Part shown: one piece after another, positions 1-64,000 of the stretch | Position numbering within the stretch: position 1 is the first letter of the stretch | Layout of the letters: each line of letters begins with the position of its first letter | Source of the DNA: a virus | Length of the DNA stretch: 64,000 nucleotides | Virus record (IMG/VR): IMGVR_UViG_3300045988_112808 | Reading direction: 5' to 3' (one strand) | The notes under the pieces: model-generated | Database searches by the model: none | What the model was told of the DNA's origin: nothing | Seen by the model: the letters and a program-made list of their open reading frames with translations, nothing else | Position numbers and translations under genes: made by a program

Positions 1-11
1 AACTTATCAAT

Positions 12-3000
12 ATGGCATCTGAGGGAAGTTACAAAGCTGCGTTAAACACTAACATGGATAAGTTTGTAGGTGATCTTGACCAGCAAATAGACATGCTTCT
101 TCCCCATTATTACAAGAAAGAGGTAGAAGATTATAATTTCGGTCAGAAGCTTTTTAAGGATACCGGTAATTTCTTATGGAATGACGTCCTTGGTAATGGT
201 ATGTCTTTTACCGTAGGAGCCATGATATCAGCGTACATGACCGGAGGACTTGGGGTTGGATCATTGGGCAATATAGGCGCTAAATTAGGTGGAAGAATCG
301 GAGCTAAGTTGGCAGCAAGGCAAGCTGCCAATAGGGGCATAGGAAACCTTAAAAGCGTGTTTAACGACTATGTAAGAAAAGGAGTTGCCACCGGAAGAAA
401 TGTAGGGGAGGCGGCTAAGACCATGACGTTGCTGGCTACCAGTGCCGGATTCGAGTCATCGGTTGAAGCAAATTCTTTTATGAAGCAATCCGAGTCTGAT
501 TTCAAGGATTATTATCGTAAGATTTATGGTCGTGATCCCAATGCAGAGGAAATGGCTGTTTTTCGTAATTCTAATGCTGATGTAGGTAGTGCTATATTTG
601 CCGCCAATATGGGTATAGTAGGATTATCCAACTGGCTTCTTTTTGGTAAGTATATAGGGTTAGGAGGCAAGGCTATACCTGGTTTGGAAAAGAAGCTCAA
701 CAAGCATTTATTTGGATTAGGGACGGAAGTTGCGAAGCCGGGAGAGATGGCTATTAAAATAACCAATCCCAATATAGGACAGAAGATAGCAGGCAATGTT
801 TTCAATATCATGAAAAGACCGGTATCTGAAGGATTATGGGAAGAAGGATCTCAAGGTGCTGTCCAGAATACGGCTGAGGAATATGTTAAGTCAAGATATG
901 ACAATGTTGCTATGAACGGGGCCGTTGATGTTCTTGATGCTATTTCTGAAGGATTTAAAAAACAATATACGTCTAAAGAAGGATGGACTGAAATAGGAAT
1001 CGGTGCTATTATCGGTTCTTTGTTTGGTATGAGGGAAGGCCTCTTTGGAGTGAAAGAGTATAGTAATAATCAGATATTGCTGGAAAGGCAAGTAAATGAA
1101 TATAACAAAGCATCTTCTAATCTTAATACGGCGGCTTTGAATACGTTGAAAAAGTCAATGAGTTTAGGGCCTCAAGTTCGTTCCGATGCTCAGTCTATGA
1201 CCGGCAAGGAGCTTGATGATGCAATGTTTGAAAAGATGTCGATTGACAACCAAATGGGAACCTTAGAGGATTCGGCTGAAAATTTCAGGCAGATGGTTGA
1301 TATGATGCCTATTTCGGAAATAGCCGAAGCCAACGGAATGTCTTTGGAAGAGGCAAAGAAATACAAGGATTCTATTATTGATAATTATAATAATCGTCTT
1401 TCGGATTTCAGATCTGCCCAGAGTTTTGCCGAAGATCTTATAGGTGATGATTCTAAGATTGAGTTTAGAAAATACGTGGCTCGTAATGCTTTTCTTGGTC
1501 TTCAATCGGAATCAAGAATGAAAGACATAGCTTCTGTCATAGAAACGCTTTCGGGTCAGCCTCGCGTGGCATATGCACTAAGTACGTTCTCCCGGCTGTC
1601 GGACAGGGCAAGGGAGCGGGCGATGGCTATCCGTGGCATACGGTCAAGGATAGAAGAGCTTGAATCCGAAATAGAAGATCTTGCTACTCGTCCTCGTAAC
1701 GTAGATGGAAAAGACCCACAAGCTGAATCCATACAACGAAAAACCAAAGAATTGGAAGATCTTAGAACCAATTATAACAATTCGTTGTCTGAGTTATCAA
1801 CGTTAATAGGAAAAGAGTTTTCGATAGAAGAGTTGGTAAGTAAAACCGAATCTGTTTTATCATCGCCTCTTTCTCCCATAAGTTCACAAGATGTAATAGA
1901 AGCCTATGATACGCTTGTGGCTTTTGATGATTATTTTAATGTAAAATCAAGACAGGAAAAGAAGTTTACAGCCAAAGACAAAGCCATGAGATCCTTGGTA
2001 AATGAATACCGAAGGAGTTTGATGGACTATAGGAATATGAATAACTTCTTGTCTAAGATGCTTGATAAAAGATTCTTAGCTGAGGAAAACAGGGGATTTT
2101 CAAAAGCGCTGTCTTCTCTATGGTCTACTCCTTATAAGGGGGATGATAAGGTTCCTGATTTTGCAGAGCCTAATAAAGTTGGTGAATATGACACTGATGA
2201 GGTAGTAGATCAAGCTGTGTCAGAAGGTAAGATTTCGGAAGACGAAGCTTGGACTATCAAGGCTTTTATGCATGCTCTTGATAAAGTAAGGGAAGATAGG
2301 ATGAAGGAAGCAGAAGACGATATAAAAGAGTCACCGCTTACGGAGTCTGTATCGGATGAAGATTATGAGGCTGCTATGGATAATCCTATTATGGTTCCGG
2401 TTGTAAGGCAGTCTATAATTGATAAACTATATACAGGTAATGCCGATCTTCTTACTGCGAGAGAAAAAGATGTGTATGATAAATACAAACAAGATTTTGA
2501 TGATTATGTATCGTCTTTAGGTGATAGTCCTGTTAATCTCATTAAATCATTATCTGAAAAGGCTGACAGGCTTACAAGTCCGAGATCAGTATATGAGGAA
2601 AATAAAGCTATTATTGATATGGCTAAGTCTAATTTGGAGCCAGATCAAAGAAAGGAGCTTGATGATGCTATTTCTTCGTATGTTGATATAATGAACAGAC
2701 GGGATAAAGGGGAGAAGGTTGACGAAGATAAGCTTGCCGATTCGGTATTTACCATAGAAGATCTTGGCCAAGTTGGAAACATCACAGATCTCCTTCCTTA
2801 TATCGAACAAAACAGGATTATTGATAAAGGTCGTATTTCCGAATCTACGTTAAGTAATTTTGGGGAGGATGATGCTAATATAGATTCTCTTGTAAATGAG
2901 TTAGACGAATCTGATAATACACCTGGAGCTAACATAGATAGTGCCCAGAATCCAGAGACGTTGATGGTAAGAAGAATCTCCAATGATGGCAATGAAAGGT

Positions 3001-6000
3001 ATGAAATTGCAGGTCTTAGAGCTGATAAATTTATATCTTCTATAAAATCATTGGTTCCTATTCAAATAAGCTCTGAAACGAACGCTAATGGTACTAAAAG
3101 GTATTCTCTTAACATAGGTGGAGAAACGGCTACTATAATTGAACTGCCTTATCATGCGAGATGGTCTATAGACAAAGAATCGGCTCGTGTTCTTAACCGT
3201 TACACAGACGTGTCTATTCAGGACGTGGGTAATTCCTATTCTTTGGTTTATAAGCGTCTTGATTCAGATGAGTTGGTTCCGTACAGAACAGGTGTCGGAT
3301 TTGGAGAGAATGAGGTAGATAAAATAGATCAGGAAGCATTATCTTCTTTGAAAAAAGGAGATAAGGTTAATCTCGAAATAGATGTAAATGATACCTATAA
3401 TCAGTCTCTTTTTGCCGAATACAATGATGCTGTTCAGTCCGGAGATAAAAAAAGAATAGAATCTGCTGAAAATAAACTGGTATCCAATATGGTTATCAAG
3501 GTCATGAGTGGAAACAGATTCGTTTCTGTTGTAAAAGCTGACACAGGGGGCATAGATGGTATAAGTAAGATAAGAAGAGCGGCTTTCAACAAGTGGAAGA
3601 AGGACGCCGGCCGGTCGGCTACCATCGGCGTCGGCACGCATGTTGTTGCCCAGACCCTTCCCGGAAGACCGGTGTTTAACATGAAGGTAAACGGTCAAGG
3701 ATATGGCCAGGTAGAAAATCTCCCCATTACCGAAAAAGGTGCTGAAAAAGTATCTGATGTCGGATATGTATTAAATGGCAAAGTCGTGCTTAAGAACGGA
3801 TCTAAATACACAGGCTTCCCATTTGCTTATTCTATATTAAATGACAAGGGGAATAATTACAAAAATGTAAGAGTTCCGGTAGTTGTCATCAAAGGTAAAA
3901 ACGGTCTTAATTATCTTTTCCCAGTTAGTCTACGTTCTGTAGAATCAGAGGAAGGGCAGAAATGGATGTCTTTTATAGATATGCTACTTGAATCTGGTGA
4001 TTCTGAATTGCTACAGATGGGTCAAGATGATATACAAGATCTTAATGCGTATCTAACCAAGTTAGGTCTTGATCCGGCTTCGTATCAAGTATCGTATTTG
4101 AATCCTATTTCAGGTCTTAGAAAAGCTCGTGAGGCTATAGAAGAATTATCTACAGTTCCTGATGTTGTTAAGTGGGTAGAAGATGGAAGTAGGAGCGTGA
4201 AAGACATTGTGACGTCTGAAGTAGAATCTGGAATAGATTTCGAAGGTGAGATGTTTGTTGCTCCTAAGATCAGGATCCAGTTTGGTAAATCATCTTCAAG
4301 ACCTAAATCACTTATAGAGGATGATCTTCCTTTCTCTGATGAGGGTAAGACCGTTACTTCTAAGGAAGACGTGGAAGTTTATGAAGAGGAAATGCCAGAG
4401 GAAGGGGCTGCCCGGGAGACTCAGCCGGCGCCATTAGCTCAGCCGGCTCCTGCGGCACAAGATGCGCAGTCTTTACCTGGCAAGAAGCGTACCTCCAGGA
4501 AAAACTTCTCTCTTATGTTAAACGAAATAGAATCTCATATAGAAAAAGAGGGATTGCCGCCTTATGCTAATATTTTTGATTTTATAGCAAGGAAGATTGT
4601 AGGAGGTGATTTGAGGTTTCTTCGTGAGAGAGGTAATCCTAAAAGCCTTAAGGAGGAAATGGGATTAGAACCTAAAGGAACAGTAGGTGATAAAATATCC
4701 ACTCCTTCCGGTAAAGGTGGTAAGACTTTAGAAGAATACGTTTCTTGGCTTCGTTCTCAAACAGATCAGGTAGTCGAGGATTATGTTGGGCCAAGATCTG
4801 ACGAACAAATTATATCAGAGTTGAAAAACTTTTTGAAATATATTAATTTTGTTCCAAGCAAGGCTTTGAATTATTCTCTTAGAGTCAATGGCATGGATAC
4901 CCTAAAAGAATATGGCACAAAAGAGGAAGTAGAAAAAATGGAATCTGATATCAATAGTTTGGTTTCTAAAGTTTTGCCTACGATGGACAACCAAACTATA
5001 GAAGATGTTTCTACTGTAATAAAATCAAACAACTTGCCCGCCATATGGGGGCCCGTGGAAAGCCTTGATATGACAAACGAGGAAAAAATAGAGTTTTTGA
5101 ATAACGTAGCAGATTTCCTTAGCGGCATACCAGAGTATGATGCTGTCGTGGAGTCTATAGAGTCAGAATCAGATAATATTTTAAATGATGGAAAAGAAGG
5201 AAGTGCAGAAGGCGGTGCAGTACGCACTGAGGAAGATGGCGATAAAAAGGGAGATGGAGAAGGCAAAGGACAATCCAGAACAAATGTCGAAGTTGAAAGA
5301 AATGTCGAATTACCTGGATCTGAAGAAGGAAGAGTAGATAACTATAGGAAGAACGGAGATAAGTTCTCTGACATTGCTGAAGTTACTTTATGGCTACTTA
5401 GAAGGGCTGCCGGCATAACCTCTATCCCGGAAGGAGAAGAGGCTTATGTAGAGGGAGATGAGGTTAATAGTATTATGACCGATATGGAATCAAGGTATGG
5501 TATAGACACCATCAATCACTCGCATACGACTAAGGCTATAAGGGATCTTAACGGCGTATCAGGTTATAAAGTAGAATACGGCTTAACCTTTTTGACATAC
5601 GATCCTTTTATTAGAATATCCAATCTAAGGAAAGGATCTAAGGCTGCGAAAGACGAACCTCGTATATCCGAAGAGTCGCTTACTCACATATCAAGGGTGA
5701 CAACCCCTTATTTCCTGTACGGCGGCGATGAAGCATATACATCTGTTCCGGCTAAGGTAGAACCTATACCGGAGAAGATAATGGGTCGTAATGGCATTAA
5801 ATTTGGTATGAGTGTAGTCGAGTTAACCAAATTAGGGTACAAAAAAGCTGGTGGAAACTGGATATATAAATTCTATATGAACTCAGGTGTGTATGATTTG
5901 TATAATATCAGTACCGGTGAAGCGTTTAGGGCAAAACCGGATCTTGGAGTTAAGATAAGTTCCAGTGCATTCATCCGCTCTTTATCTCAATCTGGTAGAA

Positions 6001-6113
6001 AAATACAAAATATGATGAGTAACATGAGTCAGGAAGAGATAGATAGGAATAAGAATCTTGTAGAAGGTTCTGATAATTCGGATTCGATAAATGAGTTAAA
6101 TAAAGAGTGTTGA
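12..6113 (+). CDS. giant virion-associated/ejected-type protein (2033 aa), function unassigned; may be 5'-truncated by the window edge
   Basis: Single uninterrupted 6.1-kb ORF; the frame stays open back to base 3 of the window. Gly-rich hydrophobic segment near the N-terminus (GGLGVGSLGNIGAKLGG), long acidic/coiled-coil stretches, PA-rich linker (QPAPLAQPAPAAQ). The virion/cargo role is inferred from size and context only. Confidence 0.85.
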   Translation: MASEGSYKAALNTNMDKFVGDLDQQIDMLLPHYYKKEVEDYNFGQKLFKDTGNFLWNDVLGNGMSFTVGAMISAYMTGGLGVGSLGNIGAKLGGRIGAKLAARQAANRGIGNLKSVFNDYVRKGVATGRNVGEAAKTMTLLATSAGFESSVEANSFMKQSESDFKDYYRKIYGRDPNAEEMAVFRNSNADVGSAIFAANMGIVGLSNWLLFGKYIGLGGKAIPGLEKKLNKHLFGLGTEVAKPGEMAIKITNPNIGQKIAGNVFNIMKRPVSEGLWEEGSQGAVQNTAEEYVKSRYDNVAMNGAVDVLDAISEGFKKQYTSKEGWTEIGIGAIIGSLFGMREGLFGVKEYSNNQILLERQVNEYNKASSNLNTAALNTLKKSMSLGPQVRSDAQSMTGKELDDAMFEKMSIDNQMGTLEDSAENFRQMVDMMPISEIAEANGMSLEEAKKYKDSIIDNYNNRLSDFRSAQSFAEDLIGDDSKIEFRKYVARNAFLGLQSESRMKDIASVIETLSGQPRVAYALSTFSRLSDRARERAMAIRGIRSRIEELESEIEDLATRPRNVDGKDPQAESIQRKTKELEDLRTNYNNSLSELSTLIGKEFSIEELVSKTESVLSSPLSPISSQDVIEAYDTLVAFDDYFNVKSRQEKKFTAKDKAMRSLVNEYRRSLMDYRNMNNFLSKMLDKRFLAEENRGFSKALSSLWSTPYKGDDKVPDFAEPNKVGEYDTDEVVDQAVSEGKISEDEAWTIKAFMHALDKVREDRMKEAEDDIKESPLTESVSDEDYEAAMDNPIMVPVVRQSIIDKLYTGNADLLTAREKDVYDKYKQDFDDYVSSLGDSPVNLIKSLSEKADRLTSPRSVYEENKAIIDMAKSNLEPDQRKELDDAISSYVDIMNRRDKGEKVDEDKLADSVFTIEDLGQVGNITDLLPYIEQNRIIDKGRISESTLSNFGEDDANIDSLVNELDESDNTPGANIDSAQNPETLMVRRISNDGNERYEIAGLRADKFISSIKSLVPIQISSETNANGTKRYSLNIGGETATIIELPYHARWSIDKESARVLNRYTDVSIQDVGNSYSLVYKRLDSDELVPYRTGVGFGENEVDKIDQEALSSLKKGDKVNLEIDVNDTYNQSLFAEYNDAVQSGDKKRIESAENKLVSNMVIKVMSGNRFVSVVKADTGGIDGISKIRRAAFNKWKKDAGRSATIGVGTHVVAQTLPGRPVFNMKVNGQGYGQVENLPITEKGAEKVSDVGYVLNGKVVLKNGSKYTGFPFAYSILNDKGNNYKNVRVPVVVIKGKNGLNYLFPVSLRSVESEEGQKWMSFIDMLLESGDSELLQMGQDDIQDLNAYLTKLGLDPASYQVSYLNPISGLRKAREAIEELSTVPDVVKWVEDGSRSVKDIVTSEVESGIDFEGEMFVAPKIRIQFGKSSSRPKSLIEDDLPFSDEGKTVTSKEDVEVYEEEMPEEGAARETQPAPLAQPAPAAQDAQSLPGKKRTSRKNFSLMLNEIESHIEKEGLPPYANIFDFIARKIVGGDLRFLRERGNPKSLKEEMGLEPKGTVGDKISTPSGKGGKTLEEYVSWLRSQTDQVVEDYVGPRSDEQIISELKNFLKYINFVPSKALNYSLRVNGMDTLKEYGTKEEVEKMESDINSLVSKVLPTMDNQTIEDVSTVIKSNNLPAIWGPVESLDMTNEEKIEFLNNVADFLSGIPEYDAVVESIESESDNILNDGKEGSAEGGAVRTEEDGDKKGDGEGKGQSRTNVEVERNVELPGSEEGRVDNYRKNGDKFSDIAEVTLWLLRRAAGITSIPEGEEAYVEGDEVNSIMTDMESRYGIDTINHSHTTKAIRDLNGVSGYKVEYGLTFLTYDPFIRISNLRKGSKAAKDEPRISEESLTHISRVTTPYFLYGGDEAYTSVPAKVEPIPEKIMGRNGIKFGMSVVELTKLGYKKAGGNWIYKFYMNSGVYDLYNISTGEAFRAKPDLGVKISSSAFIRSLSQSGRKIQNMMSNMSQEEIDRNKNLVEGSDNSDSINELNKEC

Positions 6114-6115
6114 GT

Positions 6116-6646
6116 ATGAGAAGGAGATTTTTTAATGCTGCGGATAATTTCGTGGGAGGATGTTATAATAAGTTATCTAATGAGGATATAAAAAGGCTTG
6201 GAGGGAAAAGACCTTATGTATGTCAGTTTAATAAAATTCATGTACATATAGGACCTGTGTTAAAAGATCATGATTCTGATGTTAGTTACATAATGTTTAA
6301 TAGTTATTGGAATCAGGGTGGTTATGAATCTATGGTTTATAATCATAGCAATAATGGTATTTTTATATTAGGTGAAAACAAAATTGGTAACATAGAAGAT
6401 CATATACAAGATCTAACATATTGGTACGAATATGATCCAAGCATTAATGAAAATTATTGTTATTTTTATTATGAGGCTAATAACAGCGGAAATGCTATCA
6501 AGTTGAATGGTGAGTTTGGTGAGACCAGTACTGTTTTCAACATTCCCAGCTTGGAAGTCACCACTCTTCGTGATGGCAGTTTGAGTTTTCCGGAGATTTA
6601 TATAGAAGGAATTTGGGATCCGTCATTGTATAAGTCGGTTTTATAA
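6116..6646 (+). CDS. small protein with N-terminal MRRRF motif (176 aa from the ATG at 6116)
   Basis: The ORF track starts at GTG 6107; the ATG at 6116 gives MRRRFFNAADN. It lies 2 nt after the giant ORF stop. The same MRRRF start occurs at 20542 and 21164. Confidence 0.7.
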   Translation: MRRRFFNAADNFVGGCYNKLSNEDIKRLGGKRPYVCQFNKIHVHIGPVLKDHDSDVSYIMFNSYWNQGGYESMVYNHSNNGIFILGENKIGNIEDHIQDLTYWYEYDPSINENYCYFYYEANNSGNAIKLNGEFGETSTVFNIPSLEVTTLRDGSLSFPEIYIEGIWDPSLYKSVL

Positions 6647-6655
6647 TTAACTTTG
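6627..6655 (+). promoter_or_regulatory. candidate Bacteroidota-type promoter (TTG-N18-TAacTTTG)
   Basis: TAACTTTG at 6648-6655 matches the TAnnTTTG -7 box, 17 nt before ATG 6673. It overlaps a 10-bp perfect palindrome (6645-6654 / 6660-6669). Confidence 0.4.
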
Positions 6656-6672
6656 CAAAAAAGTTAATTACA

Positions 6673-8928
6673 ATGGGTGTCAAATGTCAGATAGAAAAAA
6701 AGGAAAATGAAATAAAACGGGTTAAGGCTCCTAACGGGGAGCCTTCCGTTCTTTACGAAAGTGCCTTAAAATTATTAGGAAACAGCGAGCGGGCTCTTCA
6801 GGTATGGGCTAAGGCTTACACTCTTGGTTTTTTGTCGTATTACGGTCATTGGAATAACCCGGCTCCAGGGGAGATGTTTAACACCGATCCCAATGGCGAA
6901 CCTCTTTTAGAAGACGTGCTGTCGTATATGAAGCGTCAGGCTTATTTTTCCGATCCCTTAACGGCTCAGGATGTTAAGGATGTAAGAGATGTTATGATAT
7001 CCAATTCCATATATAGCATACGATCTCTTATTAATAGAGTTAGAGGCTCTTTTTATGTGGATGGTAATCTTATCCTAAATGAAGAAAATCTAAGGAGATC
7101 CGGCTTGTACAATGAGACAGAGATAAGTAGGATATTAGATAATCCTTCTGTACTTAATGAGGTCAGCTCTTTTATGAGGTTATTATTAGATTATTCCAAT
7201 AACGAACACGATCTCGGGAAAGAGTCTTACTTCACAACCGTAGAAAAACCATACGGTCCTGTTGTGTATAAAAATGGCGTCTTCAATAAATTAGGAAAGA
7301 GAGCATCATATAATCCGGCTGAAGTTTACGAGGTTATAAAAAATACAGTAGGAGGTATTAGTGTTGCTTCAGAGTTTGATGCTGCTTTCGAATCTTTATC
7401 TGATTCATATCCGGAGTTAGTTGAAAGATATCAGTCGGATAAGAGTTTTGCCTTGTCGCTGTTCAACGAATTTTCGAATATGAACATCGTTCCGGTTGTG
7501 GCTTTAGAAGATAATAATATCGTAGAAGGGAAGAGACGGTCATTGTCAAAGTTGCAAGATTATGCTTATTATAGCCCTATTAATGCTGAGTCATTACGGG
7601 CTCGTATATCAGCCTTTCTAAATAGGGTTAATGCTGATACAGAAGAAGACCTTAGAAGTATGATATGGGACGTAGAAGAGGCTTGTGTAGGTCTTGGTAT
7701 AGATATCGTAGGGGCGTCTAAAGCATACGACGGAACAGAAGAATCGCTGAATAAAATTGATAGCTTGATGTTGGATCTCGATATTTATGTAGCAAGGCAC
7801 AACGATGACACTTATGCTCCTACCTTAGCTTCTGCTATTGATAATGTTCTTGGAGATAGCAGGGATCGCCGTGTTATGTTTCTGCCAGAGTATATGGATA
7901 ATATGAATATCGTTTATATGGAATCTGACATAGATCCGGTATCGGCATTTGAAAATCATTCTCTGCTTTATCTTGGTGGAAACCTATATCATAAGGTAGA
8001 AAGAGATAATTTAGGTGATTTGTACGATATAGCTGCCGAGCTTGCCAAGCGGAGTCTAACTTATTTCCCACCTGGTATCTATCCTGAATATTGTTTTAAG
8101 GATGGTGTTTTAGATAAGCGCCGCGTGGAAAACGTAGATAGTAAGGTCCTTGCTGATTCTATTAAAAAATACATCCTGTCTTATACCGATTCTCAGAATA
8201 CGGAAGAGATGAATGCTACCAGATTGGCGTTCGGTCATCTTGTTATTCCTGAAAGTCCGTATGTTAATGAAGAACGGGAGTTTAGCCGATACATAAACAG
8301 AAAGCAGGACAAAGAGAATCCTTTACTCTTATTCGATTTATACCAATCTTATCTTGAAAATAAGCTTCATAATACGGAAGTGTATGAAGGGGCATACAAG
8401 TATCTTGATTTCAAACCGGATCATTTGCTGGGTCTTACCGTTTCAGATCCGGATACGTTAAAACAAATTGAACTATCTTTGGCAGGTAATGATCGTGAGC
8501 AGTTATTTGAGTATAGCATGAGCAGCACCGATCCTTCTTTTACAGATCTGTTCTATTTGGATTATTATGATATGTTATATGCCGGTTCTGATTTCTATCA
8601 CGATCTTTTTACAAAACATCCTAATCTCTTAAATGAGGTTCGGGGTCATAACATAACTAATCAGGATGATAATGTTATCGTAGAAGGTTTGTATGATAAT
8701 TTTATCAGAATAGGAAACATAGTGTTCACTAAAGTCGGCGAAAGTAGTTCCGGCTCTATCTACCAAAATCTGACAGGAACCGAATCGGAGGTGAAATACG
8801 ATTCTACTCAGAAGGCTAAGACGGTAGAAACCGATTACGCTCCATACCAAAACAGATCTGGCTTGACGCAAGATATGATCGTAAGCAAGTCTGAATTGGA
8901 TGATCTTAACAAATTAGAATGCAAATAA
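6673..8928 (+). CDS. large virion-block protein (751 aa), function unassigned
   Basis: Long ORF between the giant genes. Its N-terminal ~60 aa share a motif pattern with the N-terminus of the 2137-aa ORF (G-x-x-S-x-L-Y/F ... ERA ... F/Y-G-x-W). Confidence 0.85.
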   Translation: MGVKCQIEKKENEIKRVKAPNGEPSVLYESALKLLGNSERALQVWAKAYTLGFLSYYGHWNNPAPGEMFNTDPNGEPLLEDVLSYMKRQAYFSDPLTAQDVKDVRDVMISNSIYSIRSLINRVRGSFYVDGNLILNEENLRRSGLYNETEISRILDNPSVLNEVSSFMRLLLDYSNNEHDLGKESYFTTVEKPYGPVVYKNGVFNKLGKRASYNPAEVYEVIKNTVGGISVASEFDAAFESLSDSYPELVERYQSDKSFALSLFNEFSNMNIVPVVALEDNNIVEGKRRSLSKLQDYAYYSPINAESLRARISAFLNRVNADTEEDLRSMIWDVEEACVGLGIDIVGASKAYDGTEESLNKIDSLMLDLDIYVARHNDDTYAPTLASAIDNVLGDSRDRRVMFLPEYMDNMNIVYMESDIDPVSAFENHSLLYLGGNLYHKVERDNLGDLYDIAAELAKRSLTYFPPGIYPEYCFKDGVLDKRRVENVDSKVLADSIKKYILSYTDSQNTEEMNATRLAFGHLVIPESPYVNEEREFSRYINRKQDKENPLLLFDLYQSYLENKLHNTEVYEGAYKYLDFKPDHLLGLTVSDPDTLKQIELSLAGNDREQLFEYSMSSTDPSFTDLFYLDYYDMLYAGSDFYHDLFTKHPNLLNEVRGHNITNQDDNVIVEGLYDNFIRIGNIVFTKVGESSSGSIYQNLTGTESEVKYDSTQKAKTVETDYAPYQNRSGLTQDMIVSKSELDDLNKLECK

Positions 8929-8970
8929 TTTTTGTACACATATATAGTTTTTTTATAATTACAATTTGGG

Positions 8971-9000
8971 AAGTGGGGCTTGTGAAAGTCTCACTTTTCT
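8971..9000 (+). terminator. rho-independent terminator candidate
   Basis: AAGTGGGGC (8971-8979) pairs with GTCTCACTT (8988-8996), including two G-U pairs. It is followed by TTCTT and lies 43 nt after stop 8928. Confidence 0.5.
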
Positions 9001-9068
9001 TATATATGCACGTATATCAATAACATACAAGAAAAGTTAGATTTTCATTGTTTATGAATTATTTTTGT

Positions 9069-9076
9069 TAAGTTTG
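9069..9076 (+). promoter_or_regulatory. candidate -7 promoter box TAagTTTG
   Basis: Matches TAnnTTTG in the intergenic region upstream of ORF 9151; the -33 element is weak. Confidence 0.3.
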
Positions 9077-9150
9077 CAATATTAGTTTCAGGAAGGGATT
9101 ATGGAAATAAGGAAAAAGTAAGAACCGAACGTAACTAATAACAGTAGGAA

Positions 9151-9348
9151 ATGAGAATCAGTACCATCAAACGTAACAACAGCATTCATCTTATGTATAA
9201 AAACATTATGAATGATTTAGGTCAATTAAGAACTGTAGTTTCAAAATCCTATATTTATAATCTGATACAAAATCAAACCGGATTAAGTATCAGAACTATA
9301 TCCCATGTCTTGAATCACACAAAAGAACAGGATACAGATTCTTTGTGA
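9151..9348 (+). CDS. small HTH-like protein (65 aa or shorter)
   Basis: The segment TGLSIRTISHVLNH resembles a helix-turn-helix recognition region. Followed by a hairpin terminator. The start is uncertain (internal Met at residues 15 and 20). Confidence 0.4.
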   Translation: MRISTIKRNNSIHLMYKNIMNDLGQLRTVVSKSYIYNLIQNQTGLSIRTISHVLNHTKEQDTDSL

Positions 9349-9431
9349 AAGGCATACATTTTCCTACATTTGTGTGTTCTTTAGTTTTTAGATTTAAGTT
9401 TTTCATGGTATTAGTTTAGATTAGTGTAGAT

Positions 9432-9466
9432 CAGGGCTCGCAGTGATGCGGGCCCTGGTTTGATTT
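9432..9466 (+). terminator. rho-independent terminator candidate
   Basis: CAGGGC-T-CGC ... GCG-G-GCCCTG stem (9432-9457) followed by GTTTGATTT. Confidence 0.55.
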
Positions 9467-9482
9467 AAAAAGTATTAAAATA

Positions 9483-9513
9483 TTTGCTATTTAAAATCCT
9501 GTTCCTATCTTTG
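9483..9513 (+). promoter_or_regulatory. Bacteroidota-type promoter (TTTG-N19-TAtcTTTG)
   Basis: TTTG at 9483-9486 and TATCTTTG at 9506-9513 with 19-nt spacing match the -33/-7 consensus. It would give a ~115-nt leader before ATG 9636. Confidence 0.55.
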
Positions 9514-9635
9514 CTCCAGAAACAATGAACAACGAGATCCCACCTCTGGTTGTTTGATGTTGAAAGATATTTTTGGCTCATTAGGGTTTGTCATAGTGGG
9601 ATCTGACATTCTCTTTTGGGCCTATTTTTTTTATC

Positions 9636-10202
9636 ATGGATAAAGTTTCTGTTTTTGAAAGTTCGGATTTTGGAGAGCTTAGAATTATTGTAGATCCAAA
9701 AGGAGATGTTTGGTTTGTGGCGTCAGATGTGGCTAAATCTCTTGGATATATAAATGCTAAAGATGCGGTAAAAAGACATGTAGATGATGATGATTCTATG
9801 CTTTTGCAAGTATCTGATAATCAATGGGGCGTAAAACGATCTATATTGAAAACCAGATATATAGATAGTATAAGAATAATTAATGAATCTGGTTTATATT
9901 CTCTTATATTATCTTCAAAATTAGAGTCTGCTAAGAGATTTAAGAAATGGGTAACATCTGAGGTTCTTCCTTCTATTCGTAAAACAGGAGAATATAAAAC
10001 AAGTTCCGGTGGAAAGGGAATTTTGGTCCCTGACTTTTCTAATCCGGCAGATGCAGCAAGAGCCTGGGCTGATCAATATGAAGCTGCTCAAAAAGCTATA
10101 GCCGAAAAGTCGCAGGCAGAGGCAGAAGCCGGCGTTCTGATGGGACGTACATGGGGTACGGTGGTGGTATTTACGACCATTACGGTATGCATGAGAAGAT
10201 GA
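9636..10202 (+). CDS. Bro-N domain protein (BRO/KilAC-type antirepressor family)
   Basis: N-terminal pattern FGELRIIV..G..WFVASDVAKSLGY....DAVKRHV ... INESGLYSLILSSKLESAKRFKKWVTSEVLPSIRKTGEY is the classic Bro-N signature. The last 17 codons overlap the next gene and look non-native. Confidence 0.85.
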   Translation: MDKVSVFESSDFGELRIIVDPKGDVWFVASDVAKSLGYINAKDAVKRHVDDDDSMLLQVSDNQWGVKRSILKTRYIDSIRIINESGLYSLILSSKLESAKRFKKWVTSEVLPSIRKTGEYKTSSGGKGILVPDFSNPADAARAWADQYEAAQKAIAEKSQAEAEAGVLMGRTWGTVVVFTTITVCMRR

Positions 10203-10795
10203 AGGAAATGGAAGAGCGAGAAAACGAGCTGGAAGAAAGGGAAAGAAGGCTCGAAGAGCGCGAACGTCGTCATGAAATGGAAGACCGGGAATACCGGAGG
10301 ATGGGTTACGAATCCTACCCGACCGATTACTATGGAGACGACAGATACTACGGTGACGGACCTCAGATGCGCAGAGGTCGCGGACGTGGCAGAGGTCGTT
10401 CTTATTGAGGAGCAGACGCAGAGGATCCAGCTTATCAGAAATATGTAGATACTTACGGCTACCATTTTTCTAATGCTCTCGCTGATGAGGCGGTAAAGAA
10501 GATGGTCAACGTCGATGGATCCAAGAGGATCTGGAAGCAGCCGGAAATAAAAGATATTTTTGAAAAGTGCGGAGCGAAGAAGCCGGATAAAGCGACATGG
10601 GGCGATGTCCAATATGTCTTTGCAATGTACTATTCGGATGGTTTTCCGAAGGTCTTCAAATGTGAGAACGAGTTGGTGAAAGCTACGTTAATGTATTTGG
10701 ATGATCCGGATGCTCCCGAAGGAGTAGCCTTTATAAGATGGCTTGCCGTGCAAGATTACCTCGGCGAAAAAATAAACTGGAAGGATCTGACCTGA
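10151..10795 (+). pseudogene. single gene split by an in-frame TGA (10406-10408): RG/Y/G-rich disordered N-terminal part plus a conserved-looking C-terminal domain
   Basis: ORFs 10151-10408 and 10502-10795 are in the same frame. The stretch 10409-10501 is open and encodes ...YHFSNALADEAVKKM, contiguous with MVNVDGSKRIW...FAMYYSDG. Only the one TGA interrupts the frame. Confidence 0.55.
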
Positions 10796-10898
10796 GATCC
10801 AGACCCAGGTCCTTCCGGTGGTGCGGGAGCCATAGTAAAAAATATGATTCCCGCATTCCCGTTTTTCCCGTTTGGAAAAAAAGAATAAAAATGTTATA

Positions 10899-10938
10899 CC
10901 GGTCGGCGGGCAATAGAATACCCGTGGCCGGTTTGTTT
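10899..10938 (+). terminator. weak terminator candidate
   Basis: CCGG..CGGG / CCCG..CCGG interrupted stem (10899-10931) followed by TTTGTTT. Confidence 0.3.
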
Positions 10939-10957
10939 CACATAACTTTTTTTTGAC

Positions 10958-11134
10958 ATGAATATAGCACACGAATCTAAATCGAATAAAACCCCATTGT
11001 ATTTAATAGGAGAGTTGATTGGCGTACCGAATACGGTTATGGACTCAGCATTGCATGAACTGAAAGATAGAATAGACAAAGACCCTAAATATAAAGATGT
11101 TAAAAATTGGCTCGAATCTTTACCCAAGATCTGA
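10958..11134 (+). CDS. small hypothetical protein (58 aa, below the ORF-track cutoff)
   Basis: ATG 10958 to TGA 11132-11134 (MNIAHESKSNKTPLYLIGEL...). A strong terminator follows 22 nt downstream. Confidence 0.4.
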   Translation: MNIAHESKSNKTPLYLIGELIGVPNTVMDSALHELKDRIDKDPKYKDVKNWLESLPKI

Positions 11135-11156
11135 ACCTATTTTTCCCAATACCAGG

Positions 11157-11190
11157 CCCGATGCGATTTTAACGTATCGGGTTTTTATTT
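11157..11190 (+). terminator. rho-independent terminator
   Basis: CCCGATGCG (11157-11165) / CGTATCGGG (11173-11181), 9 bp with one G-U pair, 7-nt loop, then TTTTTATTTT. Confidence 0.75.
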
Positions 11191-11236
11191 TAATTCATAT
11201 TGTTTTATTTTAAATCTAATTAATTCATAAATGTCG

Positions 11237-11244
11237 TACATTTG
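11237..11244 (+). promoter_or_regulatory. candidate -7 promoter box TAcaTTTG
   Basis: Matches TAnnTTTG 17 nt upstream of ATG 11262, directly after a terminator. Confidence 0.4.
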
Positions 11245-11261
11245 TTGAAAAAGTATTCTAT

Positions 11262-11489
11262 ATGGAAAATAAGGAAGATTACGTTGGTTACGAAGATCAA
11301 GAACTGTGTAACCGGTATTACAAAGAGGCCGAAGCCATGAGGCAAAAGCAGGACTGGTATCGGCTTAGGGCTGTCCCTGCTCCGGCCAAGGGAACGCCAT
11401 CGCCCGGCTGGGGTCAGCTTGGACGTGGAAATGAAGTTCGTGTCAAGTACGTTAGCATCAATTCAGGATTAGGAGGGGACAGATTATGA
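11262..11489 (+). CDS. hypothetical protein (75 aa)
   Basis: First ORF after the promoter box. Its stop overlaps the next start (ATGA at 11486). Contains a GC-rich patch at about 11330-11440. Confidence 0.6.
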   Translation: MENKEDYVGYEDQELCNRYYKEAEAMRQKQDWYRLRAVPAPAKGTPSPGWGQLGRGNEVRVKYVSINSGLGGDRL

Positions 11490-11701
11490 CCGTAGAAGAA
11501 TTGGCTAATAAAAGATACGGTGGCGAATTTGTTTTTATGCTTGGTCATTTGGAAGGTGTAACAAGATTCGTTTTTGAATGTTTCGATCCCAGACCTGATC
11601 ACGAAGGTAAAAATACTTATATGGTTTCCTATTTTGATAAGCGCATCCGTAGAAGAGATGTAGTAGATGTGCCATGTTATATGAGTGTTTTAGCAAAATA
11701 A
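11486..11701 (+). CDS. hypothetical protein (71 aa)
   Basis: ATGA-coupled to the upstream ORF; same-strand operon context. Confidence 0.6.
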   Translation: MTVEELANKRYGGEFVFMLGHLEGVTRFVFECFDPRPDHEGKNTYMVSYFDKRIRRRDVVDVPCYMSVLAK

Positions 11702-11721
11702 ATTAAAATATTGTAAATATC

Positions 11722-12243
11722 ATGGTTAGAATCGCATATTTCGGAACCGATGGCTGCCCCGGTCATCACGTTATTCCAATACGAGGTAAATTCACAGAAG
11801 AGGATATTAAGGTAATAGAATCTGTAGATTGTGATGATTTCTATAAGGTGTTTGACGTTATGCGTTTTAAGATAGCTGAGTTTAAAGGATGGACGATATT
11901 GGGAATCCCGGCAAGCTTAGACGATCATAGACCTGGGAGCAAAACCGTTATCTTCATAGAGGGTAAAGCTAACGAAGCTGATTTTATGGAAGTCATACAA
12001 GAGTATTCTTTTCTTAAAAATAAGGTAAAGAAACTTATCGAATTGTATCATGATGGAGAATGGCTTGCGACTGGTAAATTGAATCAAGATCCGCCTACTA
12101 ACAAGGAGCGGTTTCAATTTATGTTAGACAAGGATGATAAACTGGTGGTGGTTCCTGGAACGTGGCATGGTAGGTTCAAGAAAGAATGGCCTACTGAAGA
12201 AGAAAAGAAGCATATTGGTAAAAACGGTATTTTAAATTATTGA
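11722..12243 (+). CDS. hypothetical protein (173 aa)
   Basis: ORF-track ORF; tight same-strand packing (20-nt and 3-nt gaps). Confidence 0.7.
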   Translation: MVRIAYFGTDGCPGHHVIPIRGKFTEEDIKVIESVDCDDFYKVFDVMRFKIAEFKGWTILGIPASLDDHRPGSKTVIFIEGKANEADFMEVIQEYSFLKNKVKKLIELYHDGEWLATGKLNQDPPTNKERFQFMLDKDDKLVVVPGTWHGRFKKEWPTEEEKKHIGKNGILNY

Positions 12244-12246
12244 TTT

Positions 12247-12552
12247 ATGTGTGATAAGGAAATTGTTGTATGCGCAGCTATATGGGTTCAAGATCACAAG
12301 AACAAGCCTCACGGTCCAGTAAACATACCATCCGGAACCGTATTTTGTGGATTGAGACATTGTTCCATAATATCTCAACTTGCGGCATACGGTATAGCCC
12401 ATAAAAACCGCAGTGTTCAAGGATTTTTGACGAGCAAGAACCGGTTTTTAACAAGAGAGGAAGCATCTGAACTTGTTAAGAGCAATAATCAGGAAATGGT
12501 AGTAGATAGGAGTGCTATTAGAGAACAATTGTATTCAGAAGATCTATATTAA
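12247..12552 (+). CDS. hypothetical protein (101 aa)
   Basis: ORF-track ORF, 3 nt after the previous stop. The motif GLRHCSII...QGFLTSKNRFLTREEA recurs in small phage proteins by recollection only. Confidence 0.65.
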   Translation: MCDKEIVVCAAIWVQDHKNKPHGPVNIPSGTVFCGLRHCSIISQLAAYGIAHKNRSVQGFLTSKNRFLTREEASELVKSNNQEMVVDRSAIREQLYSEDLY

Positions 12553-12570
12553 CTAAAAAAACAAAACAAC

Positions 12571-12924
12571 ATGGGGTTTAAAATCAAAAAGTCAATCACT
12601 TATGATATGATGGACGACAGTCGGGTAGAGTATGAATTTGATAATACCAATGATTTAAATCATATCATATTTAAAGGTAATTGTAGAGAACCTTTTTCAT
12701 TTAGCAGAGTACTTGTTGAAGAATTAATTAAGACATTTGAAACCATACGGGATAGATACTTTGATAATTATGAACTTAAGGTCTATCTTTACAATTGCAT
12801 AATTCAACTGAGCGTAAATCCAAAGGATCCCAGTGAATCCTTTTTTGGCGTATATGATAGAGATGAGATGAAATTGATATACGGAATAAAGATCAGTATT
12901 CTGAAAGGAATGTTTGGCATATGA
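12571..12924 (+). CDS. hypothetical protein (117 aa)
   Basis: ORF-track ORF; its stop overlaps the next start (ATGA at 12921). Confidence 0.65.
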   Translation: MGFKIKKSITYDMMDDSRVEYEFDNTNDLNHIIFKGNCREPFSFSRVLVEELIKTFETIRDRYFDNYELKVYLYNCIIQLSVNPKDPSESFFGVYDRDEMKLIYGIKISILKGMFGI

Positions 12925-13238
12925 TGACTAAACAAGATATACAAGCAGCGGCATCGTATATTTTCCGAAGCAGTTTTGTCTCGGAGGACCAGGCAAGGAA
13001 AGCAATGGTAAGAGCCGGCAATAACGCTACCAAGATCCTCGTCAAGACCTTTAGAGGCAAGTTGTTCAAGAAAGCTTTTGAAAGAGCCCGTAGAGGAAAG
13101 GATATCAGTTCTTTTGAAAAACAGGAAAAAGAAAGTGGTTTCAATTTTCTACATAATCCTAATAATGGTCGTATGCAAAGCGGTCATATTATAATAGATG
13201 GAATTGGTCTGTTTAAACAAATAATTCATGAAAGGTAA
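12921..13238 (+). CDS. hypothetical basic protein (105 aa)
   Basis: ATGA-coupled to the upstream ORF; Lys/Arg-rich. Confidence 0.6.
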   Translation: MMTKQDIQAAASYIFRSSFVSEDQARKAMVRAGNNATKILVKTFRGKLFKKAFERARRGKDISSFEKQEKESGFNFLHNPNNGRMQSGHIIIDGIGLFKQIIHER

Positions 13239-13398
13239 AAAAGTTGATATTCGTTTAGGCAGAGGTCTGGCGAATCAGATTAAGATAAACAAAACCATCC
13301 CAGTGTCTCATAAACCAAAAGAAGAACGTCGAATGATGTTTATTTGTGGTGATGATATTGCTTCTCTTATAAAGCGGTTTGAAAACGAATCAAAGTAA
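13228..13398 (+). CDS. small hypothetical protein (56 aa, below the ORF-track cutoff)
   Basis: ATG 13228 to TAA 13396-13398 (MKGKKVDIRLGRGLANQIK...). Overlaps the previous gene by 11 nt; a hairpin terminator follows 10 nt downstream. Confidence 0.35.
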   Translation: MKGKKVDIRLGRGLANQIKINKTIPVSHKPKEERRMMFICGDDIASLIKRFENESK

Positions 13399-13407
13399 TA
13401 TAAAGTA

Positions 13408-13434
13408 GGACATGTATCTTGTCCGATTTTTTTT
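13408..13434 (+). terminator. rho-independent terminator
   Basis: GGACA (13408-13412) / TGTCC (13420-13424), 7-nt loop, then GA plus T8 (13427-13434). Confidence 0.6.
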
Positions 13435-13447
13435 ATATATTTGTGGC

Positions 13448-13771
13448 ATGTCAAGAGGTTATTATTGGATACCACAAACAGATGAAACGTTAAATGGCAG
13501 AAGCTATTACGTGGCTAAGATAGTAGGAGATATCACGTTTGATACTAAACGAAAAAGAATCGTATTTCAAGCTGATAGGTATTTCCCTGTAGGATCTGTT
13601 TTCCATTTTACGCACAATTGCTTCAACTATATCATAACTTGCCGACTTCGCAAGCCGGGGCTTTGGTTTGAAGCCAGGAGAGAGGATTCAGGCCCTATTT
13701 GCCCTGAAGATATTGAGCGCTTTGAATCGGGAAGGTTTATACACCGAGATGGGTACATGCATTACATATAA
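13448..13771 (+). CDS. hypothetical protein (107 aa from the ATG at 13448)
   Basis: The ORF-track start at 13412 lies inside the terminator loop, so ATG 13448 (MSRGYYWIPQ...) is preferred. A TATATTTG box (13436-13443) ends 4 nt before it, so the mRNA may be leaderless. Confidence 0.6.
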   Translation: MSRGYYWIPQTDETLNGRSYYVAKIVGDITFDTKRKRIVFQADRYFPVGSVFHFTHNCFNYIITCRLRKPGLWFEARREDSGPICPEDIERFESGRFIHRDGYMHYI

Positions 13772-13823
13772 GCTGAACTTGACGATTTTTCGTAAGATTA
13801 TAATTTTTTTTCATATTATTTTT

Positions 13824-13861
13824 AAGCCATCAGACTGAGAAGTTAGGTGGCTTTATTTTTT
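13824..13861 (+). terminator. rho-independent terminator
   Basis: AAGCCATC (13824-13831) / GGTGGCTT (13846-13853), 8 bp with one G-U pair, then TATTTTTT. Confidence 0.65.
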
Positions 13862-13882
13862 ATGATATGCTTGATTTTTAAC

Positions 13883-13890
13883 TACCTTTG
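13883..13890 (+). promoter_or_regulatory. candidate -7 promoter box TAccTTTG
   Basis: Matches TAnnTTTG 23 nt upstream of ATG 13914, directly after a terminator. Confidence 0.4.
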
Positions 13891-13913
13891 TCTCATAACA
13901 AAAATGTTTTACT

Positions 13914-16900
13914 ATGACATCAGCGTGTATTATTAAAAGAGATAATAAAAAGAAAGTTGTTTCTGTCTCTACCATATCAGGGGACAGGTCTATGTTATTT
14001 GATAAAATAGCATCTATTCCTCTTATGGAGAACAGGGAACGGGCCACTACTGTTTTTAAAACCGTATTTTCTAATAAGTTCTTAAAGGCTTTTGGCGACT
14101 GGAGAAAGAGAGTGCCTATCAACAAACCGGCTTATAATAAGGTAAAATCCAACATCGATCTTATTCCGGAAGCCTATAGAGAAAGGGTGTTGGATAAGGC
14201 TTCTAAGATGAGTAATCCTGTTCTTGTGTCAAAATCAGATGTACCTTATGAAATCCAAGAATCGGGCTTTGGATTCTACAGCCAAAATCTGGGTGATAAT
14301 ATTATGTTGGTGGATGCTATGGTCCCGTCAAGTATTTCCGTACCGGAAGGACCGGGAATAGACGCCGGGCAGTATCTACAAGATGCTATATCTTCGGACT
14401 TCACTCCCGTATCTATGGTACAGGATAAGGGTGTTAATTATATGGTTATAAAAGATGGTCTTAAGATATTTAGCCCAGAGGAGTTACCAGAAACAGATTC
14501 TAATCCTGTGGGTGTAACGTATCAGACCGGAGAGCCTCGTTTGTTTTTCATGAACGATCGTAGTCAATTATTTGAAGATTACGGAGAAGCTCTTCGCTCT
14601 GGCGGGAATGATATTAGAATAGGGTTCTTATCAGGCACCGTTCAAGAATCTACCGTGGATGGCGTGGAAGACATTACTTACAAAGCTGGAAAGTATGTTC
14701 TTAATAATCCCAAGTCTTTTATACCGGTCATGACCGCGTCTGCTTCTACTTCTTTATCAACAAAAGGTGGTATAATTAACTACCTTATAAAGAAAGGTCT
14801 TTTGTCCGGATCTAAGATATTCGATCCTGAAACAAGAAGCTATTATCTTACAGGAGAAGGACATACAGGACAAATTAGACTTTTCAATTCAGCCTTATCC
14901 TACACCGAGCTCCGTAATCATTTTGGTTCCGATGTTTCCATGAACGACCAAGGTATGATAACCATAAGCTCGTTGGATAATAGTAAGGTAACTATGAGGC
15001 TCGCCACCGGAGGAACGGAAAGGGTTAGCAAAGAGCAGATAAAGAACGATCTTAAGTCAGGAAGATACAATGAATTGGACGCCAAGTACGATCATTTTGA
15101 TGCGCTTGTAGTTTCATTCATATTAGAAGACAACGATCTTTATGCTGATACTAAAGCTAAGATCGTATCAGATTATAGCAGGCAGGAACGTGATCAACGA
15201 AATTCTATTGTCGAGATACTGAAAACTCTTGGCGTTAGTGTCATAGGTATGACCGACTATATAGAGAAGTACCAAACCAAATACGGGCATGAACCTTCTG
15301 CTAAGGCATTGGCGGATATTGCCAATAACGTAATAGCAGTTGGTGAAGATGCTACTTTATCTGATTTAGTAGAAGAAACAGCCCACTTCCTTGTAGAGGC
15401 ATACAGAGATCAGAATGCCGTTGAGGCTGTTCTGCAAGATGTAGAAGGTACGGAAGAGTGGAACCAGTATGCAGGTCAGTATTATAATACATACGGTAAG
15501 GTATATGAAGGAGCTGAGCTTGATAATGCTGTTAGGAGAGAAATTCTTGGAAAGATCCTCGCCATGGAGATGCAGACCGGCACAGCACAGGCGCCGGTAG
15601 AGCCCACCTCCTTCCTGGGGCGCGTCCGGCAGCTTCTCTCTGGAATCGTAAGCTGGCTTAAATCAGCTTTATCAACCCAAAGACAAGATTTGAATAACGT
15701 TATTAAAAACATTCGTGATCTTGCCATTACTGACATAGATAAAGGATTTGACACTTCTCTGTTAAAGGATAATGACTTTACATTATACTCCCTTTCTTCT
15801 ATGAACAAGAACAAGTTTCTTGAGTCTAAGATCAGATCACTAAGAAAAACATTAAGAGACTTACGTCAGATAAGCTCTGATAGGGCTGTAACTACGTCTA
15901 TGACCCTTGCTCAGCTTAAGACCATAGAAGATAAGATAAATAAGGTAGAGACCGAAATAGACAAGAATGAGATGGCGGCTGCCATGAACAGCATGATCTC
16001 CACAGCCGAAGCTCAGGTTAGATACTTAAGTAATGTGGTGAACACCATCCTTCATGGTGATACCAAAGACGGTAAGCTTCACTTCAATACCAATGATCGA
16101 AAGAACGTAGATATTATCAACAATCAGGTTCTTCCGATCATGAACGATCTTCGAGGATATATCCGTAACAGAAGTACCGAATTTGATGAACGTGAAAAGC
16201 AGGATTATACAAATAGGATCAATACCGTCATTGCCGACATCAATGGTATTCAGTCTGATATTAAATCAGTACAAGACCTTGATGAAAGTACGTTGCTTGA
16301 TAAGTTAATGAACGAACTTCATGTGCCGGCAGATAAGGTAAAGAGAGTAAAAGAATTTTTTGACAAGGTTCAACACGATGTTTCTTGGATAAGTAGGTGG
16401 TTTGGTATATTAGAGCATTCTTCCAGCCCGTTCAATAACGCTCTTGGAGCTATGATTGCCAAAGACAATTACAATGCGATGGTGAATGCCCAGCCCGCCA
16501 TATCCGACTTCCTGGCATATGCTAAAAAGCATGGTTTTAACAAATCTGAATTTGAAAAACTGCTTCAGAAAGTAGACGGCAAAACTTCCAATTACCTTCG
16601 TAGTGCTCTTGATATGGCTAAATACGATCGTAATAAGAAGCTGGCGCAGATGCGAGCGTTTGCGACTGCCATGAACATAGAGATATCAGAAGAAGAAATT
16701 GGTGATGTGGTTGACAATAACCGTAATTACGTATTTAAAAGAGAAGTAGTTGACAAGGACGGAAATACGGTTACTGAAAACGCTAAATTTAAACCATCGT
16801 CCGATAGGGTTAATACCGATATTTTTACCATCGAGCAGGAAAAGATCTATACGGAGCAGATGGAAAAGTGGGATGCTGAAAATTCAGAATTGGAATTTAG

Positions 16901-19900
16901 TGAAAGTTATGCCACAAGAATGGAATCCATATACAAAAAGGCTGAAGAAGAATTAGGACATCCGGTTTCTCAAACAACCAAAGAATACCTTAATGCCTTA
17001 TCCCGGCAAAAACGGATATTGAGGCAGCCTTTTATTGATAGCGGTGGTAATTTTGATGAGGTTGCCTACTATAAGAGTAGTAACTACGAAGAAGAAGGAC
17101 TGCTTCGTAAACAACGTAAGGAGGCAGCTTCGGAATACATATATGTAGGAACCAGGAGAGTGGAAAAAACCGGCGACCAACTTAAGATGGCCAAAGAAAT
17201 ACAAGCCATAAATGAAGTTTGGAGAAAAGAATCAAATAATGCCACTAATGCCGTATCAGAATCGTTTTTGCAAAAATTAAGAACGATTCAGAGCGAGTCT
17301 GGAGGAGAAGCTGCGCTGAAGACGCTTATGTTGGGGGGTCACCTGTCATTCAACGATCGGTTTTGGAATGACGTAGAATCGGAACAGTCGGCGCGTACCG
17401 AATCAAATAACAAGGCTTCGTATCTTAAAATGGCGCATGATATCATTAGTTCTACGACAAGTGATAGAGATGCGACTGACGTGGACTCGATTGTAAAAGA
17501 TATAGAAAAAAATAAGGCCATTATCAAGGAAATAATCGGAAACAATCGCGATGTGGCTGATATCGGAGAAATCAATGAAGCGACATTTACCTCATCTGAA
17601 AGAGATGCTTTTAGGGCCGCATCTGAAGCTATTGAAGCCGATTACGCTATTTTGATAGATTATGCTAAGATGGTGGGTCTTGAAGATATTGATAAGTACC
17701 TTACTAAAAGCAGTAAGGCTGAAAACGAAGTAAATCAGTCTTATTTAAGTGCTCTTGCTGACTCTAAGGAAATTGAATGGCAGTTTGCACAGCGTCATAC
17801 TACTGCCAAAAAAGCCAAAAGGATTCAGGCTCTTAGAGATAAGTTATTCATGGCTCAAGATAACAGGTATATGTTTACCGTCTCTGAAACCAACTACTTG
17901 TCAGAAAAATTGGGAATAGATAAAAAGCTAGATCGTAGAGATTTTAGGAATGCGGTTAGAGCTAAGATGTCTGACATATTTGGACACGATAACGGAGTAG
18001 CTGAAGTGAACGATATCGTTAATGAATTTGCCAGGAGCCAGGTCTTTTCGTACTATAAACGCATGGCGCCTACCGGATATGCGGCTATGATCGACAAAAT
18101 CGGTCGAGGTGAGATAGATGTGGCGCAGATGGTTAAGGACGTACAAAACGGTACATCCACCCAAGATTATGGCATGGACATATCGTACCTGTCTTTCGAT
18201 CCTGCAAGGGCATGGGTGGCTGAATCTGAAGCCGAAAATAGCGGCCGTAATCCTGATTATGTAAAAGATCATGGGTATGGTCATCGCATGCCTAAGAAAA
18301 GCCTGTATCGTGATGAATCATATTTCAACGACTTCGGCATTAAGTATGATGCTGATGGTAATGAGGTTGCTACTAAAAACATAGAGCAGTGGAATATGAT
18401 TCAAAAACTCAAGGAAATAAAAAGACAATCCCTTGATCTATACAAAGAGCAGAGCCCGAACCTGTATGCTATTCCACAGATATCCAAACAAGATATAGAA
18501 CGTATAGAAGGGTTAGGTATCAGCCTTAAAAGTACGGTCAGGAACTTCGTATCCGACTTATGTCTTGACCGCGTAGATGACTCCCTGTATGGTAAAACAC
18601 GTCAGGGTGAGGTATATGATCCGGAAGATAGGGTTCGGTCCATACCTAAATACTACATATATGAATTAGAGAACCAAGATGATGTATCTCACGATTTTGG
18701 CTACTCTTATTCGATGCTTATGATGCAGTCATCGTTATATAACGAAAAGCAGAAGTCTATAGAGCTTGCCCAAGGACTGGAGCAGATGTTACTGAATAAA
18801 CAATTTGAGGGTGGTAAGAAGGCTGAAGCAACCCAAGCATATCAGATGTTCAGGGACTTCTTCAACGATCATTATTATGGCATTAGGATGAACACCAAAA
18901 AACTTACGGTGAACATCGGAGGATATACGGTAGACCTTACAAGAATTATGATGGCTGTTGAAAGGTTTATGTCGGTCATGAACTTGGCACTGTCTCCGTT
19001 TGTGGCAGCTACCGGCGCCCTTACCGGCCATATCAACCTCATCATGGAATCTGCCGTAGGACAGTATATAAGCAAAGACTCCCTTAAATACGCATCGGCT
19101 GAGTTTTCACGTCTTGCGCCATCTTGTATAGCAGAAACCGGAGACATAGATAGGAAAAGCAAATTATATGTCATAGGTGAGAGAATGGGGATATTCAATA
19201 TCCGAAATCGTATGTATGGTGCCGGATACAATAGAGCGGCCAGGACCTTAATGCGTTCGCCTATGTATGCTTTTATGGAAATCCTGAACTACCCTCTTGA
19301 TCCGCAGGTTATGATTGCTACTATGGACAATGTTCGTTATTACAAAGGCCGGTTCTACACGTTCCAAGATTTCAAGATGGAAAAAGAACGTAATAAAGAA
19401 CAGAGTACCATAAAAAGAGAATGGAATGCATTAAAAGATCGTACTTTATGGAGTATGGTAGACGTCGTGGATGGGAAGGTGGTTGTAAAGCCAGGATCGG
19501 GTGTTACTGTTGAGGAAGTTGAAACCCAGATGGCTATAACCAGAAATCAAGTTCGTAGCTTGTCGCAGATATGTAACGGATCTTTGAATGAAGAAAACCG
19601 AACTGCCGCATCGCGCAACTGGATAGCCAGGTTCATGACCGCCCACCGAGGATGGTTGGTGCTGGCGGCTCAACGTCTGTGGAAAAGACGTGGCTTCAAT
19701 TTCCAGACAATGCAAGAAGAGGAAGGACTGTCAATTACGTTAAAGAATATGATAGCCAAAACATTTAGCTTAGCTTCCGAGTCTGGTATGAAAAACATCA
19801 TAGATGCCTGGAACGAAAATAAAGACAATATGAATGAGGTAGAGAAAACCAATATAAAACGTCTCAGTGTCTATGCCGGCACGTTCCTTATCATGCAAGC

Positions 19901-20327
19901 CGTATCCATGCTTCTTGCCGGATGGCGTGATGATGATGAAAACGAAGAAAGTTGGCTTACTCAATTTGGATCCTATGTCGGATTCAGAACCATAAACGAA
20001 ATAGCTTCACAGATGCCGTTTATTATGGAGCTTAACGTTGTAGATATCATTAACGACCCGTTTGTCATGGGGCGGAAGTTGAAGGATCTTACTGATCTTA
20101 GGAATTACTCACTTGATAAAGTAACATCCGGCACATACAAAGGAGAGTTTAAGTTATTTAGGCAACTCGCCAAACAGACGTTTATCAAACAATGGTATAA
20201 TATCAAGACGCCGGAAGACGTAGCGCGCGCCTATAATTGGTGGCAGCAGACAAACAACAAGTCAATGATGTTCTTCATCGGCGCTACTCCTGATTCGGAA
20301 GGAGACGATGACGTTAGTTACAAATAG
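13914..20327 (+). CDS. giant virion-associated/ejected-type protein (2137 aa), function unassigned
   Basis: Uninterrupted 6.4-kb ORF with its own promoter box and terminator. Its N-terminal module is shared with ORF 6673. Hydrophobic segments near the C-terminus (MNLALSPFVAATGALTGHINLI; YAGTFLIMQAVSMLLAGW) suggest membrane insertion. No DxDxD RNAP motif seen. Confidence 0.85.
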   Translation: MTSACIIKRDNKKKVVSVSTISGDRSMLFDKIASIPLMENRERATTVFKTVFSNKFLKAFGDWRKRVPINKPAYNKVKSNIDLIPEAYRERVLDKASKMSNPVLVSKSDVPYEIQESGFGFYSQNLGDNIMLVDAMVPSSISVPEGPGIDAGQYLQDAISSDFTPVSMVQDKGVNYMVIKDGLKIFSPEELPETDSNPVGVTYQTGEPRLFFMNDRSQLFEDYGEALRSGGNDIRIGFLSGTVQESTVDGVEDITYKAGKYVLNNPKSFIPVMTASASTSLSTKGGIINYLIKKGLLSGSKIFDPETRSYYLTGEGHTGQIRLFNSALSYTELRNHFGSDVSMNDQGMITISSLDNSKVTMRLATGGTERVSKEQIKNDLKSGRYNELDAKYDHFDALVVSFILEDNDLYADTKAKIVSDYSRQERDQRNSIVEILKTLGVSVIGMTDYIEKYQTKYGHEPSAKALADIANNVIAVGEDATLSDLVEETAHFLVEAYRDQNAVEAVLQDVEGTEEWNQYAGQYYNTYGKVYEGAELDNAVRREILGKILAMEMQTGTAQAPVEPTSFLGRVRQLLSGIVSWLKSALSTQRQDLNNVIKNIRDLAITDIDKGFDTSLLKDNDFTLYSLSSMNKNKFLESKIRSLRKTLRDLRQISSDRAVTTSMTLAQLKTIEDKINKVETEIDKNEMAAAMNSMISTAEAQVRYLSNVVNTILHGDTKDGKLHFNTNDRKNVDIINNQVLPIMNDLRGYIRNRSTEFDEREKQDYTNRINTVIADINGIQSDIKSVQDLDESTLLDKLMNELHVPADKVKRVKEFFDKVQHDVSWISRWFGILEHSSSPFNNALGAMIAKDNYNAMVNAQPAISDFLAYAKKHGFNKSEFEKLLQKVDGKTSNYLRSALDMAKYDRNKKLAQMRAFATAMNIEISEEEIGDVVDNNRNYVFKREVVDKDGNTVTENAKFKPSSDRVNTDIFTIEQEKIYTEQMEKWDAENSELEFSESYATRMESIYKKAEEELGHPVSQTTKEYLNALSRQKRILRQPFIDSGGNFDEVAYYKSSNYEEEGLLRKQRKEAASEYIYVGTRRVEKTGDQLKMAKEIQAINEVWRKESNNATNAVSESFLQKLRTIQSESGGEAALKTLMLGGHLSFNDRFWNDVESEQSARTESNNKASYLKMAHDIISSTTSDRDATDVDSIVKDIEKNKAIIKEIIGNNRDVADIGEINEATFTSSERDAFRAASEAIEADYAILIDYAKMVGLEDIDKYLTKSSKAENEVNQSYLSALADSKEIEWQFAQRHTTAKKAKRIQALRDKLFMAQDNRYMFTVSETNYLSEKLGIDKKLDRRDFRNAVRAKMSDIFGHDNGVAEVNDIVNEFARSQVFSYYKRMAPTGYAAMIDKIGRGEIDVAQMVKDVQNGTSTQDYGMDISYLSFDPARAWVAESEAENSGRNPDYVKDHGYGHRMPKKSLYRDESYFNDFGIKYDADGNEVATKNIEQWNMIQKLKEIKRQSLDLYKEQSPNLYAIPQISKQDIERIEGLGISLKSTVRNFVSDLCLDRVDDSLYGKTRQGEVYDPEDRVRSIPKYYIYELENQDDVSHDFGYSYSMLMMQSSLYNEKQKSIELAQGLEQMLLNKQFEGGKKAEATQAYQMFRDFFNDHYYGIRMNTKKLTVNIGGYTVDLTRIMMAVERFMSVMNLALSPFVAATGALTGHINLIMESAVGQYISKDSLKYASAEFSRLAPSCIAETGDIDRKSKLYVIGERMGIFNIRNRMYGAGYNRAARTLMRSPMYAFMEILNYPLDPQVMIATMDNVRYYKGRFYTFQDFKMEKERNKEQSTIKREWNALKDRTLWSMVDVVDGKVVVKPGSGVTVEEVETQMAITRNQVRSLSQICNGSLNEENRTAASRNWIARFMTAHRGWLVLAAQRLWKRRGFNFQTMQEEEGLSITLKNMIAKTFSLASESGMKNIIDAWNENKDNMNEVEKTNIKRLSVYAGTFLIMQAVSMLLAGWRDDDENEESWLTQFGSYVGFRTINEIASQMPFIMELNVVDIINDPFVMGRKLKDLTDLRNYSLDKVTSGTYKGEFKLFRQLAKQTFIKQWYNIKTPEDVARAYNWWQQTNNKSMMFFIGATPDSEGDDDVSYK

Positions 20328-20464
20328 ACGAAGAATATCGGACTTGCATTGTTTTTGTATGATTCCAATATGTTATATTAGCATCGTCAAAGAGTAGATT
20401 GTACGTTTTTTTGTTCTTACTTGAAAGATTATGTAGGTTTAATTTTTTCTGAAATTGTTTTCTT

Positions 20465-20505
20465 ACCGGTTCTCAGTCAGAGATGATAGAGAACCGGTTT
20501 CTTTT
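20465..20505 (+). terminator. rho-independent terminator
   Basis: Perfect 10-bp stem ACCGGTTCTC (20465-20474) / GAGAACCGGT (20489-20498) followed by TTCTTTT. Confidence 0.7.
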
Positions 20506-20541
20506 ATGTTGTCAATTATTGCTATCTTGCAAACAAAAATC

Positions 20542-21159
20542 ATGAGACGAAGATTTCAAATAGGGATGGGGGTAAATCCCTCGCTTATAATCAATAAAGG
20601 CATATACATCCAACATGTAGATGGAGGATTATATACAAAAGAAAATTGGTCTAATAAAGGATATTCCAATGATCTATGCAATGGAATAGCTCTTGTAGAT
20701 AAAGTGTGTTTTGTTATAGCCACCGAATATATTGGCACATTTCGTTGGGGTAAGGATGGAAGAGTAGATAATGTATTTGCACAAAATAGTTCTTATATGG
20801 AGACCGTTAAAAAGGATTATTGGGGGCGTGAAAATCAGAATGCGTATCTTGAATATGATACCAGTAATGAAAATTACGCTTTTAATAAAGCTAATAGCTA
20901 TTTATTTAAAAATGGTCAAAATGGATATGTAGGTGGCGCCGGAGAGTTTTTTTTGATATCATTGTATGCGAATGAAATAAACGAATGCTTTTTAATGGTA
21001 GGAGGTACGATAATGAGTAATAAAATGTGGACATCCACTCAATCTACACAATTTACCTATTCGTGGTATTATGATATAAACATCCAAGGGGATCATTTGG
21101 ATACAAGTACAAGGAGTAATCCACGTTATGTCCGCCCCTTTACTGAATTAATTTTATGA
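20542..21159 (+). CDS. MRRRF-motif protein with a DUF1566-like C-terminal domain (205 aa from the ATG at 20542)
   Basis: The ORF-track TTG start at 20455 runs through the terminator, so ATG 20542 (MRRRFQIGMG) is preferred. The C-terminus ...GAGEFFLISLYANEINECF...MWTSTQS...SWYY...RYVRPF resembles the DUF1566 / Lcl C-terminal pattern. Confidence 0.7.
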   Translation: MRRRFQIGMGVNPSLIINKGIYIQHVDGGLYTKENWSNKGYSNDLCNGIALVDKVCFVIATEYIGTFRWGKDGRVDNVFAQNSSYMETVKKDYWGRENQNAYLEYDTSNENYAFNKANSYLFKNGQNGYVGGAGEFFLISLYANEINECFLMVGGTIMSNKMWTSTQSTQFTYSWYYDINIQGDHLDTSTRSNPRYVRPFTELIL

Positions 21160-21163
21160 AATT

Positions 21164-21901
21164 ATGAGAAGAAGATTTGAAAATAATGCTAAACTATATG
21201 AGTATAAGATAGTTAGCGATTGTATAGGGGGGGAGGTAATCGTAGAAGGAAAGAAAGTAGGCACCATTCCACAGGGCGGGCAATTTATCTTTCTGTCTAA
21301 AAAAGAACGGCTGGATTCCATAAGTGTCCAAGGCGGTGTTCCAATGGAAGATAGGCAAGAGATCGATAATAGGGTTGATACGACAGAGGAATTGCTTGAA
21401 CAGGATTCGGTGGTTCTTGCTGTTGCTTTAACAACCTCTCCTTATTATGGATTTAGAGTAAGTGTGATAGCACCTGATGAGTTTACGCTAAGAACAACCA
21501 ATAGGATTAATAGAACCTTTTTAATAACAAGCTTTACTCCACCTGCTGCTATATACGGTGTAAACTTTAGTGATCCTATTGTCCTTAATTATGATAGTTA
21601 CCAATATAAGATGCCAGATCTTGTAATTGATGGACCTCATGATAGAATAGTTAGGGCAGATCCTAATTTTACTTGGACTACAAGATGTACAGATGCCGAC
21701 TTTACACCTTTGCCATATCCAGAATCATGGTCTGGCCAAGGTTTAAATTCTATGTTCTTATCAGAAATGAAACGTCTTACTCCTGGTGATCATCATGTAT
21801 CATATACAGCTTATATTAAATTGGACTTGATAGATGATGGCGGAAGTAAAGTTCATACTGAATATCTGGTATTAGAAAAAACACTTAATTTTACGATATG
21901 A
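21164..21901 (+). CDS. MRRRF-motif protein (245 aa)
   Basis: Starts MRRRFENNAKL, 4 nt after the previous stop. It is the last plus-strand gene before the convergent hairpin. Confidence 0.75.
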   Translation: MRRRFENNAKLYEYKIVSDCIGGEVIVEGKKVGTIPQGGQFIFLSKKERLDSISVQGGVPMEDRQEIDNRVDTTEELLEQDSVVLAVALTTSPYYGFRVSVIAPDEFTLRTTNRINRTFLITSFTPPAAIYGVNFSDPIVLNYDSYQYKMPDLVIDGPHDRIVRADPNFTWTTRCTDADFTPLPYPESWSGQGLNSMFLSEMKRLTPGDHHVSYTAYIKLDLIDDGGSKVHTEYLVLEKTLNFTI

Positions 21902-21947
21902 CAACAATCCCCAACCGTACGCCTATTGTATGGTTGGGGATTGTTGT
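21901..21947. terminator. bidirectional terminator hairpin at the convergence of the two transcription blocks
   Basis: Perfect 16-bp inverted repeat ACAACAATCCCCAACC (21901-21916) / GGTTGGGGATTGTTGT (21932-21947), 15-nt loop, between stops at 21901 (+) and 21991 (-). Confidence 0.75.
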
Positions 21948-21990
21948 AGTTACCATCTTTTCTTGTATAAGCAGAACATGAAATAAGTTT

Positions 21991-22479
21991 CTAAGCATTA
22001 ACTTCATGACCTCCCCTATCCGTGAAAACTAAACCAATACCTTCTATGATATGTCCTACTACAGGAGCTTTGTCAAATTCCTCCTTCGTAGCCCAAGTAG
22101 CATTATCAGGCATCAGATCCTTGAATGCGTCCGAAACATCACCTTGACACCAGCAGTTATTTGATGTAACAATGCCTTTCCCTTCGATATTGATATACAT
22201 TTTTCTTCCACCACATCCAAGGCTGTTCCATCCGCTCGGTACGTTTTCCACCATAGGCTTAAGCACCCAGCTTACACCGTCTATCCTAACCCATCCCGGA
22301 TCGTCTTTGTGCTTGTCGTACAAGTTTTGCCAAAAAGAGCATTCGTAGCACCATCCCTTGTCTTCCATGATAGTTCTTATCTCACACCTTTCAAATCCAT
22401 CTGCATCCAACGTGTGCGGAGAATGAGGCTGGTGAGGGGTGCCACATTTTGGACATACGAGTTTTAAATTATCTTTCAT
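21991..22479 (-). CDS. hypothetical Cys/Trp-rich protein (162 aa)
   Basis: ORF-track ORF. N-terminal CPKC zinc-ribbon-like motif. Last gene of the minus-strand block. Confidence 0.7.
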   Translation of the reverse strand: MKDNLKLVCPKCGTPHQPHSPHTLDADGFERCEIRTIMEDKGWCYECSFWQNLYDKHKDDPGWVRIDGVSWVLKPMVENVPSGWNSLGCGGRKMYINIEGKGIVTSNNCWCQGDVSDAFKDLMPDNATWATKEEFDKAPVVGHIIEGIGLVFTDRGGHEVNA

Positions 22480-22683
22480 ATTGCTTTACTTTTACGATTT
22501 TAATAGAATCACCAATATTGTATTCTCCTTGGTATCCAACGAATTTTATAATTCTATTATTTTTAAATATTGAAACTCTTTCGTCTTCACCATAATATAT
22601 CACACGTCCACCATCTAAAGGAAGTAGATCATATATAACCCATCCTTCATTAACCTGATCATCAATAAAATAAAATACCTCAT
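22469..22683 (-). pseudogene. small gene with an apparent 1-nt frame break near its start
   Basis: ATG 22683 opens a 22-codon frame. The -1 frame carries a 66-codon protein-like ORF with no start (..DDQVNEGWVIYDLLPLDGGRVIYYGEDERV..) that ends in an overlap with the ATG of the next gene. The frames meet at two T4 runs. Confidence 0.4.
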
Positions 22684-22690
22684 ATTATTT

Positions 22691-22882
22691 TCAACATAAA
22701 AATTTGTAACCTGGTTTTACTGCCTCTGCTTCTTCTTTTGTATCAAACATTAAGGTAGTGACAGCTCCTATGCCTTCACAAACGTAAGATACTTTTACCC
22801 ACCACCTGAAAATTCCCGATCCGTAATCATCATAATACGGCTCGGAAAGGACCTCTTCTACGTACCCATCTAAGTAATTCAT
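22691..22882 (-). CDS. hypothetical protein (63 aa)
   Basis: ATGA overlap with the upstream stop; AAGGAGG lies 7 nt upstream of the ATG. Confidence 0.6.
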   Translation of the reverse strand: MNYLDGYVEEVLSEPYYDDYGSGIFRWWVKVSYVCEGIGAVTTLMFDTKEEAEAVKPGYKFLC

Positions 22883-23616
22883 GATCGCTCCTCCTTATTT
22901 TCAGATTCTGCCTCTTCGAGTATGCTGATCACCTTATCAACAATATCCGAATCAGACATTTTCTCAATAAAAACATCCATTGCCTTAGTTATGTCATTGG
23001 CTTCTTTTTCTTCAAGAGCAATCTCTCCACCGGTAATAGCATCAGATAATGATGTAGATAAGTGTCTTATCTTATCAATGCTCATAAACGTAAATGGATT
23101 ACCACCCCAGCCTCCACCCATTTCTTTCATAATCTGATATCCACCTGAAATAAGTCTGCCTGATGTCGTGGCCAAGGAGGATACGATTAGGGACAGCACC
23201 GCCACCTCCGTCCGCTCCTCCGACACGCCCTTCGACCACACGGCTGCCCTTATAGCGCCGGCCAGGTCGTCTATGTATGGCATGAGGCAATCTTCCATCG
23301 CTTGTGTTATATCAGCTATAACCTCACTACGCTCTTTATTTATGTAGTAGATAGAAGCATTGTACCTCTTTATCTCTTTGTCCATGTCATTTAAAAGACG
23401 CTTGATATTGTGCTTATACATAGGACTGGTTTTAATTACTTCCTTTAGCTTAAGAATGTAATTATAAGCCTGGTCGTTTACAAACAACGTCATGGTCTCA
23501 ACCGTTGAATGAAGCGTGTTAAGACTGTTAAGAATCTTATCGAAATTGTTTATCAAATAAGCTCTTATGGCTTTTGCTGCGTAGTTAATGTTATTAAAAT
23601 TATTCATTTTATTCAT
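22879..23616 (-). CDS. hypothetical protein (245 aa from the ATG at 23616)
   Basis: The ORF-track start is TTG 23625; the first ATG is at 23616. Contains a GC3-rich island at about 23165-23270. Lies immediately downstream of tnpB. Confidence 0.7.
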   Translation of the reverse strand: MNKMNNFNNINYAAKAIRAYLINNFDKILNSLNTLHSTVETMTLFVNDQAYNYILKLKEVIKTSPMYKHNIKRLLNDMDKEIKRYNASIYYINKERSEVIADITQAMEDCLMPYIDDLAGAIRAAVWSKGVSEERTEVAVLSLIVSSLATTSGRLISGGYQIMKEMGGGWGGNPFTFMSIDKIRHLSTSLSDAITGGEIALEEKEANDITKAMDVFIEKMSDSDIVDKVISILEEAESENKEERS

Positions 23617-23632
23617 TAGATTCAACCTTATA

Positions 23633-24820
23633 TCACAAAATATTTATTCTAACCGGATTAAACACAAATCCACTATCGATTATCTTTCCAATGAAAGAAT
23701 CACCGATTACTTTTCTTGCTATTCCAATTGCTCCATTAATATCTGCATTGATCAGCTTCCCAATAGAACTTTGAAACAATCCGCGTTTCTTCCTTCTACC
23801 TAAGTAGGATTCTTGTTTCTTTAGAGGTTCAAAAGCAAGATGGTCAATCTTTGATGTGTAAGATTCCTCATGAGTAATTACCTCTATCCCTAAAAGATTT
23901 GCTTTGTAAACAATCTTATCAATCAATTTAGAATGAGGAATAGAAACAAAATGTTGGTTATTCCTTTTACCGATATTTATCTCGTTTTTCCATTCTTTGT
24001 TTAATCCAATGATGATTGTTCCTATATTGTTAGATTTACAAAAGTCTACAATGTATCTACTGATTTTATGCAATTTGTCTTCTATCCAACAATTTCTAAA
24101 CAAAGTAATTTTTCTTATTCTATTTGAAGTTCCCTTATTACCAACAAAAGACATCAACTTAGCTTTCTTCTTATTGTACCACTGATTTACTGATTTCATA
24201 ACCCGTCCGTTTATAATGAAAGAATTAACTACATTACTAATACATGAACATAAATTATTCAATCCTAAATCAATCGAAAGAAAATTGTCTTTGTTTAAAC
24301 CAAGATCAGTTTCCTTTCTTTCATAAACTACCTCTACTACATAACATGTAGCTTGAGGGATTATTCTAACTTGTTTTAGTTTGTCTTTCTTTACATTTGT
24401 TTTGATAGGTTTGATTATATCTTTAACAAAATAAATACAATTATCACCCTTTACCCTACAATTGCAGTTGGTGAAAACAACCATGTTTTGTTTCTTACCT
24501 TGTTTGTATGATGGAAGGTGAGGTCTATGATTTCCGTATTTAGAAGGATTCTTTTCAAAATCCTTCTTGAGTTTTATCCAGGATTTTATGTTTTTAAATA
24601 CCTGTTTAATCACCTGTTGGGATACATGATTAGGTAAATTCCTGAAATCGAATTGGTTTTCTTTGCAAAGTTTGTTTGATAAATCAAATTCCTTTAAATA
24701 GTTACCTGAAAAGATTCCTTGACGAATGTTGTAAAGAACATAATTATATAACAAGCCGGATTTGAAGCAAATATCCTCAAACCGGTTGTCTTTAACTATA
24801 TGCCTTTCAACTAATCTCAT
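23633..24820 (-). CDS. tnpB: TnpB-like RNA-guided endonuclease (IS200/IS605 OrfB family), zinc-finger-less subtype
   Basis: 395 aa. RuvC-like triad: D in LSIDLGLNN, E in HEESYTSK, D in INADINGAIGIARK. Cys-free linker SKIDHLAFEP..YLGRRKKRGLFQS between RuvC-II and RuvC-III. N-terminal half is typical of OrfB. Confidence 0.85.
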   Translation of the reverse strand: MRLVERHIVKDNRFEDICFKSGLLYNYVLYNIRQGIFSGNYLKEFDLSNKLCKENQFDFRNLPNHVSQQVIKQVFKNIKSWIKLKKDFEKNPSKYGNHRPHLPSYKQGKKQNMVVFTNCNCRVKGDNCIYFVKDIIKPIKTNVKKDKLKQVRIIPQATCYVVEVVYERKETDLGLNKDNFLSIDLGLNNLCSCISNVVNSFIINGRVMKSVNQWYNKKKAKLMSFVGNKGTSNRIRKITLFRNCWIEDKLHKISRYIVDFCKSNNIGTIIIGLNKEWKNEINIGKRNNQHFVSIPHSKLIDKIVYKANLLGIEVITHEESYTSKIDHLAFEPLKKQESYLGRRKKRGLFQSSIGKLINADINGAIGIARKVIGDSFIGKIIDSGFVFNPVRINIL

Positions 24821-24837
24821 TTGAATGATTTATATCG

Positions 24838-24869
24838 TAAATGTAATCGTTATTTGTAAAATAATCAAA
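24838..24869 (-). promoter_or_regulatory. near-consensus Bacteroidota-type promoter upstream of tnpB (TTTG-N20-TAcaTTTA)
   Basis: The minus strand reads TTTG (24869-24866), then 20 nt, then TACATTTA (24845-24838). ATG at 24820. Confidence 0.4.
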
Positions 24870-24873
24870 TTAT

Positions 24874-25416
24874 TCAATCATCGCATTCAAATTTTAGATT
24901 TTCAAGTTCGTGTATTTGTAACTTAAGAGACTTAATTAAATTCGTTCTCTGTTCCTCTGCATGTTTTAAAGCCTCTTCCTTGCTTTCAAAAGCACAATCC
25001 CCTATCTGATAAGGGGTGTAACGACCAGGAGTGTCGGCTAATAAAAGACCACCACAATCTTCTATTCTGGCTTTTACCTTTCTTATTTTCCCATCTTTTA
25101 GACACATGTCTGTAACCCATACGAATTTACCATATAATTTATCATACTCTTCTAATCTCTCTTCTTGCAATTCATACCATTTCGGCTTAGGAAATCTTAA
25201 TGTGAATTTAACCTCAGTATCTTTTTCTAAGACATTAATATCGTATGCTTCCGGCCACAGCTCTTTTATGCTGTCTTCGTCTTCGGCATACGCTACAAGT
25301 ATGAATGAATCATCGGATTCACCACTACACCAATATGGATATTTTATAGGCCATTTGACTGGACGGTAGTCGTTACCGCAGTCGGATTTTTTAATGTAAA
25401 ATCTTGCTCTAATCAT
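24874..25416 (-). CDS. hypothetical protein (180 aa)
   Basis: ORF-track ORF; 7-nt gap to the upstream gene. Confidence 0.7.
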   Translation of the reverse strand: MIRARFYIKKSDCGNDYRPVKWPIKYPYWCSGESDDSFILVAYAEDEDSIKELWPEAYDINVLEKDTEVKFTLRFPKPKWYELQEERLEEYDKLYGKFVWVTDMCLKDGKIRKVKARIEDCGGLLLADTPGRYTPYQIGDCAFESKEEALKHAEEQRTNLIKSLKLQIHELENLKFECDD

Positions 25417-25423
25417 ATCGTTA

Positions 25424-25735
25424 TTAATCTAATAATTTTTCTATTTTAATTGATTTTGATGATAGATACATATTCCACGTTCCTCTGCCTCTATCACCTT
25501 TTTCGTTTTGTTTTTGGATTGTCAAGTACAGATCTCCGTCTTCACATACTTCAACTTTTTTCAAGAAGCCTATCATTTCATCTCCTGCTTCGTGTAAAAT
25601 ACGGATCTTATCTCCTTCTTTTAACCCATAATTGGAATCAAAATATTCTTTTTTGATTCTATCAATATTGTCTTTATGGTTTTTTATAGCATAAAGCTCT
25701 TTTCTTAATAAATAATTTAGTTGTTCTATTGTCAT
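25424..25735 (-). CDS. hypothetical protein (103 aa)
   Basis: ATGA-type overlap with the upstream gene (25732-25735). Confidence 0.65.
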   Translation of the reverse strand: MTIEQLNYLLRKELYAIKNHKDNIDRIKKEYFDSNYGLKEGDKIRILHEAGDEMIGFLKKVEVCEDGDLYLTIQKQNEKGDRGRGTWNMYLSSKSIKIEKLLD

Positions 25736-26289
25736 TTCTTTTCCTCCTTATTTAATGGCATTAACCCTTTTCCGTGCTTGTCATACCACAGCATAGCTAT
25801 GCAGTTCCATGCACATTGTGCAAGATGAAAACATCCTGTATCGGAATCCACTCTTTCCCCTTTCATGTATTCCATTAGGTGTCGAAACATCGCAGCACGG
25901 TACCGTTCAATGCCATTGTCAAGATTCTGCCAAGTATTAGGACCGTACTTTTTGGCTCCGGCATGATAGACTTTTACAATGTCCTCAATTTCTTCCATCG
26001 GAAGCAAATCCCATCGTAGTTTATCGTCAATGATGTCATTTTTCACCGATTTGTTTTCTCTGGATACTTTGACAGGAATAATACCCATAATGTCCGTTCC
26101 TACGATAAACGTCTCTCCATTGCAACAAACCTCCGCATATTCATCATCTACCTCTATGTCTGATACTGCCTCCACTATAGCTCCTCTGGCTATTTCTAAT
26201 TCGGAACTGATTACATCACTTTCCAACATGCGAAAAATAGATCCTTTTGGATAAAGGATGTTTTTAGTATTATTGTCCATCTTTTCCAT
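25732..26289 (-). CDS. protein with a MazG-like / DUF5664-type (dATP/dGTP pyrophosphohydrolase N-terminal-like) domain
   Basis: The C-terminal half LRWDLLP...IVKVYHAGAKKYGPNTWQNL..GIERYRAAMFRHL...DSDTGCFHLAQCAWNCIAM fits the K-Y-G..N-W / R-H / D..G..H-L-A pattern recalled for that family. Confidence 0.45.
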   Translation of the reverse strand: MEKMDNNTKNILYPKGSIFRMLESDVISSELEIARGAIVEAVSDIEVDDEYAEVCCNGETFIVGTDIMGIIPVKVSRENKSVKNDIIDDKLRWDLLPMEEIEDIVKVYHAGAKKYGPNTWQNLDNGIERYRAAMFRHLMEYMKGERVDSDTGCFHLAQCAWNCIAMLWYDKHGKGLMPLNKEEKK

Positions 26290-26333
26290 TGTTTTATCGT
26301 TGTTTTAATCGCTTGATATAATAATATAATCCA

Positions 26334-26672
26334 TCATTCTCCTGTAAAGCGGTCAAATTCTTCTCCGCTCATGACAATGCGGTTAATGATAATTATGCCG
26401 TTATCGCTATAATCATCATCTTTAATTCCCATATCATCAAGCTCTTTCTTTAAGTCTTCAAATGTGGGACCTTTCTTGTCTTTAGAAAATAAAGTAGCAT
26501 GTACAACCTTTCCGTTGTTTAGTTTTACTCTCACGGTATAGAGATATCCTTTTTCTTCTTCATCCTTTTTATTGATACCATCAAGGATGCTATTTATCAT
26601 ATCCTTGTTCTCACGTGATAGGTTGGGTATAGCTATTTTGACCTTGAATCTAAATACTTCGTTTTCGTTCAT
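26334..26672 (-). CDS. hypothetical protein (112 aa)
   Basis: ORF-track ORF; start overlaps the upstream stop. Confidence 0.65.
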   Translation of the reverse strand: MNENEVFRFKVKIAIPNLSRENKDMINSILDGINKKDEEEKGYLYTVRVKLNNGKVVHATLFSKDKKGPTFEDLKKELDDMGIKDDDYSDNGIIIINRIVMSGEEFDRFTGE

Positions 26673-26956
26673 GACTTTCTGTTTTTATTGTTTTCAAAAT
26701 ATTGTCTTACGGCTTCTATGGCTTTATCATCATCAAAAACTTCTTCAAACTCCGTGTAGAACCTATCTCGCTCCATGCAGAATGTGTTTTTCCCTTCCGG
26801 TATAGGACGGAACACAACCATCCTCTCTTTGTCGTGATTGGTTCCTATTATGTTATTATCTAAGATAATAGAATACCTTCTTGAACTTTTGTTGATAACA
26901 ACATCATGTTGAAGACCATACAATTTAAGTATTTCCCTTAATTCATTTGTTTTCAT
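26669..26956 (-). CDS. hypothetical protein (95 aa)
   Basis: ORF-track ORF; abuts the upstream gene with no gap. Confidence 0.65.
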   Translation of the reverse strand: MKTNELREILKLYGLQHDVVINKSSRRYSIILDNNIIGTNHDKERMVVFRPIPEGKNTFCMERDRFYTEFEEVFDDDKAIEAVRQYFENNKNRKS

Positions 26957-27313
26957 TTATATTACTCCTTCCAAATTTACTTTAATAGAACCATTTATGG
27001 TTTTAATGCTCCCATCTATGGTTGAAATCACATCATCTATATCATTTATAATACTTTCCATGTCATCAACCACCTCCTCCATATCAGTTACAGCCTGATC
27101 TGATTCCCAATATCTTTCTGAGTCTTGTAACGATTCCGGTATATTATCTCTCGCCTCAGTCTCTTCGTCTAAAATCATATCAACATCATCTTTGGCTGAA
27201 TTTATGTTGCACTTCAACTCCGATAACTTTGATTTGATGTATTCAAAATCTGTTTTATACTTATTTACGTTGTTAATAACATCCGATATTTTTTTTCTTC
27301 TCTTGTTGTTCAT
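26957..27313 (-). CDS. hypothetical acidic coiled-coil protein (118 aa)
   Basis: ATGA overlap with the helicase stop; Asp/Glu-rich. Confidence 0.65.
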   Translation of the reverse strand: MNNKRRKKISDVINNVNKYKTDFEYIKSKLSELKCNINSAKDDVDMILDEETEARDNIPESLQDSERYWESDQAVTDMEEVVDDMESIINDIDDVISTIDGSIKTINGSIKVNLEGVI

Positions 27314-28731
27314 GCTTTTATCCTATTATAATATTCTATAACCTTTTCTTTTCTATCTCCTGGTTTTACTGCCATATTCTCAGCCAAGAACCTAAAATAC
27401 GACACCGGTATGTCCTTGAATCTAATTCCTTCATATTTTCCAAACCACATTATTATACTATCAAGATCGTCTTCTCTCCTACCATCTCCATTCACAGATT
27501 TAAGCGAGGCTGCCCGACGAAGGATCTCGTCTTTGGTAATAATATCACCCATCCTTATATTAGACAGAAGTTGATCGCCAGCAAACATACACCAGCCCTT
27601 AGAAGGGAATTGCTCGATTGTCAGGTCTTCTATCCGACCAAAGCGTCTCATGTTGTCGCAGCAATCAACTATCAGCGCCTCTTTCTTGTCAGGATGGATG
27701 CGGACGGCGCGGCCTAATATTTGGTAATAAGTTGAATATGAGAAAGTTGGTCGACCAAACATCACACAATCAAGTTCAGGAAAATCAAATCCGGTAGCAA
27801 GCGTTGAATAATTAAAAACCACCTTCAACTTACCTTCTTTGAAATCGGATATGATTTGCTCTCTTTTCTTTTTGGTTGTTAGCGATGTTACGACACCGGT
27901 TATGGCTCCCATCCTGGCATTCATGAACTCTGATATTCTATTACATGATTCGATAGAATCCATGCAAACCAAAATGGCTTTACGCTCGTTCATAAGTTGA
28001 AGAAGGCGCTTGTAGATAGAGTTGTTTAAGCCGTTTCGTACAATACTTTCTTTAATAGATTCGTTGGTGTATTCGGCTCCGGTACTGTTTAACATCAGAG
28101 CCGATTCATCAAACGACCATCGTTCGTACTTAAGTGGACACCAAAACCCTTGAGAAGTTAGTTCTTGTATTTGAGTCACATGAACTATTTTCTTGAAGAA
28201 GTTATGCTCGTCTTTCGTCAGCATATTGAGCTTGCTATAGTTCCCTTCCAGCATGGAACTGTAGGTTCGGAGGCGGCAGGGAGTGGCGGTGAAGCCCAGT
28301 ACCTTCGCCTCTGGGAACCTGTTCATAAACTCCATAAATTCAGAACCTTCTTCAGGAGAATATCCTGAATGACATTCGTCTATCAATAAGGTATCTATCC
28401 CTATATCCTTCAACCTCGCTACATCTTTCTTTATGCTCTTTAATGTTGCATAAGTCATAGCCGACAGCTCCTTTATACCACATGAAGCAGAATATATAGT
28501 AGGTTTAGAACCGAATGATACGGCCTTTGCATAATTCTGCTCCAGAATCTCTTTTGAGGGCTGTAATACTAATGTCGGTCTATTTATTTCATGTGCTATC
28601 TTGGATATCAGAAGGCTCTTTCCACATCCGCATGGGGCTACGATTATGCCAGGCTTCTTAGATCTTCCTGTAAGAAACTTAAGCCCGGCATCTACTGCTT
28701 CTTTTTGGTAAGGTCTAAGTTCAAAGCCCAT
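27310..28731 (-). CDS. superfamily-2 DNA helicase (DEAH-type) with a C-terminal DUF3820-like tail
   Basis: Walker A APCGCGKS, motif II LLIDECH, motif III GFTATP, motif VI YQILGRAVR. The C-terminus MWFGKYEGIRFKDIPVSYFRFL resembles the KYKG..l..P..Yl.Wl module. Confidence 0.85.
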   Translation of the reverse strand: MGFELRPYQKEAVDAGLKFLTGRSKKPGIIVAPCGCGKSLLISKIAHEINRPTLVLQPSKEILEQNYAKAVSFGSKPTIYSASCGIKELSAMTYATLKSIKKDVARLKDIGIDTLLIDECHSGYSPEEGSEFMEFMNRFPEAKVLGFTATPCRLRTYSSMLEGNYSKLNMLTKDEHNFFKKIVHVTQIQELTSQGFWCPLKYERWSFDESALMLNSTGAEYTNESIKESIVRNGLNNSIYKRLLQLMNERKAILVCMDSIESCNRISEFMNARMGAITGVVTSLTTKKKREQIISDFKEGKLKVVFNYSTLATGFDFPELDCVMFGRPTFSYSTYYQILGRAVRIHPDKKEALIVDCCDNMRRFGRIEDLTIEQFPSKGWCMFAGDQLLSNIRMGDIITKDEILRRAASLKSVNGDGRREDDLDSIIMWFGKYEGIRFKDIPVSYFRFLAENMAVKPGDRKEKVIEYYNRIKA

Positions 28732-29107
28732 CGCAATCTATTATATTATTTTTTGAAAGTTCTATTATCGCCTCTTTCAACATCTCCCTTGCTTTATTCT
28801 CATTATCTTCAAACAGGCATACACTGCATGTAGCACCTTTGGAGGGGTAGTCTCTGTAGGCTTCTGCTCTTTCTACAACGTACTCACAACAATAGTCGTG
28901 ACTCATGTCTTTTGCTATACTTATAAAATGATCTTCTCCATCCATCAACACGCAATATTCAGCATCGTTTTCGCATGCAATAACACCTTTGTTTTTTAAA
29001 ATGGATAGCACTTTATTTCCAAAAAGTCCAATATAGACCCATATATCTTTCCCTGCATTTTTGTAAAAAATATCCATTCCTTCTTTGATTGTGACTTTCT
29101 TTTCCAT
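28721..29107 (-). CDS. hypothetical protein (128 aa)
   Basis: ORF-track ORF overlapping the helicase start by 11 nt. Confidence 0.65.
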   Translation of the reverse strand: MEKKVTIKEGMDIFYKNAGKDIWVYIGLFGNKVLSILKNKGVIACENDAEYCVLMDGEDHFISIAKDMSHDYCCEYVVERAEAYRDYPSKGATCSVCLFEDNENKAREMLKEAIIELSKNNIIDCDGL

Positions 29108-29113
29108 AATCCC

Positions 29114-29437
29114 TTATTTTATATCAGTAATTAAAACATATATTTTAGCAATATCTTCAAGACTCACAGAAGAACGTATATATAGTTTTTCTTCGTACTC
29201 ATATAGAGCGTACCCTTCTTTTATGTCTAATATCTTAATCACATGCTTGCCTCTTTCAAATGGATCCTCAAAGTAGCTCTTATGTTCGTATCTTTGACCT
29301 ACTTTGATTTTGTCAGTTTTCTTCTTCATCTTATAACGCTCTACTGCTCTACCTGTTTTTATGAAAGCTGTCGTGAGTAAGTATAATAAAACTAAATACA
29401 AAAGGATCGCTACTCCACATATTAGATCTTCTTTCAT
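29114..29437 (-). CDS. small membrane-anchored protein (107 aa from the ATG at 29437)
   Basis: The internal ATG 29437 forms a TAATG overlap with the upstream 56-aa ORF. Hydrophobic helix ICGVAILLYLVLLYLLTTAFI. Confidence 0.6.
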   Translation of the reverse strand: MKEDLICGVAILLYLVLLYLLTTAFIKTGRAVERYKMKKKTDKIKVGQRYEHKSYFEDPFERGKHVIKILDIKEGYALYEYEEKLYIRSSVSLEDIAKIYVLITDIK

Positions 29438-29607
29438 TACACTCCTTTTAAATAGTTGAACCATATATCCTCCAGCTTCTCCTGAAGCTCAAACGCTTTC
29501 TTGAAATTCCCGCATCTTACAGCAACGTCTCTCATGTATTCTACGTTTATAACTTCCGGATCTTGCCGGTATTTCGTTCTTAACTTTTGAACATCCTCGT
29601 ATTTCAT
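29437..29607 (-). CDS. small hypothetical protein (56 aa, below the ORF-track cutoff)
   Basis: ATG 29607 forms an ATGA overlap with the nuclease stop (MKYEDVQKLRTKYRQDPEV...). Fills an otherwise empty 140-nt gap. Confidence 0.5.
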   Translation of the reverse strand: MKYEDVQKLRTKYRQDPEVINVEYMRDVAVRCGNFKKAFELQEKLEDIWFNYLKGV

Positions 29608-30623
29608 CGTTTTATCTTTTTAGACGGATCCCAATCTGAAGAGAAAGGGCATTCGTTTTTGTTATGTAATCCAAAGTCACAATAATAACACAGCGCCGAC
29701 GGGCAGGGTAGCTTGTTTTGCGAAACAGGCTGGCTTAGGGTGGCGCGCCGCTTGCTATACCTGGCTTCTTCTGCTCCCTGGATGTACGCTTGAAATGCTT
29801 TTACACTATTATCTTCAAAATCATACATTTTAGACAAAGTGTCATTTAGCATCTCTATAGATTTTGTTTTACGTTCCTCATCTACCTTAACCTTTTGGTA
29901 CTGTCTGGTCCTGGTAAAGAAATAGATGTTCATATCTGGCATAACTCCGCCATATCTTCTATAGATGTAAAATGAATATATAGGATGCTGTAAATTTGTT
30001 TCCAACTTCTTAGAGTCAAAAACCTTATTACCGGATTTCCAATCTATGACATAATGGTGAACTACGTTCTTGCTTTTTATAGCCAGATGAAGATCCACCG
30101 ATCCTACTATGTACACATGAGTATGAACGTCACCATTTATATCAACAGGCTTAGGAAGACGGTACGGCAGCACAAAATCTTCTTCGACTCCAACTATAGC
30201 GCCGTGTCTAATAAGTTTCTCACAGGGATTAAGATCACTATCAGCTATCATAAACCTATTCCCGTCTTTTTTAAATAGATCTACAATCCAAGCAAGAAGC
30301 TCTCCAGATTGCTTCATGGCTATCATCATATTTTCCGGTGATTGCCAAGGTATGTCTTCCTGGTAAGCATAGTAACTTATTGCTTCTCCAAGGTCTTTAC
30401 CAGAAGGCTGTCTTCCGTTCTTAAAAAAGTATTCCAGTGTCTTATGGATAACCGTACCATAAGACGTAGCTTCTTGTTTTTCCGTAGACCTTTTGCCCTC
30501 TACGTAAGTCTTATACCATTTCATTGGACAGGTAAGAAACGTATCTATCTGGGAATAAGATATGGCAAGACGTTTTACACCATTAAACTCCTTATATAGC
30601 AAATGCGTTTCCGGGACCATCAT
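29604..30623 (-). CDS. PD-(D/E)XK nuclease, Cas4/RecB-like, with a Cys cluster
   Basis: N-terminal Cys (FLTCPMKW), GTVIHKTLE, VGSVDLHL, VIDWKSG (D-x-K), QHPIYSFY (QxxxY), C-terminal CPSALCYYCDFGLHNKNEC. Confidence 0.7.
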   Translation of the reverse strand: MMVPETHLLYKEFNGVKRLAISYSQIDTFLTCPMKWYKTYVEGKRSTEKQEATSYGTVIHKTLEYFFKNGRQPSGKDLGEAISYYAYQEDIPWQSPENMMIAMKQSGELLAWIVDLFKKDGNRFMIADSDLNPCEKLIRHGAIVGVEEDFVLPYRLPKPVDINGDVHTHVYIVGSVDLHLAIKSKNVVHHYVIDWKSGNKVFDSKKLETNLQHPIYSFYIYRRYGGVMPDMNIYFFTRTRQYQKVKVDEERKTKSIEMLNDTLSKMYDFEDNSVKAFQAYIQGAEEARYSKRRATLSQPVSQNKLPCPSALCYYCDFGLHNKNECPFSSDWDPSKKIKR

Positions 30624-30979
30624 AAGTCATTGTCTTTAAATCCTTCCGGGTAATATACGACATACTTCTTACCGTCTTCTGGTGTCATGGCAAACTGCAT
30701 GTAGTTATTACGATTACGATGCTTGCCATCTAATCCTCGCTTCCAATACAGAATCCCATCTATATCCACATAAGACCGTCCGCGTTCGGCTCTAACTACG
30801 TCCGTGTGTAGCAGATACCCGTCGGAAGACACGATCCACACTTTATCCCCTTTGTTTAAATAAGATATTCTTTTTCTTACAACAACCTTTTTCTTATTAT
30901 CTAATGCAAATTCCTCATCGGTCATACTCTTCATCCTCCTCTTCTTCTGTTTCAAAATCAATTCCATAACACTGATCAT
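30620..30979 (-). CDS. hypothetical protein (119 aa, or 101 aa from Met19)
   Basis: ATGA overlap with the nuclease start. The true start may be MTDEEF (30925), because a 36-codon acidic ORF (30914-31024) overlaps upstream. Confidence 0.6.
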   Translation of the reverse strand: MISVMELILKQKKRRMKSMTDEEFALDNKKKVVVRKRISYLNKGDKVWIVSSDGYLLHTDVVRAERGRSYVDIDGILYWKRGLDGKHRNRNNYMQFAMTPEDGKKYVVYYPEGFKDNDL

Positions 30980-31113
30980 AATGCTTGGTCAGTTCTTCTG
31001 GTTCTAAATCTTGTCCAAAATCCATGTTAAAAATATCGTAATTAGTAAAGCACTTAAAATCACTGTTCCCGCAGGCAGGAAATCTATGAATGCTGCTTTT
31101 ATTTCTTCAATTA

Positions 31114-31135
31114 GGCCCAAGTGTAACCTTGGGCC
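31114..31135. other. perfect 8-bp GC-rich palindromic hairpin downstream of the flotillin gene
   Basis: GGCCCAAG (31114-31121) / CTTGGGCC (31128-31135). No U-tract on the minus strand, so terminator function is uncertain. Confidence 0.4.
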
Positions 31136-31142
31136 ATTGTAT

Positions 31143-32843
31143 TTATTTTTTGTCATCTCCTTTTAATTTCTTTAAAGTATCTGCAATCGGAAGCTGATCA
31201 ATGACTCCCAATGCCGGAGCGACGGTCTTGACAACATTGTTAAGGAAATTACCGGTACTGTTCTGACCGCCGTCAAATACCGTGATATTTCCGAGATTAA
31301 TGTGCTCAAATGCTTTAACCTGTTCTCCAGCAATTTCTTTCCACTGATTAACCATCTTGTACTGGATGGCGATCTGAGGATTGGATTCTGCTGCTTCCAC
31401 CATAGCCTTAAATCCGTCGGCTTCTGCCATTAACGACTTTTTCTTACCTTCGGCTTCTGCCTCCAGCTTCATCTGAATAGCTTTTGCCTCTGCCTCAGCT
31501 TTTGCCAAATGTGCTGATGCCTCAGCCTCAGCCCGGCGTTTGATCTTCTCGGCCTCGGCATCAGCTTGCAAGATAGCCTCTTCCTTCTGGGTTTCAGCCG
31601 GCACAATCTTTTCAGCCTTAAGCGCAGCCTGAACTTTCTTAGCCTTAGCTTCTTCCACTTCTTTGTCTGCAAGCTCTTTTGCTGTTTTTACGGCCGCTTC
31701 CGATTTAACTTTTTCTTCTCCGGCCTTCTTTTCTGATTGAGCTTTGATAATCTGCAATTCTGATACTGACACAGCAACCTCCTTCTGGGCATTGTTGTAT
31801 CCTATAGACGCATTTTTCTCAGCCTCAGCCTTCTTAATCTGAGCTTCAGAGTTTTGTATTGCTATAGCTGCTTCCTTGTCAGCTTCAGCCTTGTTCTTTC
31901 CGACTTCTTCCATCCTTTCAGCCTCGGCTTTATTTACTTCAAGTTCTGCCTTAGATCTTACGATCGCCGATTCCTTGTCGGTTAAAGTTTTTGCGATAAC
32001 CGCAGCCCTATCTCTATCTGCTTGAGCTACACCAATCTGTTTTTCTTTATCGGTTAAAGCCAAAGCTATTTCTTTTTCTTTCTTCGTTTCAGCTACTATT
32101 GTTTCCTTTTCTTTTTCAGTACAAGCAATTTGAATCTCTTGTTCTTTTTTGGTATTAGCCACAGCCGTTTCTTTCTCCTTCTGCTGTACAGCAATCTTAA
32201 TAGCCCCCAGCTTCTCCTGTTCTTCGATATTAGCCTGTGCTTCGTTCAGAGCCCTACTTTCAGCCTCCTTACCAAGGTTCATAATATAACCGGCTTCGTC
32301 TCTAATGTCACTGATGTTGATGTTCAGGAGGTAAAGACCTAACTTGTTAAGCTCGTTATCAATGTTCTTTCTTGCCTTATCCAAAAACTCATCCCTGTCA
32401 GAATTAAGTTTTTCGATTGTCATTTCAGCAATAATCAAACGCATCTGACCGTAAACGATGTCCGTAATAAGATTTTCAGTAGATTCGGTATCCATTCCCA
32501 AAAGTCTTTCTGCCGCATTTTGCATGATCTCTGGATTTGTACTGATAGCTACTGTAATAGTCGTAGGAACATCTACTCTAATATTCTGAGATGACAAAGC
32601 ACCGGTAAGCTTGCAATCTATTTGCATAGGCTCCATTGACAAAACATCATAGCTTTGAATAATAGGCAAGACAAATGCCGCTCCACCATGATATAATTTC
32701 GCCGATTTCTTTTCCCCACCTGTCTTACCATAAACGACCAAGACCTGATTAGGCTTACATCTACGATACCTTGATAAGACTCCGATGATTGTCAAAATAA
32801 TCACTACAGCTAAGATAGCTGACACGTACATGATTGTTGTCAT
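31143..32843 (-). CDS. flotillin-family SPFH/Band-7 protein (YqiK/FloT-like)
   Basis: 566 aa. N-terminal TM anchor, PHB-domain motifs (NQVLVVYGK...GGAAFVLPIIQSYDVLSMEP), about 250 aa of Ala/Glu/Lys coiled coil, flotillin-type C-terminus. Confidence 0.85.
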   Translation of the reverse strand: MTTIMYVSAILAVVIILTIIGVLSRYRRCKPNQVLVVYGKTGGEKKSAKLYHGGAAFVLPIIQSYDVLSMEPMQIDCKLTGALSSQNIRVDVPTTITVAISTNPEIMQNAAERLLGMDTESTENLITDIVYGQMRLIIAEMTIEKLNSDRDEFLDKARKNIDNELNKLGLYLLNINISDIRDEAGYIMNLGKEAESRALNEAQANIEEQEKLGAIKIAVQQKEKETAVANTKKEQEIQIACTEKEKETIVAETKKEKEIALALTDKEKQIGVAQADRDRAAVIAKTLTDKESAIVRSKAELEVNKAEAERMEEVGKNKAEADKEAAIAIQNSEAQIKKAEAEKNASIGYNNAQKEVAVSVSELQIIKAQSEKKAGEEKVKSEAAVKTAKELADKEVEEAKAKKVQAALKAEKIVPAETQKEEAILQADAEAEKIKRRAEAEASAHLAKAEAEAKAIQMKLEAEAEGKKKSLMAEADGFKAMVEAAESNPQIAIQYKMVNQWKEIAGEQVKAFEHINLGNITVFDGGQNSTGNFLNNVVKTVAPALGVIDQLPIADTLKKLKGDDKK

Positions 32844-32875
32844 AACTTTTAAAATTTAATTGTTGATAAAAAAAA

Positions 32876-33364
32876 TTAGATACTTAGTTCTCCTTCTTCG
32901 TATTTTATATTCACCTTGTCACCGTTTTTGTAAGTTTTTCCAGACAAGCATCTTACTCTCATTTGCTCCTGTCTTCCATTTTTCGAAATATTTACCATAT
33001 AATGATTCTTCCCTGATCTAAATACTATCTCCACCTCTCTGCCATTTAAATCTTCCGGACATTCGTACACCATTTCTTGCTTTAACTTAAGAAGTAACTT
33101 ATATACGTAAAACAAAACGATAAAGAAAAACGACCCTATCACAACCCCTACTAAATGAGAACCCGAAAAGTAGGTAGTCCAGCTATATCCAAGAATAAAA
33201 TGTGTTATACCCTTAAATGATATGATGTCTGATAAAGACATGCTTAAATCAGAAGCATTGTCAATATCCGTATCCAGATCAGATCCTAATATCGACAACA
33301 AAAACTGTATAACAAAAGCAAATGATGCTATTAAAGCCATGCATAAAATTATATCACTTCCCAT
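32876..33364 (-). CDS. NfeD/YqiJ-like membrane protein
   Basis: 162 aa. TM helices, acidic loop GSDLDTDIDNASD, beta-rich C-terminal domain GREVEIVFRSG...GDKVNIKYEEGELSI. Sits 32 nt upstream of the flotillin gene, as in bacterial nfeD-flotillin operons. Confidence 0.6.
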   Translation of the reverse strand: MGSDIILCMALIASFAFVIQFLLSILGSDLDTDIDNASDLSMSLSDIISFKGITHFILGYSWTTYFSGSHLVGVVIGSFFFIVLFYVYKLLLKLKQEMVYECPEDLNGREVEIVFRSGKNHYMVNISKNGRQEQMRVRCLSGKTYKNGDKVNIKYEEGELSI

Positions 33365-33605
33365 ACCCTTCTGTTATTATTTTGTAAACAAGATCAGTCA
33401 TATCTTTGATGGTCTCCATATCATAATCAATAATAACAATATTGAATTTTTGTTCCACCATCACTTCCAGTTCAATTTGATCAACAGAATCTAATCCAAG
33501 TTCTTTAAACGTCACATCTTCTTCATGAACTATATCTATTTCCGAATTAAGAAACTGAGTAATAATTATATCCTCTATTATCTTTCTGATTCTTACTTTT
33601 TCCAT
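33354..33605 (-). CDS. acyl carrier protein-like (phosphopantetheine-binding) protein
   Basis: 83 aa. LGLDSVDQIELEVMVEQKF matches the ACP G-x-D-S-L/V-D-x-V/I-E-L signature with the attachment Ser. Overlaps the neighbours on both sides. Confidence 0.75.
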   Translation of the reverse strand: MEKVRIRKIIEDIIITQFLNSEIDIVHEEDVTFKELGLDSVDQIELEVMVEQKFNIVIIDYDMETIKDMTDLVYKIITEGYGK

Positions 33606-34306
33606 TGCTTTCTAATTTTGTTAAATAAATACGTTTTTATGTTTTTCAATCGCTCTTTGTCTGTTTCAGAACTTCCGGTAAACAAATAATCCGGATTGCC
33701 TTTAGCTGGCGGCGTAGGCAATTTAGATACGGCAAACAACCAATCCATTTCCTTATTCTTCTTAGACTCCAAATAAGGCTCGGTAGCGATCTTAAATTTT
33801 TCAGCTATTAAGTCAAAGAGCTTTGAATTTTTAAGGTTCATATGAACTGAAAAAGCCTGAGAAGGCGGTTTCCATATGAAGTTGCATAAGCTCATTGTAT
33901 AATCTCCTGACTCTGCTATATAAGATTCCGTTACCTGAAGTATGACCTCTTTCTTGAATGAGGTGTTACCCATAAACCAACACAATCTGGATTCCGCTTC
34001 TTTTCTGCTGACACCTATGTCTTTTGAATATGATTCGTACATTCCTATCATAATCTTCAACGTTTCCAGAACCTCGTCTGTCATCTCCGGTGTCTCTATA
34101 TAATTCACAAAAGACGTTCCTTTGTTGGTCAATCTCATCACGCCTGATTTTAATTTCTCAACCAGGCCAAGCTCTATATACCTCCCAGCATCTTCTTCCG
34201 GCATGGCTTCGATCATAACCGAATCCTTCTGTCTTATGGCAAGAAGATTAGCAAGATCATTAGGAGTCATGTCTGATGCTGCAAGTTGTCTGAAATTGAT
34301 GTACAT
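33593..34306 (-). CDS. hypothetical protein (237 aa)
   Basis: ORF-track ORF overlapping the ACP start by 13 nt. Confidence 0.7.
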   Translation of the reverse strand: MYINFRQLAASDMTPNDLANLLAIRQKDSVMIEAMPEEDAGRYIELGLVEKLKSGVMRLTNKGTSFVNYIETPEMTDEVLETLKIMIGMYESYSKDIGVSRKEAESRLCWFMGNTSFKKEVILQVTESYIAESGDYTMSLCNFIWKPPSQAFSVHMNLKNSKLFDLIAEKFKIATEPYLESKKNKEMDWLFAVSKLPTPPAKGNPDYLFTGSSETDKERLKNIKTYLFNKIRKQWKK

Positions 34307-34308
34307 TC

Positions 34309-34506
34309 TTAATCAGCTTTAATGAAAATAACATCCTTGTTATCTTGTCTATCAATATGTTCACATGGACCAATAATCATGTCTGTACATGAACAATAAT
34401 TGTATTTTTCAAATATACACCTATCGCATGTATCACCTTCCACACATTTTAATCTTACAAGTCCGGCAGTAAACACTTCTCCTACTTTAAATTCCTTCTT
34501 TTCCAT
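34309..34506 (-). CDS. small Cys-rich protein (65 aa)
   Basis: CVEGDTCDRC...CSC...CEH pattern; AAGGAGG 5 nt upstream of the ATG. Confidence 0.6.
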   Translation of the reverse strand: MEKKEFKVGEVFTAGLVRLKCVEGDTCDRCIFEKYNYCSCTDMIIGPCEHIDRQDNKDVIFIKAD

Positions 34507-34521
34507 ATTCCCTCCTTGTTT

Positions 34522-35124
34522 TTAACTGTTGTACCCTTCTTTAATAATCGAATTTCTACCGGTAGATACCGACTGTCGAAGATCGTCATGTACAGAATCT
34601 ACCGTAGAATACTTGTTTCTGGTTGTAAAAATCACTTCCAGCATCTCCTTGTAATCACCTAAAGCTACTTCGTATCTCGGATCTACTTTGGCTTTTCTTT
34701 CAGCCTCGGCATTACTTTTAGCCAGTTCTCGATCAAGAAGATCTTCTTTGATTCGGTCAGCAATCATATCAAGTTCTTTTTTAATAACTTCTCCTGCTGC
34801 CCGAAGTTGACCTTCTACGTCACCAAGCTGGTCTTGGACGGTTCCTATTTCTTTCTTTAGACGATCGTATTCGTTAATCATACCCATATCACCAGCATAG
34901 CCAGAAAAGTCCTTGATTATTCTGGTTCCTTCTTTAAGGAGCTCAATAACTCGTCTTTTACGTTCTCTGCTTATTAAAGACGGAAGACGATAATTCATAT
35001 CCGCCACCGCCTTATCATGTATGGAGTTGATTAAAAACATCTCTCTTTCATCCCCTGCAAACTCAGTAAGAACCAAAAGGAACTTACTTATCAGGTATTC
35101 GTTTTCTTCTACTGTTAGTCTCAT
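34522..35124 (-). CDS. hypothetical coiled-coil protein (200 aa)
   Basis: ORF-track ORF, 15 nt downstream of the helicase gene. Confidence 0.7.
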   Translation of the reverse strand: MRLTVEENEYLISKFLLVLTEFAGDEREMFLINSIHDKAVADMNYRLPSLISRERKRRVIELLKEGTRIIKDFSGYAGDMGMINEYDRLKKEIGTVQDQLGDVEGQLRAAGEVIKKELDMIADRIKEDLLDRELAKSNAEAERKAKVDPRYEVALGDYKEMLEVIFTTRNKYSTVDSVHDDLRQSVSTGRNSIIKEGYNS

Positions 35125-35139
35125 GGTTCTTATTTTTTT

Positions 35140-36267
35140 TTAATACAATGACTGTTCTTCTTTTGTCTCTTGTTCCTGATTGTCCGTAACGTCTTCCACA
35201 GTATAGAGCTTAGGCGGCGTCGGCGGCTGGTTGGGGTTCACGAACTTCGTCCCGCCCTCCCCGTACATCCATCCATGTCCCGGCAGTATCTCTGGGTGGA
35301 TTGTATTAGTAAGCTCTTCCATACTAACTTGCCTTACCTTCAGTATATGATGAAACACAAGTCCGGCTGTCCTGAATGATGTTTTGTTTTCAGTTTTAAA
35401 CCTATCAAGAGTCTGATACCAATCTTTCCCAAATATCATATACTTATCCAGCCCGTACCTACGAGGATTGTGCAAACCTATCATTAACGTACATAACTGA
35501 CCCAGCGTATCAGATTGGTAAAAATCAGAAAGACGCGGAGGTTGCTCTTGTGGGCTTTTTATCCTTCCTTCTATCTCTCTGTTGAATTGGGATATGATGA
35601 GGAAAAATATGTTTTTATATACTAATTTAGCTTCGTTCATAACCGCCACCAAATCATCTATAGCCGACTTAGGATCTAATCCCATTCTTTTTATCAAAGC
35701 AATATGATCGACTTTAAATATTATAAGACGTTTGTCTTTGTGTTTGGTAGCTATATGATACACAGCCGCCTCAAACTCTTTTACCGTACACGGAGCATCG
35801 ATGTATATTATATTATTCCTGATTTCACCTTGAAGGATTTCAAACATCCTCATCTCTTCTACTGTATTAGAATCTTGCCTTCTTAATATTTCAGGAGCTC
35901 GCTTTTTCATATCTTGGCTCATTCTACGAAGAAGAAGATCTTGAGGATTCATTTCGAACTCGCAATTAACAAGAAAATAATCTTCTGCTTGCGGGTTGAT
36001 CATCGGATTCATCACATTTTCCAATATCTTTTGGGCCACATACGATTTACCTACAGATGGCCGGGCTCCTATGGCAATAGCGTGCTGAGGAAAAATACCT
36101 CCAAGCAAAGCCTCATCAATATAATCGTATCCGGTTTTAGCGGGGATAGGCTCTCCCCGCCTGTATTTCAAGATATTCTCATACGCCTCTTCCATAACCT
36201 GTTTAGAGGTTTTGAATATCCTTCTTATATCTATTTTATTTTTCAGATCCTCTTGCATTTTTGTCAC
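35140..36267 (-). CDS. dnaB: DnaB-family replicative helicase (C-terminal RecA-like domain)
   Basis: Walker A GARPSVGKSYVAQ, Walker B IIFKVDHIALI, ISQFNREIEGR (DnaB LSQLNR-like). Confidence 0.8.
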   Translation of the reverse strand: MTKMQEDLKNKIDIRRIFKTSKQVMEEAYENILKYRRGEPIPAKTGYDYIDEALLGGIFPQHAIAIGARPSVGKSYVAQKILENVMNPMINPQAEDYFLVNCEFEMNPQDLLLRRMSQDMKKRAPEILRRQDSNTVEEMRMFEILQGEIRNNIIYIDAPCTVKEFEAAVYHIATKHKDKRLIIFKVDHIALIKRMGLDPKSAIDDLVAVMNEAKLVYKNIFFLIISQFNREIEGRIKSPQEQPPRLSDFYQSDTLGQLCTLMIGLHNPRRYGLDKYMIFGKDWYQTLDRFKTENKTSFRTAGLVFHHILKVRQVSMEELTNTIHPEILPGHGWMYGEGGTKFVNPNQPPTPPKLYTVEDVTDNQEQETKEEQSLY

Positions 36268-36514
36268 CTTTCGTATCCGATTTGGATCCCCTATTAGCTT
36301 TTACTGATTTATACCTAAGACCGTTCTTGGTATGAGAACAATCCTTTCCTTTTCTCCAGCCCTTACCCTTCTTCTTGTCCGTTTCGTAGTTTTTACGACC
36401 AAGCTCTCGGCGTTTGGCTTTCTGTTCCGGTCTGGCATTTATCTCCTTGTCCTTTTTAGCCTTTTTCTTCCTGGCTTCGGGATGAGTCCTGTAGTACTCT
36501 GTCGATCTACCCAT
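36236..36514 (-). CDS. highly basic small protein (92 aa)
   Basis: Lys/Arg-rich (RKKKAKKDKEINARPEQKAKRRELGRKN). Overlaps the dnaB start by 32 nt. First gene after promoter box 36546-36553. Confidence 0.6.
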   Translation of the reverse strand: MGRSTEYYRTHPEARKKKAKKDKEINARPEQKAKRRELGRKNYETDKKKGKGWRKGKDCSHTKNGLRYKSVKANRGSKSDTKGDKNARGSEK

Positions 36515-36545
36515 GTGCTTATATTTTTTTTGATTAATAATAGCA

Positions 36546-36575
36546 CAAAGATAGGCAATTCACGCCCTATTTCAA
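36546..36575 (-). promoter_or_regulatory. candidate Bacteroidota-type promoter (TTG-N19-TAtcTTTG)
   Basis: The minus strand reads TTG (36575-36573), then 19 nt, then TATCTTTG (36553-36546), 31 nt upstream of ATG 36514. Confidence 0.45.
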
Positions 36576-37133
36576 CCTGCCGTAGCTCATATCAGGATCA
36601 CACCAGACATACCCGTCTTTCTCATCATGAAGATACTCAGGACATCCTCTACATGCGCTACTGCCTGACACTATTTGATTGTTTTTATTAGGGCACTTAT
36701 CTCCAGGTTTATGCCATTCTATTCTCGAACCTGATCGTTCTTTGTTTACATGACAGAACTGAAAGACTTTTCCCATCGTCTTCTCGCCAAACATACCTAT
36801 ATGTGTGTACTCTTCCGGTATAAAGAGAAATTCAGATAAATCTTTATACATCCTTTTCCGTTCCTCCGGCGTAGACCATAGTCTATCAAGTTCGGCATGG
36901 ACTCTTATCTTAAGAGACCTCAGTGATGGCCCCGCAAGCCGGCCTTTAGCTTTTCCCTTATTCGGCCCTGATTCATGAACACCGACATAAGCATTGCATG
37001 GTTTACACATCATAACCATCCCTAAGCCTTTTCTGCTATATATTTTATCGGCATTAACCAGCTCAGTTTCTCTTCCGCAATAAGGGCAAATTTCGCCTCT
37101 TAAAACCCGTTGTTGCCGCTCATTAAGTTCCAT
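36567..37133 (-). CDS. zinc-ribbon protein, DUF3268-like N-terminal domain
   Basis: CPYCG...MMCKPCNAYVGVHE....GRLAGPSLRSLKIRVHAELDRLW matches the recalled DUF3268 pattern; an extra Cys-rich C-terminus follows. Confidence 0.5.
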   Translation of the reverse strand: MELNERQQRVLRGEICPYCGRETELVNADKIYSRKGLGMVMMCKPCNAYVGVHESGPNKGKAKGRLAGPSLRSLKIRVHAELDRLWSTPEERKRMYKDLSEFLFIPEEYTHIGMFGEKTMGKVFQFCHVNKERSGSRIEWHKPGDKCPNKNNQIVSGSSACRGCPEYLHDEKDGYVWCDPDMSYGRLK

Positions 37134-37375
37134 ACCCTATTCTTTTGTTTTTCTTTAAACTTTTCATACAAACTGCTTTCAGTTTCCATTTCTGAGATCT
37201 CTACCTCTACGTCCTCTCTTTTGAAAATTACTTTCTTGACTGTCGGATACGCGCATTTAGAGATACGAATAGCATTACGAATAGCGTAAACAAAATACGT
37301 TTCTGGTGACGATTCGATCACCACTACCTCGTTTAAAGTGTTTTTGTAATTTTCCATATTATCTACTTGCTTCAA
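37100..37375 (-). CDS. hypothetical protein (91 aa)
   Basis: ORF-track ORF; overlapping neighbours on the same strand. Confidence 0.6.
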   Translation of the reverse strand: MKQVDNMENYKNTLNEVVVIESSPETYFVYAIRNAIRISKCAYPTVKKVIFKREDVEVEISEMETESSLYEKFKEKQKNRVWNLMSGNNGF

Positions 37376-37712
37376 TTATATAACCCGGATGATCTTCACA
37401 CGCCTCTTTGTATTTGATAAGAAACTTAAGAAATGAATCATAAGACCCCCATCCGTTTTCCGGCTCGTATCTCAAAAGACTTTTTCTCTTAGAGATCATA
37501 ATACATATACCTTTTGTAAGTACATTCTTCATCTCATTGGTATATATTTCTTTATACAATTCTTCTGGTCTCCAAACATAATCGTACAGCGTTTCTTTAT
37601 TTTCCGATACGAATATTCTTTGTGCCATCTTGTTCATGTTGTGGGTGATGTTTGCAACCCATTCACGATCCTCTTCTTTCTTCTTGTTCTTAATATAAAC
37701 ATCCAGGCTCAT
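37359..37712 (-). CDS. hypothetical protein (117 aa)
   Basis: ORF-track ORF overlapping the primase stop by 23 nt. Confidence 0.6.
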   Translation of the reverse strand: MSLDVYIKNKKKEEDREWVANITHNMNKMAQRIFVSENKETLYDYVWRPEELYKEIYTNEMKNVLTKGICIMISKRKSLLRYEPENGWGSYDSFLKFLIKYKEACEDHPGYIIEASR

Positions 37713-38703
37713 GATATTTTTCTTTTATCTTGTTACTAATTATCAAATCTGCCACATCATCTCCGTCTCCTACATTTTCAACATTTTGAAGATAGTCCGA
37801 TACTTTTATCCTTGACTTCATCATCATCTCATCTATCTTTTTACTCCATGTCTCAAATGCTCGTCCTTTGTCCGGAAAAGCTACAGTCTTTCTATCTTTT
37901 AAAACATCTATCACTTCCGGCCTTAGATTCTGCAACCCTCCGGTGGCCACAAATAATTCATCTGGTTTATTCACAGCGCATATAATAGCCGTCTTTTCTG
38001 ATTCCACCAGATTAACCACCTTATCCGGATACTGGCTTAGAAGATGCTCCCCGAACAGGCATTGTCTAAACAAGAAGTCCCTTGCATGCAACGAGTGATA
38101 AAACATAACATGAGGCCGCTCATTGTCACCGTCTTTTTCTTTCACTCTTTTTACATCAATCTCATTCCCCTGGCTGTCGGTCTTTATACAAAAGTCCATG
38201 ATCTTGCCGGTTCTGCATACAAAATCTTTGTCTATCTGCCAGAATATACAACACCCTTTCCATCCCCATAAGTCCATTGTTCCGACATGATACCTTCTGA
38301 ACACATCAGATACCCTTTCTTTTCCCCATAGAGACGATAAAAATCTAAATACGGTGTTTCTATCGTCTGGAACCACAGTCCTCTCAAACTCGCTAAAAGG
38401 TATGTAATTTACAACGTCAGGATTTACAGGAGGACGATAAGCTCTTATACACTTGTTTCCCGAAATCCAAAGATCTTTGTCACCTACATCCTTGCCGGTA
38501 GGTCGTTTATCGTAACCGCAAGTCCGTTCATGATCGCATCTTCCGAACTCGTTTCCAACAACCTGACCTGTTGCCACATCAATATAAGGGGTGAGGCACC
38601 GGCTTTTCCCGCAGGCCGGGCAGGTTAGCTTCAGCCGGCTCCTGCCGGGTCTGCGGTCAAGTTGAAACCGGGGTACGTTTTCGTATTTTCTAAAATCAAG
38701 CAT
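37690..38703 (-). CDS. DNA primase (zinc-finger plus Toprim domain)
   Basis: CPACGKSRC...GRCDHERTCGY zinc-binding region. Toprim-like LVESEKTAIICAV and TVAFPDKG motifs. Confidence 0.65.
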   Translation of the reverse strand: MLDFRKYENVPRFQLDRRPGRSRLKLTCPACGKSRCLTPYIDVATGQVVGNEFGRCDHERTCGYDKRPTGKDVGDKDLWISGNKCIRAYRPPVNPDVVNYIPFSEFERTVVPDDRNTVFRFLSSLWGKERVSDVFRRYHVGTMDLWGWKGCCIFWQIDKDFVCRTGKIMDFCIKTDSQGNEIDVKRVKEKDGDNERPHVMFYHSLHARDFLFRQCLFGEHLLSQYPDKVVNLVESEKTAIICAVNKPDELFVATGGLQNLRPEVIDVLKDRKTVAFPDKGRAFETWSKKIDEMMMKSRIKVSDYLQNVENVGDGDDVADLIISNKIKEKYHEPGCLY

Positions 38704-39046
38704 TTTTAACTCCTCTCATTGCCTCTATGACTCTATCTGCTATAGTTATAGACCATGACACCACATCTGGTACATATACTCCGCAATCTATTTCACCTTT
38801 TCTATTTTGTGCTTTAACAAACTCAATAGAATAAGCCTTAATAAGATCGAATCTACGTTGCTCCCAGTCTACATCTTTGTTTTCGTCATTTACAGGAAGG
38901 GTATCGAGATAAAAATTTAAACTCTCACTTATCACATTCCCATTATCACCATAGAACTGTATTCTGTCATGGTCGCTTCTTGTAGTTGAGCTACTGAAAG
39001 TGATTACGTCTATTATCTCTCCTGTTCTTCTAATTTTTCTTTTCAT
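38696..39046 (-). CDS. hypothetical protein with a DWEQRR module (116 aa)
   Basis: DVDWEQRRFDLIKAYSIEF; the same motif appears in the C-terminal extension of methyltransferase 47599-48261. Confidence 0.65.
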   Translation of the reverse strand: MKRKIRRTGEIIDVITFSSSTTRSDHDRIQFYGDNGNVISESLNFYLDTLPVNDENKDVDWEQRRFDLIKAYSIEFVKAQNRKGEIDCGVYVPDVVSWSITIADRVIEAMRGVKNA

Positions 39047-39276
39047 ACTCTTCTTGTATTTCTGACCAATATAGGCATTATTATTTCGATGGTCTTGCCA
39101 TATTTCTTATGAGATGCAAGTACACATATTGCATATTTATCTCCTATTTTCAAATCTTTCGATAATCTTAATCTCGAACCCCTTTTGATGTTAATAAAAT
39201 AATAACCAAAAGGATTGATGCATATCGGTTTTACGATTTCTATATAATCTCCTTCAGGAATAACAATATCGTTCAT
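39043..39276 (-). CDS. hypothetical protein (77 aa)
   Basis: ATGA-type overlaps on both sides. Confidence 0.6.
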   Translation of the reverse strand: MNDIVIPEGDYIEIVKPICINPFGYYFINIKRGSRLRLSKDLKIGDKYAICVLASHKKYGKTIEIIMPILVRNTRRV

Positions 39277-40592
39277 ATTATGAATCTTTTAGACATTTCC
39301 TCTGCAATATCATACACGACCGTATGATCCTCTTCATTGTACGGCTTATTGATATTCAGCACTCCTTTTCTCACTTTGAACTTCTTATCTTTTCTAAGGT
39401 GATTCAACATACCTTGTTGGAACACGCAGTCCGCTTTCTCCATAGCAGCATTTTTATCAGACCATTCTTTTAGCGTATAACCTTTACTGTTCGTGCTTTT
39501 TGGAGAAAAATTCATAATACGTGCATCAATTCCGTACCAGTTTTTAACCATTCTTCTTTCAGCCTCCAATTGAAAAGCGTGTTCATTTCGTATGTCACCT
39601 GATTTAAAATCTAAGATAACAATCTCTTCTTTCTCCACTTCTCTCACTTCCTTCTTCGGATCACCTTTTTTGAACTGCCCTGTGGCCCTTTGATACACGG
39701 CTCCAAAATAACCTTCTTCTTTGTATTTGAATGTCATTTCAACCATCGCATCTATCGGCGTAGCTACCAAATAGTCCTCTAATGACAATATTCTTTCAAT
39801 CATCATCGGCTTAACCTTATACTCCGAACAAAACTTAGCAAACTTCATAACTCTGACAATCATATCATCAAGATCATCTATGCTACCAAAGAATTTGTCA
39901 AGATTCTTTTTTGATATTTTAAGCTTGCCTTCTTGCACTGTCTTAACTATAAAACTTCGATTTAAGACCATATCTCTACCTGTCAAGTACAATCCGTATA
40001 GGTAGTGCATGATCGTTCCTTTATCTGCATCATATTCTGATACTTCTTCCGGATTGCGACCAATCATCCTCATCTCCTGTCTCCATTCTTGAAGAGCCGT
40101 CTTGTCATCTACGAATCCGTCTCTGATCATGGTTGTTACCGAGGCGTATATCTTGGCTGTCCCATCGTCCATCTTTCTTACATAAAAACGATTACCGTCT
40201 AATGTCAATCTTACGAATTTGGGAGTCTCGATCTTCTTTAACTCATCACAGATATAAAACGGTTCTAACGTTTCCTGATTTTCTGTAAACGGATTCGAAT
40301 CCTCTTCTCCAGGGTTAGGAGCGGCTTCCTCCGCCGGAGCTTCCGGTTCCTCCTTCTGGGCCTGCTCTGGCTCAGGCGCCGGCTCTTCAACTACTGGAAC
40401 CTGTCCACCTCTTTCCGCTATGTCTCTGTTCTTTATTAAAGACATAACCTCCTTCTTCAACTGCTCCGGTGTTTGATTAGGATCTGACACCGACATCACA
40501 ACATCGTTCATTCTAAACAACGTATTTCCTTTTCCCTCCACCATAGGTACAAACCCTAAATCTGTCAATATTTTTATTTTCTGTTCTATCAT
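39273..40592 (-). CDS. PD-(D/E)XK-like nuclease candidate with a PA/E-rich linker (439 aa)
   Basis: GTIMHYLYG, PIDAMVEM, VILDFKSGD (D-x-K) and QLEAE motifs; low-complexity linker EEPAPEPEQAQKEEPEAPAEEAAP. Confidence 0.45.
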   Translation of the reverse strand: MIEQKIKILTDLGFVPMVEGKGNTLFRMNDVVMSVSDPNQTPEQLKKEVMSLIKNRDIAERGGQVPVVEEPAPEPEQAQKEEPEAPAEEAAPNPGEEDSNPFTENQETLEPFYICDELKKIETPKFVRLTLDGNRFYVRKMDDGTAKIYASVTTMIRDGFVDDKTALQEWRQEMRMIGRNPEEVSEYDADKGTIMHYLYGLYLTGRDMVLNRSFIVKTVQEGKLKISKKNLDKFFGSIDDLDDMIVRVMKFAKFCSEYKVKPMMIERILSLEDYLVATPIDAMVEMTFKYKEEGYFGAVYQRATGQFKKGDPKKEVREVEKEEIVILDFKSGDIRNEHAFQLEAERRMVKNWYGIDARIMNFSPKSTNSKGYTLKEWSDKNAAMEKADCVFQQGMLNHLRKDKKFKVRKGVLNINKPYNEEDHTVVYDIAEEMSKRFII

Positions 40593-40674
40593 CGCAATTT
40601 CTCAATTAATTCCTCTTTAACATAATACAACACAGTTACAGTCTCATCAATATCTGTGGCTGCTTTCTCAAATA

Positions 40675-41196
40675 CTATTTGGGGTTATATCTGTCAATTA
40701 TTTCAATAATCAACCTACCTCTTTCTTTAATCATTCCCCTGCTTTCCATATCCAGTACCTTCTTTACCGCATATTTCCACACAAAAGGAAATTCTGTTTC
40801 AAGTTTATCAAATTCTATCCGGTCAAGATACATGTCGAATACCGTATGCTCCGATTCATGTAGAAAAACTATATTATCTCTGCAAGTGGCAACCGACTTA
40901 TATATCCTTTTCGGAAGTATGTGACATACGTTACATACTGTAGGAAAATGAATAGCCCTACCAGTCATAGACATCCGAATACTATTTAGCTCTTCCAGCA
41001 TAAGACGAAAAAACCCGGATAAATCCGGGCTCTCTAACTTTTTCTTCTTGCTGCTGTTTTTAATGGATGTAATTCTGTTTTTCTTCTTCGGAGTCAACTC
41101 TTTGCTCCTGCAAGCCTGGCATAAGCCATGACTTCTTATCATCACTTTTCGTCCGCATCGTTCGCAGACGTATAGCTTCTTTTCCTTGCTTTCCAT
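40675..41196 (-). CDS. zinc-ribbon protein, possible HNH/NinG-like nuclease
   Basis: CERCGRK...GLCQACR N-terminus, basic linker, and C-terminal NVCHILPKR...NIVFLHESEH pattern. Weak assignment. Confidence 0.35.
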   Translation of the reverse strand: MESKEKKLYVCERCGRKVMIRSHGLCQACRSKELTPKKKNRITSIKNSSKKKKLESPDLSGFFRLMLEELNSIRMSMTGRAIHFPTVCNVCHILPKRIYKSVATCRDNIVFLHESEHTVFDMYLDRIEFDKLETEFPFVWKYAVKKVLDMESRGMIKERGRLIIEIIDRYNPK

Positions 41197-41381
41197 TCGA
41201 ATAATAATGATATTATTGAAAAGAACAATCCCGCTGAAGCCAGTAGATAAGGTACGTTCATTAATAATTTAGATACCTCGTCTGTCTTAATCACTATCAA
41301 AAGGAAAGCGCCTGCTGAAAGCAATGATATTATCGCCACAACAAGCGCTATGTTGGAAACTACATCAGCCTTACTCTTCAC
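41142..41381 (-). CDS. small two-helix membrane protein (79 aa)
   Basis: Two hydrophobic helices (IALVVAIISLLSAGAFLLIVI; YLLASAGLFFSIISLLF). Confidence 0.6.
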   Translation of the reverse strand: MKSKADVVSNIALVVAIISLLSAGAFLLIVIKTDEVSKLLMNVPYLLASAGLFFSIISLLFEWKARKRSYTSANDADEK

Positions 41382-41841
41382 TCTTCTTCTCGCCTAATTT
41401 TTCAGCTCCCTTCTGAAGATCGTATTTGAATACGTCAATGATCTTCGTTTCAGCAATAGCTTCGCAATTCCAGTCTCCTAACGTGCCCTGCATACCTTTA
41501 GTTAACACAGCCTCAGCGTCTTTCGGATTGCCGGCCTGGACATACATATAGCATGGCGTTTTCTTTTCTTTACCTTTCTTTTCATCCAGTGTAATGTAAT
41601 TCACCTTACACTTATACCAGTACTCAGCTTCTCCGTTGAAGAAGATTTCCGACACTTTAATAGGATTTATTTTAATAATGTCGAACACTTGAAATAAATC
41701 CTTGAAAATCTCTAAAGATCTTGATTCTGCCTCTGTATAAGACAAGGCATCTACCAAATACTTTTCAGTTACTTTCTTTTTTTTGCCGTTCTCGATATTA
41801 TCAATCTCGGCTTTTACCGTAATTTCAAACCAGCGATTCAT
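41371..41841 (-). CDS. DUF4494-like protein (156 aa)
   Basis: WFEITVKAE...KKKKVTEKYLVDALSYTEAESR...YWYKCKVNYITLDEKKGKEKK..YMYVQA...ETKIIDVF fits the recalled DUF4494 pattern of Bacteroidota. Confidence 0.5.
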   Translation of the reverse strand: MNRWFEITVKAEIDNIENGKKKKVTEKYLVDALSYTEAESRSLEIFKDLFQVFDIIKINPIKVSEIFFNGEAEYWYKCKVNYITLDEKKGKEKKTPCYMYVQAGNPKDAEAVLTKGMQGTLGDWNCEAIAETKIIDVFKYDLQKGAEKLGEKKSEE

Positions 41842-41852
41842 TGTATTAATAT

Positions 41853-42107
41853 TTAATTAGTTGATTTCTTTCCTTTCTCTATACTATTTTTAAATCTTTC
41901 AGAACACCACTGCAAAACATCCATCATCATCATCTCATTATTAGATAAGATGCCTTTTATAATTAACGCCAATTGATGCTGTGACATTCTTAGGCTCATA
42001 TCAAATCTTCTTTCCTCTTCATTTACTATCGTGGCTACGAAATACTTACACCCCTCTAAGTGCGTCAGGGCTTCAATCATAGCTTCTTTTATCTCTTTTT
42101 CTTCCAT
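41853..42107 (-). CDS. hypothetical protein (84 aa)
   Basis: ORF-track ORF preceded by a TATCTTTG box. Confidence 0.6.
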   Translation of the reverse strand: MEEKEIKEAMIEALTHLEGCKYFVATIVNEEERRFDMSLRMSQHQLALIIKGILSNNEMMMMDVLQWCSERFKNSIEKGKKSTN

Positions 42108-42124
42108 TCTGTTTGTTTTTTGGA

Positions 42125-42132
42125 CAAAGATA
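42125..42132 (-). promoter_or_regulatory. candidate -7 promoter box TAtcTTTG
   Basis: The minus strand reads TATCTTTG, 17 nt upstream of ATG 42107. Confidence 0.35.
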
Positions 42133-42183
42133 TGTCTTTTGATAATAAAAAAAGATTCAAAATGATTTAATTTAGCTTAATTA

Positions 42184-42849
42184 CTACTCTTTTGATTCGT
42201 CCGGCATAGGCATGTCAAACTTTTTCCTGATAAACGATTCTGTTTCTTCATTGAATGGATAGGCCTCCTTAATAAAATTCATAGCTACCTCCATATCACC
42301 GTCTGCTATATCTTTATACCTTTCAAAGATACCAACCAGGTCATTGTTATATGAACGCTCTTGTTTTATGTTGTACACGTATCTCAACACCCTGTCTTTA
42401 ATTTCATTGGCTTTTTTCACAGTATCATTGAAGGAATTTATACTTTCCAATTCTGGATCTTTGCTTTCCTTGTTTACCTTATCAAACTCTTCTTTGCTAT
42501 ACCCCGCTTCCCCTTTAATAGCCGGGCAAACACTTTCTTTTATGATCCAAAACTGTTCATACGATCCTGTCAGAAACCTTGATTTTATTTTAAATGCATT
42601 ATATTTAACAAGCAAATTAGCCACCTCAGTTGCACCTTCTATGGTTCTAAAACCGATGCCGATATCTTCTAACATAAATACTGGAACTCCAGTTCTTGGA
42701 TACACGACTTCTTTTTTGTTCTTTATATTCCAGTTTTTAGCTTCAATTGGAATACCTTTACCAGCAAGCTCTTTGTCTATATACAGACTTATCTCTTCGT
42801 CTGTCAATGCCACAATCTCATCTCTGCTTAAATCAAAAACTGTTTTCAT
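42184..42849 (-). CDS. hypothetical protein (221 aa)
   Basis: ORF-track ORF; the overlapping plus-strand ORF 42344-42871 is judged antisense noise. Confidence 0.7.
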   Translation of the reverse strand: MKTVFDLSRDEIVALTDEEISLYIDKELAGKGIPIEAKNWNIKNKKEVVYPRTGVPVFMLEDIGIGFRTIEGATEVANLLVKYNAFKIKSRFLTGSYEQFWIIKESVCPAIKGEAGYSKEEFDKVNKESKDPELESINSFNDTVKKANEIKDRVLRYVYNIKQERSYNNDLVGIFERYKDIADGDMEVAMNFIKEAYPFNEETESFIRKKFDMPMPDESKE

Positions 42850-43049
42850 TTCTTTTTATTTATTAAATTAAACAATCTACCTCTTTGTTCAGGCTCCGTA
42901 TATTCTACCCATATATCGGCTGCCACATTTCTAAGAAATTCCATAAAGTCTTGATGATCCCTGTATTCAGCAGAATCAACTTTTCTCACAAAACTTAGAA
43001 TTTCCTTTAACATCTTATTGTTTTCTTCAAGAAGTTCTCTGTCGGTCAT
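42846..43049 (-). CDS. hypothetical protein (67 aa)
   Basis: ATGA overlap with the downstream gene. Confidence 0.6.
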   Translation of the reverse strand: MTDRELLEENNKMLKEILSFVRKVDSAEYRDHQDFMEFLRNVAADIWVEYTEPEQRGRLFNLINKKK

Positions 43050-43055
43050 AACCTT

Positions 43056-43304
43056 TCAAATTTTCTTCTTATGGTGTTGATTCTTTACCGCTCTGGCTAC
43101 CTCCGACAACTCCACGTCCCTTTCCATTGTTACCCGAAAATCTTCTTCTGTTAAAGAAAAAGACATAGTTAATGTAGGAGTATCCTTAAAATACCAATCA
43201 CATAATTCTTTTAACTCTTTACGTTCATCCTAGTTTTTACATTTATGAATGGTAAGGTAATTCATTCTTTCCTCTTTTTCTTTGTCTGTTAAATCTTTTT
43301 TCAT
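43056..43304 (-). pseudogene. 82-codon gene interrupted by one in-frame TAG (43232-43230)
   Basis: ATG 43304 to TGA 43058-43056 reads MKKDLTDKEKEERMNYLTIHKCKN-TAG-DERKELKELCDWYFKDTPTL...HHKKKI. Fills a 290-nt gap in the ORF track. Confidence 0.5.
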
Positions 43305-43337
43305 AATTCTAACTTTTAAAATTGAGTATATAATTAC

Positions 43338-43604
43338 CTAAGGTAATAGATCATCCAAATAAGCCCATGATTCCATTTCATCTAATCTGCATAAAATACA
43401 TCCTGGACGGCTGGATATAAAAGTTCTGTTCTCTTCCAATATACCCATAATTGGATTCTTTGATCCTATTGTTGATTTCTTAGGGAGAAACACAATAAAA
43501 CGGTGGCAATCTGGAATTACTGTTATAGAATGCCACACGCTGTTAATGCGCCATTCTGCACCAGCTTTAAAAAGAGGAACAGCAAATTCTATATCTTGTT
43601 TCAT
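43338..43604 (-). CDS. hypothetical protein (88 aa)
   Basis: ORF-track ORF. Confidence 0.6.
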   Translation of the reverse strand: MKQDIEFAVPLFKAGAEWRINSVWHSITVIPDCHRFIVFLPKKSTIGSKNPIMGILEENRTFISSRPGCILCRLDEMESWAYLDDLLP

Positions 43605-43648
43605 GTCTTATTATTGTTTAATTAATTTAAATATTTTTAGTTTTGAAA

Positions 43649-43894
43649 TTATTTAATATGCTTATCGGCTGGATTGATTATCAATCCATCGTCACATGAA
43701 GGGAATGATATGTTAGATTCTCCATTATCAAGATTAGTCAGTTTAACCGTTCCAGCATATTCATCATCCACAAAAAACAATTGACCCGAAGAAACCACAA
43801 ACCTGCATTGATATGCATTCATCATTGCTCCAAGTTGTCTAATCTTAGTTTTAATCTCTAAAAGTTGAGCGTTGTTGATTATATTCTTATTCAT
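43649..43894 (-). CDS. hypothetical protein (81 aa)
   Basis: ORF-track ORF. Confidence 0.6.
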   Translation of the reverse strand: MNKNIINNAQLLEIKTKIRQLGAMMNAYQCRFVVSSGQLFFVDDEYAGTVKLTNLDNGESNISFPSCDDGLIINPADKHIK

Positions 43895-43899
43895 ATTTT

Positions 43900-44040
43900 A
43901 TTAAAGTTTATCTATTATTTTGTCACCCATTTCCTGCCATTCATCACTCACGCTTATAACCAATCCTATGACAGTTGATGATAATAACAATGTAAAAATA
44001 AGCCATAACAGAAAGCAGATAAAAACACATACATACCTCA
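43900..44040 (-). CDS. small hydrophobic membrane peptide (46 aa, below the ORF-track cutoff)
   Basis: ATG 44040 to TAA 43902-43900: MRYVCVFICFLLWLIFTLLLSSTVIGLVISV... Fills a 150-nt gap. Confidence 0.45.
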
Positions 44041-44047
44041 TGATTTT

Positions 44048-44794
44048 TTAGTTGTTAGATAAAAGCAAAATCGGTTCATTTGACTCCGCAATTGCTTTTA
44101 TTTGTTCTGGATTGACAAAACTCTTAACTTGTTCGCTTATATTACAAATGGACTTGATCATATCAACGAATAATTTCGAGGTACATTCGTTACACTCCAC
44201 TTCCATTACCTGTTTATGTCTATTGTATGATATGCTCGTTACACAATTCAGCCAGTGCGCATAAGTTCCTTTTTCTGTATTTAACCTGCCGTATTCTACT
44301 TTTGTCTCTCCATTTCCATATTCAATTACTCTTTTTAGAAATGGTTTTGCATAAACACTAAAACCGAAAGGTTGGGTGTTTAAGGCATCTAAACGGGAAG
44401 TTCCATCTCTCCATTTTCCATTTTCATCGCCTCCTGTCCATTCCTTAGAGGGGTTAGGGACAATATTTCCGTTTTTGTCATAGGAAAACGTGCAATTCGT
44501 TTCCAGTTGATACTTAATAACAGGCACTTCTTCTACTATTTTATAACTCAAACATCTCTTCAGAACTTCCCTGATTTGACTTTCCAAATCAGAAAGTGCT
44601 ATACTATTGAAATATCCTTCGTTGCCTAATCTGTTTGTAGGTAATTTGATCCCATAAGAATGAATCTTGTCCACATCTTCTTTTGACAAGGTAGTGGTAA
44701 ACACTCCTTCTTTGGTGACATTCACTTTAACAGTTACAGACAAACTGTTATTAGCGTTCTTTTCCGTTATATTTAGTGTTGTTAATGCTGCCAT
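44048..44794 (-). CDS. hypothetical protein (248 aa)
   Basis: ORF-track ORF. Confidence 0.7.
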   Translation of the reverse strand: MAALTTLNITEKNANNSLSVTVKVNVTKEGVFTTTLSKEDVDKIHSYGIKLPTNRLGNEGYFNSIALSDLESQIREVLKRCLSYKIVEEVPVIKYQLETNCTFSYDKNGNIVPNPSKEWTGGDENGKWRDGTSRLDALNTQPFGFSVYAKPFLKRVIEYGNGETKVEYGRLNTEKGTYAHWLNCVTSISYNRHKQVMEVECNECTSKLFVDMIKSICNISEQVKSFVNPEQIKAIAESNEPILLLSNN

Positions 44795-44812
44795 AATCAG
44801 ATCTTTTTAAAA

Positions 44813-45059
44813 TCAATTCGAATAAATATAATACATTCCTGCTTCATATACCTTATGTACATCAGGGTCATTCTTGTCTTCCGGTTCCAATTCACTCTCT
44901 TCACAAGTATAATTCAGAGTTGTAGTACATATCCTCGTCTGTTTTCTCCAAGGAACAATCTTTCATTAGATTCATATTTTCTCCCCATACTGCAACTTCT
45001 TGTCGTTGCTCTTCTTCTGTCATAAGGGATATTTTGTCTTTTAATTCTTTCCAGGTCAT
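44813..45059 (-). pseudogene. small gene with an apparent +1 frame break
   Basis: ATG 45059 gives 52 codons (..DEDMYYNSELYL) ending at TGA 44903-44901. The +1 frame continues with the protein-like CEESELEPEDKNDPDVHKVYEAGMYYIYSN to TGA 44815-44813. Confidence 0.4.
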
Positions 45060-45083
45060 GATTTCTAAAATATGATCAATAAT

Positions 45084-45467
45084 TCATTCTACATCAAAAA
45101 GTTGATCTAACACCAATAATTCGGCATCCATGTCTTCATCTTTCGGGAAACGAACTTTTATGTTTCCGAACTTAGATGTCTTAAACAAGATATAGGGGTT
45201 CATATCTTCGGCAGTCACCGGCTTATACTCCTTAACTTCCGACATCTTGAGATACCAGTCACCTATTTTTACAAACCCCGAAAAGATAGAACACAGATGC
45301 GCTTTCACGGACAGTATTTCCCTTTTATCTTTAAGGGGTATAATTTCCTCCTTCCCTCTTATCCTGATTGACAGGAAAGGACGAATGTTGTCTGTTTCAT
45401 TTTGGAATCTGAAGCCTGTTATGGCTTGCTTGGGGATTCTTCTTCCCATTAATATAAAATAGCTCAT
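45084..45467 (-). CDS. hypothetical protein (127 aa)
   Basis: ORF-track ORF. Confidence 0.65.
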   Translation of the reverse strand: MSYFILMGRRIPKQAITGFRFQNETDNIRPFLSIRIRGKEEIIPLKDKREILSVKAHLCSIFSGFVKIGDWYLKMSEVKEYKPVTAEDMNPYILFKTSKFGNIKVRFPKDEDMDAELLVLDQLFDVE

Positions 45468-45469
45468 TG

Positions 45470-45811
45470 TTATAAGTGATTTTGTTTTATATCAGGTAAG
45501 TAATTTGTAATAACATCAAGTGATATCCATAACTCTGGCTCTATGCTGTTTTTTATTCTATCACTAAAAAGCGAATTATCATCACAATCACAATGAGAGA
45601 TTGTGATATAACAATCTTGATAATCCCACCAATGAGCCGATTTAAAATCGTCCCCTCCATTCCAGAATCCTATTCTTATACCTCTTGGGTTGAAATCTTC
45701 ATCTATCCAACTTGGATGATAAGCCAACACTTCTTCTCCCTCTGGAGGTTTTTCCTCTTTGTATTTCTTCCAGTTCATATCACTTTTAATTAGTTGGACA
45801 CAAATGTACAA
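45470..45811 (-). CDS. hypothetical protein, DUF551-like N-terminal pattern (113 aa)
   Basis: WKKYKEEKPPEGEEVLAY resembles the DUF551 W...e.P..g..vL motif. Weak assignment. Confidence 0.55.
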   Translation of the reverse strand: MYICVQLIKSDMNWKKYKEEKPPEGEEVLAYHPSWIDEDFNPRGIRIGFWNGGDDFKSAHWWDYQDCYITISHCDCDDNSLFSDRIKNSIEPELWISLDVITNYLPDIKQNHL

Positions 45812-46590
45812 ATTTTATTAAGATACCCTTCTGTCATCTCTATGAAATTCACACAATCTAATTTGCTTAACTTGTAAATCAATGCCGGATTGTGTACTAT
45901 GGCTATAATTTGTGTTTGTGGTTTATGGAATGACAATACATTATAAATTTGCATTATGTTGTCAATGTCAAGATTCCTGTCTGGCTCATCCATGAGAACC
46001 GTGTATTCAAAACTGCTTTCTGTTAATGTTATGCGGTTTCTTTCATAATACTTCAACAGGTTATCAATTCTTTTAATCCAAAACGCATTTGATTTTTTCT
46101 TGTATTCTACAAGATCTTGTATTGGAAATGTATAATCCTTTTGACCGAACATTAAATTGAAAAGTGATTCCAATGACAACACCACTTTCTCTCCATAAGA
46201 TCTTCGAATATTATTCACATACAAATCTAAGTTGCTGATGTTTTTCAATACGCTATCTCGATTCATCTCCGCCGATGGCAATAAACGGAATACTTTCCCT
46301 GCATAATCGGATGATATGTCAATCCCATCAAGAACCTTGTCATCATCATCATCAAATATAGGTGGAAAATCCAGTGCCTCGATCGGTATTTCAGAACACA
46401 TGGATTTCTCACATAACGCATACATTGATATGATGTTAAGCAAGGTTGATTTTCCACTACCGTTTTTACCTATAATTACATTCACTCCTGGCTTGAAAAT
46501 AAATTCTCTGCCATTTTCAAATGCTTCTATATTAGAAACGTATTCAAATGGAGTTTTTGTATTGTCTTTTATTTTTACCGATGTTATCAT
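45790..46590 (-). CDS. ABC/AAA-type ATPase (266 aa)
   Basis: Walker A GKNGSGKSTLLN, Walker B VLMDEPDRNLD, H-loop-like AIVHNP. Confidence 0.7.
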   Translation of the reverse strand: MITSVKIKDNTKTPFEYVSNIEAFENGREFIFKPGVNVIIGKNGSGKSTLLNIISMYALCEKSMCSEIPIEALDFPPIFDDDDDKVLDGIDISSDYAGKVFRLLPSAEMNRDSVLKNISNLDLYVNNIRRSYGEKVVLSLESLFNLMFGQKDYTFPIQDLVEYKKKSNAFWIKRIDNLLKYYERNRITLTESSFEYTVLMDEPDRNLDIDNIMQIYNVLSFHKPQTQIIAIVHNPALIYKLSKLDCVNFIEMTEGYLNKICTFVSN

Positions 46591-46602
46591 ATGTAATCCT
46601 TT

Positions 46603-47442
46603 TTAAAAATCAATTACCGCCCGAACCCTGTAACTATTGTACTCAATGTTGCTGTGCGTGCCGCCAATGGAGAAGCTCACGAACCATGCGCTGACCTTGC
46701 TGTACTCGGTACTGGACCAATACCGCGCCGAGGAGAGGGGAGATGCCGAAACATAAGCGAATGCTTTGTTTAGTTCGTCCATATGATGGGCCATTAAATT
46801 TAATTGACCAAGAGATGGTATATACTCGTCATCTTCCAGCAGATTTCTCAATTTTGGATTTCTGGCTACAAGGCGTTCCGTATTGCCGCGTCCGTCAATA
46901 TCAAACAGCGCATCACATTCACGTTCGTAATATGTCTCACTTCCGGATTCTTTACGGCTATCATTGTCAAGCAACCGTACACTATCATGCTCCTCCAGCG
47001 AGATAGCAAACGATACGTCTTTGTGTTTTAATCCGATATAACGCACATTCTCTTTAATATTCTCTCCAGTAAACGGCTCAGCGTGTCCGTTTCCGTAGAT
47101 TAGATACAAACCATCTTTTCTTGATGGTACTCTATTTTCACATACACATCTTTCATTTTTGGGACTTACAATTATGTTCAACTCATTCAACACATGATCT
47201 TTTATAACCTCCTTACATATTTTACCTACAAAACCATAGCCTTCTTTTTGTTTAAGTTCGTCATTCACCATACATCTAATCCAATGCTCTATCTGATTGT
47301 TTCCTCCGTATGTATTAAGCATACACTGTTTTACGAGTTTTTCCAATAATGGCTCTATGTTTTTGATTATATCTTCTTTGGTAAGGTGAAGTTCATTTAA
47401 TATGCAGATCCTTACCGCCTTGTATTCTTTACTTGCGCTCAT
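46603..47442 (-). CDS. protein with a DUF1566-like C-terminal domain (279 aa)
   Basis: IPSLGQLNLMAHHMDELNKAF...ARYWSSTEYSKVSAWFVSFSIGG....YRVRAV matches the DUF1566 / Lcl C-terminal pattern. This domain is encoded by GC-rich island 46615-46750. Confidence 0.65.
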   Translation of the reverse strand: MSASKEYKAVRICILNELHLTKEDIIKNIEPLLEKLVKQCMLNTYGGNNQIEHWIRCMVNDELKQKEGYGFVGKICKEVIKDHVLNELNIIVSPKNERCVCENRVPSRKDGLYLIYGNGHAEPFTGENIKENVRYIGLKHKDVSFAISLEEHDSVRLLDNDSRKESGSETYYERECDALFDIDGRGNTERLVARNPKLRNLLEDDEYIPSLGQLNLMAHHMDELNKAFAYVSASPLSSARYWSSTEYSKVSAWFVSFSIGGTHSNIEYNSYRVRAVIDF

Positions 47443-47449
47443 AATATAT

Positions 47450-47602
47450 CTACTTAATACTGTGAATTATATTTTTTTTCTCTCTCCCACTATCTTCCCC
47501 TATAGGATTATTCCATCCGTATTTTACAGCCGTAGCTTTAAATAGAGGAAGTCTATAAAATCTATAATCATTCTCAAGATGAGTATATACTGTTGATTTC
47601 AT
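47450..47602 (-). CDS. small hypothetical protein (50 aa, below the ORF-track cutoff)
   Basis: ATG 47602 forms an ATGA overlap with the methyltransferase stop and ends at TAG 47452-47450. Fills a 156-nt gap. Confidence 0.4.
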   Translation of the reverse strand: MKSTVYTHLENDYRFYRLPLFKATAVKYGWNNPIGEDSGREKKNIIHSIK

Positions 47603-48261
47603 TTCAGTTCTTTAATTAAAGCATCCGCATATATTACAGCTAATTCAGCCGCCTTATCACACGCTTCCAATATTAATTCACCGTGAGGTCCACGTCCCGA
47701 TACGGATGTGATCGGAAGTATGGTTTTTGCTATCTCGTATCTACGTTGTTCCCAATCTACATGGGTGTTACACGGTTCTTGATTGACCTGTATATATCTT
47801 CCTTCAATATTAGAAGATCTTAATGTTTCCGCATTCTCTTCGCCGAATGCAACCAGAATAGACCCACATCCTGGACTTTCACCTATTGTTCCATCTTCTC
47901 TGTGGAATTTTATCCTTCCTTTCATGAACAATATACCTTTTGCTTTCGGGAATACAACATTCTGAAACATCTTATTGTCAAGACGATTAAAAAGAAGAGC
48001 TATTCCATTATTGTGCTCTACCATACGAGTAATAAAATGCTCTATAGTCGGTCTTGAATAAGGTGGGTTTAACCATACCCTTCCTTCCCATTTTTGTTTT
48101 AATCCATCTTGCTCTTTGTTATACATAACCCTGGCTGTCCTCCATAACGGACGCATAGGCGCACATGGATCTAAATCAAATTCCCCTAAAGCGTCTATAA
48201 TTTCTTTAGGTGTGTACCATTCATCTGTACTGTTTTTAGATTTCTCAAATGATGTATTCAT
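47599..48261 (-). CDS. DNA N6-adenine methyltransferase (phage Dam family) with a C-terminal DWEQRR extension
   Basis: DEWYTPKEIIDALGEFDLDPCAP...WEGRVWLNPPYSRP (NPPY catalytic motif); the C-terminal about 60 aa contain VDWEQRRYEIAK. Confidence 0.8.
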   Translation of the reverse strand: MNTSFEKSKNSTDEWYTPKEIIDALGEFDLDPCAPMRPLWRTARVMYNKEQDGLKQKWEGRVWLNPPYSRPTIEHFITRMVEHNNGIALLFNRLDNKMFQNVVFPKAKGILFMKGRIKFHREDGTIGESPGCGSILVAFGEENAETLRSSNIEGRYIQVNQEPCNTHVDWEQRRYEIAKTILPITSVSGRGPHGELILEACDKAAELAVIYADALIKELK

Positions 48262-48279
48262 ATATCTATGTTTTATAAG

Positions 48280-48942
48280 TTAATCCCATCCTCCAGTAGT
48301 GTACAAAGATACATCTTCCTCCTCTACGTTTACCCCTTTAATAGCCTGTAGAAGTTTTTTCTTTGTCTCCCGGCACATATTGTAACCATATCCTTTATAC
48401 CGATATGAGCGCTCCCATGTGCTTACTGGAAAAGGAATATTTTCGTCAATGACCAGCCTCTTCATATGAAGATGTTCGAAGAATTTCTCATGATAGAGTA
48501 GTTTGTACTCGTATGCTACTATGCTTGCGGATGAGAATGGAAAATAATCATCTTCTTTTTCTTCGTATTTGGGCTCCTTATAGTAAGCCATTTTTGTCAC
48601 AGTAAAATCGAAGCTTCTAAGAATCTCTTTCGGCTTTCCAAACTCTGACTCTATGAACTCTATCCATACCTTTTCTCCCTCTTTCTGGAACGCACATACC
48701 TTCTCATTTCTGTACTTAAATTTCCATCCTTCTTTCTGATGTTTTTCATCATTGAACGAATCAATAGCCTCCTGAAAATCGCTTTCACTTTCAAAGAAAA
48801 TATCAATGTCTTTTACTCTTTCTCCGGAAAGGATATTTTTAAAACATCCACCAGCTATGAATCCTTTGTGGCCTTCCATATACTTGTCAAGCCATCTTAT
48901 TTGCCAGAAATTATCTGGAGTATCTATTACAAAATTATTCAT
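48280..48942 (-). CDS. Pol-beta-superfamily nucleotidyltransferase-domain protein (220 aa)
   Basis: IAGGCFKNILSGERVKDIDIFF fits the hG[GS]-x9-13-DhD minimal NTase signature. Substrate unknown. Confidence 0.5.
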   Translation of the reverse strand: MNNFVIDTPDNFWQIRWLDKYMEGHKGFIAGGCFKNILSGERVKDIDIFFESESDFQEAIDSFNDEKHQKEGWKFKYRNEKVCAFQKEGEKVWIEFIESEFGKPKEILRSFDFTVTKMAYYKEPKYEEKEDDYFPFSSASIVAYEYKLLYHEKFFEHLHMKRLVIDENIPFPVSTWERSYRYKGYGYNMCRETKKKLLQAIKGVNVEEEDVSLYTTGGWD

Positions 48943-48960
48943 ATTGTTTATGTTTTGCCG

Positions 48961-49215
48961 TTACCAAGCGAGATAAAAATTCCGCTTCACAATAATACAA
49001 TGAGTGTAATTACTCAGGTCGATTCCGTTGTCCGTAAATGCATCCAGGACCCGTTTTTCCACGTATTTGAGTTTTACTGTTATCCCCTTCTTAAACACTT
49101 CTATTAACTTCTCATTGCACTCAATAGGTCCAATAAGACAGTATCTATTCGAAGGACTGTCTGATATACAATATGTCTGACATCCTAACATGTTGCTTAA
49201 AATTACTTCGTTCAT
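48961..49215 (-). CDS. hypothetical protein (84 aa)
   Basis: ORF-track ORF. Confidence 0.6.
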   Translation of the reverse strand: MNEVILSNMLGCQTYCISDSPSNRYCLIGPIECNEKLIEVFKKGITVKLKYVEKRVLDAFTDNGIDLSNYTHCIIVKRNFYLAW

Positions 49216-49222
49216 AATTTCT

Positions 49223-49699
49223 CTATGATTCTAATATGGTGTCTACAAACTCCGTTATTTTATCAACGGATTCTTTTGATAAGGTATATCTTCTCCAATC
49301 CCATCTAAAATGCGCTTTTGGGAGATTTTTAGTAGAATATTTTTCATTTCCGTCCTTGTTAGTCCATTCGTAATTATCCTCTGGATCCGCCACTTTTATC
49401 CCCGATTTAGGTCCGTTACGAAAGCTATATAGCATTCTTATAACCGATTCAAAATCCGAACCTATATCAAATAGCATATGATACGCCTTGTTTATTAAAG
49501 CCCTATCAGCTTGTTCCAAGTCTTCACCAAACAACTCTCTTACACTCCAATTTTTCATTTCTGAATAACGAATGAAATTAAGTTTCCCTTTTTCTATATT
49601 AGGATTTTTTCTTGATAATACAAGCTCCAAATCTTTCACAAATGATTCTTTTAGCTTCTGTTGTCCTAACAAGGCGGTGTATTTACTTACTATATCCAT
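49223..49699 (-). CDS. hypothetical protein (158 aa)
   Basis: ORF-track ORF; its start shares a base with the upstream stop. Confidence 0.65.
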   Translation of the reverse strand: MDIVSKYTALLGQQKLKESFVKDLELVLSRKNPNIEKGKLNFIRYSEMKNWSVRELFGEDLEQADRALINKAYHMLFDIGSDFESVIRMLYSFRNGPKSGIKVADPEDNYEWTNKDGNEKYSTKNLPKAHFRWDWRRYTLSKESVDKITEFVDTILES

Positions 49700-49999
49700 T
49701 ATCCAAAGTTTTTTAATATTACTCCAAACGAATCATATTTAACCCCTAATATATCATGTGCCTTTTGGGATCCACATTCACATTTTCCTACCTTCTGTCC
49801 TGATCCACACCCGCATAAGCCTATTCCCCAATGGTTGATACAGTGGTCGCAGCAGTAGGACTGGTGAAGCCATGTGGCATCACCAGTATCCAAATCCAAT
49901 TTTTTCAAATGTTTCCCAAAACATGCTATTCGAAGCACTATTATCAAATCTGATAGTGACTGCACCGCATTTACATTTTTGTATGTATTCTATTTTCAT
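49699..49999 (-). pseudogene. Cys-rich small gene with an apparent 1-nt frame break at an A6 run
   Basis: ATG 49999 gives MKIEYIQKCKCGAVTIRFDNSASNSMFWETFEK.., stopping at 49882-49880. The +1 frame carries ..DTGDATWLHQSYCCDHCINHWGIGLCGCGSGQKVGKCECG to 49699. The frames meet at T6 (plus strand) 49900-49905. The ORF-track GTG start at 49965 gives an unnatural N-terminus. Confidence 0.5.
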
Positions 50000-50059
50000 A
50001 TATGTTCCATTTTCAAAATATCTGGGGACAGATATTCTTGCAACTCCAATTTGCGTACA

Positions 50060-50791
50060 TTAAAGCGCCTCATCAGTTCCTAAAAGATGCTCGTTACCCT
50101 CAAAATGAATACAATAATCCCATAATGTTCCATTGGAACATTCGTACTTATAAGGCAATCCATTATAATCGTCCACAATTTCCCTTGCAAACAAACTGAT
50201 ATTCCATTTTTTATTTCCTTCTTTTCTTACCAGCACTTTATCAAACGGCTTAAACTCATATTTCGGTTTTTCTTCAATCCCGAAGAAGCGTTTCAGATAC
50301 TCTTTAGCTTCAGGTTCTTTGCTTGCCTTTAATGCGTCAACCAACTTTTGTCTTTCGGACTCAGTGGCAAATCTGTATTTTTCTATCTGATTTTCCCAAG
50401 CAGATAAACCATCTTCTATTTTAAGAATACCTTTTTGATTTAAAGAGGCATAAAAAGACGTTAAATATTTCCCATGTGTATTTAAAATAAAGATATAGCT
50501 ACCATCTTTATTACTTAACACCTCTCCATCTTTAAATGTAATATATTCTGGAACTTCAAGAAGGAGGCGATTTTCGCTGCTAAGTGCTTTTCCTGTAGCA
50601 GAAAACCAATCTGCCGATACAGAAATCGAATGAATTACAACCAATAACGGACAATTTGACGAATTGTCTTCATATACGATTTCTGCTCTATTTTGTCCTT
50701 TCTCTGTCACAATCCGACCTGCTATTTCCCCTATGTTTATTTTTTTCGCCATTTCTAAATCAAACGGAATTGTTACTGTTTTCTGTTCCAT
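50060..50791 (-). CDS. hypothetical protein, tandem paralogue A (243 aa)
   Basis: Shares N-terminal (PFDLEMAKKINIGEI) and C-terminal (FKPFDKVLVR...W..SLF......CIHFEGNEHLLGT) blocks with ORF 50796-51536. Confidence 0.75.
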   Translation of the reverse strand: MEQKTVTIPFDLEMAKKINIGEIAGRIVTEKGQNRAEIVYEDNSSNCPLLVVIHSISVSADWFSATGKALSSENRLLLEVPEYITFKDGEVLSNKDGSYIFILNTHGKYLTSFYASLNQKGILKIEDGLSAWENQIEKYRFATESERQKLVDALKASKEPEAKEYLKRFFGIEEKPKYEFKPFDKVLVRKEGNKKWNISLFAREIVDDYNGLPYKYECSNGTLWDYCIHFEGNEHLLGTDEAL

Positions 50792-50795
50792 AATC

Positions 50796-51536
50796 TTATT
50801 TGTTTTTATTAGTTCCTAAAAGATGTTCGTTCCCTTCGTATGGGATACACTGACTAAATCCTACCCCTCCTAAGCATTCGTATTTATTATCTCCTACTGA
50901 TTCTCTGGAAAATAGATGCAATTTCCACCTCTCTTGGTTAGTTCTTCTCACCAGCACTCGTTCAAATGGTTTGAAGTCGCGTTTCGGCATCTCATCTAAT
51001 AGATACTCATATTCACTTAAATATCGTTTTATTATATCTATTTTTCTACTGTCTTCCGCTTTTATAATCTTTTCTGCTAAAAATTTCTTCTCTTCCTCTA
51101 TAGCCTTTCTTACATGCCGTTTTTTATCTTCATCATACACATCAGTCCATAATCCGCTATGATCAAACTCAATATCTCCAGATGTTACCATTCCACATAT
51201 ACTTCCCATTACCCCTTTGGTAATAAGTCCATCATATATAAATTGACATCCTTTAGTGCTTGTTAATACATCTCCTTTCTTAAAATACGCTCCAGCCTCT
51301 ACCCTCAATTCCAGAGTGGCGTCAGCAAAAGTACAACCTTCTGTGTTAGCATATATAGCACTTATCCCATATCCATCTTTTTTTACAAAAAGTAAATTAT
51401 AAGGACTTGTACAGTCTTTCGACTCATATACAAATTCTATTTCAATATCATTAATTAATACCGAACCTTCTATTTCTCCGCTTTTAATTTTTCTCGCCGT
51501 ATTTAAATCAAACGGAACAATAATTGGATTTTCCAT
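50796..51536 (-). CDS. hypothetical protein, tandem paralogue B (246 aa)
   Basis: PFDLNTARKIKSGEI ... FKPFERVLVR...W.LHLF......CIPYEGNEHLLGT; 4-nt gap to paralogue A. Confidence 0.75.
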   Translation of the reverse strand: MENPIIVPFDLNTARKIKSGEIEGSVLINDIEIEFVYESKDCTSPYNLLFVKKDGYGISAIYANTEGCTFADATLELRVEAGAYFKKGDVLTSTKGCQFIYDGLITKGVMGSICGMVTSGDIEFDHSGLWTDVYDEDKKRHVRKAIEEEKKFLAEKIIKAEDSRKIDIIKRYLSEYEYLLDEMPKRDFKPFERVLVRRTNQERWKLHLFSRESVGDNKYECLGGVGFSQCIPYEGNEHLLGTNKNK

Positions 51537-51554
51537 ATCTTTTCGTTTTTAATT

Positions 51555-51588
51555 GTTATAAAACAGGATGGGTTACTTACGCCCATCC
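51555..51588 (-). terminator. rho-independent terminator (minus strand)
   Basis: GGATGGG / CCCATCC 7-bp stem (51566-51572 / 51582-51588) followed on the minus strand by TGTTTTAT. The TAA of the frame-corrected upstream gene lies in its loop. Confidence 0.6.
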
Positions 51589-52630
51589 CAGTTGTTTCGC
51601 AATACTTTCCATCTCGCTATATGCAATCCGGTGGCATCCAGCGGTTAACAAATCGTTTTCGTACCGATTTAGACTCCACTGGTGGCCGGTGACGTCCTCC
51701 ACCAGACCGTGCCGAAACTCGGCGCATTGCCGACACAGCCCGCCACAGTTTTCTGGCTTCTGCTATTCCAATCTTTATCTGTTTACTTGTCTCAATAATA
51801 TTTCCTTTTATACGAATCCAGGCGTTAGGTTTTTCACCAGGAATATAGAAAGGTGTATTCAAGAAATTGATTTCTCCTGACTTCCACTCTTCCAGTTTTT
51901 CATCAAAATCCTTGTAACGGGCTTCTTCTTCCTTTCTTAATCTCTCTAATTTTATTCTTTCTCTTTCTTCCTCACCCTTTCTCCATCTTTCAGATCTTTC
52001 TGAATACTTAATCCATGTACCTTCCCCGCAAACTTCATCAACAATCACATTTACGGTCCCTAACACTTTTAATCCTTGATGATCTAATAAAATTTGAAAG
52101 ATGCGTTTTAATTCATGTACGTGCTTACGCTTGATACTATCTCCGCTCTTGGATAATTCATGATTGGTTCCAAGCCAATCATTAGCACTCTTTTTAAGGA
52201 TACTCTTAGCAGTCCCCATGTTAAAGAACTGAATGTAATCCATCATATTCCCAAAAGCGCCCCAAATATCTGTATAAGATAATTCTGTTTTAGCTCTTTT
52301 GTATTTTTCAATAGACTTCTTAATTGATTCCAGTTTGCTGGCAACAAACCTCATATTACCAGTATCCGATATATTATCCCCTACACTGAAAACCATTGCC
52401 CAAGTTGGTATCGCATTACGAACATAGCATTGATGTTTGCTCGTAGTAGCAGAATAATAATCTTCATTTATCAGGTATGCTTTCTTCCCTTGTTTGTTTT
52501 TTACTATTCTCCCGACTTCAAAGTGATGCCCATAAGAATAAATACTTGTACCTTCAAAGAAGAAATTGCTCCCTGATGCTGATTCTTCTTGTTCATGAGC
52601 CCACAAGTGAGCGACCATTGAATTGTTCAT
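51577..52630 (-). pseudogene. conserved phage protein (AHLWAHE...FFFEG.SIYSYGHHF family) with an apparent 1-nt frame break before its C-terminal domain
   Basis: The ORF-track frame ends in an Arg-rich tail with no recognisable motif (to 51617). The +1 frame, open 51762-51577, encodes CGGLCRQCAEFRHGLVEDVTGHQWSLNRYENDLLTAGCHRIAYSEMESIAKQLGWA. The frames meet at an A4 run (plus-strand T4 51749-51752). Confidence 0.55.
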
Positions 52631-52642
52631 ATAAATATCTTT

Positions 52643-53050
52643 TTAATTGTTTAACTTACCTTTATCATATGACATTCTCTTTTCGTATTTTTCAATACGT
52701 TCGGTTATCATATCGCAGAAGACTTGCCCCTCTTTTTCGGAACCTCTGAAGTAACCAACCATCTTCAGGATATTTCCGTCAAATTCATGGACAAACTTGT
52801 TATAATAATGTTCACCCATTACCCGTCCGTATTTTTCTACGAACAAATCCTTGTCCAGTGATTCATCCTTAAAGCAACGGTTGTAATCCCATCTTACGAT
52901 ACGAAACAATGTTTCAAAATTCAATCTTTCCATATCTTGTATTTTATGGATTTCCTCACATTCTTCATCCGTTAATCCAGTGTAATCATCATTGATTAAC
53001 GGACAAGCCCAACAAGATGGCAACCTGTATCTTATTACTTTTATGCTCAT
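52643..53050 (-). CDS. hypothetical protein (135 aa)
   Basis: ORF-track ORF; its stop overlaps the next start (ATGA). Confidence 0.65.
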   Translation of the reverse strand: MSIKVIRYRLPSCWACPLINDDYTGLTDEECEEIHKIQDMERLNFETLFRIVRWDYNRCFKDESLDKDLFVEKYGRVMGEHYYNKFVHEFDGNILKMVGYFRGSEKEGQVFCDMITERIEKYEKRMSYDKGKLNN

Positions 53051-53439
53051 AGTTTTATTAATCTACAGTTACTATCTTCAAATACCGGAACCTTCCCTTG
53101 TTCTCTAAAATAAGCAGTGGCCACCTTGAAAGCATAAAGCGGATTTACTTTCTGGATTTCTTGTTGTGATTTATAGAAAGATACTGGCTGGCATACATAG
53201 AAATTTTCATTGCCAAGGCAACCGAAAAGCCAATCCATATCGGATCCACCGCAATTAGTACCTCCAAGTACGATTATATCGCACCCGGTCTTTCTTGTTC
53301 CCAAAATAAATGTCTTGTTCTTATTCTCTGGCTGCATAAATATCTCCCTGTCGATTATAAACCAGTCACTCTGGCAGCTCTCTACATCCCGGCGAACGAT
53401 TTCGTCAATTTCATGGGCATATTCTTCTTGTGTTTTCAT
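53047..53439 (-). CDS. hypothetical protein (130 aa from the ATG at 53439)
   Basis: The first 19 codons of the ORF-track model look non-native; MKTQEEYAHEIDEIV starts at 53439. Confidence 0.6.
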   Translation of the reverse strand: MKTQEEYAHEIDEIVRRDVESCQSDWFIIDREIFMQPENKNKTFILGTRKTGCDIIVLGGTNCGGSDMDWLFGCLGNENFYVCQPVSFYKSQQEIQKVNPLYAFKVATAYFREQGKVPVFEDSNCRLIKL

Positions 53440-53548
53440 AAGATATGTTATTAAAAAATGATAACTGAATGTATTTCTTAAAAGAAACTCCAACAAAATG
53501 TTACGATAAATTCTCCCATCCCGTATTCAGCAAGTTGCTTAAATGATT

Positions 53549-53890
53549 CTATCCCATTACAATAATAAAAACATCATCATTATCATCATCGTTGATACTC
53601 AGCGATAGTTTGATTGTCGCTCTTTTATCGTCTCCTGTCTCCTTCCATACAATCTGACATTCTACGTATTCAGGCTCCTTACCTGTTCTTTCTACAAATT
53701 CATGAAATCTTAAATCAATTTCATGTTTGACTTCTTCAACGTTAGATATTATTACCTCATTTTCACAATCCCCGCAAATAGCATGCGCGAAAGATCCATC
53801 AAAATAATCTATTATTTCTCTGGTATTCGGATTTACTATGGCTTCACAAGCAACCTTTGTTCCACCACATCTTGTACATATATATCCCAT
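53549..53890 (-). CDS. zinc-ribbon protein (113 aa)
   Basis: CTRCGG...C and CGDCENE Cys pairs. Confidence 0.6.
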   Translation of the reverse strand: MGYICTRCGGTKVACEAIVNPNTREIIDYFDGSFAHAICGDCENEVIISNVEEVKHEIDLRFHEFVERTGKEPEYVECQIVWKETGDDKRATIKLSLSINDDDNDDVFIIVMG

Positions 53891-53892
53891 AA

Positions 53893-54088
53893 TTATCTTC
53901 TTTTAAAATGTTCAATAATTTCATCTACTGTAACCTTACGCCATGTGATGCAGCCCGCGTCTCCCCTGAACCGGAGCTCTTCGCACTTTACCCCACCTGT
54001 CTCCTGTGGCGTCCGTCACTATCAGCCGTTGACCTGAATCAGTATTATTTGTAATTCTTTGGTGTTCTTTCTGATAATACACCCTCAT
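53893..54088 (-). pseudogene. small gene with an apparent 1-nt frame break at a G4 run inside a GC-rich island
   Basis: ATG 54088 gives MRVYYQKEHQRITNNTDSGQRLIVTDATGDRWG... The +1 frame gives VKCEELRFRGDAGCITWRKVTVDEIIEHFKRR, ending at 53895-53893 just before the next start. The junction is at plus-strand C4 53991-53994. Confidence 0.45.
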
Positions 54089-54103
54089 GATCTCCCCATC
54101 TCC

Positions 54104-54904
54104 TTATTCTTTCAAGTTATGTTTTTTCATTATTTCTTCTATCAATTCGTCTGTTTCCATATAATAATCCCAACAGGAATCAACCTCTTCCCATTCTTCT
54201 CCCTCTTCATCCTCCCTGGATTCATCTTTGTATTTCTTGACAAATTTCACTTTCTTTTCAAGCACATACCCCTTTACATCTCCCCACATCCACATACCTA
54301 TGAATTTCACTTCATCATCAATCAATTTGTCAATTTGGGTTTTCCAATCGGAAGTATTATTACTAACCATTTTTGTGTACCTCTCCTTTGTACAGAAAGC
54401 TATACCTTTAACATAATCCCATTGACTGTATCCTGTTGTGGACCATTCTTTGACAAATATATCTTTGCCTAAGTCTGAAAGAATCTGAATCAATTCTTTA
54501 CATCCTAAGTCTTCTATAAATTCATACGTATAATCATACGTGTAAAGATCTGATGGAGAAATGCTAAAAATTTCTTTATAATACCACATTTTATCATGGT
54601 TATCATATCTCAGTTGATAACCGTCAATCTTGCCTTTCTTAAAATAATTCAGCAAGTCTTTCCATTTAACATATTTACTAATAAGTTTATGTAGTGCATC
54701 TATAAGCGAGTGTCGACTATCTCCGTATTTACCAAATACTTCTCTCCAATCGCACACATCTTGCAGTTGGTATGAATCGCTATATTCCCATAAGAAATAT
54801 GCTGCCATATCCCAACTTTCACAAGGACATATACTGTCAGTATCATAGTATATTTTTATACGATAATTCCCTACTTCTTTTGTTGTAATAAGTCTGTCTT
54901 CCAT
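54104..54904 (-). CDS. hypothetical protein (266 aa)
   Basis: ORF-track ORF; the N-terminal IKIYYDTDSICPCESWD resembles a recurrent phage/plasmid motif of unknown function. Confidence 0.7.
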   Translation of the reverse strand: MEDRLITTKEVGNYRIKIYYDTDSICPCESWDMAAYFLWEYSDSYQLQDVCDWREVFGKYGDSRHSLIDALHKLISKYVKWKDLLNYFKKGKIDGYQLRYDNHDKMWYYKEIFSISPSDLYTYDYTYEFIEDLGCKELIQILSDLGKDIFVKEWSTTGYSQWDYVKGIAFCTKERYTKMVSNNTSDWKTQIDKLIDDEVKFIGMWMWGDVKGYVLEKKVKFVKKYKDESREDEEGEEWEEVDSCWDYYMETDELIEEIMKKHNLKE

Positions 54905-54917
54905 GTTTTTTTATATT

Positions 54918-55370
54918 TTAAATAGTTTTTAACTTCTCATCAATAAATGCATCTATTACATCATAGTATGAACCATTAAAATCATAATTTTCATATTTTT
55001 CCGTAAACTCTTTAGCCCACTCTCGAATGATGTTAAATGCCTGTTCCCTGCTATATTCTTTTGGTCCTGTTAGATACTCCACAGCTTCCACCGATAACTC
55101 TTGCAGATTTCGTAAGTAATTTAAACCAATGCTATATGGTAGCTTACCTACTTCTATACATACATGATGATCTTGTTTAAAGGCGTCCTGCAAGTCTTCA
55201 GGACTCTCTATCAATGACTCAGACTCATCATCTACCCTCACCTTGTATAACTCAAAATCTTCATTTTCTGCCGACACCCATATCTTGTAGGCTTTTTCGT
55301 TGGACAATCTTTTCCAAACAAATCCGTCGCTGAATACAATCAGGCTACCTGTTACTATCGTTCCTTTCAT
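54918..55370 (-). CDS. hypothetical protein (150 aa)
   Basis: ORF-track ORF; ATGA overlap upstream. Confidence 0.65.
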   Translation of the reverse strand: MKGTIVTGSLIVFSDGFVWKRLSNEKAYKIWVSAENEDFELYKVRVDDESESLIESPEDLQDAFKQDHHVCIEVGKLPYSIGLNYLRNLQELSVEAVEYLTGPKEYSREQAFNIIREWAKEFTEKYENYDFNGSYYDVIDAFIDEKLKTI

Positions 55371-55651
55371 TTTTCTTCCTCCTCATTATCCCATCCTAAA
55401 CAAGAATCTAAATGTGAAATAAAAATTGTAGCTCCCTTATTTTCTTCCACAGTAGGATACTCTACCTCATAATAGTCAAATTCAGAGCTCTCTAATCCGA
55501 CCCTATCTTCATCCCATCCATTTTTGGTTCCATCCTCTGCCATTTCTTTAAGCTTTTCCAAAGCCTCTTCTGGTGTTTCTGCTTCAATGGATAATCTATC
55601 TTTCATCCATCCATAAACTCTTCTTTCTACTTCAAATATAAATTCTTTCAT
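55367..55651 (-). CDS. hypothetical acidic protein (94 aa)
   Basis: ORF-track ORF. Confidence 0.6.
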   Translation of the reverse strand: MKEFIFEVERRVYGWMKDRLSIEAETPEEALEKLKEMAEDGTKNGWDEDRVGLESSEFDYYEVEYPTVEENKGATIFISHLDSCLGWDNEEEEK

Positions 55652-55691
55652 TTCGCTATTTTTTTTTGTTTATTATATTTCACATCTTGTA

Positions 55692-56012
55692 TCAAATAAC
55701 CTCCTTGGAAGCATTATTTAATGGTGATTCCTTCAATCTCTTTAGATTAAATCCTATCATATTCCCACACTGTGGACACTTAAAACCATAAGGTTCACTA
55801 ACCATCCTGTCACTTCTGTTGCACATCATACAGTATGGTCGCCATCCGTCATACCATGTCCCTCCCTTGGCTTCCTTCAATCTTCTCAACTTTTCTTTTT
55901 CTGGAAGATCTATATTCTGTTTTAGTGTTTCCATTAATCTGTTGTTTACCGTGATAATATCAATATCTGAGACATCAAAACATAATACGGCTATTTTGAT
56001 TTTCGCTTCCAT
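55692..56012 (-). CDS. zinc-ribbon protein (106 aa)
   Basis: CMMC...CPQCG motif. Confidence 0.6.
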   Translation of the reverse strand: MEAKIKIAVLCFDVSDIDIITVNNRLMETLKQNIDLPEKEKLRRLKEAKGGTWYDGWRPYCMMCNRSDRMVSEPYGFKCPQCGNMIGFNLKRLKESPLNNASKEVI

Positions 56013-56018
56013 GATTGT

Positions 56019-56198
56019 TTATTGTTCTACATCAATAATCCCATACTCTGCTACTTCCAACACATCCTGCACTATTTCCGGATAGTCAGTCGTATCTAAC
56101 GAAGCATCTTGAACGTATGCTTCCGCTAATTTCTTGGCTTCTTCAAACGATTCGGCTTGTATATATAAATCAAGCGTCAATGAAAACGGATATAACAT
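56019..56198 (-). CDS. small acidic protein (59 aa, just below the ORF-track cutoff)
   Basis: ATG 56198 to TAA 56021-56019: MLYPFSLTLDLYIQAESFEEAKKLAEAYVQD... Fills a 188-nt gap. Confidence 0.55.
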   Translation of the reverse strand: MLYPFSLTLDLYIQAESFEEAKKLAEAYVQDASLDTTDYPEIVQDVLEVAEYGIIDVEQ

Positions 56199-56200
56199 AG

Positions 56201-56515
56201 CTAATCTGTTATTCTGTAATAATAATCAAGTTCTTCTCCCTTAAAGTTGTTCATGGCATACTCGTCAGCTTCCCGCCACAACCGGTCATACAATGCAGCC
56301 AGTTCACGATTGCTTTTATAATGTTGCCAGATTTTATGATTCAATACCAGCGTCAATTCTGTAAAGAACTTATAATCGTCTTTCCATTCGCTGAACGCAC
56401 GTTTGTAGGTATCTTTGACACCTGCTATACCATACTTGTCGGCTATGCTGAAATCTTCCCAAAAGGTAGTTATCAGGTCATAGCCATTCTCCTGCATAAA
56501 TTCTCGAAATGTCAT
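56201..56515 (-). CDS. hypothetical protein (104 aa)
   Basis: ORF-track ORF; TTFWEDFSIADKYG...LVLNHKIW pattern recalled from mobile-element genes of unknown function. Confidence 0.65.
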   Translation of the reverse strand: MTFREFMQENGYDLITTFWEDFSIADKYGIAGVKDTYKRAFSEWKDDYKFFTELTLVLNHKIWQHYKSNRELAALYDRLWREADEYAMNNFKGEELDYYYRITD

Positions 56516-56522
56516 ATCCTAA

Positions 56523-57218
56523 CTATTTAAAGGCAATTCCATAATTACTCCAAAACTTTACTTGTTGAGACAAATTCCACGGCATAGTGTTGTATGCTTG
56601 AAAATATTCCCACTCGATTTTATCCTCAAAGCCGGGACAATGATGTTTGACGTAAGCATAAAACTCATCATGCTTCTGTTTTGCAAAATCATCCCCTTCT
56701 TCATCCAGCATGACAATTTTTGGTTTGTTTGCCTCCCGACATTGTTTTGCGGTTTGATAGAATCGCCGAAAGTGTTCGGCATAATACTCGTTTCCGCTAT
56801 AATCAACGAAGGTAACTTTACCTCCATAAATTTTGCAAACCCTTAAAGGTTCCCGTGTTGCTCTCTTTACCGGTCTTGAACCATCCCATAGCCAACCACA
56901 GAACTGTATGCCATCCCAGACAAGATACGGTAAGTATTTTAAAGAAAAAGACTCTATATTCAACACCTCATATTGTACAGGATTAGTTTCTTGTGCTGCA
57001 TCTTCAGCGGTTTTGTATATGGGCATACTTACCTTAAATTTTTCCTCTCCCAATTTGCTGCCAAACCAAAAGATATGTTCGGTATCCACGTTGTTTCCAC
57101 AAATACCGGTATCTTTTATTCTCATGCCGCGATATTCTGCTTCACGAATCACTCCGTTTCTGTGCATAAATACCCTTGTTCCAAAGGGGAACGGGTAAAC
57201 TGATACTTTTCTTTCCAT
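56523..57218 (-). CDS. hypothetical protein (231 aa)
   Basis: ORF-track ORF; the overlapping shorter ORFs on both strands are judged spurious. Confidence 0.7.
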   Translation of the reverse strand: MERKVSVYPFPFGTRVFMHRNGVIREAEYRGMRIKDTGICGNNVDTEHIFWFGSKLGEEKFKVSMPIYKTAEDAAQETNPVQYEVLNIESFSLKYLPYLVWDGIQFCGWLWDGSRPVKRATREPLRVCKIYGGKVTFVDYSGNEYYAEHFRRFYQTAKQCREANKPKIVMLDEEGDDFAKQKHDEFYAYVKHHCPGFEDKIEWEYFQAYNTMPWNLSQQVKFWSNYGIAFK

Positions 57219-57268
57219 ATTGTTTTATTTATAAATTAAAATTCAGCAATATAACTATATACATAATT

Positions 57269-58024
57269 TTATTTTCCCCAGCACCAAAAATTTACAGCGT
57301 ATTTCCCGGTAGTTATAAATATCTTACCTCCTCCTATCTCCGCAAGTATGTTCTTTCCAAATATCCTTGTAAGAAGCGGTATATACTTTGCATCTATAGG
57401 TAAATCCTGGATTTCTTTTATAGGTCTATATGGCACAAACGCTTTGTTCTCATATACCATCTCAATATACAATCCATCCGGTGATTCAAACACGTCTTTC
57501 CCTTTCTGTCTCATCCCAGATCGTATTATCCGTTCTTTCCAAGATTGAATATATGATTTTCTAAGGGTCTCATTTATCTTATTAATGACCTCTTCCTTAA
57601 ATTCGTAATACTCATATATACGACCTTTGTAGTCAGCTATCATTTCTTCAATCTTACTTTCGGATGCCCATAATCCATAATACACATAGCAATCCAATAA
57701 TCTATCTACTGAAGAAACACCAATCAGTACCATTTTAGAAAGTGGATTTCCCTCTTTTTCCAATTCTTCTCTTGCTCTGTCTGTCACCGCATCCCACCAT
57801 TGCCCTTCACACTTCTCTATCTCCCCGTTGTCAAGTACGATATCGAACTTTCTACCTCCGAAAGCTTCTCTTCTCTCATTTCTCTTTGCAAGGAAATCAT
57901 AGAATACACCTCCTATCCTTCCAATAATGGTATCATCTCCGTACTTTGTGCTAATTTTATCAGGCATTTCGTCGAAGACAAGAAACTTCGATTTTCCTGA
58001 TTCTACTAAGTATAATAGCTTCAT
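57269..58024 (-). CDS. hypothetical protein (251 aa)
   Basis: ORF-track ORF. Confidence 0.7.
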   Translation of the reverse strand: MKLLYLVESGKSKFLVFDEMPDKISTKYGDDTIIGRIGGVFYDFLAKRNERREAFGGRKFDIVLDNGEIEKCEGQWWDAVTDRAREELEKEGNPLSKMVLIGVSSVDRLLDCYVYYGLWASESKIEEMIADYKGRIYEYYEFKEEVINKINETLRKSYIQSWKERIIRSGMRQKGKDVFESPDGLYIEMVYENKAFVPYRPIKEIQDLPIDAKYIPLLTRIFGKNILAEIGGGKIFITTGKYAVNFWCWGK

Positions 58025-58035
58025 GATTTATCTCT

Positions 58036-58515
58036 TTAGATGTAAGTTATGCTGCCAACATTAATCTGCATTATATCGTTTTCCAGCGTAATGAAATTAT
58101 TTTGTTTTATGGGTCCAAACATCAATCCATATACACTTACTGTATTAAACAGCCTAACAGTGTGAAAATCTTCATTTAGCTCTACCCTGTTTTTATCCCA
58201 ATATCCCAAATCGTTGATAGTTGCCGGGAATCCTCCTACGTCGTTATGCCTGTAGTAATCGTTTTTATTGAAAACGATTCCCTTTATTAACAGGTTACCG
58301 ATGCTTTTCATGTTGAATCCGGACAACGCGATCTGCTCTGAGATATAACTAATCAAACAGTTATGATACGTGTTTGGCCTATCTCCTCTCTCGTTAATAA
58401 TTTTCTTCCATTTCTTCGTTAATGGAACCCTAATATCCATATATGTACCAAATACGACTATGTTAGGACATTCTCCTTCAAACTTCGTTAAATCTTCTAC
58501 TTTCATAATTAACAA
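58036..58515 (-). CDS. hypothetical protein (159 aa)
   Basis: ORF-track ORF. Confidence 0.65.
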   Translation of the reverse strand: MLIMKVEDLTKFEGECPNIVVFGTYMDIRVPLTKKWKKIINERGDRPNTYHNCLISYISEQIALSGFNMKSIGNLLIKGIVFNKNDYYRHNDVGGFPATINDLGYWDKNRVELNEDFHTVRLFNTVSVYGLMFGPIKQNNFITLENDIMQINVGSITYI

Positions 58516-58608
58516 ACATTTGTATTGTTTTCGTTGTTCACTATCTGATTAATGTATGATCCTGGCCACGAACAGCCAGGCTGACCTCATAGCAGGACGG
58601 GCGCTGCC

Positions 58609-58797
58609 CTACTCTAGCTGTTCTACCCACTCTCTGTACCCTACGTTAAAACCAATAGGATCATACCTTTTGATCATAGTACCATAATTCTCTCTACCGC
58701 AATACCTGTTTTTTCCTCCAATAATCCATCTCTCATCGTCTCTATCTGGAGATATGGAGTTAAGATACTTTTCATAATCCTTTCTACTCTTTCCCAT
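58609..58797 (-). CDS. hypothetical protein (62 aa)
   Basis: ORF-track ORF ending in TAG, immediately followed by a GC-rich twin hairpin. Confidence 0.6.
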   Translation of the reverse strand: MGKSRKDYEKYLNSISPDRDDERWIIGGKNRYCGRENYGTMIKRYDPIGFNVGYREWVEQLE

Positions 58798-59143
58798 CTT
58801 TGTCTTGATTTAAACAATAGTTAATAAAATAAGCAACCTGTTCATTTTCCCCTGTATTATCAAAATCACCTAAAGTCATATCATCATAATCCAGCAGAAC
58901 CATACGAAAACCGTTTTTTTTGACATACACCTCCGTTAAAAACATAGGAATCCCAGCAATTTCTATTATCACCGGAAACTGATCATCAAAGTCAAACGCA
59001 TTATTATCTTCTCCCCATTTTTTAAATTTTAGCTTTATACTTCCACCGTTCTCCACTAATGCCTCTTTGATGTACTTTAATCTTTTTGCATTCAGATCAA
59101 TCTCTGCTTTTTCTATTTCTTTGTACAATTCATTCAGATCCAT
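58784..59143 (-). CDS. hypothetical protein (119 aa)
   Basis: ORF-track ORF; overlapping neighbours. Confidence 0.65.
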   Translation of the reverse strand: MDLNELYKEIEKAEIDLNAKRLKYIKEALVENGGSIKLKFKKWGEDNNAFDFDDQFPVIIEIAGIPMFLTEVYVKKNGFRMVLLDYDDMTLGDFDNTGENEQVAYFINYCLNQDKDGKE

Positions 59144-59645
59144 ATTCCACTATATTTATGTTGTCAAATTTTTCTTTTATAACATCCAAGGCTCCACACT
59201 CGTTTGTTATCATAGCATGCATCCCTGGCTTCATTCTCCACAGATTAAAATACCTTGTCACATTCATAGTGGCATTAAATAATGATATTTCATATCTTGT
59301 GTTTCCATTTTTATCACGCCCTATGTTTTTAATATAACATATGTCTGGCTTGTATTTGAAATAATTAAAAAGCCTATACCATCCCTTCCCGTTACATGTT
59401 TCACGATTCCATATTCCAGCAAGCTTCCTATATCCCCTTACTGGTATTTTCTTTATTTCTTTTGGTACGATCTTGACATACTTTCCTTCTCCGATTGGTA
59501 TGGTCATATTACCTGCCTCTTCAGTACAAAAGTATTCTATTTCAGATGCCATTCCTTTATACACATAGAACCGGTATAAGTTCCCGTCAGGGTCTACCCG
59601 ATCCATGTAATATAATATCACTTTGTCTACTTTTATCTTTTTCAT
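59130..59645 (-). CDS. hypothetical protein (171 aa)
   Basis: ORF-track ORF; ATGA overlap upstream. Confidence 0.65.
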   Translation of the reverse strand: MKKIKVDKVILYYMDRVDPDGNLYRFYVYKGMASEIEYFCTEEAGNMTIPIGEGKYVKIVPKEIKKIPVRGYRKLAGIWNRETCNGKGWYRLFNYFKYKPDICYIKNIGRDKNGNTRYEISLFNATMNVTRYFNLWRMKPGMHAMITNECGALDVIKEKFDNINIVEYGSE

Positions 59646-59893
59646 TCCTTTATTCTACTTATCTTTAAATTGTTATTCCCACAGTATTCCTTCAGCCAAC
59701 TATCCGTTAGATAACGATTAACTCTATCGTATTTCTTTTTCGGACCCTTGCTCCAGAATTTCCATTCGTTTGTGATATTGTACCCATATTTATCAAACCA
59801 ATAGATATAATACACTACGTTACCATATAAATCCACTCTTTTTCTTTCCTGTATGACTACCTCGTAAGGTATCTTCTTGTCTCTTTTCTCCAT
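59642..59893 (-). CDS. hypothetical protein (83 aa)
   Basis: AGGAGG 6 nt upstream of the ATG; first gene after terminator 59915-59949. Confidence 0.6.
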   Translation of the reverse strand: MEKRDKKIPYEVVIQERKRVDLYGNVVYYIYWFDKYGYNITNEWKFWSKGPKKKYDRVNRYLTDSWLKEYCGNNNLKISRIKE

Positions 59894-59914
59894 CTTTGTC
59901 CTCCTTTATTGAAT

Positions 59915-59949
59915 AAAAAAACGGCACCTATCTTCGCAGACCAGTGCCG
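59915..59949 (-). terminator. rho-independent terminator (minus strand)
   Basis: CGGCAC (59949-59944 on the minus strand) / GTGCCG stem with a 16-nt loop, followed by T7 on the minus strand (plus-strand A7 59915-59921). Lies 22 nt after stop 59971. Confidence 0.65.
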
Positions 59950-59970
59950 GCAACTAACTTACATGGAAAA

Positions 59971-60381
59971 CTACTTAACCTCAACTAATTCTACAGAGCC
60001 GTAGAATTTAGTGAAGCTACCAACAAATTCTCTTATATTTTTATATTCTTCTGGTCGTTTTCTGTTACCATCTTTTATATAATTCACCCACAGTCTATCC
60101 TCTATGTTCTTAATCGCATTCTCTATCGTAAATTCGTCGCTGACGCTCATTAAACACGAAGACCCGGTTTTCTTATGTGGTTTATATATCCTTGAAAAAG
60201 ACCACATTTTTATTCTATCATATATATATCCGTTGTTGGGATAAACGAATCCTATCCGGCTGTCACCTTCTTTAGCGTAAAACACACCTGGCTCCTTCCC
60301 GCCCTTTCTATATACTACAAATCCTTTTTCTTTTAGGATATTAACCACTTTATCTAATTTATTTTCTACGTTCATTTTCAT
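59971..60381 (-). CDS. hypothetical protein (136 aa)
   Basis: ORF-track ORF. Confidence 0.65.
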   Translation of the reverse strand: MKMNVENKLDKVVNILKEKGFVVYRKGGKEPGVFYAKEGDSRIGFVYPNNGYIYDRIKMWSFSRIYKPHKKTGSSCLMSVSDEFTIENAIKNIEDRLWVNYIKDGNRKRPEEYKNIREFVGSFTKFYGSVELVEVK

Positions 60382-60832
60382 GCAAAAATTTAAAAACGAC
60401 TCTCATTATAGTTGCGAAGTTCTCTACCTTAATCCACTCATGAGCTACTGCTCTAAGTACAGACGTTTCATATGTTGGAATATTGTCTTCTTCAAGCACC
60501 TTACAAGAAGCCAGAACTCCTTCGGTCGGCTTTAGTCCACGGTCATGCAGCTCGCAGAGACCGTCTGGCCGGCGGAATGCGCACCACCCGTCTTTCTCTG
60601 TCGGCTGGATCATCGCTATTGGTTTTTCCTTCACTGCAAGATACCCTACCATCCACATTGTTTCTTTTAACCTATCAGCGTATCCGGCATCTATGATAGC
60701 CTCTATGTCTTTTGGCGTACCAATACAAGGAACCTTACACATGTTCTTGCATTTATCACATGTACAAGGTTGCTCCCATCTATTATGATCTATGCCTACC
60801 AACTTCTTTATCCGTTCTACTTCCTCTTTCAT
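60359..60832 (-). CDS. Cys-cluster protein, YkgJ-like (zinc/iron-chelating domain) candidate
   Basis: CTCDKCKNMCKVPC and GWCAFRRPDGLCELHDRGLKP resemble the CxxCxxCC ... C.F....g.C.i...RP pattern. Weak assignment. Confidence 0.4.
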   Translation of the reverse strand: MKEEVERIKKLVGIDHNRWEQPCTCDKCKNMCKVPCIGTPKDIEAIIDAGYADRLKETMWMVGYLAVKEKPIAMIQPTEKDGWCAFRRPDGLCELHDRGLKPTEGVLASCKVLEEDNIPTYETSVLRAVAHEWIKVENFATIMRVVFKFLHENERRK

Positions 60833-60833
60833 G

Positions 60834-61115
60834 TCACACTTCTTTCGTTAGTTTATCATAATATGCTTTCAATTCCGGTGAAGCATATTCCATAAATGCC
60901 TCAAATAAACATAGTACTTCTACTATCGCGTATATAGCGCACCCTTTCATCGTTGAAAGCTGTTCAAGATCATTACTGTACAGGCACGTAACATAAGCAC
61001 CTACATTAAATACATGTAAATCTATCCTTACGTATTCCATACATAAAGATAATGACTTAAACAAATCCTTTACATCATTCTTATCAAAGAGTTCTACAAA
61101 TTCTCTCAATTTCAT
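60834..61115 (-). CDS. hypothetical protein (93 aa)
   Basis: ORF-track ORF. Confidence 0.6.
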   Translation of the reverse strand: MKLREFVELFDKNDVKDLFKSLSLCMEYVRIDLHVFNVGAYVTCLYSNDLEQLSTMKGCAIYAIVEVLCLFEAFMEYASPELKAYYDKLTKEV

Positions 61116-61495
61116 CTTACTACCCTTTCCACGTGTTTAATTAATACTACTGCCATCCCTTTGCCGGTTTTTATCGCACATTCCGATCCTTTTATCCATT
61201 CTACACATCCTACATACTTTTCTGTAGAATGAAAACCTGGATTGTATTTCCCGGATGTACTAAACTCTACCGTATCCCCTACCTTCAGATCCTCAAAAGC
61301 AATAGCCCATGTGGTCCAAATTCTATCATGTCTTCCAGGCTGAATGGCTCCGATTACGCCTTTCTTACGACCGTTTTTTATTGCCTTTAGTATTATCTTT
61401 CTATCACCTTCAATAAGGCTGCAAAAACACCCATAAAAGGTCAAATCAACCTGTTTTCCTCCTATTTCTTCTCTTATTTTTGTTATTCTGTTCAT
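61112..61495 (-). CDS. hypothetical protein (127 aa)
   Basis: ORF-track ORF; ATGA overlap downstream. Confidence 0.65.
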   Translation of the reverse strand: MNRITKIREEIGGKQVDLTFYGCFCSLIEGDRKIILKAIKNGRKKGVIGAIQPGRHDRIWTTWAIAFEDLKVGDTVEFSTSGKYNPGFHSTEKYVGCVEWIKGSECAIKTGKGMAVVLIKHVERVVR

Positions 61496-61739
61496 TTTCT
61501 GATTTTGTTTTATTTTTTTCTTTGTTTTTTCTATCTTCTATAGAAGATGATAATAACATTATCTTTTCTATGTTACTTTTTGACTGTAAAAAAGAATCGC
61601 ATTTCATTACTACTACGATCTTCTTAAGTTCCCCATTATCATACAGCGATACACGCATCATGTTTTGCGCCTCGTCCACTATCAGACCTGGAGTAGTCTT
61701 AGCCATTTTGCGTAGCTTATTATACTCCGGTCTTTCCAT
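61446..61739 (-). CDS. hypothetical protein with a Lys/Asn-rich tail (97 aa)
   Basis: ORF-track ORF; its last about 17 codons overlap the next gene. Confidence 0.55.
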   Translation of the reverse strand: MERPEYNKLRKMAKTTPGLIVDEAQNMMRVSLYDNGELKKIVVVMKCDSFLQSKSNIEKIMLLSSSIEDRKNKEKNKTKSENEQNNKNKRRNRRKTG

Positions 61740-62004
61740 TTCCTCTGTTTATTACTCTATAGTATTTATCTTTATCTCCCTCTTCCAACTTCTCCAAATA
61801 GAAAATTCCATCATGCAAATGAGACAAACAAAACCTGTATCCGTATTTCTGCGTTCTTCTTACATGATCCCGCAATCTTATCTCTTCACTTTTGTCTTGT
61901 ACTTTGATTTTAATACTGTCTCCTTCTTTGATTGTGTATAAAATAGTTTGAATCTCTTCTTTTTTCATCTTATAAAATATTTTAACGGCAGCACCTATAC
62001 TCAC
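61720..62004 (-). CDS. hypothetical protein (94 aa)
   Basis: ORF-track ORF. Confidence 0.6.
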   Translation of the reverse strand: MSIGAAVKIFYKMKKEEIQTILYTIKEGDSIKIKVQDKSEEIRLRDHVRRTQKYGYRFCLSHLHDGIFYLEKLEEGDKDKYYRVINRGNGKTGV

Positions 62005-62031
62005 GCACCACTACTGCCTTATGTTTAACAA

Positions 62032-62841
62032 TTAAATACTTAACTCTTCAATGGTCAAGCCTTTTTCTTTTGCCCATTTTAACATCGAGCATAATTCTGT
62101 TTCTGATTTATATTTCGGATCACGCCACGCCCATCCGAATTTATCCAGGACATGATGATATAATTCGTCGGCCTTTGCCGTGTAAATGTCTTTGAATAAA
62201 TGCTCCGAACCTTCCGGTATAAGCATCTCTGTTGTTGCAAAATCGGAATACGATAAACATCCGTAAGCATATTCTGTTATTTCACTCCACGCTTCTCCGG
62301 CTTTAAATCCAAATTCTTTTACAAAAGCCAAAGTTAGATACATATTTAATAATATTGTTACATCATATCCCGAATCTGACTTTCTTTCTATTATTTTCTT
62401 TTCAAATTCCTTTAAATCTTCAGGTCCTAAAAAGATGTATCCTGATACCGACCGATAATTAGCCTCCGCATACTTCTTGCATTTATCATCATTAACAATC
62501 TTACCAATGTTAGATAACATCTTTTGCCTCCATTCATCACAAAACTCTACCTCTACGTTTATCCAATCGGTACCATAATTGTATTCTTTTGGATGTCCGA
62601 CCGATATTACCTTTATGTTATTCACACCATATTCATAAAGGCGTTCGCCCACCTTATTCGCCCATTCCTGTACAAAAGGAATAAACTTATTGCAATAAGA
62701 ATCAAAATCAAAATCTAATTCCTCCTCATATTCCGGCATCTCTTCATAATCTTGTTCAAAGAAATAGCGAGGATCTGCTATTGTTTCATAGAAACTTACG
62801 TTAATGAAACAAAACTCGTTGGTTGTCGTTTTTAATATCAT
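62032..62841 (-). CDS. hypothetical acidic protein (269 aa)
   Basis: ORF-track ORF. Confidence 0.7.
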   Translation of the reverse strand: MILKTTTNEFCFINVSFYETIADPRYFFEQDYEEMPEYEEELDFDFDSYCNKFIPFVQEWANKVGERLYEYGVNNIKVISVGHPKEYNYGTDWINVEVEFCDEWRQKMLSNIGKIVNDDKCKKYAEANYRSVSGYIFLGPEDLKEFEKKIIERKSDSGYDVTILLNMYLTLAFVKEFGFKAGEAWSEITEYAYGCLSYSDFATTEMLIPEGSEHLFKDIYTAKADELYHHVLDKFGWAWRDPKYKSETELCSMLKWAKEKGLTIEELSI

Positions 62842-63092
62842 AGCTTTTTGTATTTACGTACATTTTTCTTGCCATAGAATCTACACATGGCACGAATCTG
62901 ACTATAAAATACTTTTGTCCTCCTGGCCTCAAAGTATTTAAACATTTCTTCATTCTTTGTTTCCCACACGTAATCCGTTTGAGAACTCATGTGATTTTTG
63001 TCCTTGCGTGAATAATGGTAATATGATACCACAACACGTTTCGCACCATTCTTTACAGGTACGATATTCACATCTATGTTATTATCTGTCAT
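62838..63092 (-). CDS. hypothetical protein (84 aa)
   Basis: ORF-track ORF; ATGA overlap downstream. Confidence 0.6.
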   Translation of the reverse strand: MTDNNIDVNIVPVKNGAKRVVVSYYHYSRKDKNHMSSQTDYVWETKNEEMFKYFEARRTKVFYSQIRAMCRFYGKKNVRKYKKL

Positions 63093-63123
63093 ATTATTAT
63101 CGTTTTATATATTATACAAATAC

Positions 63124-63157
63124 AAAGAGCGCATACCTTCACAGGCCGGCGCTCTTT
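63124..63157 (-). terminator. hairpin / terminator candidate
   Basis: AAAGAGCGC (63124-63132) / GCGCTCTTT (63149-63157), 9-bp perfect inverted repeat, 55 nt after stop 63212. Only a moderately T-rich tail on the minus strand. Confidence 0.45.
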
Positions 63158-63211
63158 TCAATAAAAATGAAAAAACTAACATTACATAAACATATTGTTT
63201 TCTGCTCTTTA

Positions 63212-63445
63212 TTACAATACTTTTGTCCCACAATTGTTATATCGTCCGTACTCTTTTTTCGTATCATTCAAGATTTCAAACACCATCTTCTTATGATCTT
63301 TGTTTGGTAACTTGTCTTTAACAGCCGATATCACGCTCGCTATAGACGTAAAGCCTGAATCTGTTATTGAACACAACAACAAACCTCTGTCGTCGTCTGT
63401 GCTTATCGCTGACGCCTTTATAATATCATTCCTATATATTCTCAT
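63212..63445 (-). CDS. hypothetical protein (77 aa)
   Basis: ORF-track ORF. Confidence 0.6.
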   Translation of the reverse strand: MRIYRNDIIKASAISTDDDRGLLLCSITDSGFTSIASVISAVKDKLPNKDHKKMVFEILNDTKKEYGRYNNCGTKVL

Positions 63446-63623
63446 AATCTTTCGTTTTATTGTCTACAAACTTATCTATATCGTCTCTTATTCTTTTTAG
63501 CACTCCGGCTATAATTTCCGGCATCTCTCCTTCGGTACGGTTCAGAGTTTCTATCACCCCATCAATCCTACCAATTTGACGCCATAAGAAATTGGCGTCT
63601 TTCGCATTAAATTCCCTCATCAT
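63432..63623 (-). CDS. hypothetical protein (63 aa)
   Basis: ORF-track ORF. Confidence 0.6.
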   Translation of the reverse strand: MMREFNAKDANFLWRQIGRIDGVIETLNRTEGEMPEIIAGVLKRIRDDIDKFVDNKTKDYENI

Positions 63624-63854
63624 GTCTTATTTTACAGTAAACAACTTGCTTTTTTAAGCACCAGTCTTGCGATTCTGAGAGTGAACACCGTTCGGAGTTG
63701 TTAAAAAATATACAATCTTTGCAGAACATAAGAGGATCTTCGTCGTCACCAACTACTTTGACATCATACTCTATACCATACAATTTTAATCTAAATACAT
63801 CTCCTGTTTTTTAGAAGACAAATCCATGTTCGGACCGAATGTTATTACTTCCAT
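63607..63854 (-). pseudogene. small Cys-containing gene with an apparent 1-nt frame break at an A6 run
   Basis: ATG 63854 gives MEVITFGPNMDLSSKK.., stopping after 22 codons. The -1 frame continues TGDVFRLKLYGIEYDVKVVGDDEDPLMFCKDCIFFNNSERCSLSESQDWCLKK... to TAA 63609-63607. The junction is at plus-strand T6 63807-63812. Confidence 0.45.
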
Positions 63855-63879
63855 ATAATTATGTTTTATTGTTTGTGAG

Positions 63880-63975
63880 ATGCCCAGAATCGAACCAGGA
63901 CCGGCACATACATACCGGCACGCCGCGCCATCCCTCTATGATACACAAATAGACATGCCTATTCTCACGAACCGA
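63880..63975 (-). other. GC-rich intergenic island with a tRNA-like T-arm and short direct repeats; not a canonical tRNA
   Basis: The minus strand contains CCTGG-TTCGATT-CTGGG (a T-arm-like stem-loop with two G-U pairs that forms only in the minus-strand RNA). It also has the direct repeats GTGCCGGT x2 and GGCATGTC x2. I could not build a full cloverleaf. Confidence 0.3.
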
Positions 63976-64000
63976 CATGCCAAAACCCAAAACTTAATTT

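Follow-up and report, generated by a model that had tools for sequence, protein, structure and literature searches.

Seven frame breaks in small minus-strand genes of a crAss-like gut phage are probably real loss-of-function mutations

Results

The stretch of DNA analysed here (64,000 nucleotides, in the following referred to as the window) stems from a crAss-like human-gut phage and has csAssE-Sib as its closest GenBank record. A literature search on csAssE-Sib and on the run accessions mentioned below found nothing. Two giant open reading frames, 12-6113 (2033 aa) and 13914-20327 (2137 aa), are uninterrupted and read open under translation table 11, which bears out an earlier statement, made from the letters alone, that 12.5 kb of giant ORFs are intact. 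The same sequence-only reading had noticed six small minus-strand genes in which an ATG-initiated frame ends early and an adjacent frame lacking a start codon continues the protein-like sequence. Three-frame translations confirm this arrangement at all six sites, and close to the junction the downstream frames lack ATG, GTG and TTG alike. All six breaks thus exist; the single-nucleotide shifts put forward as their cause apply to only three of them. Alignments with relatives (20-75 per lesion site) identify 49900-49905 (A6), 53991-53994 (G4) and 63807-63812 (A6) as true lesions, while the junctions proposed at 22667-22675, 44901-44906 and 51749-51752 lie elsewhere. In addition, a seventh break that had gone unnoticed is present at 53567-53571 (T5 on the coding strand). 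Altogether, three lesions removed several bases between short direct repeats (31 nt between TGATGA...TGATGA, 8 nt between GC...GC and 5 nt between AT...AT) and four are single-base homopolymer changes (A5 to A6, G3 to G4, A7 to A6 and T6 to T5). Relatives have uninterrupted ORFs at all seven places, as expected for derived gene disruptions. For six genes (1, 2, 3, 4, 6 and 7) the exact intact protein is encoded on public contigs, ranging from 46 to at least 1000 in number, and the broken products of genes other than gene 5 occur on 2-12 contigs. A JGI/IMG contig of 152,341 bp is listed as a carrier of broken products. Further candidate lesions were rejected, at 63241 and 62848 because the variants belong to relatives rather than to the window, at 42147 because the T-run is intergenic and at 17989 because the signal was an alignment artefact against divergent relatives.

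Gene 1 (22469-22683, minus strand) is the remnant of an 81-aa lipoprotein gene. It is not broken at T4 runs, as had been assumed, but by the 31-nt deletion, whose junction lies within 22658-22664. The deletion between the two TGATGA repeats removed the signal-peptide core and the lipobox cysteine and shifted the frame, so that 8 of 81 native residues are left. The exact intact protein, with the N-terminus MRYFILLMTLVLSSC followed by S, is found on 123 contigs. None of 74 IMG/VR relatives carries the deletion; it is present in a contig from Logan ERR912042 (L294) that is 100% identical to the window. Other alleles in relatives comprise a -1 T, a 5-nt deletion and an early stop. A look-up with the 44-aa C-terminal fragment led to a different lesion, the -1 T, in ERR11774423 and ERR11156859 and did not return the window's strain. 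In most relatives the natural stop of gene 1 lies three codons earlier, and a count of 103 nonsense alleles among relatives, being an artefact of that stop, was left out.

In gene 2 (44813-45059, minus strand), encoding an acidic 83-aa protein, the positions 44901-44906 formerly taken for the junction are the resulting stop codon, and the lesion itself is the 5-nt deletion (ATGGG) at 44913/44914. Of the native residues 49 out of 83 remain, and the called product has 52 aa. The deletion occurs in 0/41 relatives. At least 1000 contigs encode the exact intact protein and 2 the broken 52-aa product; L208 and L210 have the same broken sequence. Gene 3 (49699-49999, minus strand), specifying a Cys-rich protein of 99 aa, bears the +1 change from A5 to A6 on the coding strand at 49900-49905, leaving 33 of 99 native residues. 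This A6 allele is seen in none of 44 relatives, and 82 contigs encode the intact protein compared to 4 with the broken 39-aa product. Other lineages have lost the frame of gene 3 differently: A5 became A4 at about 49976-49980 in 14 loci, and TGG became TGA in 5 loci, giving a 42-aa product that is found on 112 contigs.

Gene 4 (51577-52630, minus strand) encodes a protein of 353 aa (phrog_7247, function unknown). Its lesion had been placed at an A4 run, 51749-51752, and is in fact the 8-nt deletion (GCACCGGG) at 51723-51726; a junction at CGGGC (about 51742), deduced from csAssE-Sib alone, was overruled by an alignment of 31 genomes. About 303 of 353 native residues are followed by an out-of-frame tail, resulting in a 337-aa ORF at 51617-52630. 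The deletion is present in 0/31 relatives, the broken product is found on 6 contigs by one count and on 9 by another, and the exact repaired 353-aa protein on 46. Gene 7 (53478-53890, minus strand) contains the break not noticed before, a -1 change from T6 to T5 on the coding strand at 53567-53571, which cuts a 137-aa protein to 113 aa with about 105 native residues. Among relatives, T5 occurs in one locus (L016) and T6 in the other 24; the intact protein is encoded on 321 contigs, the shortened product on 12.

Gene 5 (53893-54088, minus strand), encoding 64 aa, is broken by the +1 change from G3 to G4 on the coding strand at 53991-53994 and retains 32 of 64 native residues. Here the picture differs from that for the other six genes. 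The G4 allele is common to 2 of 24 relative loci (L027 and L043), with G3 in 22, and the exact 50-aa broken product occurs on 171 contigs, accompanied by further 50-aa variants; no public contig on record encodes the exact repaired 64-aa sequence. The G4 lesion is older and has spread by descent with one sub-lineage. The six remaining lesions are recent and rare. Apart from the lesion, each of these genes is identical to intact alleles common elsewhere.

Gene 6 (63607-63854, minus strand) encodes an 82-aa protein, of which 15 native residues are left after the -1 change from A7 to A6 on the coding strand at 63807-63812. The exact intact protein is present on 553 contigs. Where the tract is pure in relatives, 13 loci have A7, 8 have A8 and 2 have A9; an interrupted form (AAAGAAG) occurs in 23 of 46 relatives. 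Tract lengths between A6 and A9 are seen in backgrounds whose identity to the window is 99.7% or higher, so that gene 6, and only gene 6, displays the length variation of a phase-variable locus. The A6 allele was seen in the source assembly only, with no second assembly found, and a look-up with the 58-aa C-terminal fragment gave no match. Likewise, the junctions of genes 1, 2 and 6, searched as exact patterns in IMG/VR and JGI metagenomes, gave no match.

The leading explanation offered by the sequence-only reading was homopolymer sequencing or assembly error, i.e. that the true genome is intact and that wrongly called homopolymer lengths or the collapse of short repeats distorted the consensus. 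Such an origin would fit the four single-base changes in homopolymers of 4-7 bases, the A6 allele of gene 6 and the many single-genome +1/-1 events at runs of 5-7 bases in IMG/VR relatives, and pseudogenes derived from assembly are indeed common in public genomes (Cooley and Wright, 2024; PMC11017572). However, homopolymer errors cannot yield deletions of 31, 8 and 5 nt. Furthermore, six of the seven lesions (those of genes 1-5 and 7) lie in the spans 43249-60630 and 20633-25254, over which other contigs match the window at 100% identity; these contigs derive from Logan ERR912042 and ERR3451548, ENA ERZ27307753 (a k141 contig) and ERZ28642318 (a scaffold, SAMEA5814758). MEGAHIT-style k119 and k141 contigs, Logan contigs and a scaffold-style assembly from five accessions agree across these six lesions, an agreement at the level of contigs that may come from independent samples or from re-assemblies of the same or related material. 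The broken products, too, are found again on 2-171 contigs. Since identical contigs span six lesions and exact intact versions of six genes exist on public contigs, we consider assembly error very unlikely on these comparisons.

Random errors should moreover be blind to the importance of a gene and strike large ORFs as well; the observed breaks spare them. In the 12.5 kb of giant ORFs of the window, homopolymers of 5 bases or more number 55. That no break falls in these ORFs had been pointed out before and is correct, although within one window it is weak evidence: seven events spread evenly over the window would leave about 2.4 expected in 22 kb of plus-strand genes, with a Poisson P(0) of about 0.09 by our own arithmetic. 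It becomes strong only at the population level. Across 57 IMG/VR relatives the accessory region shows a mean of 0.94 derived frame breaks per 10 kb (0-5 per locus), as counted by a crude tblastn heuristic in which mosaic junctions may pass as breaks, events shared by descent are scored once per genome and single-genome breaks may include IMG/VR contig errors. The large ORFs of the relatives contain no frameshift in about 599 kb, compared to about 56 expected at the accessory-region rate, and in homopolymer density the two kinds of region lie within about 1.5-fold of each other. Within the window, private substitutions are evenly spread over the late, replication and accessory thirds (19, 8 and 22), while private indels number 0, 1 and 7. 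Frame breaks of this kind are common across the phage's relatives, and the population contrast suggests that the giant ORFs are kept free of them by purifying selection on essential genes, without a special mechanism.

Discussion

Intact relatives, identical contigs and the population contrast together favour what the sequence-only reading had kept as a fallback, namely real pseudogenisation of accessory genes. The breaks probably represent real loss-of-function mutations that arose in a single clonal crAss-like phage strain and affect small early accessory genes that, according to the population patterns, would be dispensable. Slipped-strand mispairing during replication could account for their origin, as slippage at homopolymers would produce the four +1 and -1 changes and slippage between short direct repeats the three deletions. 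The consequence is read from the sequence: every one of the seven genes is shortened.

The lesions might also have been selected, for instance if the proteins trigger host defence or impose a cost on the current host strain. Gene 3 was broken independently (A6, A4 and TGA alleles), gene 1 in four ways (the 31-nt deletion, -1 T, 5-nt deletion and early stop) and gene 6 as A6, A8 and A9; six recent lesions coincide in one clonal strain with few private substitutions, and according to precomputed hits the region encodes a Dam methylase and a Gad2-like anti-defence protein. On the other hand, mutation bias alone predicts recurrence at homopolymers, and intact alleles are far commoner. The breaks of relatives are dispersed over many accessory genes rather than focused on these seven, the window's 5 breaks in 39-60 kb are equalled by 4 of 57 relatives, and Pfam and PHROGs assign a function to none of the seven proteins. 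We therefore regard adaptive gene loss as unlikely.

The alternative that the homopolymer sites, above all the gene 6 A-tract and the gene 5 G4, are phase-variable switches or slippage sites at which some full-length protein is still made is likewise improbable. It draws on the tract-length variation of gene 6 described above, on the fact that, of 23 relatives in which the tract is pure, about 10 have an out-of-frame length, and on A8 alleles in backgrounds of 99.8% as well as 95.6% identity to the window, a distribution suggestive of recurrent change, albeit that the ten loci compared here are enriched for variants by the way in which they were chosen. RNA polymerase is known to slip on runs of about 8-9 A, and the G4 allele is maintained on 171 contigs. 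A6 and G4, however, are too short for appreciable slippage, and three lesions lie away from any run. The variability of the gene 6 tract does not appear to be conserved, as 23 relatives carry a G-interrupted tract that is stably in frame. At the gene 5 site, UGG-GGU would need a +1 shift, and the sequence offers no slippery P-site codon, rare codon or stop there, nor any other recognisable +1 slippery context. The earlier suggestion of slippage-regulated expression also failed the comparison with relatives, which have intact ORFs at these positions with the exception of G4 at gene 5. A programmed frameshift would be expected to conserve both the break and its slippery motif; G4 is found in 2 of 24 loci, and among the other six breaks only that of gene 7 is shared, with one locus. 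Programmed shifting is thus not supported, because the breaks lack conservation.

A broader notion, that the accessory early region does not decay passively but consists of rapidly switchable genes, with short tracts (A7 in gene 6, the A5 runs in gene 3) serving as on/off switches through mutation and with recurrent, independent knock-outs being selected when host defences sense the proteins, likewise seems doubtful. If true, phages would have in this region an equivalent of the contingency loci of bacteria.

Stop-codon recoding has reportedly been observed in some crAss-like phages, and the idea arose here from many truncated cluster members ending before W, Q or C. Recoding of TGA to W or TAG to Q was rejected. 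It would entail in-frame stops across many genes and a suppressor tRNA; the lesions consist of insertions and deletions rather than stop codons, and translation table 11 leaves the giant ORFs uninterrupted. The window contains no tRNA and hence no suppressor tRNA pointing to recoding, and 100 kb of csAssE-Sib encode only tRNA-Tyr and tRNA-Lys. The 42-aa form of gene 3, considered as a sign of recoding, is a plain TGG to TGA allele, and other short cluster members may be cut off at contig ends.

Returning to the decay of dispensable genes as the preferred explanation, the finding is an ordinary one and does not overturn current understanding. In practice, the frame breaks of this phage, known from a metagenome assembly, call for annotation as pseudogenes instead of "correction". 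The homopolymer rule of thumb misplaced or misdescribed half of the breaks first noted. As a baseline for the clade one can use roughly one derived frame break in every 10 kb of the accessory early region against practically none in large ORFs, a contrast that flags genes which are not needed in nature. Once reads or a cultured relative are at hand, cheap targets would be the variable-length A-tract of gene 6 as well as genes 1 and 3, which were hit repeatedly.

Among known systems, spurious pseudogenes derived from assembly (PMC11017572) resemble the present case in that homopolymer frame breaks appear in a metagenome assembly and near relatives differ in pseudogene counts; here, however, different assemblers and accessions agree, three lesions are multi-base deletions and large ORFs are spared. 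With the programmed ribosomal frameshifting of phages, exemplified by the -1 shift of the tail-assembly chaperone G/GT, the window shares two overlapping frames that jointly encode one protein-like sequence, but it lacks a conserved slippery heptamer and a stimulatory context, the breaks are not conserved, and relatives have a single frame. Contingency loci and transcriptional slippage at A or T runs are brought to mind by the A-tract near the 5' end of gene 6, which varies from A6 to A9 in almost identical genomes and turns the frame on or off. Unlike in contingency loci, the tract is short (7 bases in frame) and is interrupted and stable in about half of the relatives, and the other six lesions do not fit. 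The closest likeness is to replication-slippage pseudogenes in dispensable ("moron"-type) genes of phages and bacteria, in which small indels arise at homopolymers and between short direct repeats, the out-of-frame remainder stays recognisable, close relatives keep intact alleles, and breaks gather in non-essential genes while sparing structural and replication genes. From these the present case does not differ in substance; specific to it are seven lesions in one clonal strain against a clade background of about one per 10 kb.

Window layout and nearest relatives

As far as about 21.9 kb the genes of the window lie on the plus strand; from there to its end, tightly packed genes occupy the minus strand, and this strand switch coincides with a sign change in GC skew. 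Two giant ORFs were called on the plus strand, one of 2033 aa (12-6113) and one of 2137 aa (13914-20327). The ENA contig ERZ27256444:k119_114665 (152,377 bp) is 100% identical to the window and is probably its source assembly. Among GenBank phage records, megablast matched only OR575929.1, the 151-kb human-gut phage csAssE-Sib, the annotation of which contains crAss-type structural terms (ring and muzzle proteins). Identity amounts to 82-98% across most aligned blocks and to 76% in one short block, and some segments are replaced. A replaced module of about 5.8 kb comprising small early genes (53663-59458) is without nucleotide match in csAssE-Sib, as are 47577-48268 and 38723-39271. A TnpB-like protein of 395 aa is encoded on the minus strand at 23633-24820 (Pfam OrfB_IS605 and Cas12f1-like TNB); its segment (about 23610-24876) has no counterpart at that position in csAssE-Sib, TnpB genes being located elsewhere in that genome, and has the look of an element of the IS605 family inserted in this strain. 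Frame problems may also affect the csAssE-Sib record itself: its annotation splits the counterpart of the 2137-aa ORF (1829-8231) into two overlapping CDS, 1829-2674 and 2574-8231, and lets a hypothetical CDS run 139 nt into the DnaB-like helicase CDS (22275-24016). Gene 3, discussed below, has there lost one base of an A5 run (A5 to A4) and appears in the annotation as 74 aa from an internal ATG (37226-37450).

Nature of the frame breaks

The frame breaks are genuinely present in the sequence. Six minus-strand sites proposed in the sequence-only reading were checked by three-frame translation and then against csAssE-Sib, IMG/VR loci of relatives (57 for about 39-60 kb, 80 for about 19-25 kb and 59 for about 60-64 kb) and ENA and Logan contigs. 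Each of the six shows the described pattern: a frame opening with ATG ends early, and the continuation lies in a neighboring frame that lacks a start. The description of the lesions needed correction as to type and coordinates: single-base shifts, mostly at homopolymers, had been proposed for all six, but only sites 3, 5 and 6 are single-base homopolymer events; sites 1, 2 and 4 are multi-base deletions, and alignments with relatives upheld three sets of coordinates and displaced the other three. At site 1, 31 nt between two TGATGA copies are deleted (junction in the interval 22658-22664), a lesion that none of 74 relatives shares. It takes out the hydrophobic core and the lipobox cysteine of a conserved 81-aa protein (MRYFILLMTLVLSSC, followed by S...), predicted to be a lipoprotein from its signal peptide and lipobox. 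Site 2 (44913/44914) has lost five nucleotides (ATGGG; shared by 0 of 41 relatives) and site 4 eight nucleotides (GCACCGGG; 0 of 31) at 51723-51726, where alignment with relatives places the lesion instead of at the A4 run 51749-51752. Site 3 is an A5 to A6 change at 49900-49905, absent from all 44 relatives compared, site 5 a G3 to G4 change at 53991-53994 (G4 in two relative loci, G3 in 22) and site 6, by comparison with relatives, an A7 to A6 change at 63807-63812. A tblastn scan with ORFs of relatives as queries detected a seventh break, missing from the earlier list, at 53567-53571 on the minus strand (gene 7), in which T6 to T5 cuts a 137-aa protein to 113 aa. Further candidate events were rejected, being changes carried by relatives, runs located between genes or artefacts of alignment.

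Length variants also occur between genes. In the gap 42108-42183, upstream of the minus-strand gene 41853-42107, two homopolymer tracts vary among relatives: a T7 run in the window is T6 in almost all others, and lengths between A6 and A9 occur in the A-run immediately ahead of the start codon; these lengths may affect promoter or 5'-UTR spacing. The T7 run 54905-54911 separates the stop codon of gene 54918-55370 from the start codon of gene 54104-54904; it exceeds by two bases the run of every one of the 17-19 relatives with coverage there and is a private intergenic indel.

Real mutation versus artefact

Assembly-derived pseudogenes are common (Cooley and Wright, PMC11017572), and a check for artefacts was therefore needed. 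Contigs with 100% identity and neither mismatch nor gap were found in Logan ERR912042 (49846-60630 and 20633-25254), ENA ERZ27307753 (a k141 contig; 43617-54050), Logan ERR3451548 (51555-52667 and 48992-49976) and ENA ERZ28642318 (scaffold_481 of SAMEA5814758; 43249-55059). Together these contigs from other accessions and pipelines, the accessions not necessarily being separate samples, span sites 1 to 5 and the seventh break. The exact broken products occur on two contigs for gene 2, four for gene 3, six to nine for gene 4, 12 for gene 7 and 171 for gene 5; for site 6, a look-up and a junction-pattern scan found no second assembly with A6. Moreover, homopolymer miscalling does not produce multi-base deletions with microhomology at their edges. 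Sequencing or assembly error, the explanation initially preferred, is thus not borne out, and the comparison of assemblies speaks in favor of real mutation; pseudogenisation of accessory genes, put forward earlier as the fallback, proved the right choice.

When repaired, genes 1, 2, 3, 6 and 7 match ORFs that are intact in IMG/VR relatives at 100% identity, and the exact repaired proteins are present on 123 (gene 1), at least 1000 (gene 2), 82 (gene 3), 46 (gene 4), 553 (gene 6) and 321 (gene 7) public contigs. Since identical intact alleles exist elsewhere, each of these six genes carries one lesion and nothing more, and the lesions are rare alleles, recent and derived. For gene 5 (53893-54088, minus strand) the exact repaired version is absent from the public contigs searched, while its broken 50-aa product occurs on the 171 contigs already mentioned, plus several variants, and the G4 lesion is older, having spread with a sub-lineage. 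Gene 5 is also mosaic: in different relatives at least four unrelated N-terminal modules precede one and the same conserved C-terminal portion, about 45 aa long (QRLIVTDATGDRWVKCEELRFRGD...).

Sparing of the giant ORFs

The contrast in lesions between giant ORFs and accessory genes is weak inside the window alone and strong among relatives. Window-private substitutions are evenly spread (19 in the late, 8 in the replication and 22 in the accessory third), whereas private indels number 0, 1 and 7 (late versus accessory third, P about 0.02, hypergeometric test computed by hand). Derived breaks in relatives were scanned with a polarity filter that kept an event only if intact genomes were at least twice as numerous as broken ones. 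In the 39-60 kb region 94 such breaks occur in 57 loci (0.94 per 10 kb; 0-5 per locus), spread across many accessory genes; most are +1/-1 changes in runs five to seven bases long, and some are changes of 2, 4, 5, 7, 8 or 16 nt; the window, with five, lies at the top of the range, equaled by four relatives. The same scan found only about seven events in the replication genes (22-30 kb) and no frameshift in about 599 kb of large ORF surveyed, for which the accessory-region rate predicts about 56 (Poisson; events common by descent are counted per genome, which overstates independence). In runs of five or more bases the accessory region is richer by a factor of only about 1.5. The 2137-aa ORF is unbroken in 78 of 80 loci covering 3.9-30 kb of the window; one ends at a contig edge, and only IMGVR_UViG_3300045988_102031 (10001-16423) has an interrupted version, with parts of 551 and 1588 aa in the same frame and thus an in-frame stop without frameshift. 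Such a distribution would be expected if indels originated throughout the genome and purifying selection removed them from essential genes.

Programmed shifts, recurrence and gene function

Slippage-regulated or programmed frameshifting, also considered earlier, would predict breaks common to relatives; they are not, and this explanation is not borne out. Reading from the sequence, the +1 shift required at site 5 would fall at UGG-GGU, without any known +1 context, and a tRNA search of the window and of 100 kb of csAssE-Sib found no suppressor tRNA of phage origin. Gene 6 (63607-63854, minus strand) may be the one place where more than decay goes on. Its tract is A7 in 13, A8 in eight and A9 in two relatives and is interrupted (AAAGAAG) in 23. 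A8 occurs in a background with 99.8% identity to the window and also in one with 95.6%; the ten loci behind this comparison of backgrounds are enriched for variants by the way they were selected. The A-tract is a mutational hot spot and possibly no more than that.

Two genes are broken repeatedly. Gene 3 (49699-49999, minus strand) has three lesions by lineage: the window has A6, 14 loci (csAssE-Sib among them) have A4, and five loci have a TGG to TGA change, the latter allele yielding a 42-aa product found on 112 contigs. In gene 1 (22469-22683, minus strand) relatives show loss of one T (ERR11774423, ERR11156859), a 5-nt deletion or an early stop (one locus each). This recurrence fits tolerated decay combined with mutation bias; it is also possible that loss of genes 1 and 3 is selected for. 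None of the seven proteins matched Pfam, and in PHROGs only gene 4 (51577-52630, minus strand) found a match, phrog_7247, of unknown function. Elsewhere on the minus strand, a 220-aa protein (48280-48942) has a precomputed Pfam match to the anti-Gabija protein Gad2 (PF26128), a separate Pfam scan being negative, and adjoins a Dam-type N6-adenine methyltransferase (47599-48261); the accessory region may contain anti-defence genes.

Taken from sequence comparison, the breaks are best read as real pseudogenisation of an ordinary kind, in which one clonal phage strain has lost accessory genes that it can do without, and replication slippage would be the cause of the lesions.

Follow-up and report, generated by a model that had tools for sequence, protein, structure and literature searches.

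Cas12 descends from TnpB/omega elements, which are known in bacteria as selfish homing systems. We know of no description of how such elements survive in lytic-style phage genomes, where non-coding space is nearly absent. This question is raised by the window analyzed here, a 64,000-nucleotide stretch of DNA from IMG/VR virus record IMGVR_UViG_3300045988_112808, in which a tnpB gene lies between two genes of a crAss-like gut phage, all on the minus strand. TnpB elements as a kind are already known, and this variant is noteworthy. Its family represents one solution to the space problem, consisting of a nuclease and a predicted guide RNA only, with ends that give a stop codon upstream and a start codon downstream.

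A TnpB protein without the C4 zinc finger

The tnpB coding sequence (23633..24820, minus strand) encodes 395 amino acids. The first-pass annotation, made from the letters alone, had assigned this ORF to the TnpB/OrfB family, and profile searches against NCBIfam and Pfam agreed. The protein matched NCBIfam NF040570 "guided_TnpB" over residues 18-370 with 156.6 bits (cut-off 100), and the Pfam profiles above cut-off were OrfB_IS605 and Cas12f1-like TNB (PF01385, 65.9 bits, cut-off 30.5; PF07282, 32.7 bits, cut-off 26.3). The "transposase" family phrog_506 also matched TnpB at 1e-36. When the PDB was searched with the single sequence using phmmer, nothing beyond a weak partial Cas12f match was obtained; a six-sequence profile reached Cas12f chains, and ISDra2 and ISFba1 TnpB were not reached at E<0.001.

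The RuvC-like triad, already described as complete in the annotation, is intact. D184 (SIDLGLNN), E319 (HEESYTSK), and D360 (NADINGA, an NADxN-type motif) were invariant in a six-sequence alignment extending down to 44% identity, and the RuvC motifs of the solved Cas12f chains 8J12 and 7WJU aligned with the same three residues. The annotation had considered that relatives might carry degraded catalytic residues; instead, the triad was conserved in them. A TldR, that is, a nuclease-dead TnpB-like repressor, is ruled out by the intact and invariant triad. The cysteines of the CxxC...CxxC motif were missing from the window protein and from five relatives, including the Helicobacter pylori IS607 TnpB, indicating that loss of the zinc finger is common to the whole clade. 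This clade-wide loss, together with published records of large TnpB branches that have lost the zinc finger (PMC10691335), bears out the earlier description of a Cys-free replacement as a known subtype. The C4 zinc finger is typical of TnpB, not obligatory.

Element boundaries, empty sites, and neighboring genes

The ends of the element were located by comparison with related phages, as had been proposed from the sequence. The genome of crAssE-Sib, an Epsilon crAss-like phage approximately 94% identical to the window, aligned to window positions 22660-23589 and 24872-25416 with nothing between, and thus carries an empty site (its own TnpB, 45% identical, lies at a different locus). The empty site was also present in at least 117 other phage contigs from IMG/VR, and these alignments gave the exact ends. 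The right boundary agreed with a second copy in another context (MT835500.1), which is degraded and has a broken ORF and a tnpA remnant, and with 80 IMG/VR loci that are 69-99% identical. The whole inserted element, consisting of left end, tnpB, and right end, therefore spans 23588..24876 (minus strand; 1,289 bp). A search of the window for a second copy or a solo end gave none, and the AATTTTAATAAC motif occurs there once. The earlier impression that tnpB has almost no flanks was not sustained: transposon ends exist and are overlapped by the neighboring ORFs.

The left end (24821..24876, minus strand; 56 nt) was read from the sequence and holds a putative Bacteroidetes-type promoter, with TTTG at 24869-24866, a 20-nt spacer, and TACATTTA at 24845-24838. 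Both motifs are kept in the left ends of independent insertions. The annotation had reported 53 nt between the upstream stop codon and the tnpB ATG, with a TTTG-N20 promoter-like sequence inside it; the interval (24821-24873) and the spacing of the motifs were both confirmed. The left end begins with TGA (24876-24874), and this triplet is the stop codon of the upstream gene. The right end after the tnpB stop (23588..23632, minus strand; 45 nt) finishes with ...AATTTTAATAACAT. Start codons had been noted 8-17 nt past the tnpB stop, and these correspond to TTG at 23625 and ATG at 23616; the in-frame ATGs at 23616 and 23607 now serve as starts of the downstream phage gene. The two ends are asymmetric and without terminal inverted repeats. 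They share a direct GAATAATTT motif, as read by eye from the junctions, and in the AT subgroup the AT dinucleotide alone is common to both junctions. Such ends, with no target duplication other than a crossover dinucleotide, are a feature of the IS607 family.

The upstream phage gene (24874..25416, minus strand; 180 aa) is 98.5% identical to positions 4617-5160 of the crAssE-Sib contig and matches phrog_22725, of unknown function. Its C-terminus is unaltered, its stop codon coming from the element. The downstream phage gene (22879..23616, minus strand), defined by the ORF call and by comparison with crAssE-Sib, is also of unknown function and had no match in Pfam or PHROG. At the empty site of crAssE-Sib, GAT GAT TAA of the upstream gene overlaps ATG ATT AAT TAC GCG of the downstream gene, and the corresponding genes (4618-5160 and 3912-4625) have 8 nt in common. 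In the window, the right junction reads ATG AAT AAA ATG AAT AAT TTT AAT AAC AT, followed across the boundary by T AAC TAC GCA; the N-terminus of the downstream protein is now MNKMNNFNN-INYAAKA..., the native form being M-INYAAKA.... The native ATG has been orphaned (24879..24881, minus strand) and now lies within the last codons of the upstream gene. As judged from these reading frames, the element lends a stop codon to one neighbor and a start codon to the other and appears to damage neither.

Related phages contained about 24 distinct insertion sites, all following ...(G/T)AT, and the right end of the element closes with (A/G)T. Empty alleles were found for six of the sites, including that of the window, and all six fit the order ...AT, element, ...(A/G)T. 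With such a target and such a right end, insertion between the AT and the G of an ATG rebuilds a start codon. At 17 of the 24 sites, the in-frame junction codon opens a downstream ORF of at least 60 codons, against an expected 16.6% of fusions for random AT sites in the window (binomial P about 6e-9), and in the empty alleles of three sites a native ATG occupies exactly the junction position. In the ~70% subgroup, the junction codon is GTG. Most of the ~24 known sites thus place the element precisely at a start codon. Crass-like (Epsilon) phages of the human gut carry it in abundance; many contigs have copies that are 98-99% identical, and genomes that are otherwise nearly identical differ in its presence. 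Cellular genomes from 185,579 species contained no relative above 48% identity and no host-borne parent element, which suggests that this TnpB lineage evolves inside phages.

Predicted omega-RNA, guide, and candidate TAM

A conserved RNA structure was found at the 3' end of tnpB. The predicted omega-RNA scaffold core (23588..23706, minus strand) was delineated with RNAalifold and pair counts from 31 family members and with a covariance model, R1. The core comprises two stacked stems at 23706-23676, a helix at 23671-23655, and another in which 23653-23648 pairs with 23620-23615, followed by an A/U-rich 3' tail reaching the right-end boundary. With two weaker helices farther upstream, the scaffold may extend to about 23777. 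The first-pass annotation had placed the scaffold inside the 3' end of tnpB. The overlap is indeed conserved, as the structured RNA covers the last ~75 nt of the gene, but the 45-nt right end past the stop codon is also included.

In the alignment of the 31 family members, six helices were recovered with 97.7% of cells paired and 9 compensated pairs, and none of 500 shuffles equaled the observed pairing values. R1 was built from the four 3'-proximal helices (the core) of these six. Of 83 distant loci, 33 had a match at the tnpB 3' end, with E-values down to 3e-8; the covariance scan suggested at the outset returned conserved helices with compensatory changes. In these 33 distant relatives, 94.3% of cells were paired compared with 62.8% after shuffling, and 20 of 22 pairs were compensated; the alignment behind these counts had been fitted to the model, and pairing is inflated as a result. 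Synonymous differences also drop in the last ~35 tnpB codons, from about 0.3-0.45 to 0.18-0.26. Because the single-sequence fold was not more stable than shuffled sequences (z = -1.3), comparative evidence alone was used for the RNA. An Rfam scan of 22500-26000 at E<=10 yielded no omega-RNA, RAGATH-18, or intron, and returned two chance-level unrelated matches. The predicted omega-RNA family is new, absent from Rfam, and also represented in IS607 elements of Helicobacter, cyanobacterial, and Asgard origin. The structure fits an omega-RNA whose guide would be the first ~20 nt past the right end.

Family similarity ends sharply at 23588, with site-specific sequence beyond, which places the predicted guide at the 5' end of gene 22879-23616, where the annotation had also put it. 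This predicted guide, TAACTACGCAGCAAAAGCCA (23568..23587, minus strand), is the first non-conserved sequence past the right end and corresponds to codons 2-8 of the native downstream gene; its length of about 16-20 nt was taken from characterized TnpBs. The empty site of crAssE-Sib consists of TGAT followed by TAATTACGCGGCAAAAGCCA and has 2 mismatches to the predicted guide. A perfect match was present in 20 of 117 empty alleles, and in 83% of empty alleles 1-2 of the TAM-proximal 10 nt differed from the dominant guide. Homing into mismatched alleles may be inefficient if the enzyme is mismatch-sensitive.

The candidate TAM, or target motif, is 5'-TGAT-3' (24877..24880, minus strand), directly 5' of the left end. 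Left flanks end in AT at all ~15 independent sites with a recognizable left end, the flank motif being DGAT in the subgroup of at least 89% identity and WTAT in the ~70% subgroup, and the empty sites confirm that the TGAT bases are target DNA. Recognition of TGAT by TnpB is predicted from insertion flanks only, and the candidate TAM is short (3-4 nt); alternatively, the AT with which it ends may be the crossover dinucleotide of a serine recombinase. The hexamer ATGRTT was rejected as a TAM because its last 3-4 bases belong to the left end and its target part ends with AT, as seen from the empty sites and from two different elements inserted at one site (L053 and L062).

Transposition class, proposed mechanism, and rival readings

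The class of the element was assigned through a relative. The phage contig L044, whose TnpB is 77% identical, carries directly upstream of tnpB a 194-aa TnpA with an HTH and a Resolvase domain (HTH_17, and PF00239 at 6.8e-20), and its left-end junction has the same style, AGAT followed by GGTACGAAAATTTG. A serine-recombinase TnpA was also present in 17 of 80 cellular relatives. Since this relative has an IS607-type tnpA, 23588-24876 is best classified, by sequence comparison, as a tnpA-deleted, non-autonomous IS607-family derivative. The annotation had listed no tnpA in the window, and a tblastn search of the window with two IS607 TnpA proteins likewise gave no match; the 56-nt left end holds no serine-recombinase TnpA, and the window copy is not a complete IS607. 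L044 was the one autonomous copy among about 300 phage loci, and mobilization in trans by autonomous copies is thinly supported.

Known IS607 TnpB/omega (reRNA) systems, such as Helicobacter pylori IS607 and ISFba1 (PMC11061315; PMC13565253), likewise combine an HTH-Resolvase TnpA with a following TnpB of ~390 aa with intact RuvC, and have the guide just outside the right end. The H. pylori TnpB is 44% identical to that of the window and shares the same 3' RNA helices. Unlike these systems, the window copy has no tnpA and its lineage is confined to phages. Published IS607 elements terminate in and insert at GG, with the TAMs AGGAG and GAGGG (PMC11061315, PMC13565253), whereas this family has AT or GT ends, inserts after (G/T)AT, and has DGAT as its probable TAM; neither GG termini or insertion nor a G-rich TAM was found. 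The use of AT may reflect a transposition chemistry that differs from the assumed IS607 model. In contrast to IS607 TnpBs with a RAGATH-18 reRNA, which lies wholly downstream of the ORF, the predicted RNA overlaps the ORF, has no Rfam match, and has just 45 nt of element after the tnpB stop.

The ISDra2 TnpB of the IS200/IS605 group (PMC8612924; PMC10055086) is also a nuclease with a right-end guide RNA overlapping the tnpB 3' end and a TAM 5' of the left end (TTGAT in ISDra2, candidate TGAT here), and the same logic of cutting empty sites for retention and spread would apply. It differs in its transposase class, in a sequence too distant for a PDB match at E<0.001, in the zinc finger lacking here, and in RuvC-III, which is DRDxN rather than the NADxN of the "derived" clade (PMC10691335). 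IStrons, in which an IS605/IS607 element is combined with a group I intron (PMC10690162), similarly spare the host gene and often lack tnpA; here there is no intron (56-nt left end, empty Rfam scan), and stop and start codons are supplied instead of splicing. The free-standing homing endonuclease genes of T-even phages, Seg and Mob (PMC13565253), are likewise small nuclease genes inserted among conserved phage genes; they vary in presence between relatives and should spread in co-infection by cutting the allele lacking the gene. In contrast to these, target recognition here would be RNA-guided and set automatically by the flanking sequence, and the element, with its defined transposon ends, could be moved to new sites by a recombinase.

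We propose the following course from transcription and RNA processing to cleavage and homing. The tnpB transcript would read through the right end into the adjoining phage gene, its 3' portion, made up of roughly 75-150 nt from the end of the ORF together with the 45-nt right end, would fold as the omega-RNA scaffold, and the following ~16-20 nt would act as the guide. TnpB with this RNA would recognize 5'-TGAT followed by a guide match, a combination that exists only in genomes free of the insertion, such as that of a sibling phage in the same infected cell or a copy that has lost the element by excision. Repair of the break from the occupied copy would retain the element and spread it through the phage population. 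New sites would require IS607 TnpA in trans from rare autonomous copies such as L044. The ends would be "polite" toward translation: stop codons stand at the beginning of the left end, and the right end closes with (A/G)T after an A/U-rich leader containing in-frame ATGs, so that insertion following ...AT at or next to a start codon would regenerate a start for the downstream gene. This politeness may explain how a phage genome with so little spare room can tolerate the element. TnpB homing and IS607 TnpB activity are established concepts (PMC8612924, PMC10055086, PMC11061315, PMC13565253), and a non-autonomous IS607-family element with an active-looking tnpB, a guide RNA, and homing is the best explanation of this locus, one that we consider probable.

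The first-pass annotation had left the choice between a homing drive and a domesticated phage nuclease. A domesticated nuclease would use its fixed guide to exclude competitors or to regulate the neighboring gene, and the lack of tnpA in the window, the ORF and triad kept intact in many phages, and the phage-internal evolution implied by the cellular search would all suit it; a regulatory side effect is conceivable, as the predicted guide covers the point where translation of a phage gene starts. Most close relatives, however, lack the gene at the same locus (the empty alleles described above), while the ~24 occupied loci with conserved transposon ends and differing flanking "guides" are the signature of a mobile element, and an autonomous tnpA-bearing copy exists. 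Because the site is polymorphic and so many others are occupied, homing is favored over domestication, which we regard as improbable; competitor killing would in any case be a by-product of the same cleavage.

It is less probable still that the element is an inert relic, a dead transposon fragment carried passively with neither active nuclease nor guide RNA. The loss of tnpA, the degraded MT835500.1 copy, and disrupted ORFs at 2 of the 80 loci point in that direction, but the ORF is intact at the other 78 across 69-99% identity with the triad invariant, the RNA helices are maintained by compensatory changes, synonymous change is restricted in the part of the ORF that also encodes the RNA, and the nearly identical copies in many contigs reflect multiple recent insertions. 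Equally hard to credit is an IS200/IS605-type element moved by a Y1 (HUH) TnpA through "peel and paste," with cleavage sites ...GAT on the left and ...CAT on the right. Insertion 3' of a short motif that ends in AT, with no genuine duplication of the target, would agree with it, as would a right end resembling the target motif (DGAT and ACAT; WTAT and ACGT) and the AT-rich target preference described for IS200/IS605 and not for IS607 (PMC13565253). Against this, the sole autonomous member found has a serine recombinase, as do the 17 cellular relatives, and the ends share the direct repeat noted above, with no obvious subterminal hairpins on reading.

The IS607-family homing element, if so constituted, would offer a natural system to study RNA-guided gene drive between co-infecting phages, and a source of compact, zinc-finger-less predicted nucleases of ~395 aa with a short AT-type candidate TAM. 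Two TnpB-family "transposase" genes have been listed in some Epsilonunoviruses, the same phage group (PMC11054128); that account lists the genes only and does not treat the ends of the element, its guide RNA, the empty sites, or insertion at start codons. More speculatively, the locus may represent a phage-restricted IS607/TnpB lineage that has adapted to gene-dense phage genomes by specializing on start codons, a possibility that we hold only tentatively. The ~45-nt segment would then serve three roles, as recombinase site, 3' part of the scaffold, and downstream translation-initiation region, and the element would drive itself, guided by RNA, from one co-infecting phage to another. The empty alleles have a cluster of synonymous polymorphisms of intermediate frequency at target positions +4, +7, and +10 (natural variants with T, T, and G, respectively), and these would be escape variants, reflecting an ongoing arms race between drive and resistance.

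Boundaries of the element and its effect on neighbouring genes

The region around tnpB is about 94% identical to that of crAssE-Sib (OR575929.1), an Epsilon crAss-like phage (PMC11054128). In crAssE-Sib, the homologues of both flanking phage genes (upstream, 24874-25416; downstream, 22879-23616; both on the minus strand) overlap by 8 nt (ATGATTAA) with nothing between them, and this is the empty site. In gene orientation it reads ...GAATACGATGAT/TAATTACGCGGCAAAAGCC, whereas the occupied site in the window reads ...GAATGCGATGAT/TGAATAATTTG...tnpB...AATTTTAATAACAT/TAACTACGCAGCAAAAGCC (here and below, a slash marks the junction). The similarity of a copy in an unrelated context, MT835500.1, runs exactly to ...AATAACAT and then gives way to divergence, placing the right boundary at 23588. 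The element fixed by the empty site and this copy is therefore 23588-24876 (minus strand).

The first three bases of the element, TGA, replace the TAA stop of the upstream gene. The downstream gene lost its own ATG, which is orphaned at 24881-24879, and now starts at in-frame ATGs within the 45-nt right end, its N-terminus being MNKMNNFNN-INYAAKA (native, M-INYAAKA). The spacings reported in the first-pass annotation were correct: the upstream stop is separated from the tnpB ATG by 53 nt, which contain TTTG-N20-TACATTTA at 24869-24838, and in-frame start codons lie 8-17 nt past the tnpB stop. Its description of a gene with almost no flanks was not, since flanks are present and the neighbouring ORFs overlap them.

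Alignment with a related phage genome, proposed there as a way of finding empty sites, showed the empty allele in crAssE-Sib. At least 117 IMG/VR contigs carry it too, and the right end was joined to the window-site flank in about 50 stretches, some of them overlapping. The insertion is a presence/absence polymorphism and not a fixed gene. A second such polymorphism lies one gene away: in crAssE-Sib (5157-6284 of its locus), a gene for a 375-aa DNA (cytosine-5)-methyltransferase separates the homologues of 24874-25416 and 25424-25735, two genes that in the window have only 7 nt (25417-25423) between them.

The TnpB protein and the predicted RNA at its 3' end

The 395-aa ORF (23633..24820, minus strand) had been annotated as a TnpB with a complete RuvC triad and a Cys-free linker in place of the zinc finger, and each of these assignments held. 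In profile searches it matched NCBIfam NF040570 ('RNA-guided endonuclease TnpB family') at 156.6 bits over residues 18-370 (cut-off, 100 bits), scored 65.9 bits with Pfam OrfB_IS605 and 32.7 bits, above the cut-off, with Pfam Cas12f1-like TNB, and hit a PHROGs 'transposase' family (1e-36). It was aligned with five relatives, down to 44% identity, including the TnpB of a Bacteroides uniformis phage, the second TnpB of crAssE-Sib and a phage-borne IS607 TnpB of Helicobacter pylori. D184, E319 and D360 were invariant across all six proteins, and the four zinc-finger cysteines were absent from all six. In a profile of the six sequences these motifs align with solved Cas12f chains; the CxxC pairs of those chains face Cys-free stretches of this family. 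NADxN, the form that the RuvC-III motif takes here, marks the 'derived' TnpB clade; the C4 zinc finger has been lost in some large TnpB branches (PMC10691335).

At the 3' end of tnpB, where a structured RNA had been suspected, comparison of sequences supports one. Thirty-one family members were aligned over the 240 nt that end at the right-end boundary, and RNAalifold predicted six helices, in which 97.7% of cells pair and nine pairs show compensatory double changes. None of 500 shuffles reached the observed helix values, and shifting the partners by 1-3 columns lowered pairing to 29-56%. Over the last ~35 codons, family members show fewer synonymous differences (0.18-0.26, down from about 0.3-0.45), which is the effect to be expected of an RNA structure that overlaps an ORF. 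A second dip (0.15-0.21 vs ~0.3-0.45 elsewhere) covers codons 181-210 around RuvC-I (window ~24190-24280), for which the 3' RNA gives no explanation. A covariance model built from the 3' 138 nt matched 33 of 83 distant relatives on the tnpB strand (E down to 3e-8), always at the tnpB 3' end except for one weak match (E = 0.5). In the alignment of these relatives, 94.3% of cells pair vs 62.8% when shuffled, and 20 of 22 pairs show compensatory changes, with the caveat that the alignment had been fitted to the model. The single-sequence fold was not exceptional (z = -1.3), and no Rfam family matched the RNA. Conservation ends at 23588 and site-specific sequence follows; because TnpB guides begin at this point, the predicted guide is TAACTACGCAGCAAAAGCCA, from the 5' end of the downstream gene, in agreement with the earlier proposal.

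IS607 ancestry, distribution and target sites

An IMG/VR scan yielded 80 loci with TnpBs 69-99% identical to that of the window, mostly on 80-158-kb gut-phage contigs. They represent about 24 distinct insertion sites, and the ORF is intact in 78. A protein search at E<=1e-10 returned over 6,800 relatives, and each of the best 120 was at least 78% identical. In 185,579 species genomes of bacteria and archaea the closest relative was only 48% identical, indicating that the close family evolves inside phages; hosts of cellular relatives are Helicobacter, cyanobacteria, Chloroflexota and Asgard archaea. One 153-kb phage contig (IMGVR_UViG_3300045988_113423) holds two family members at different sites, with TnpBs 89% and 85% identical to that of the window. 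crAssE-Sib also has two unrelated TnpBs (PMC11054128).

The first-pass annotation had stated that the window contains no tnpA, and a search for a serine-recombinase tnpA found none there. One phage contig, L044 (IMGVR_UViG_3300045988_093114), carries an apparently autonomous member at 2340-4231, consisting of left end, TnpA, TnpB (77% identical to the window TnpB) and right end. Its tnpA (2417-2998, 194 aa) lies directly upstream of tnpB, follows a left end of the family style (junction AGAT/GGTACGAAAATTTG) and encodes a protein that has an HTH at its N-terminus as well as a resolvase domain (PF00239, 6.8e-20) and is 43% identical to H. pylori IS607 TnpA. No other complete tnpA was present among about 300 phage loci. 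MT835500.1 retains a 19-aa tnpA remnant beside a broken tnpB, and an IS607 TnpA lies upstream in 17 of 80 cellular relatives. The window element is therefore a tnpA-deleted IS607 derivative. Published IS607 elements, however, end in or insert at GG, with TAMs AGGAG/GAGGG (PMC11061315, PMC13565253), whereas this family uses AT, and its RNA is not their RAGATH-18.

Five further sites with empty alleles were identified among related loci or in the window itself, which is empty at two sites (~9393 and ~12537) where other family members are inserted in related phages. Both are intergenic: TTTTTAGAT/TTAAGTTTTTC (~9385-9400) is occupied in L021 and L042, and CAGAAGAT/CTATATTAAC (~12525-12550) in L024-L028. 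A GC-rich, terminator-like hairpin (GATCAGGGCTCGCAGTGATGCGGGCCCTGG, then TTTG; window ~9420-9460) recurs beside two of the family's insertion sites; in L018 (~2830, ~4230) it is duplicated, with one copy on each side of the element. At all sites with empty alleles the target ends in AT: the >=89%-identity subgroup has DGAT, the ~70% subgroup WTAT. A conserved hexamer, ATGRTT, was rejected as the target; two elements at one site (L053, L062) have different hexamers and the empty alleles also contradict it, which leaves ...AT alone as target DNA. The left end (~55 nt) starts [G/A/T][G/A]T[T/G/C][G/T]AAT... and has conserved Bacteroidetes-like -33/-7 motifs, the right end terminates ...TTTTAATAAC(A/G)T, and both share a direct GAATAATTT motif. 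In L050, L052 and L078, a deletion has removed the initial ~20 nt of the left end and 14 nt of target (CTTAAAAAGATATG) that are present in the empty allele carried by L053; tnpB may therefore run from an upstream phage promoter (TATCTTTGTACC).

At 17 of about 24 sites, an ORF of 60 to >984 codons begins with the junction codon, which combines the last two right-end bases with the first base of the flank. In the window, only 16.6% of AT dinucleotides are followed by at least 60 in-frame sense codons (binomial P about 6e-9). Fifteen of the 17 codons are ATG or GTG; two, including that of the window, are ATT, and in-frame ATGs of the right end supply the start. All three start-codon sites with empty alleles have a native ATG exactly at the junction: insertion divides AT/G, and the (A/G)T of the right end restores ATG or GTG. 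In the ~70% subgroup, G follows ...ACGT at 14/14 sites, either because the target specificity includes G or because only start-codon insertions survive. In cultured Bacteroides phage C3_41T2LP (L125, 3679-3699) the start of the next gene lies 17 nt past the tnpB stop, at ...GCCAT/G. In Helicobacter phage Pt11057A_1 (L126, 3730-3772), with an H. pylori IS607, the start of the following ORF lies 6 nt past the stop, within the right end that the covariance model predicts. Neighbours taking their start from the right end are thus not confined to crAss-like phages. In five related contigs (L043, L046-L049), the start codon of a homologue of the 2137-aa window ORF (13914-20327) is the exact position of a family member, the junction being AATAACGT/G TCG AGT TGC GTA ATT AAA; the unoccupied window start at 13914 reads ATG ACA TCA GCG TGT ATT ATT AAA.

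Proposed homing and variation of the target

The best-supported reading is that of a selfish, non-autonomous IS607/TnpB-omega element, whose boundaries, polymorphism, RNA structure, catalytic residues and linkage to TnpA are established by the comparisons above. Domestication of TnpB is disfavoured by the presence/absence polymorphism and the many sites occupied, and an inert relic by the intact ORFs and maintained helices. The AT-type target resembles the habits of IS200/IS605 and would suit a Y1-type mechanism, but the autonomous copy carries a serine recombinase, which makes this the less favoured option as well. By analogy with characterised TnpBs (PMC8612924, PMC10055086, PMC11061315), the selfish element would be transcribed from its own left-end promoter, and the tnpB 3' end plus flank would yield the guide RNA. 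TnpB-RNA would then recognise the TAM and cut TGAT-plus-guide targets, present only in genomes without the insertion, into which the element would be copied by recombination during co-infection, or it would be restored after excision. New sites would need TnpA in trans.

Listings of TnpB genes in Epsilon crAss-like phages call them 'transposases' (PMC11054128), and homing from one phage to another during co-infection has been considered at a conceptual level (PMC13565253). In the literature searched, we found no description of the element anatomy, of IS607 ancestry together with an AT-type target, of this ORF-embedded omega-RNA family missing from Rfam, or of systematic insertions that regenerate start codons.

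Among 117 of the empty alleles (L207-L3xx), retrieved with a pattern that allowed variation only at +4, +7 and +10 after TGAT (window 23584, 23581 and 23578) and counted regardless of kinship, these positions were at intermediate frequency (diversity 0.42-0.47) and formed five haplotypes. They are the third bases of three consecutive codons, all of them synonymous sites, and lie in the TAM-proximal half of the predicted target. The dominant guide, found in 46 of 52 occupied alleles, matched only 17% of these empty alleles, a figure subject to the bias of the pattern. As a lead, this variation could represent escape from, or resistance to, homing.

Follow-up and report, generated by a model that had tools for sequence, protein, structure and literature searches.

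The locus lies on the minus strand of a 64,000-nt stretch of viral DNA, which was analysed over its whole length and is referred to below as the window, in a slot between two conserved small genes, one of 88 aa upstream and one of 67 aa downstream (Table 1). The gap in the track of open reading frames had been put at 290 nt when only the letters were read; it is real and measures 288 nt (43050-43337). It holds one frame, from ATG 43304 to TGA 43056, which translates as MKKDLTDKEKEERMNYLTIHKCKN, a stop, DERKELKELCDWYFKDTPTLTMSFSLTEEDFRVTMERDVELSEVARAVKNQHHKKKI and a second stop, with the same ends, single inner TAG and translation as originally predicted. The upstream gene matches phrog_32914, and its own TAG stop is also kept in crAssE-Sib, the nearest named relative.

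Table 1. Features of the disrupted gene and its immediate surroundings (coordinates are those of the window)
Feature	Position	Strand	Basis or remark
Disrupted 82-codon accessory gene (pseudogene)	43056..43304	minus	translation, homologues and allele comparison
Frame ends	ATG 43304-43302, TGA 43058-43056	minus	82 sense positions, single in-frame TAG
Amber codon TAG, codon 25	43230..43232	minus	GAG (Glu) in relatives
Mutated base	43232	T on minus strand / A on plus strand	G in relatives
Leftover 24-codon N-terminal frame MKKDLTDKEKEERMNYLTIHKCKN	43233..43304	minus	includes just the first helix of the predicted hairpin
36-codon ORF from internal ATG (Met47), downstream of the amber	43056..43166	minus	ORF list
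A6 homopolymer right behind the ATG	43296..43301	minus	length variable among relatives
Upstream 88-aa gene	43338..43604	minus	conserved, TAG-terminated, same frame as the disrupted gene
Downstream conserved 67-aa gene	42846..43049	minus	slot anchor
Right-hand junction, 24 nt, AAGAAGAAAATTTGAAAGGTTATG (AAGAAGAAAATWTGAAAGGTTATG)	43047..43070	minus	conserved among most unrelated cassettes

A disrupted gene in an epsilon crAss-like phage

A composition calculation gives a random expectation of 5.5 stops for 82 codons, with P(≤1) ~0.027, and the scarcity of stops in the frame suggests, as weak evidence by composition alone, that it is coding. When the amber-replaced product was searched against a protein database, its matches (E = 1e-44 to 4e-45) were intact proteins of 82 aa, including clusters of 309 (P0002) and 98 (P0003) members, and the 82-aa gene was located at 59 IMG/VR loci. 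Since the read-through product has homologues, the 82-codon frame is a real gene, and its intact form is common in public assemblies.

The window derives from an epsilon crAss-like phage of the human gut. Among named phages crAssE-Sib (OR575929, deposited as 'csAssE-Sib'; 151,256 bp, human gut) is the closest to it, the flanks of the slot being ~99% identical; PMC11054128 places this phage among the epsilon crAss-like ones and counts 196 ORFs and six tRNAs in it. The earlier guess of a crAss-like phage was therefore correct. The window corresponds roughly to the stretch of crAssE-Sib that extends from one large structural gene across the minus-strand block of replication/early-type genes; this block has numerous small ORFans besides a primase/helicase, a DnaB-like helicase, a Dam methylase and an AAA ATPase. 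Read with code 11, the large structural genes (2033 and 2137 aa) have open frames. An Rfam scan of the entire window returned no match, and a scan of the slot for promoters and terminators gave results at or below chance.

Elsewhere in the window, a 220-aa protein (48280-48942) carries PF26128 (Gad2, anti-Gabija family) in precomputed tables, as does its chimeric relative P0042, and the crAssE-Sib homologue of this protein is annotated as a poly(A) polymerase/nucleotidyltransferase. Our own hmmscan against Pfam-A was empty at E ≤ 0.001, and the Gad2 assignment was not retained.

The intact 82-aa protein had no significant match in Pfam or PHROGs, and tblastn against GenBank phages returned no match. 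A HMMER search run exhaustively over 1.84 billion representatives recovered the same narrow family plus three remote homologues; long repetitive proteins that were also matched were set aside as spurious, by judgement alone without inspection. In the AF2 model (mean pLDDT 73.5), residues 7-20 and 25-38 form a helical hairpin with pLDDT above 90, the C-terminal third is poorly predicted (pLDDT below 60), and a Foldseek search of the model against the PDB gave no match at E ≤ 0.001. The gene is thus a lineage-restricted ORFan, its product being predicted to be helical. Its conserved core covers residues 12-56, the C-terminal third being the least conserved, and the amber falls on the first residue of helix 2, so that most of the core is lost and the 24 aa that remain would probably be without function.

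Ancestral codon and the clone carrying the TAG

Across 93 related contig matches, codon 25 reads GAG in 91, GAT in one and AGC in one, and TAG, CAG or CAA in none. An exact-pattern scan of IMG/VR in which this codon was left free found GAG at 56 of 57 sites (the other being GAT) and the corresponding scan of metagenome contigs at 35 of 36 (the other being AGC), some contigs occurring in both collections. At the IMG/VR loci that are in register the codon is always GAG (Glu) apart from the one GAT (Asp), while in remote homologues at 40-45% identity Glu aligns to codon 25 in P0066 and P0069, and Lys in P0072. Compared with the commonest intact allele (17 loci), the window gene agrees at 248 of 249 nt, the sole change being G to T at gene position 73.

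The amber is therefore one transversion of a conserved Glu codon, unlike the CAG/TAG alternation expected from TAG-to-Gln recoding. An alignment of orthologues had been proposed as the check on this point, together with the possibility that they stop at the same TAG; they do not, and the sense codon that they read at the site is GAG, for Glu rather than Gln. Among the options originally listed, the recent amber mutation is borne out, being one G-to-T step from the commonest intact allele and confined to one near-identical clone.

Three further contigs with the TAG were found among the matches listed, via exact copies of the neighbouring 221-aa protein of the window: ena:ERZ27256444:k119_114665 (L254; 152,377 bp, a near-complete genome), logan:ERR912042_703 (L255; 10.9 kb) and ena:ERZ28642318 scaffold_1435 (L256; SAMEA5814758, 8.2 kb). 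Over 20.7, 10.9 and 8.2 kb, respectively, they are identical to the window bar one SNP at 36149 and a deletion in L256. A further four long contigs were flagged as similar. The SNP lies within the DnaB-like helicase gene (35140-36258), where the window has C and the three other assemblies have T (minus strand), and because this SNP is private to it, the window represents a fourth independent, slightly diverged genome of the clone. As the TAG is older than the small diversification of the clone, it is a heritable allele of one very young clone and no base-call error. It is fixed in this clone, which was recovered from several metagenome assemblies, and in none of the clone contigs listed is a gene called in the slot. 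The exact TAG allele had zero matches in IMG/VR, JGI/ENA metagenome contigs and GTDB genomes.

A second difference was seen within the clone: ~198 nt at 40129-40326 are missing from one contig (L241/L256), splitting a 439-aa gene (39273-40592), and another clone contig (L242) stops exactly at 40327, a pattern suggestive of structural variation or of a repeat that breaks assemblies.

The accessory slot and its null alleles

The 82-aa gene occupies a variable slot immediately 5' of the 67-aa gene (window 43047-43337), in which at least eight unrelated small-gene cassettes were counted among 78 relatives (L159-L238), crAssE-Sib itself having a different, two-ORF cassette. About 30 of the 80 relatives with the 67-aa anchor gene carry the 82-aa gene, which is absent from ~60%. 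The 24-nt junction on the right-hand side encodes the last codons of the 82-aa gene with its stop (KKKI and stop) together with the start of the 67-aa gene. The slot is a hot spot of cassette swapping within the early/replication block.

Where the gene is present it is often broken: ~30% of its IMG/VR copies are disrupted, and ~60 relatives yield at least seven further null alleles of independent origin. Slippage of the A6 run to A7 or A8 (L029, L030, L046-L048) shifts the frame, with a restart at Met14, while A9 merely adds a Lys (P0047 and P0061 begin MKKKD); the variation in the length of the run could be due to slipped-strand variation or to homopolymer assembly error. In another allele the ATG has become ATA (L020), and a second, independent amber is found at codon 67 (TCG to TAG) in a copy with a diverged 3' end (L049/L229, IMGVR_UViG_3300045988_116318). 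Clean 5' deletions leave the last 36 codons (L118 and L119). The altered alleles further comprise a +C frameshift at codon 56 with a 78-aa product (L050-L057, L059 and many protein clusters including P0016-P0034), a replaced 3' end (L058), a frameshift at codon 24 (P0071) and many chimeric fusions. Among intact alleles, polymorphisms are ~9 non-synonymous versus 2 synonymous. Because most relatives are without the gene, because it sits in a cassette slot and because it has many independent null alleles, we judge it to be dispensable; the pattern points to weak constraint on the 82-aa gene.

Several other variants of the gene were recorded. The lineage with the +C frameshift is old and diversified, its 78-aa product ending ...GRGRGVVGGS..STP, and several independent frameshifts reach that same alternative frame (P0016, P0017, which also has a duplication, and P0018). 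Read-through of both TAGs, that of the 88-aa gene (43338-43604) and that of the disrupted frame (43056-43304), would yield a 182-aa fusion, and in the natural variant P0005 a change of TAG to TGG joins the 88-aa and 82-aa genes. The C-terminal tail of P0047 reads ...SVSYTHLTLPTKA, which we take to be translated Nextera adapter sequence; some of the short 'variants' in public assemblies would therefore be library artefacts.

Probable inactivation by one nonsense substitution

We consider it very probable that one nonsense substitution inactivated a small accessory gene in this epsilon crAss-like phage of the gut and was tolerated because the gene is dispensable. A G-to-T change at window position 43232 converted codon 25 from GAG (Glu) into TAG. 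Since the phage reads the standard code, translation is expected to end at this codon, after 24 residues and at the start of helix 2, and it would probably leave no functional product. The mutation is fixed in one very young clone, the loss presumably being tolerated as that of a dispensable gene, and we infer that it was neutral rather than selected. This is ordinary gene decay, with no change of genetic code.

That the loss was instead selected is unlikely. The protein would in this case be costly in some hosts, for instance as a trigger of host defence, so that null alleles would be favoured and would recur, and the repeated, independent breakage of the gene described above (at least seven null alleles in ~60 relatives, ~30% of IMG/VR copies broken), its place in a fast-turnover early region near the Dam methylase and the ATPase and the recovery of the amber clone in several samples are all in keeping with such a cost. 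However, a neutral dispensable gene predicts the same pattern, polymorphism among the intact alleles is roughly neutral, and the intact form is still the commonest (309 members in P0002 and 98 in P0003). Further to that, the Pfam, PHROGs and fold searches were empty and gave no function, interaction or defence link. The finding of a null allele in several samples would also fit a tolerated, a suppressed or a selected allele alike.

Genetic code and suppressor tRNAs

Under the standard code the 89 genes of the window stop at TAA (40), TGA (34) or TAG (15). True TAG terminators include those of both neighbours of the slot region and of the genes ending at 40675, 58609 and 47450, which had been named as TAG-terminated from the start and do all stop at TAG. 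In a simple non-overlapping ORF model of the 64-kb window, coding density is 90.7% with code 11 and 92.0% with TAG as sense, a gain of 1.3 points, whereas Borges et al. called recoding at a gain above 5-10%. Within the 64 kb, TAG read-through repairs only the disrupted 82-codon locus; of two further read-through candidates, one extends a frame beyond its stop and the other is interrupted by four TAGs. The survey of in-frame TAGs covered the window, the late half of the genome lying outside it.

ARAGORN found 0 tRNAs in the 64-kb window. The complete genome of crAssE-Sib has only Cys-GCA, Arg-CCT, Gln-TTG, Met-CAT, Tyr-GTA and Lys-TTT, with no CUA anticodon, and no CUA/CTA anticodon was found at the 80 + 80 loci of relatives that correspond to its two tRNA clusters. 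The clone contig k119_114665 ends 4.4 kb beyond the window, and these 4.4 kb are without a tRNA; the search for a suppressor thus spanned the window and the relatives, the two tRNA clusters of the clone sitting in its other ~88 kb. As to pyrrolysine decoding, the window and the relatives gave no CUA tRNA and the neighbouring genes no pylS/pylBCD-type domains. In the window the phage uses the standard code, with no sign of recoding in its lineage.

One tRNA of the relatives varies in its anticodon. Called Tyr(GTA) by ARAGORN, it is 73 nt long and has no long variable arm; it lies ~300 nt upstream of the Ro60-like gene in relatives (L337-L416) and at L121:23756-23828 in crAssE-Sib. Its near-identical backbones carry the anticodons GTA, GCA (Cys) and GTT (Asn), and CTA in none; a form with G33 in the loop and a 17-locus form missed by ARAGORN were also seen. 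At one locus the neighbouring tRNA Lys(TTT) is replaced by Glu(TTC).

Decoding of the UAG by an amber suppressor of phage or host, or leaky read-through, would yield the full-length 82-aa protein conditionally, as was put forward in the original prediction. The frame is otherwise intact on both sides of the TAG and the allele persists across several assemblies, as would be expected of a suppressed codon, and the tRNA of variable anticodon is one base from the classical amber-suppressor CUA. At the same time, as only ~40% of truly TAG-recoded phages show suppressor tRNAs (Borges et al.), failure to detect one is no proof of absence. We nevertheless regard this reading as very unlikely. The ancestral and orthologous codon is GAG (Glu), while Borges et al. 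report Gln as the sole phage reassignment of TAG; in this phage TAG serves as an ordinary terminator (15 of 89 genes), the gain in density stays at 1.3 points against the 5-10% threshold, and no other gene is repaired by read-through, the in-frame TAG being alone in 64 kb and placed in the early block, outside the late and lysis genes. The search for a tRNA-Sup(CUA), proposed as a check, was negative for the window, for complete crAssE-Sib and for the tRNA clusters of 160 relatives. The intact frame around the TAG is accounted for by the youth of the clone (≤1 SNP in 20 kb).

A special form of suppression, in which the variable tRNA of the clone itself has switched to CUA and the amber is read through together with the 15 TAG terminators of the window, strikes us as exceedingly improbable. 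If true, such a switch would be an incipient step, within a single clone, towards stop-codon recoding in a standard-code epsilon crAss-like phage.

Rival readings: split products and sequencing error

It is also very doubtful that the amber has produced a functional split, with a peptide of 24 aa and a C-terminal protein of 36 aa that is initiated on its own at Met47 and keeps a function. On 6 contigs that lost the 5' half by deletion, gene callers do list the identical 36-aa ORF as a gene of its own, and the C-terminal part is retained in many chimeric proteins. However, the core of the protein spans residues 12-56, while many relatives have a frameshift or a replacement in the C-terminal third, whose pLDDT is below 60; gene callers skipped the 36-aa ORF in the clone contigs; and the conserved junction with the next gene may alone explain why the 3' end is retained. 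Re-initiation at Met47 may occur, yet it finds no support in conservation or in the gene calls. A look-up of the 36-aa ORF was also tried as a route to carriers of the TAG, and gave deletion variants instead.

Finally, a sequencing or assembly error, with G (GAG) as the true base and the TAG as an artefact of one assembly, is essentially excluded: the scans of IMG/VR, JGI/ENA metagenome contigs and GTDB turned up no TAG and G-to-T is a known oxidative-damage artefact, but three further assemblies with different sample accessions and from differing assemblers (Logan, MEGAHIT-style k119, SPIRE-style scaffold) have the same TAG, and the private SNP sets the window apart from all three other carriers as a fourth genome.

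Comparison with known systems

We conclude that the inactivation of a dispensable accessory gene by a single nonsense substitution is an ordinary event. It carries little biological weight, and its value is that of a clean example of a naturally occurring amber null allele in a phage ORFan that is dispensable. Gene callers silently drop genes that are broken by an amber in this way.

The classical amber (UAG) mutants of phages, such as the am mutants of T4 and lambda, are the nearest parallel. In them, as here, a one-base change from sense to UAG truncates the product and leaves the rest of the gene intact, so that the product is restorable only under suppression. Unlike these laboratory mutants, the allele described here is a natural one from gut metagenomes, it affects a non-essential gene, and no suppressor is needed for viability.

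The setting of the gene, as distinct from its TAG, resembles the mosaic accessory-gene slots (moron-like or hyperplastic regions) of tailed phages, which have conserved junctions at gene boundaries. Unrelated small-gene cassettes alternate between conserved flanks, the common junction is short, and deletions, fusions and pseudogenes are frequent. The slot illustrates the rapid turnover of small early genes in epsilon crAss-like phages, through cassette swapping at a 24-nt junction together with many null alleles.

With the code-15 crAss-like and other gut phages the locus shares its appearance, an in-frame TAG in the otherwise open gene of a crAss-like gut phage. In recoded phages in-frame TAGs are many (41 ORFs with an in-frame TAG in phAss-1) and fall mainly in late, structural and lysis genes, the gain in density under code 15 is large, TAG is depleted as a terminator, Gln stands at orthologous sites, and a tRNA-Sup(CUA) is often present (bioRxiv 10.1101/2021.08.26.457843; PMC9523058; PMC10607447). 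A single in-frame TAG in a crAss-like genome is no evidence of code 15, and caution is needed when one is met. Unlike the code-15 phages, the locus shows none of the marks of recoding that were tested, whether in coding density, in the number of TAGs, in the use of TAG as terminator, in Gln at the orthologous site or in a tRNA-Sup in the window and its relatives.
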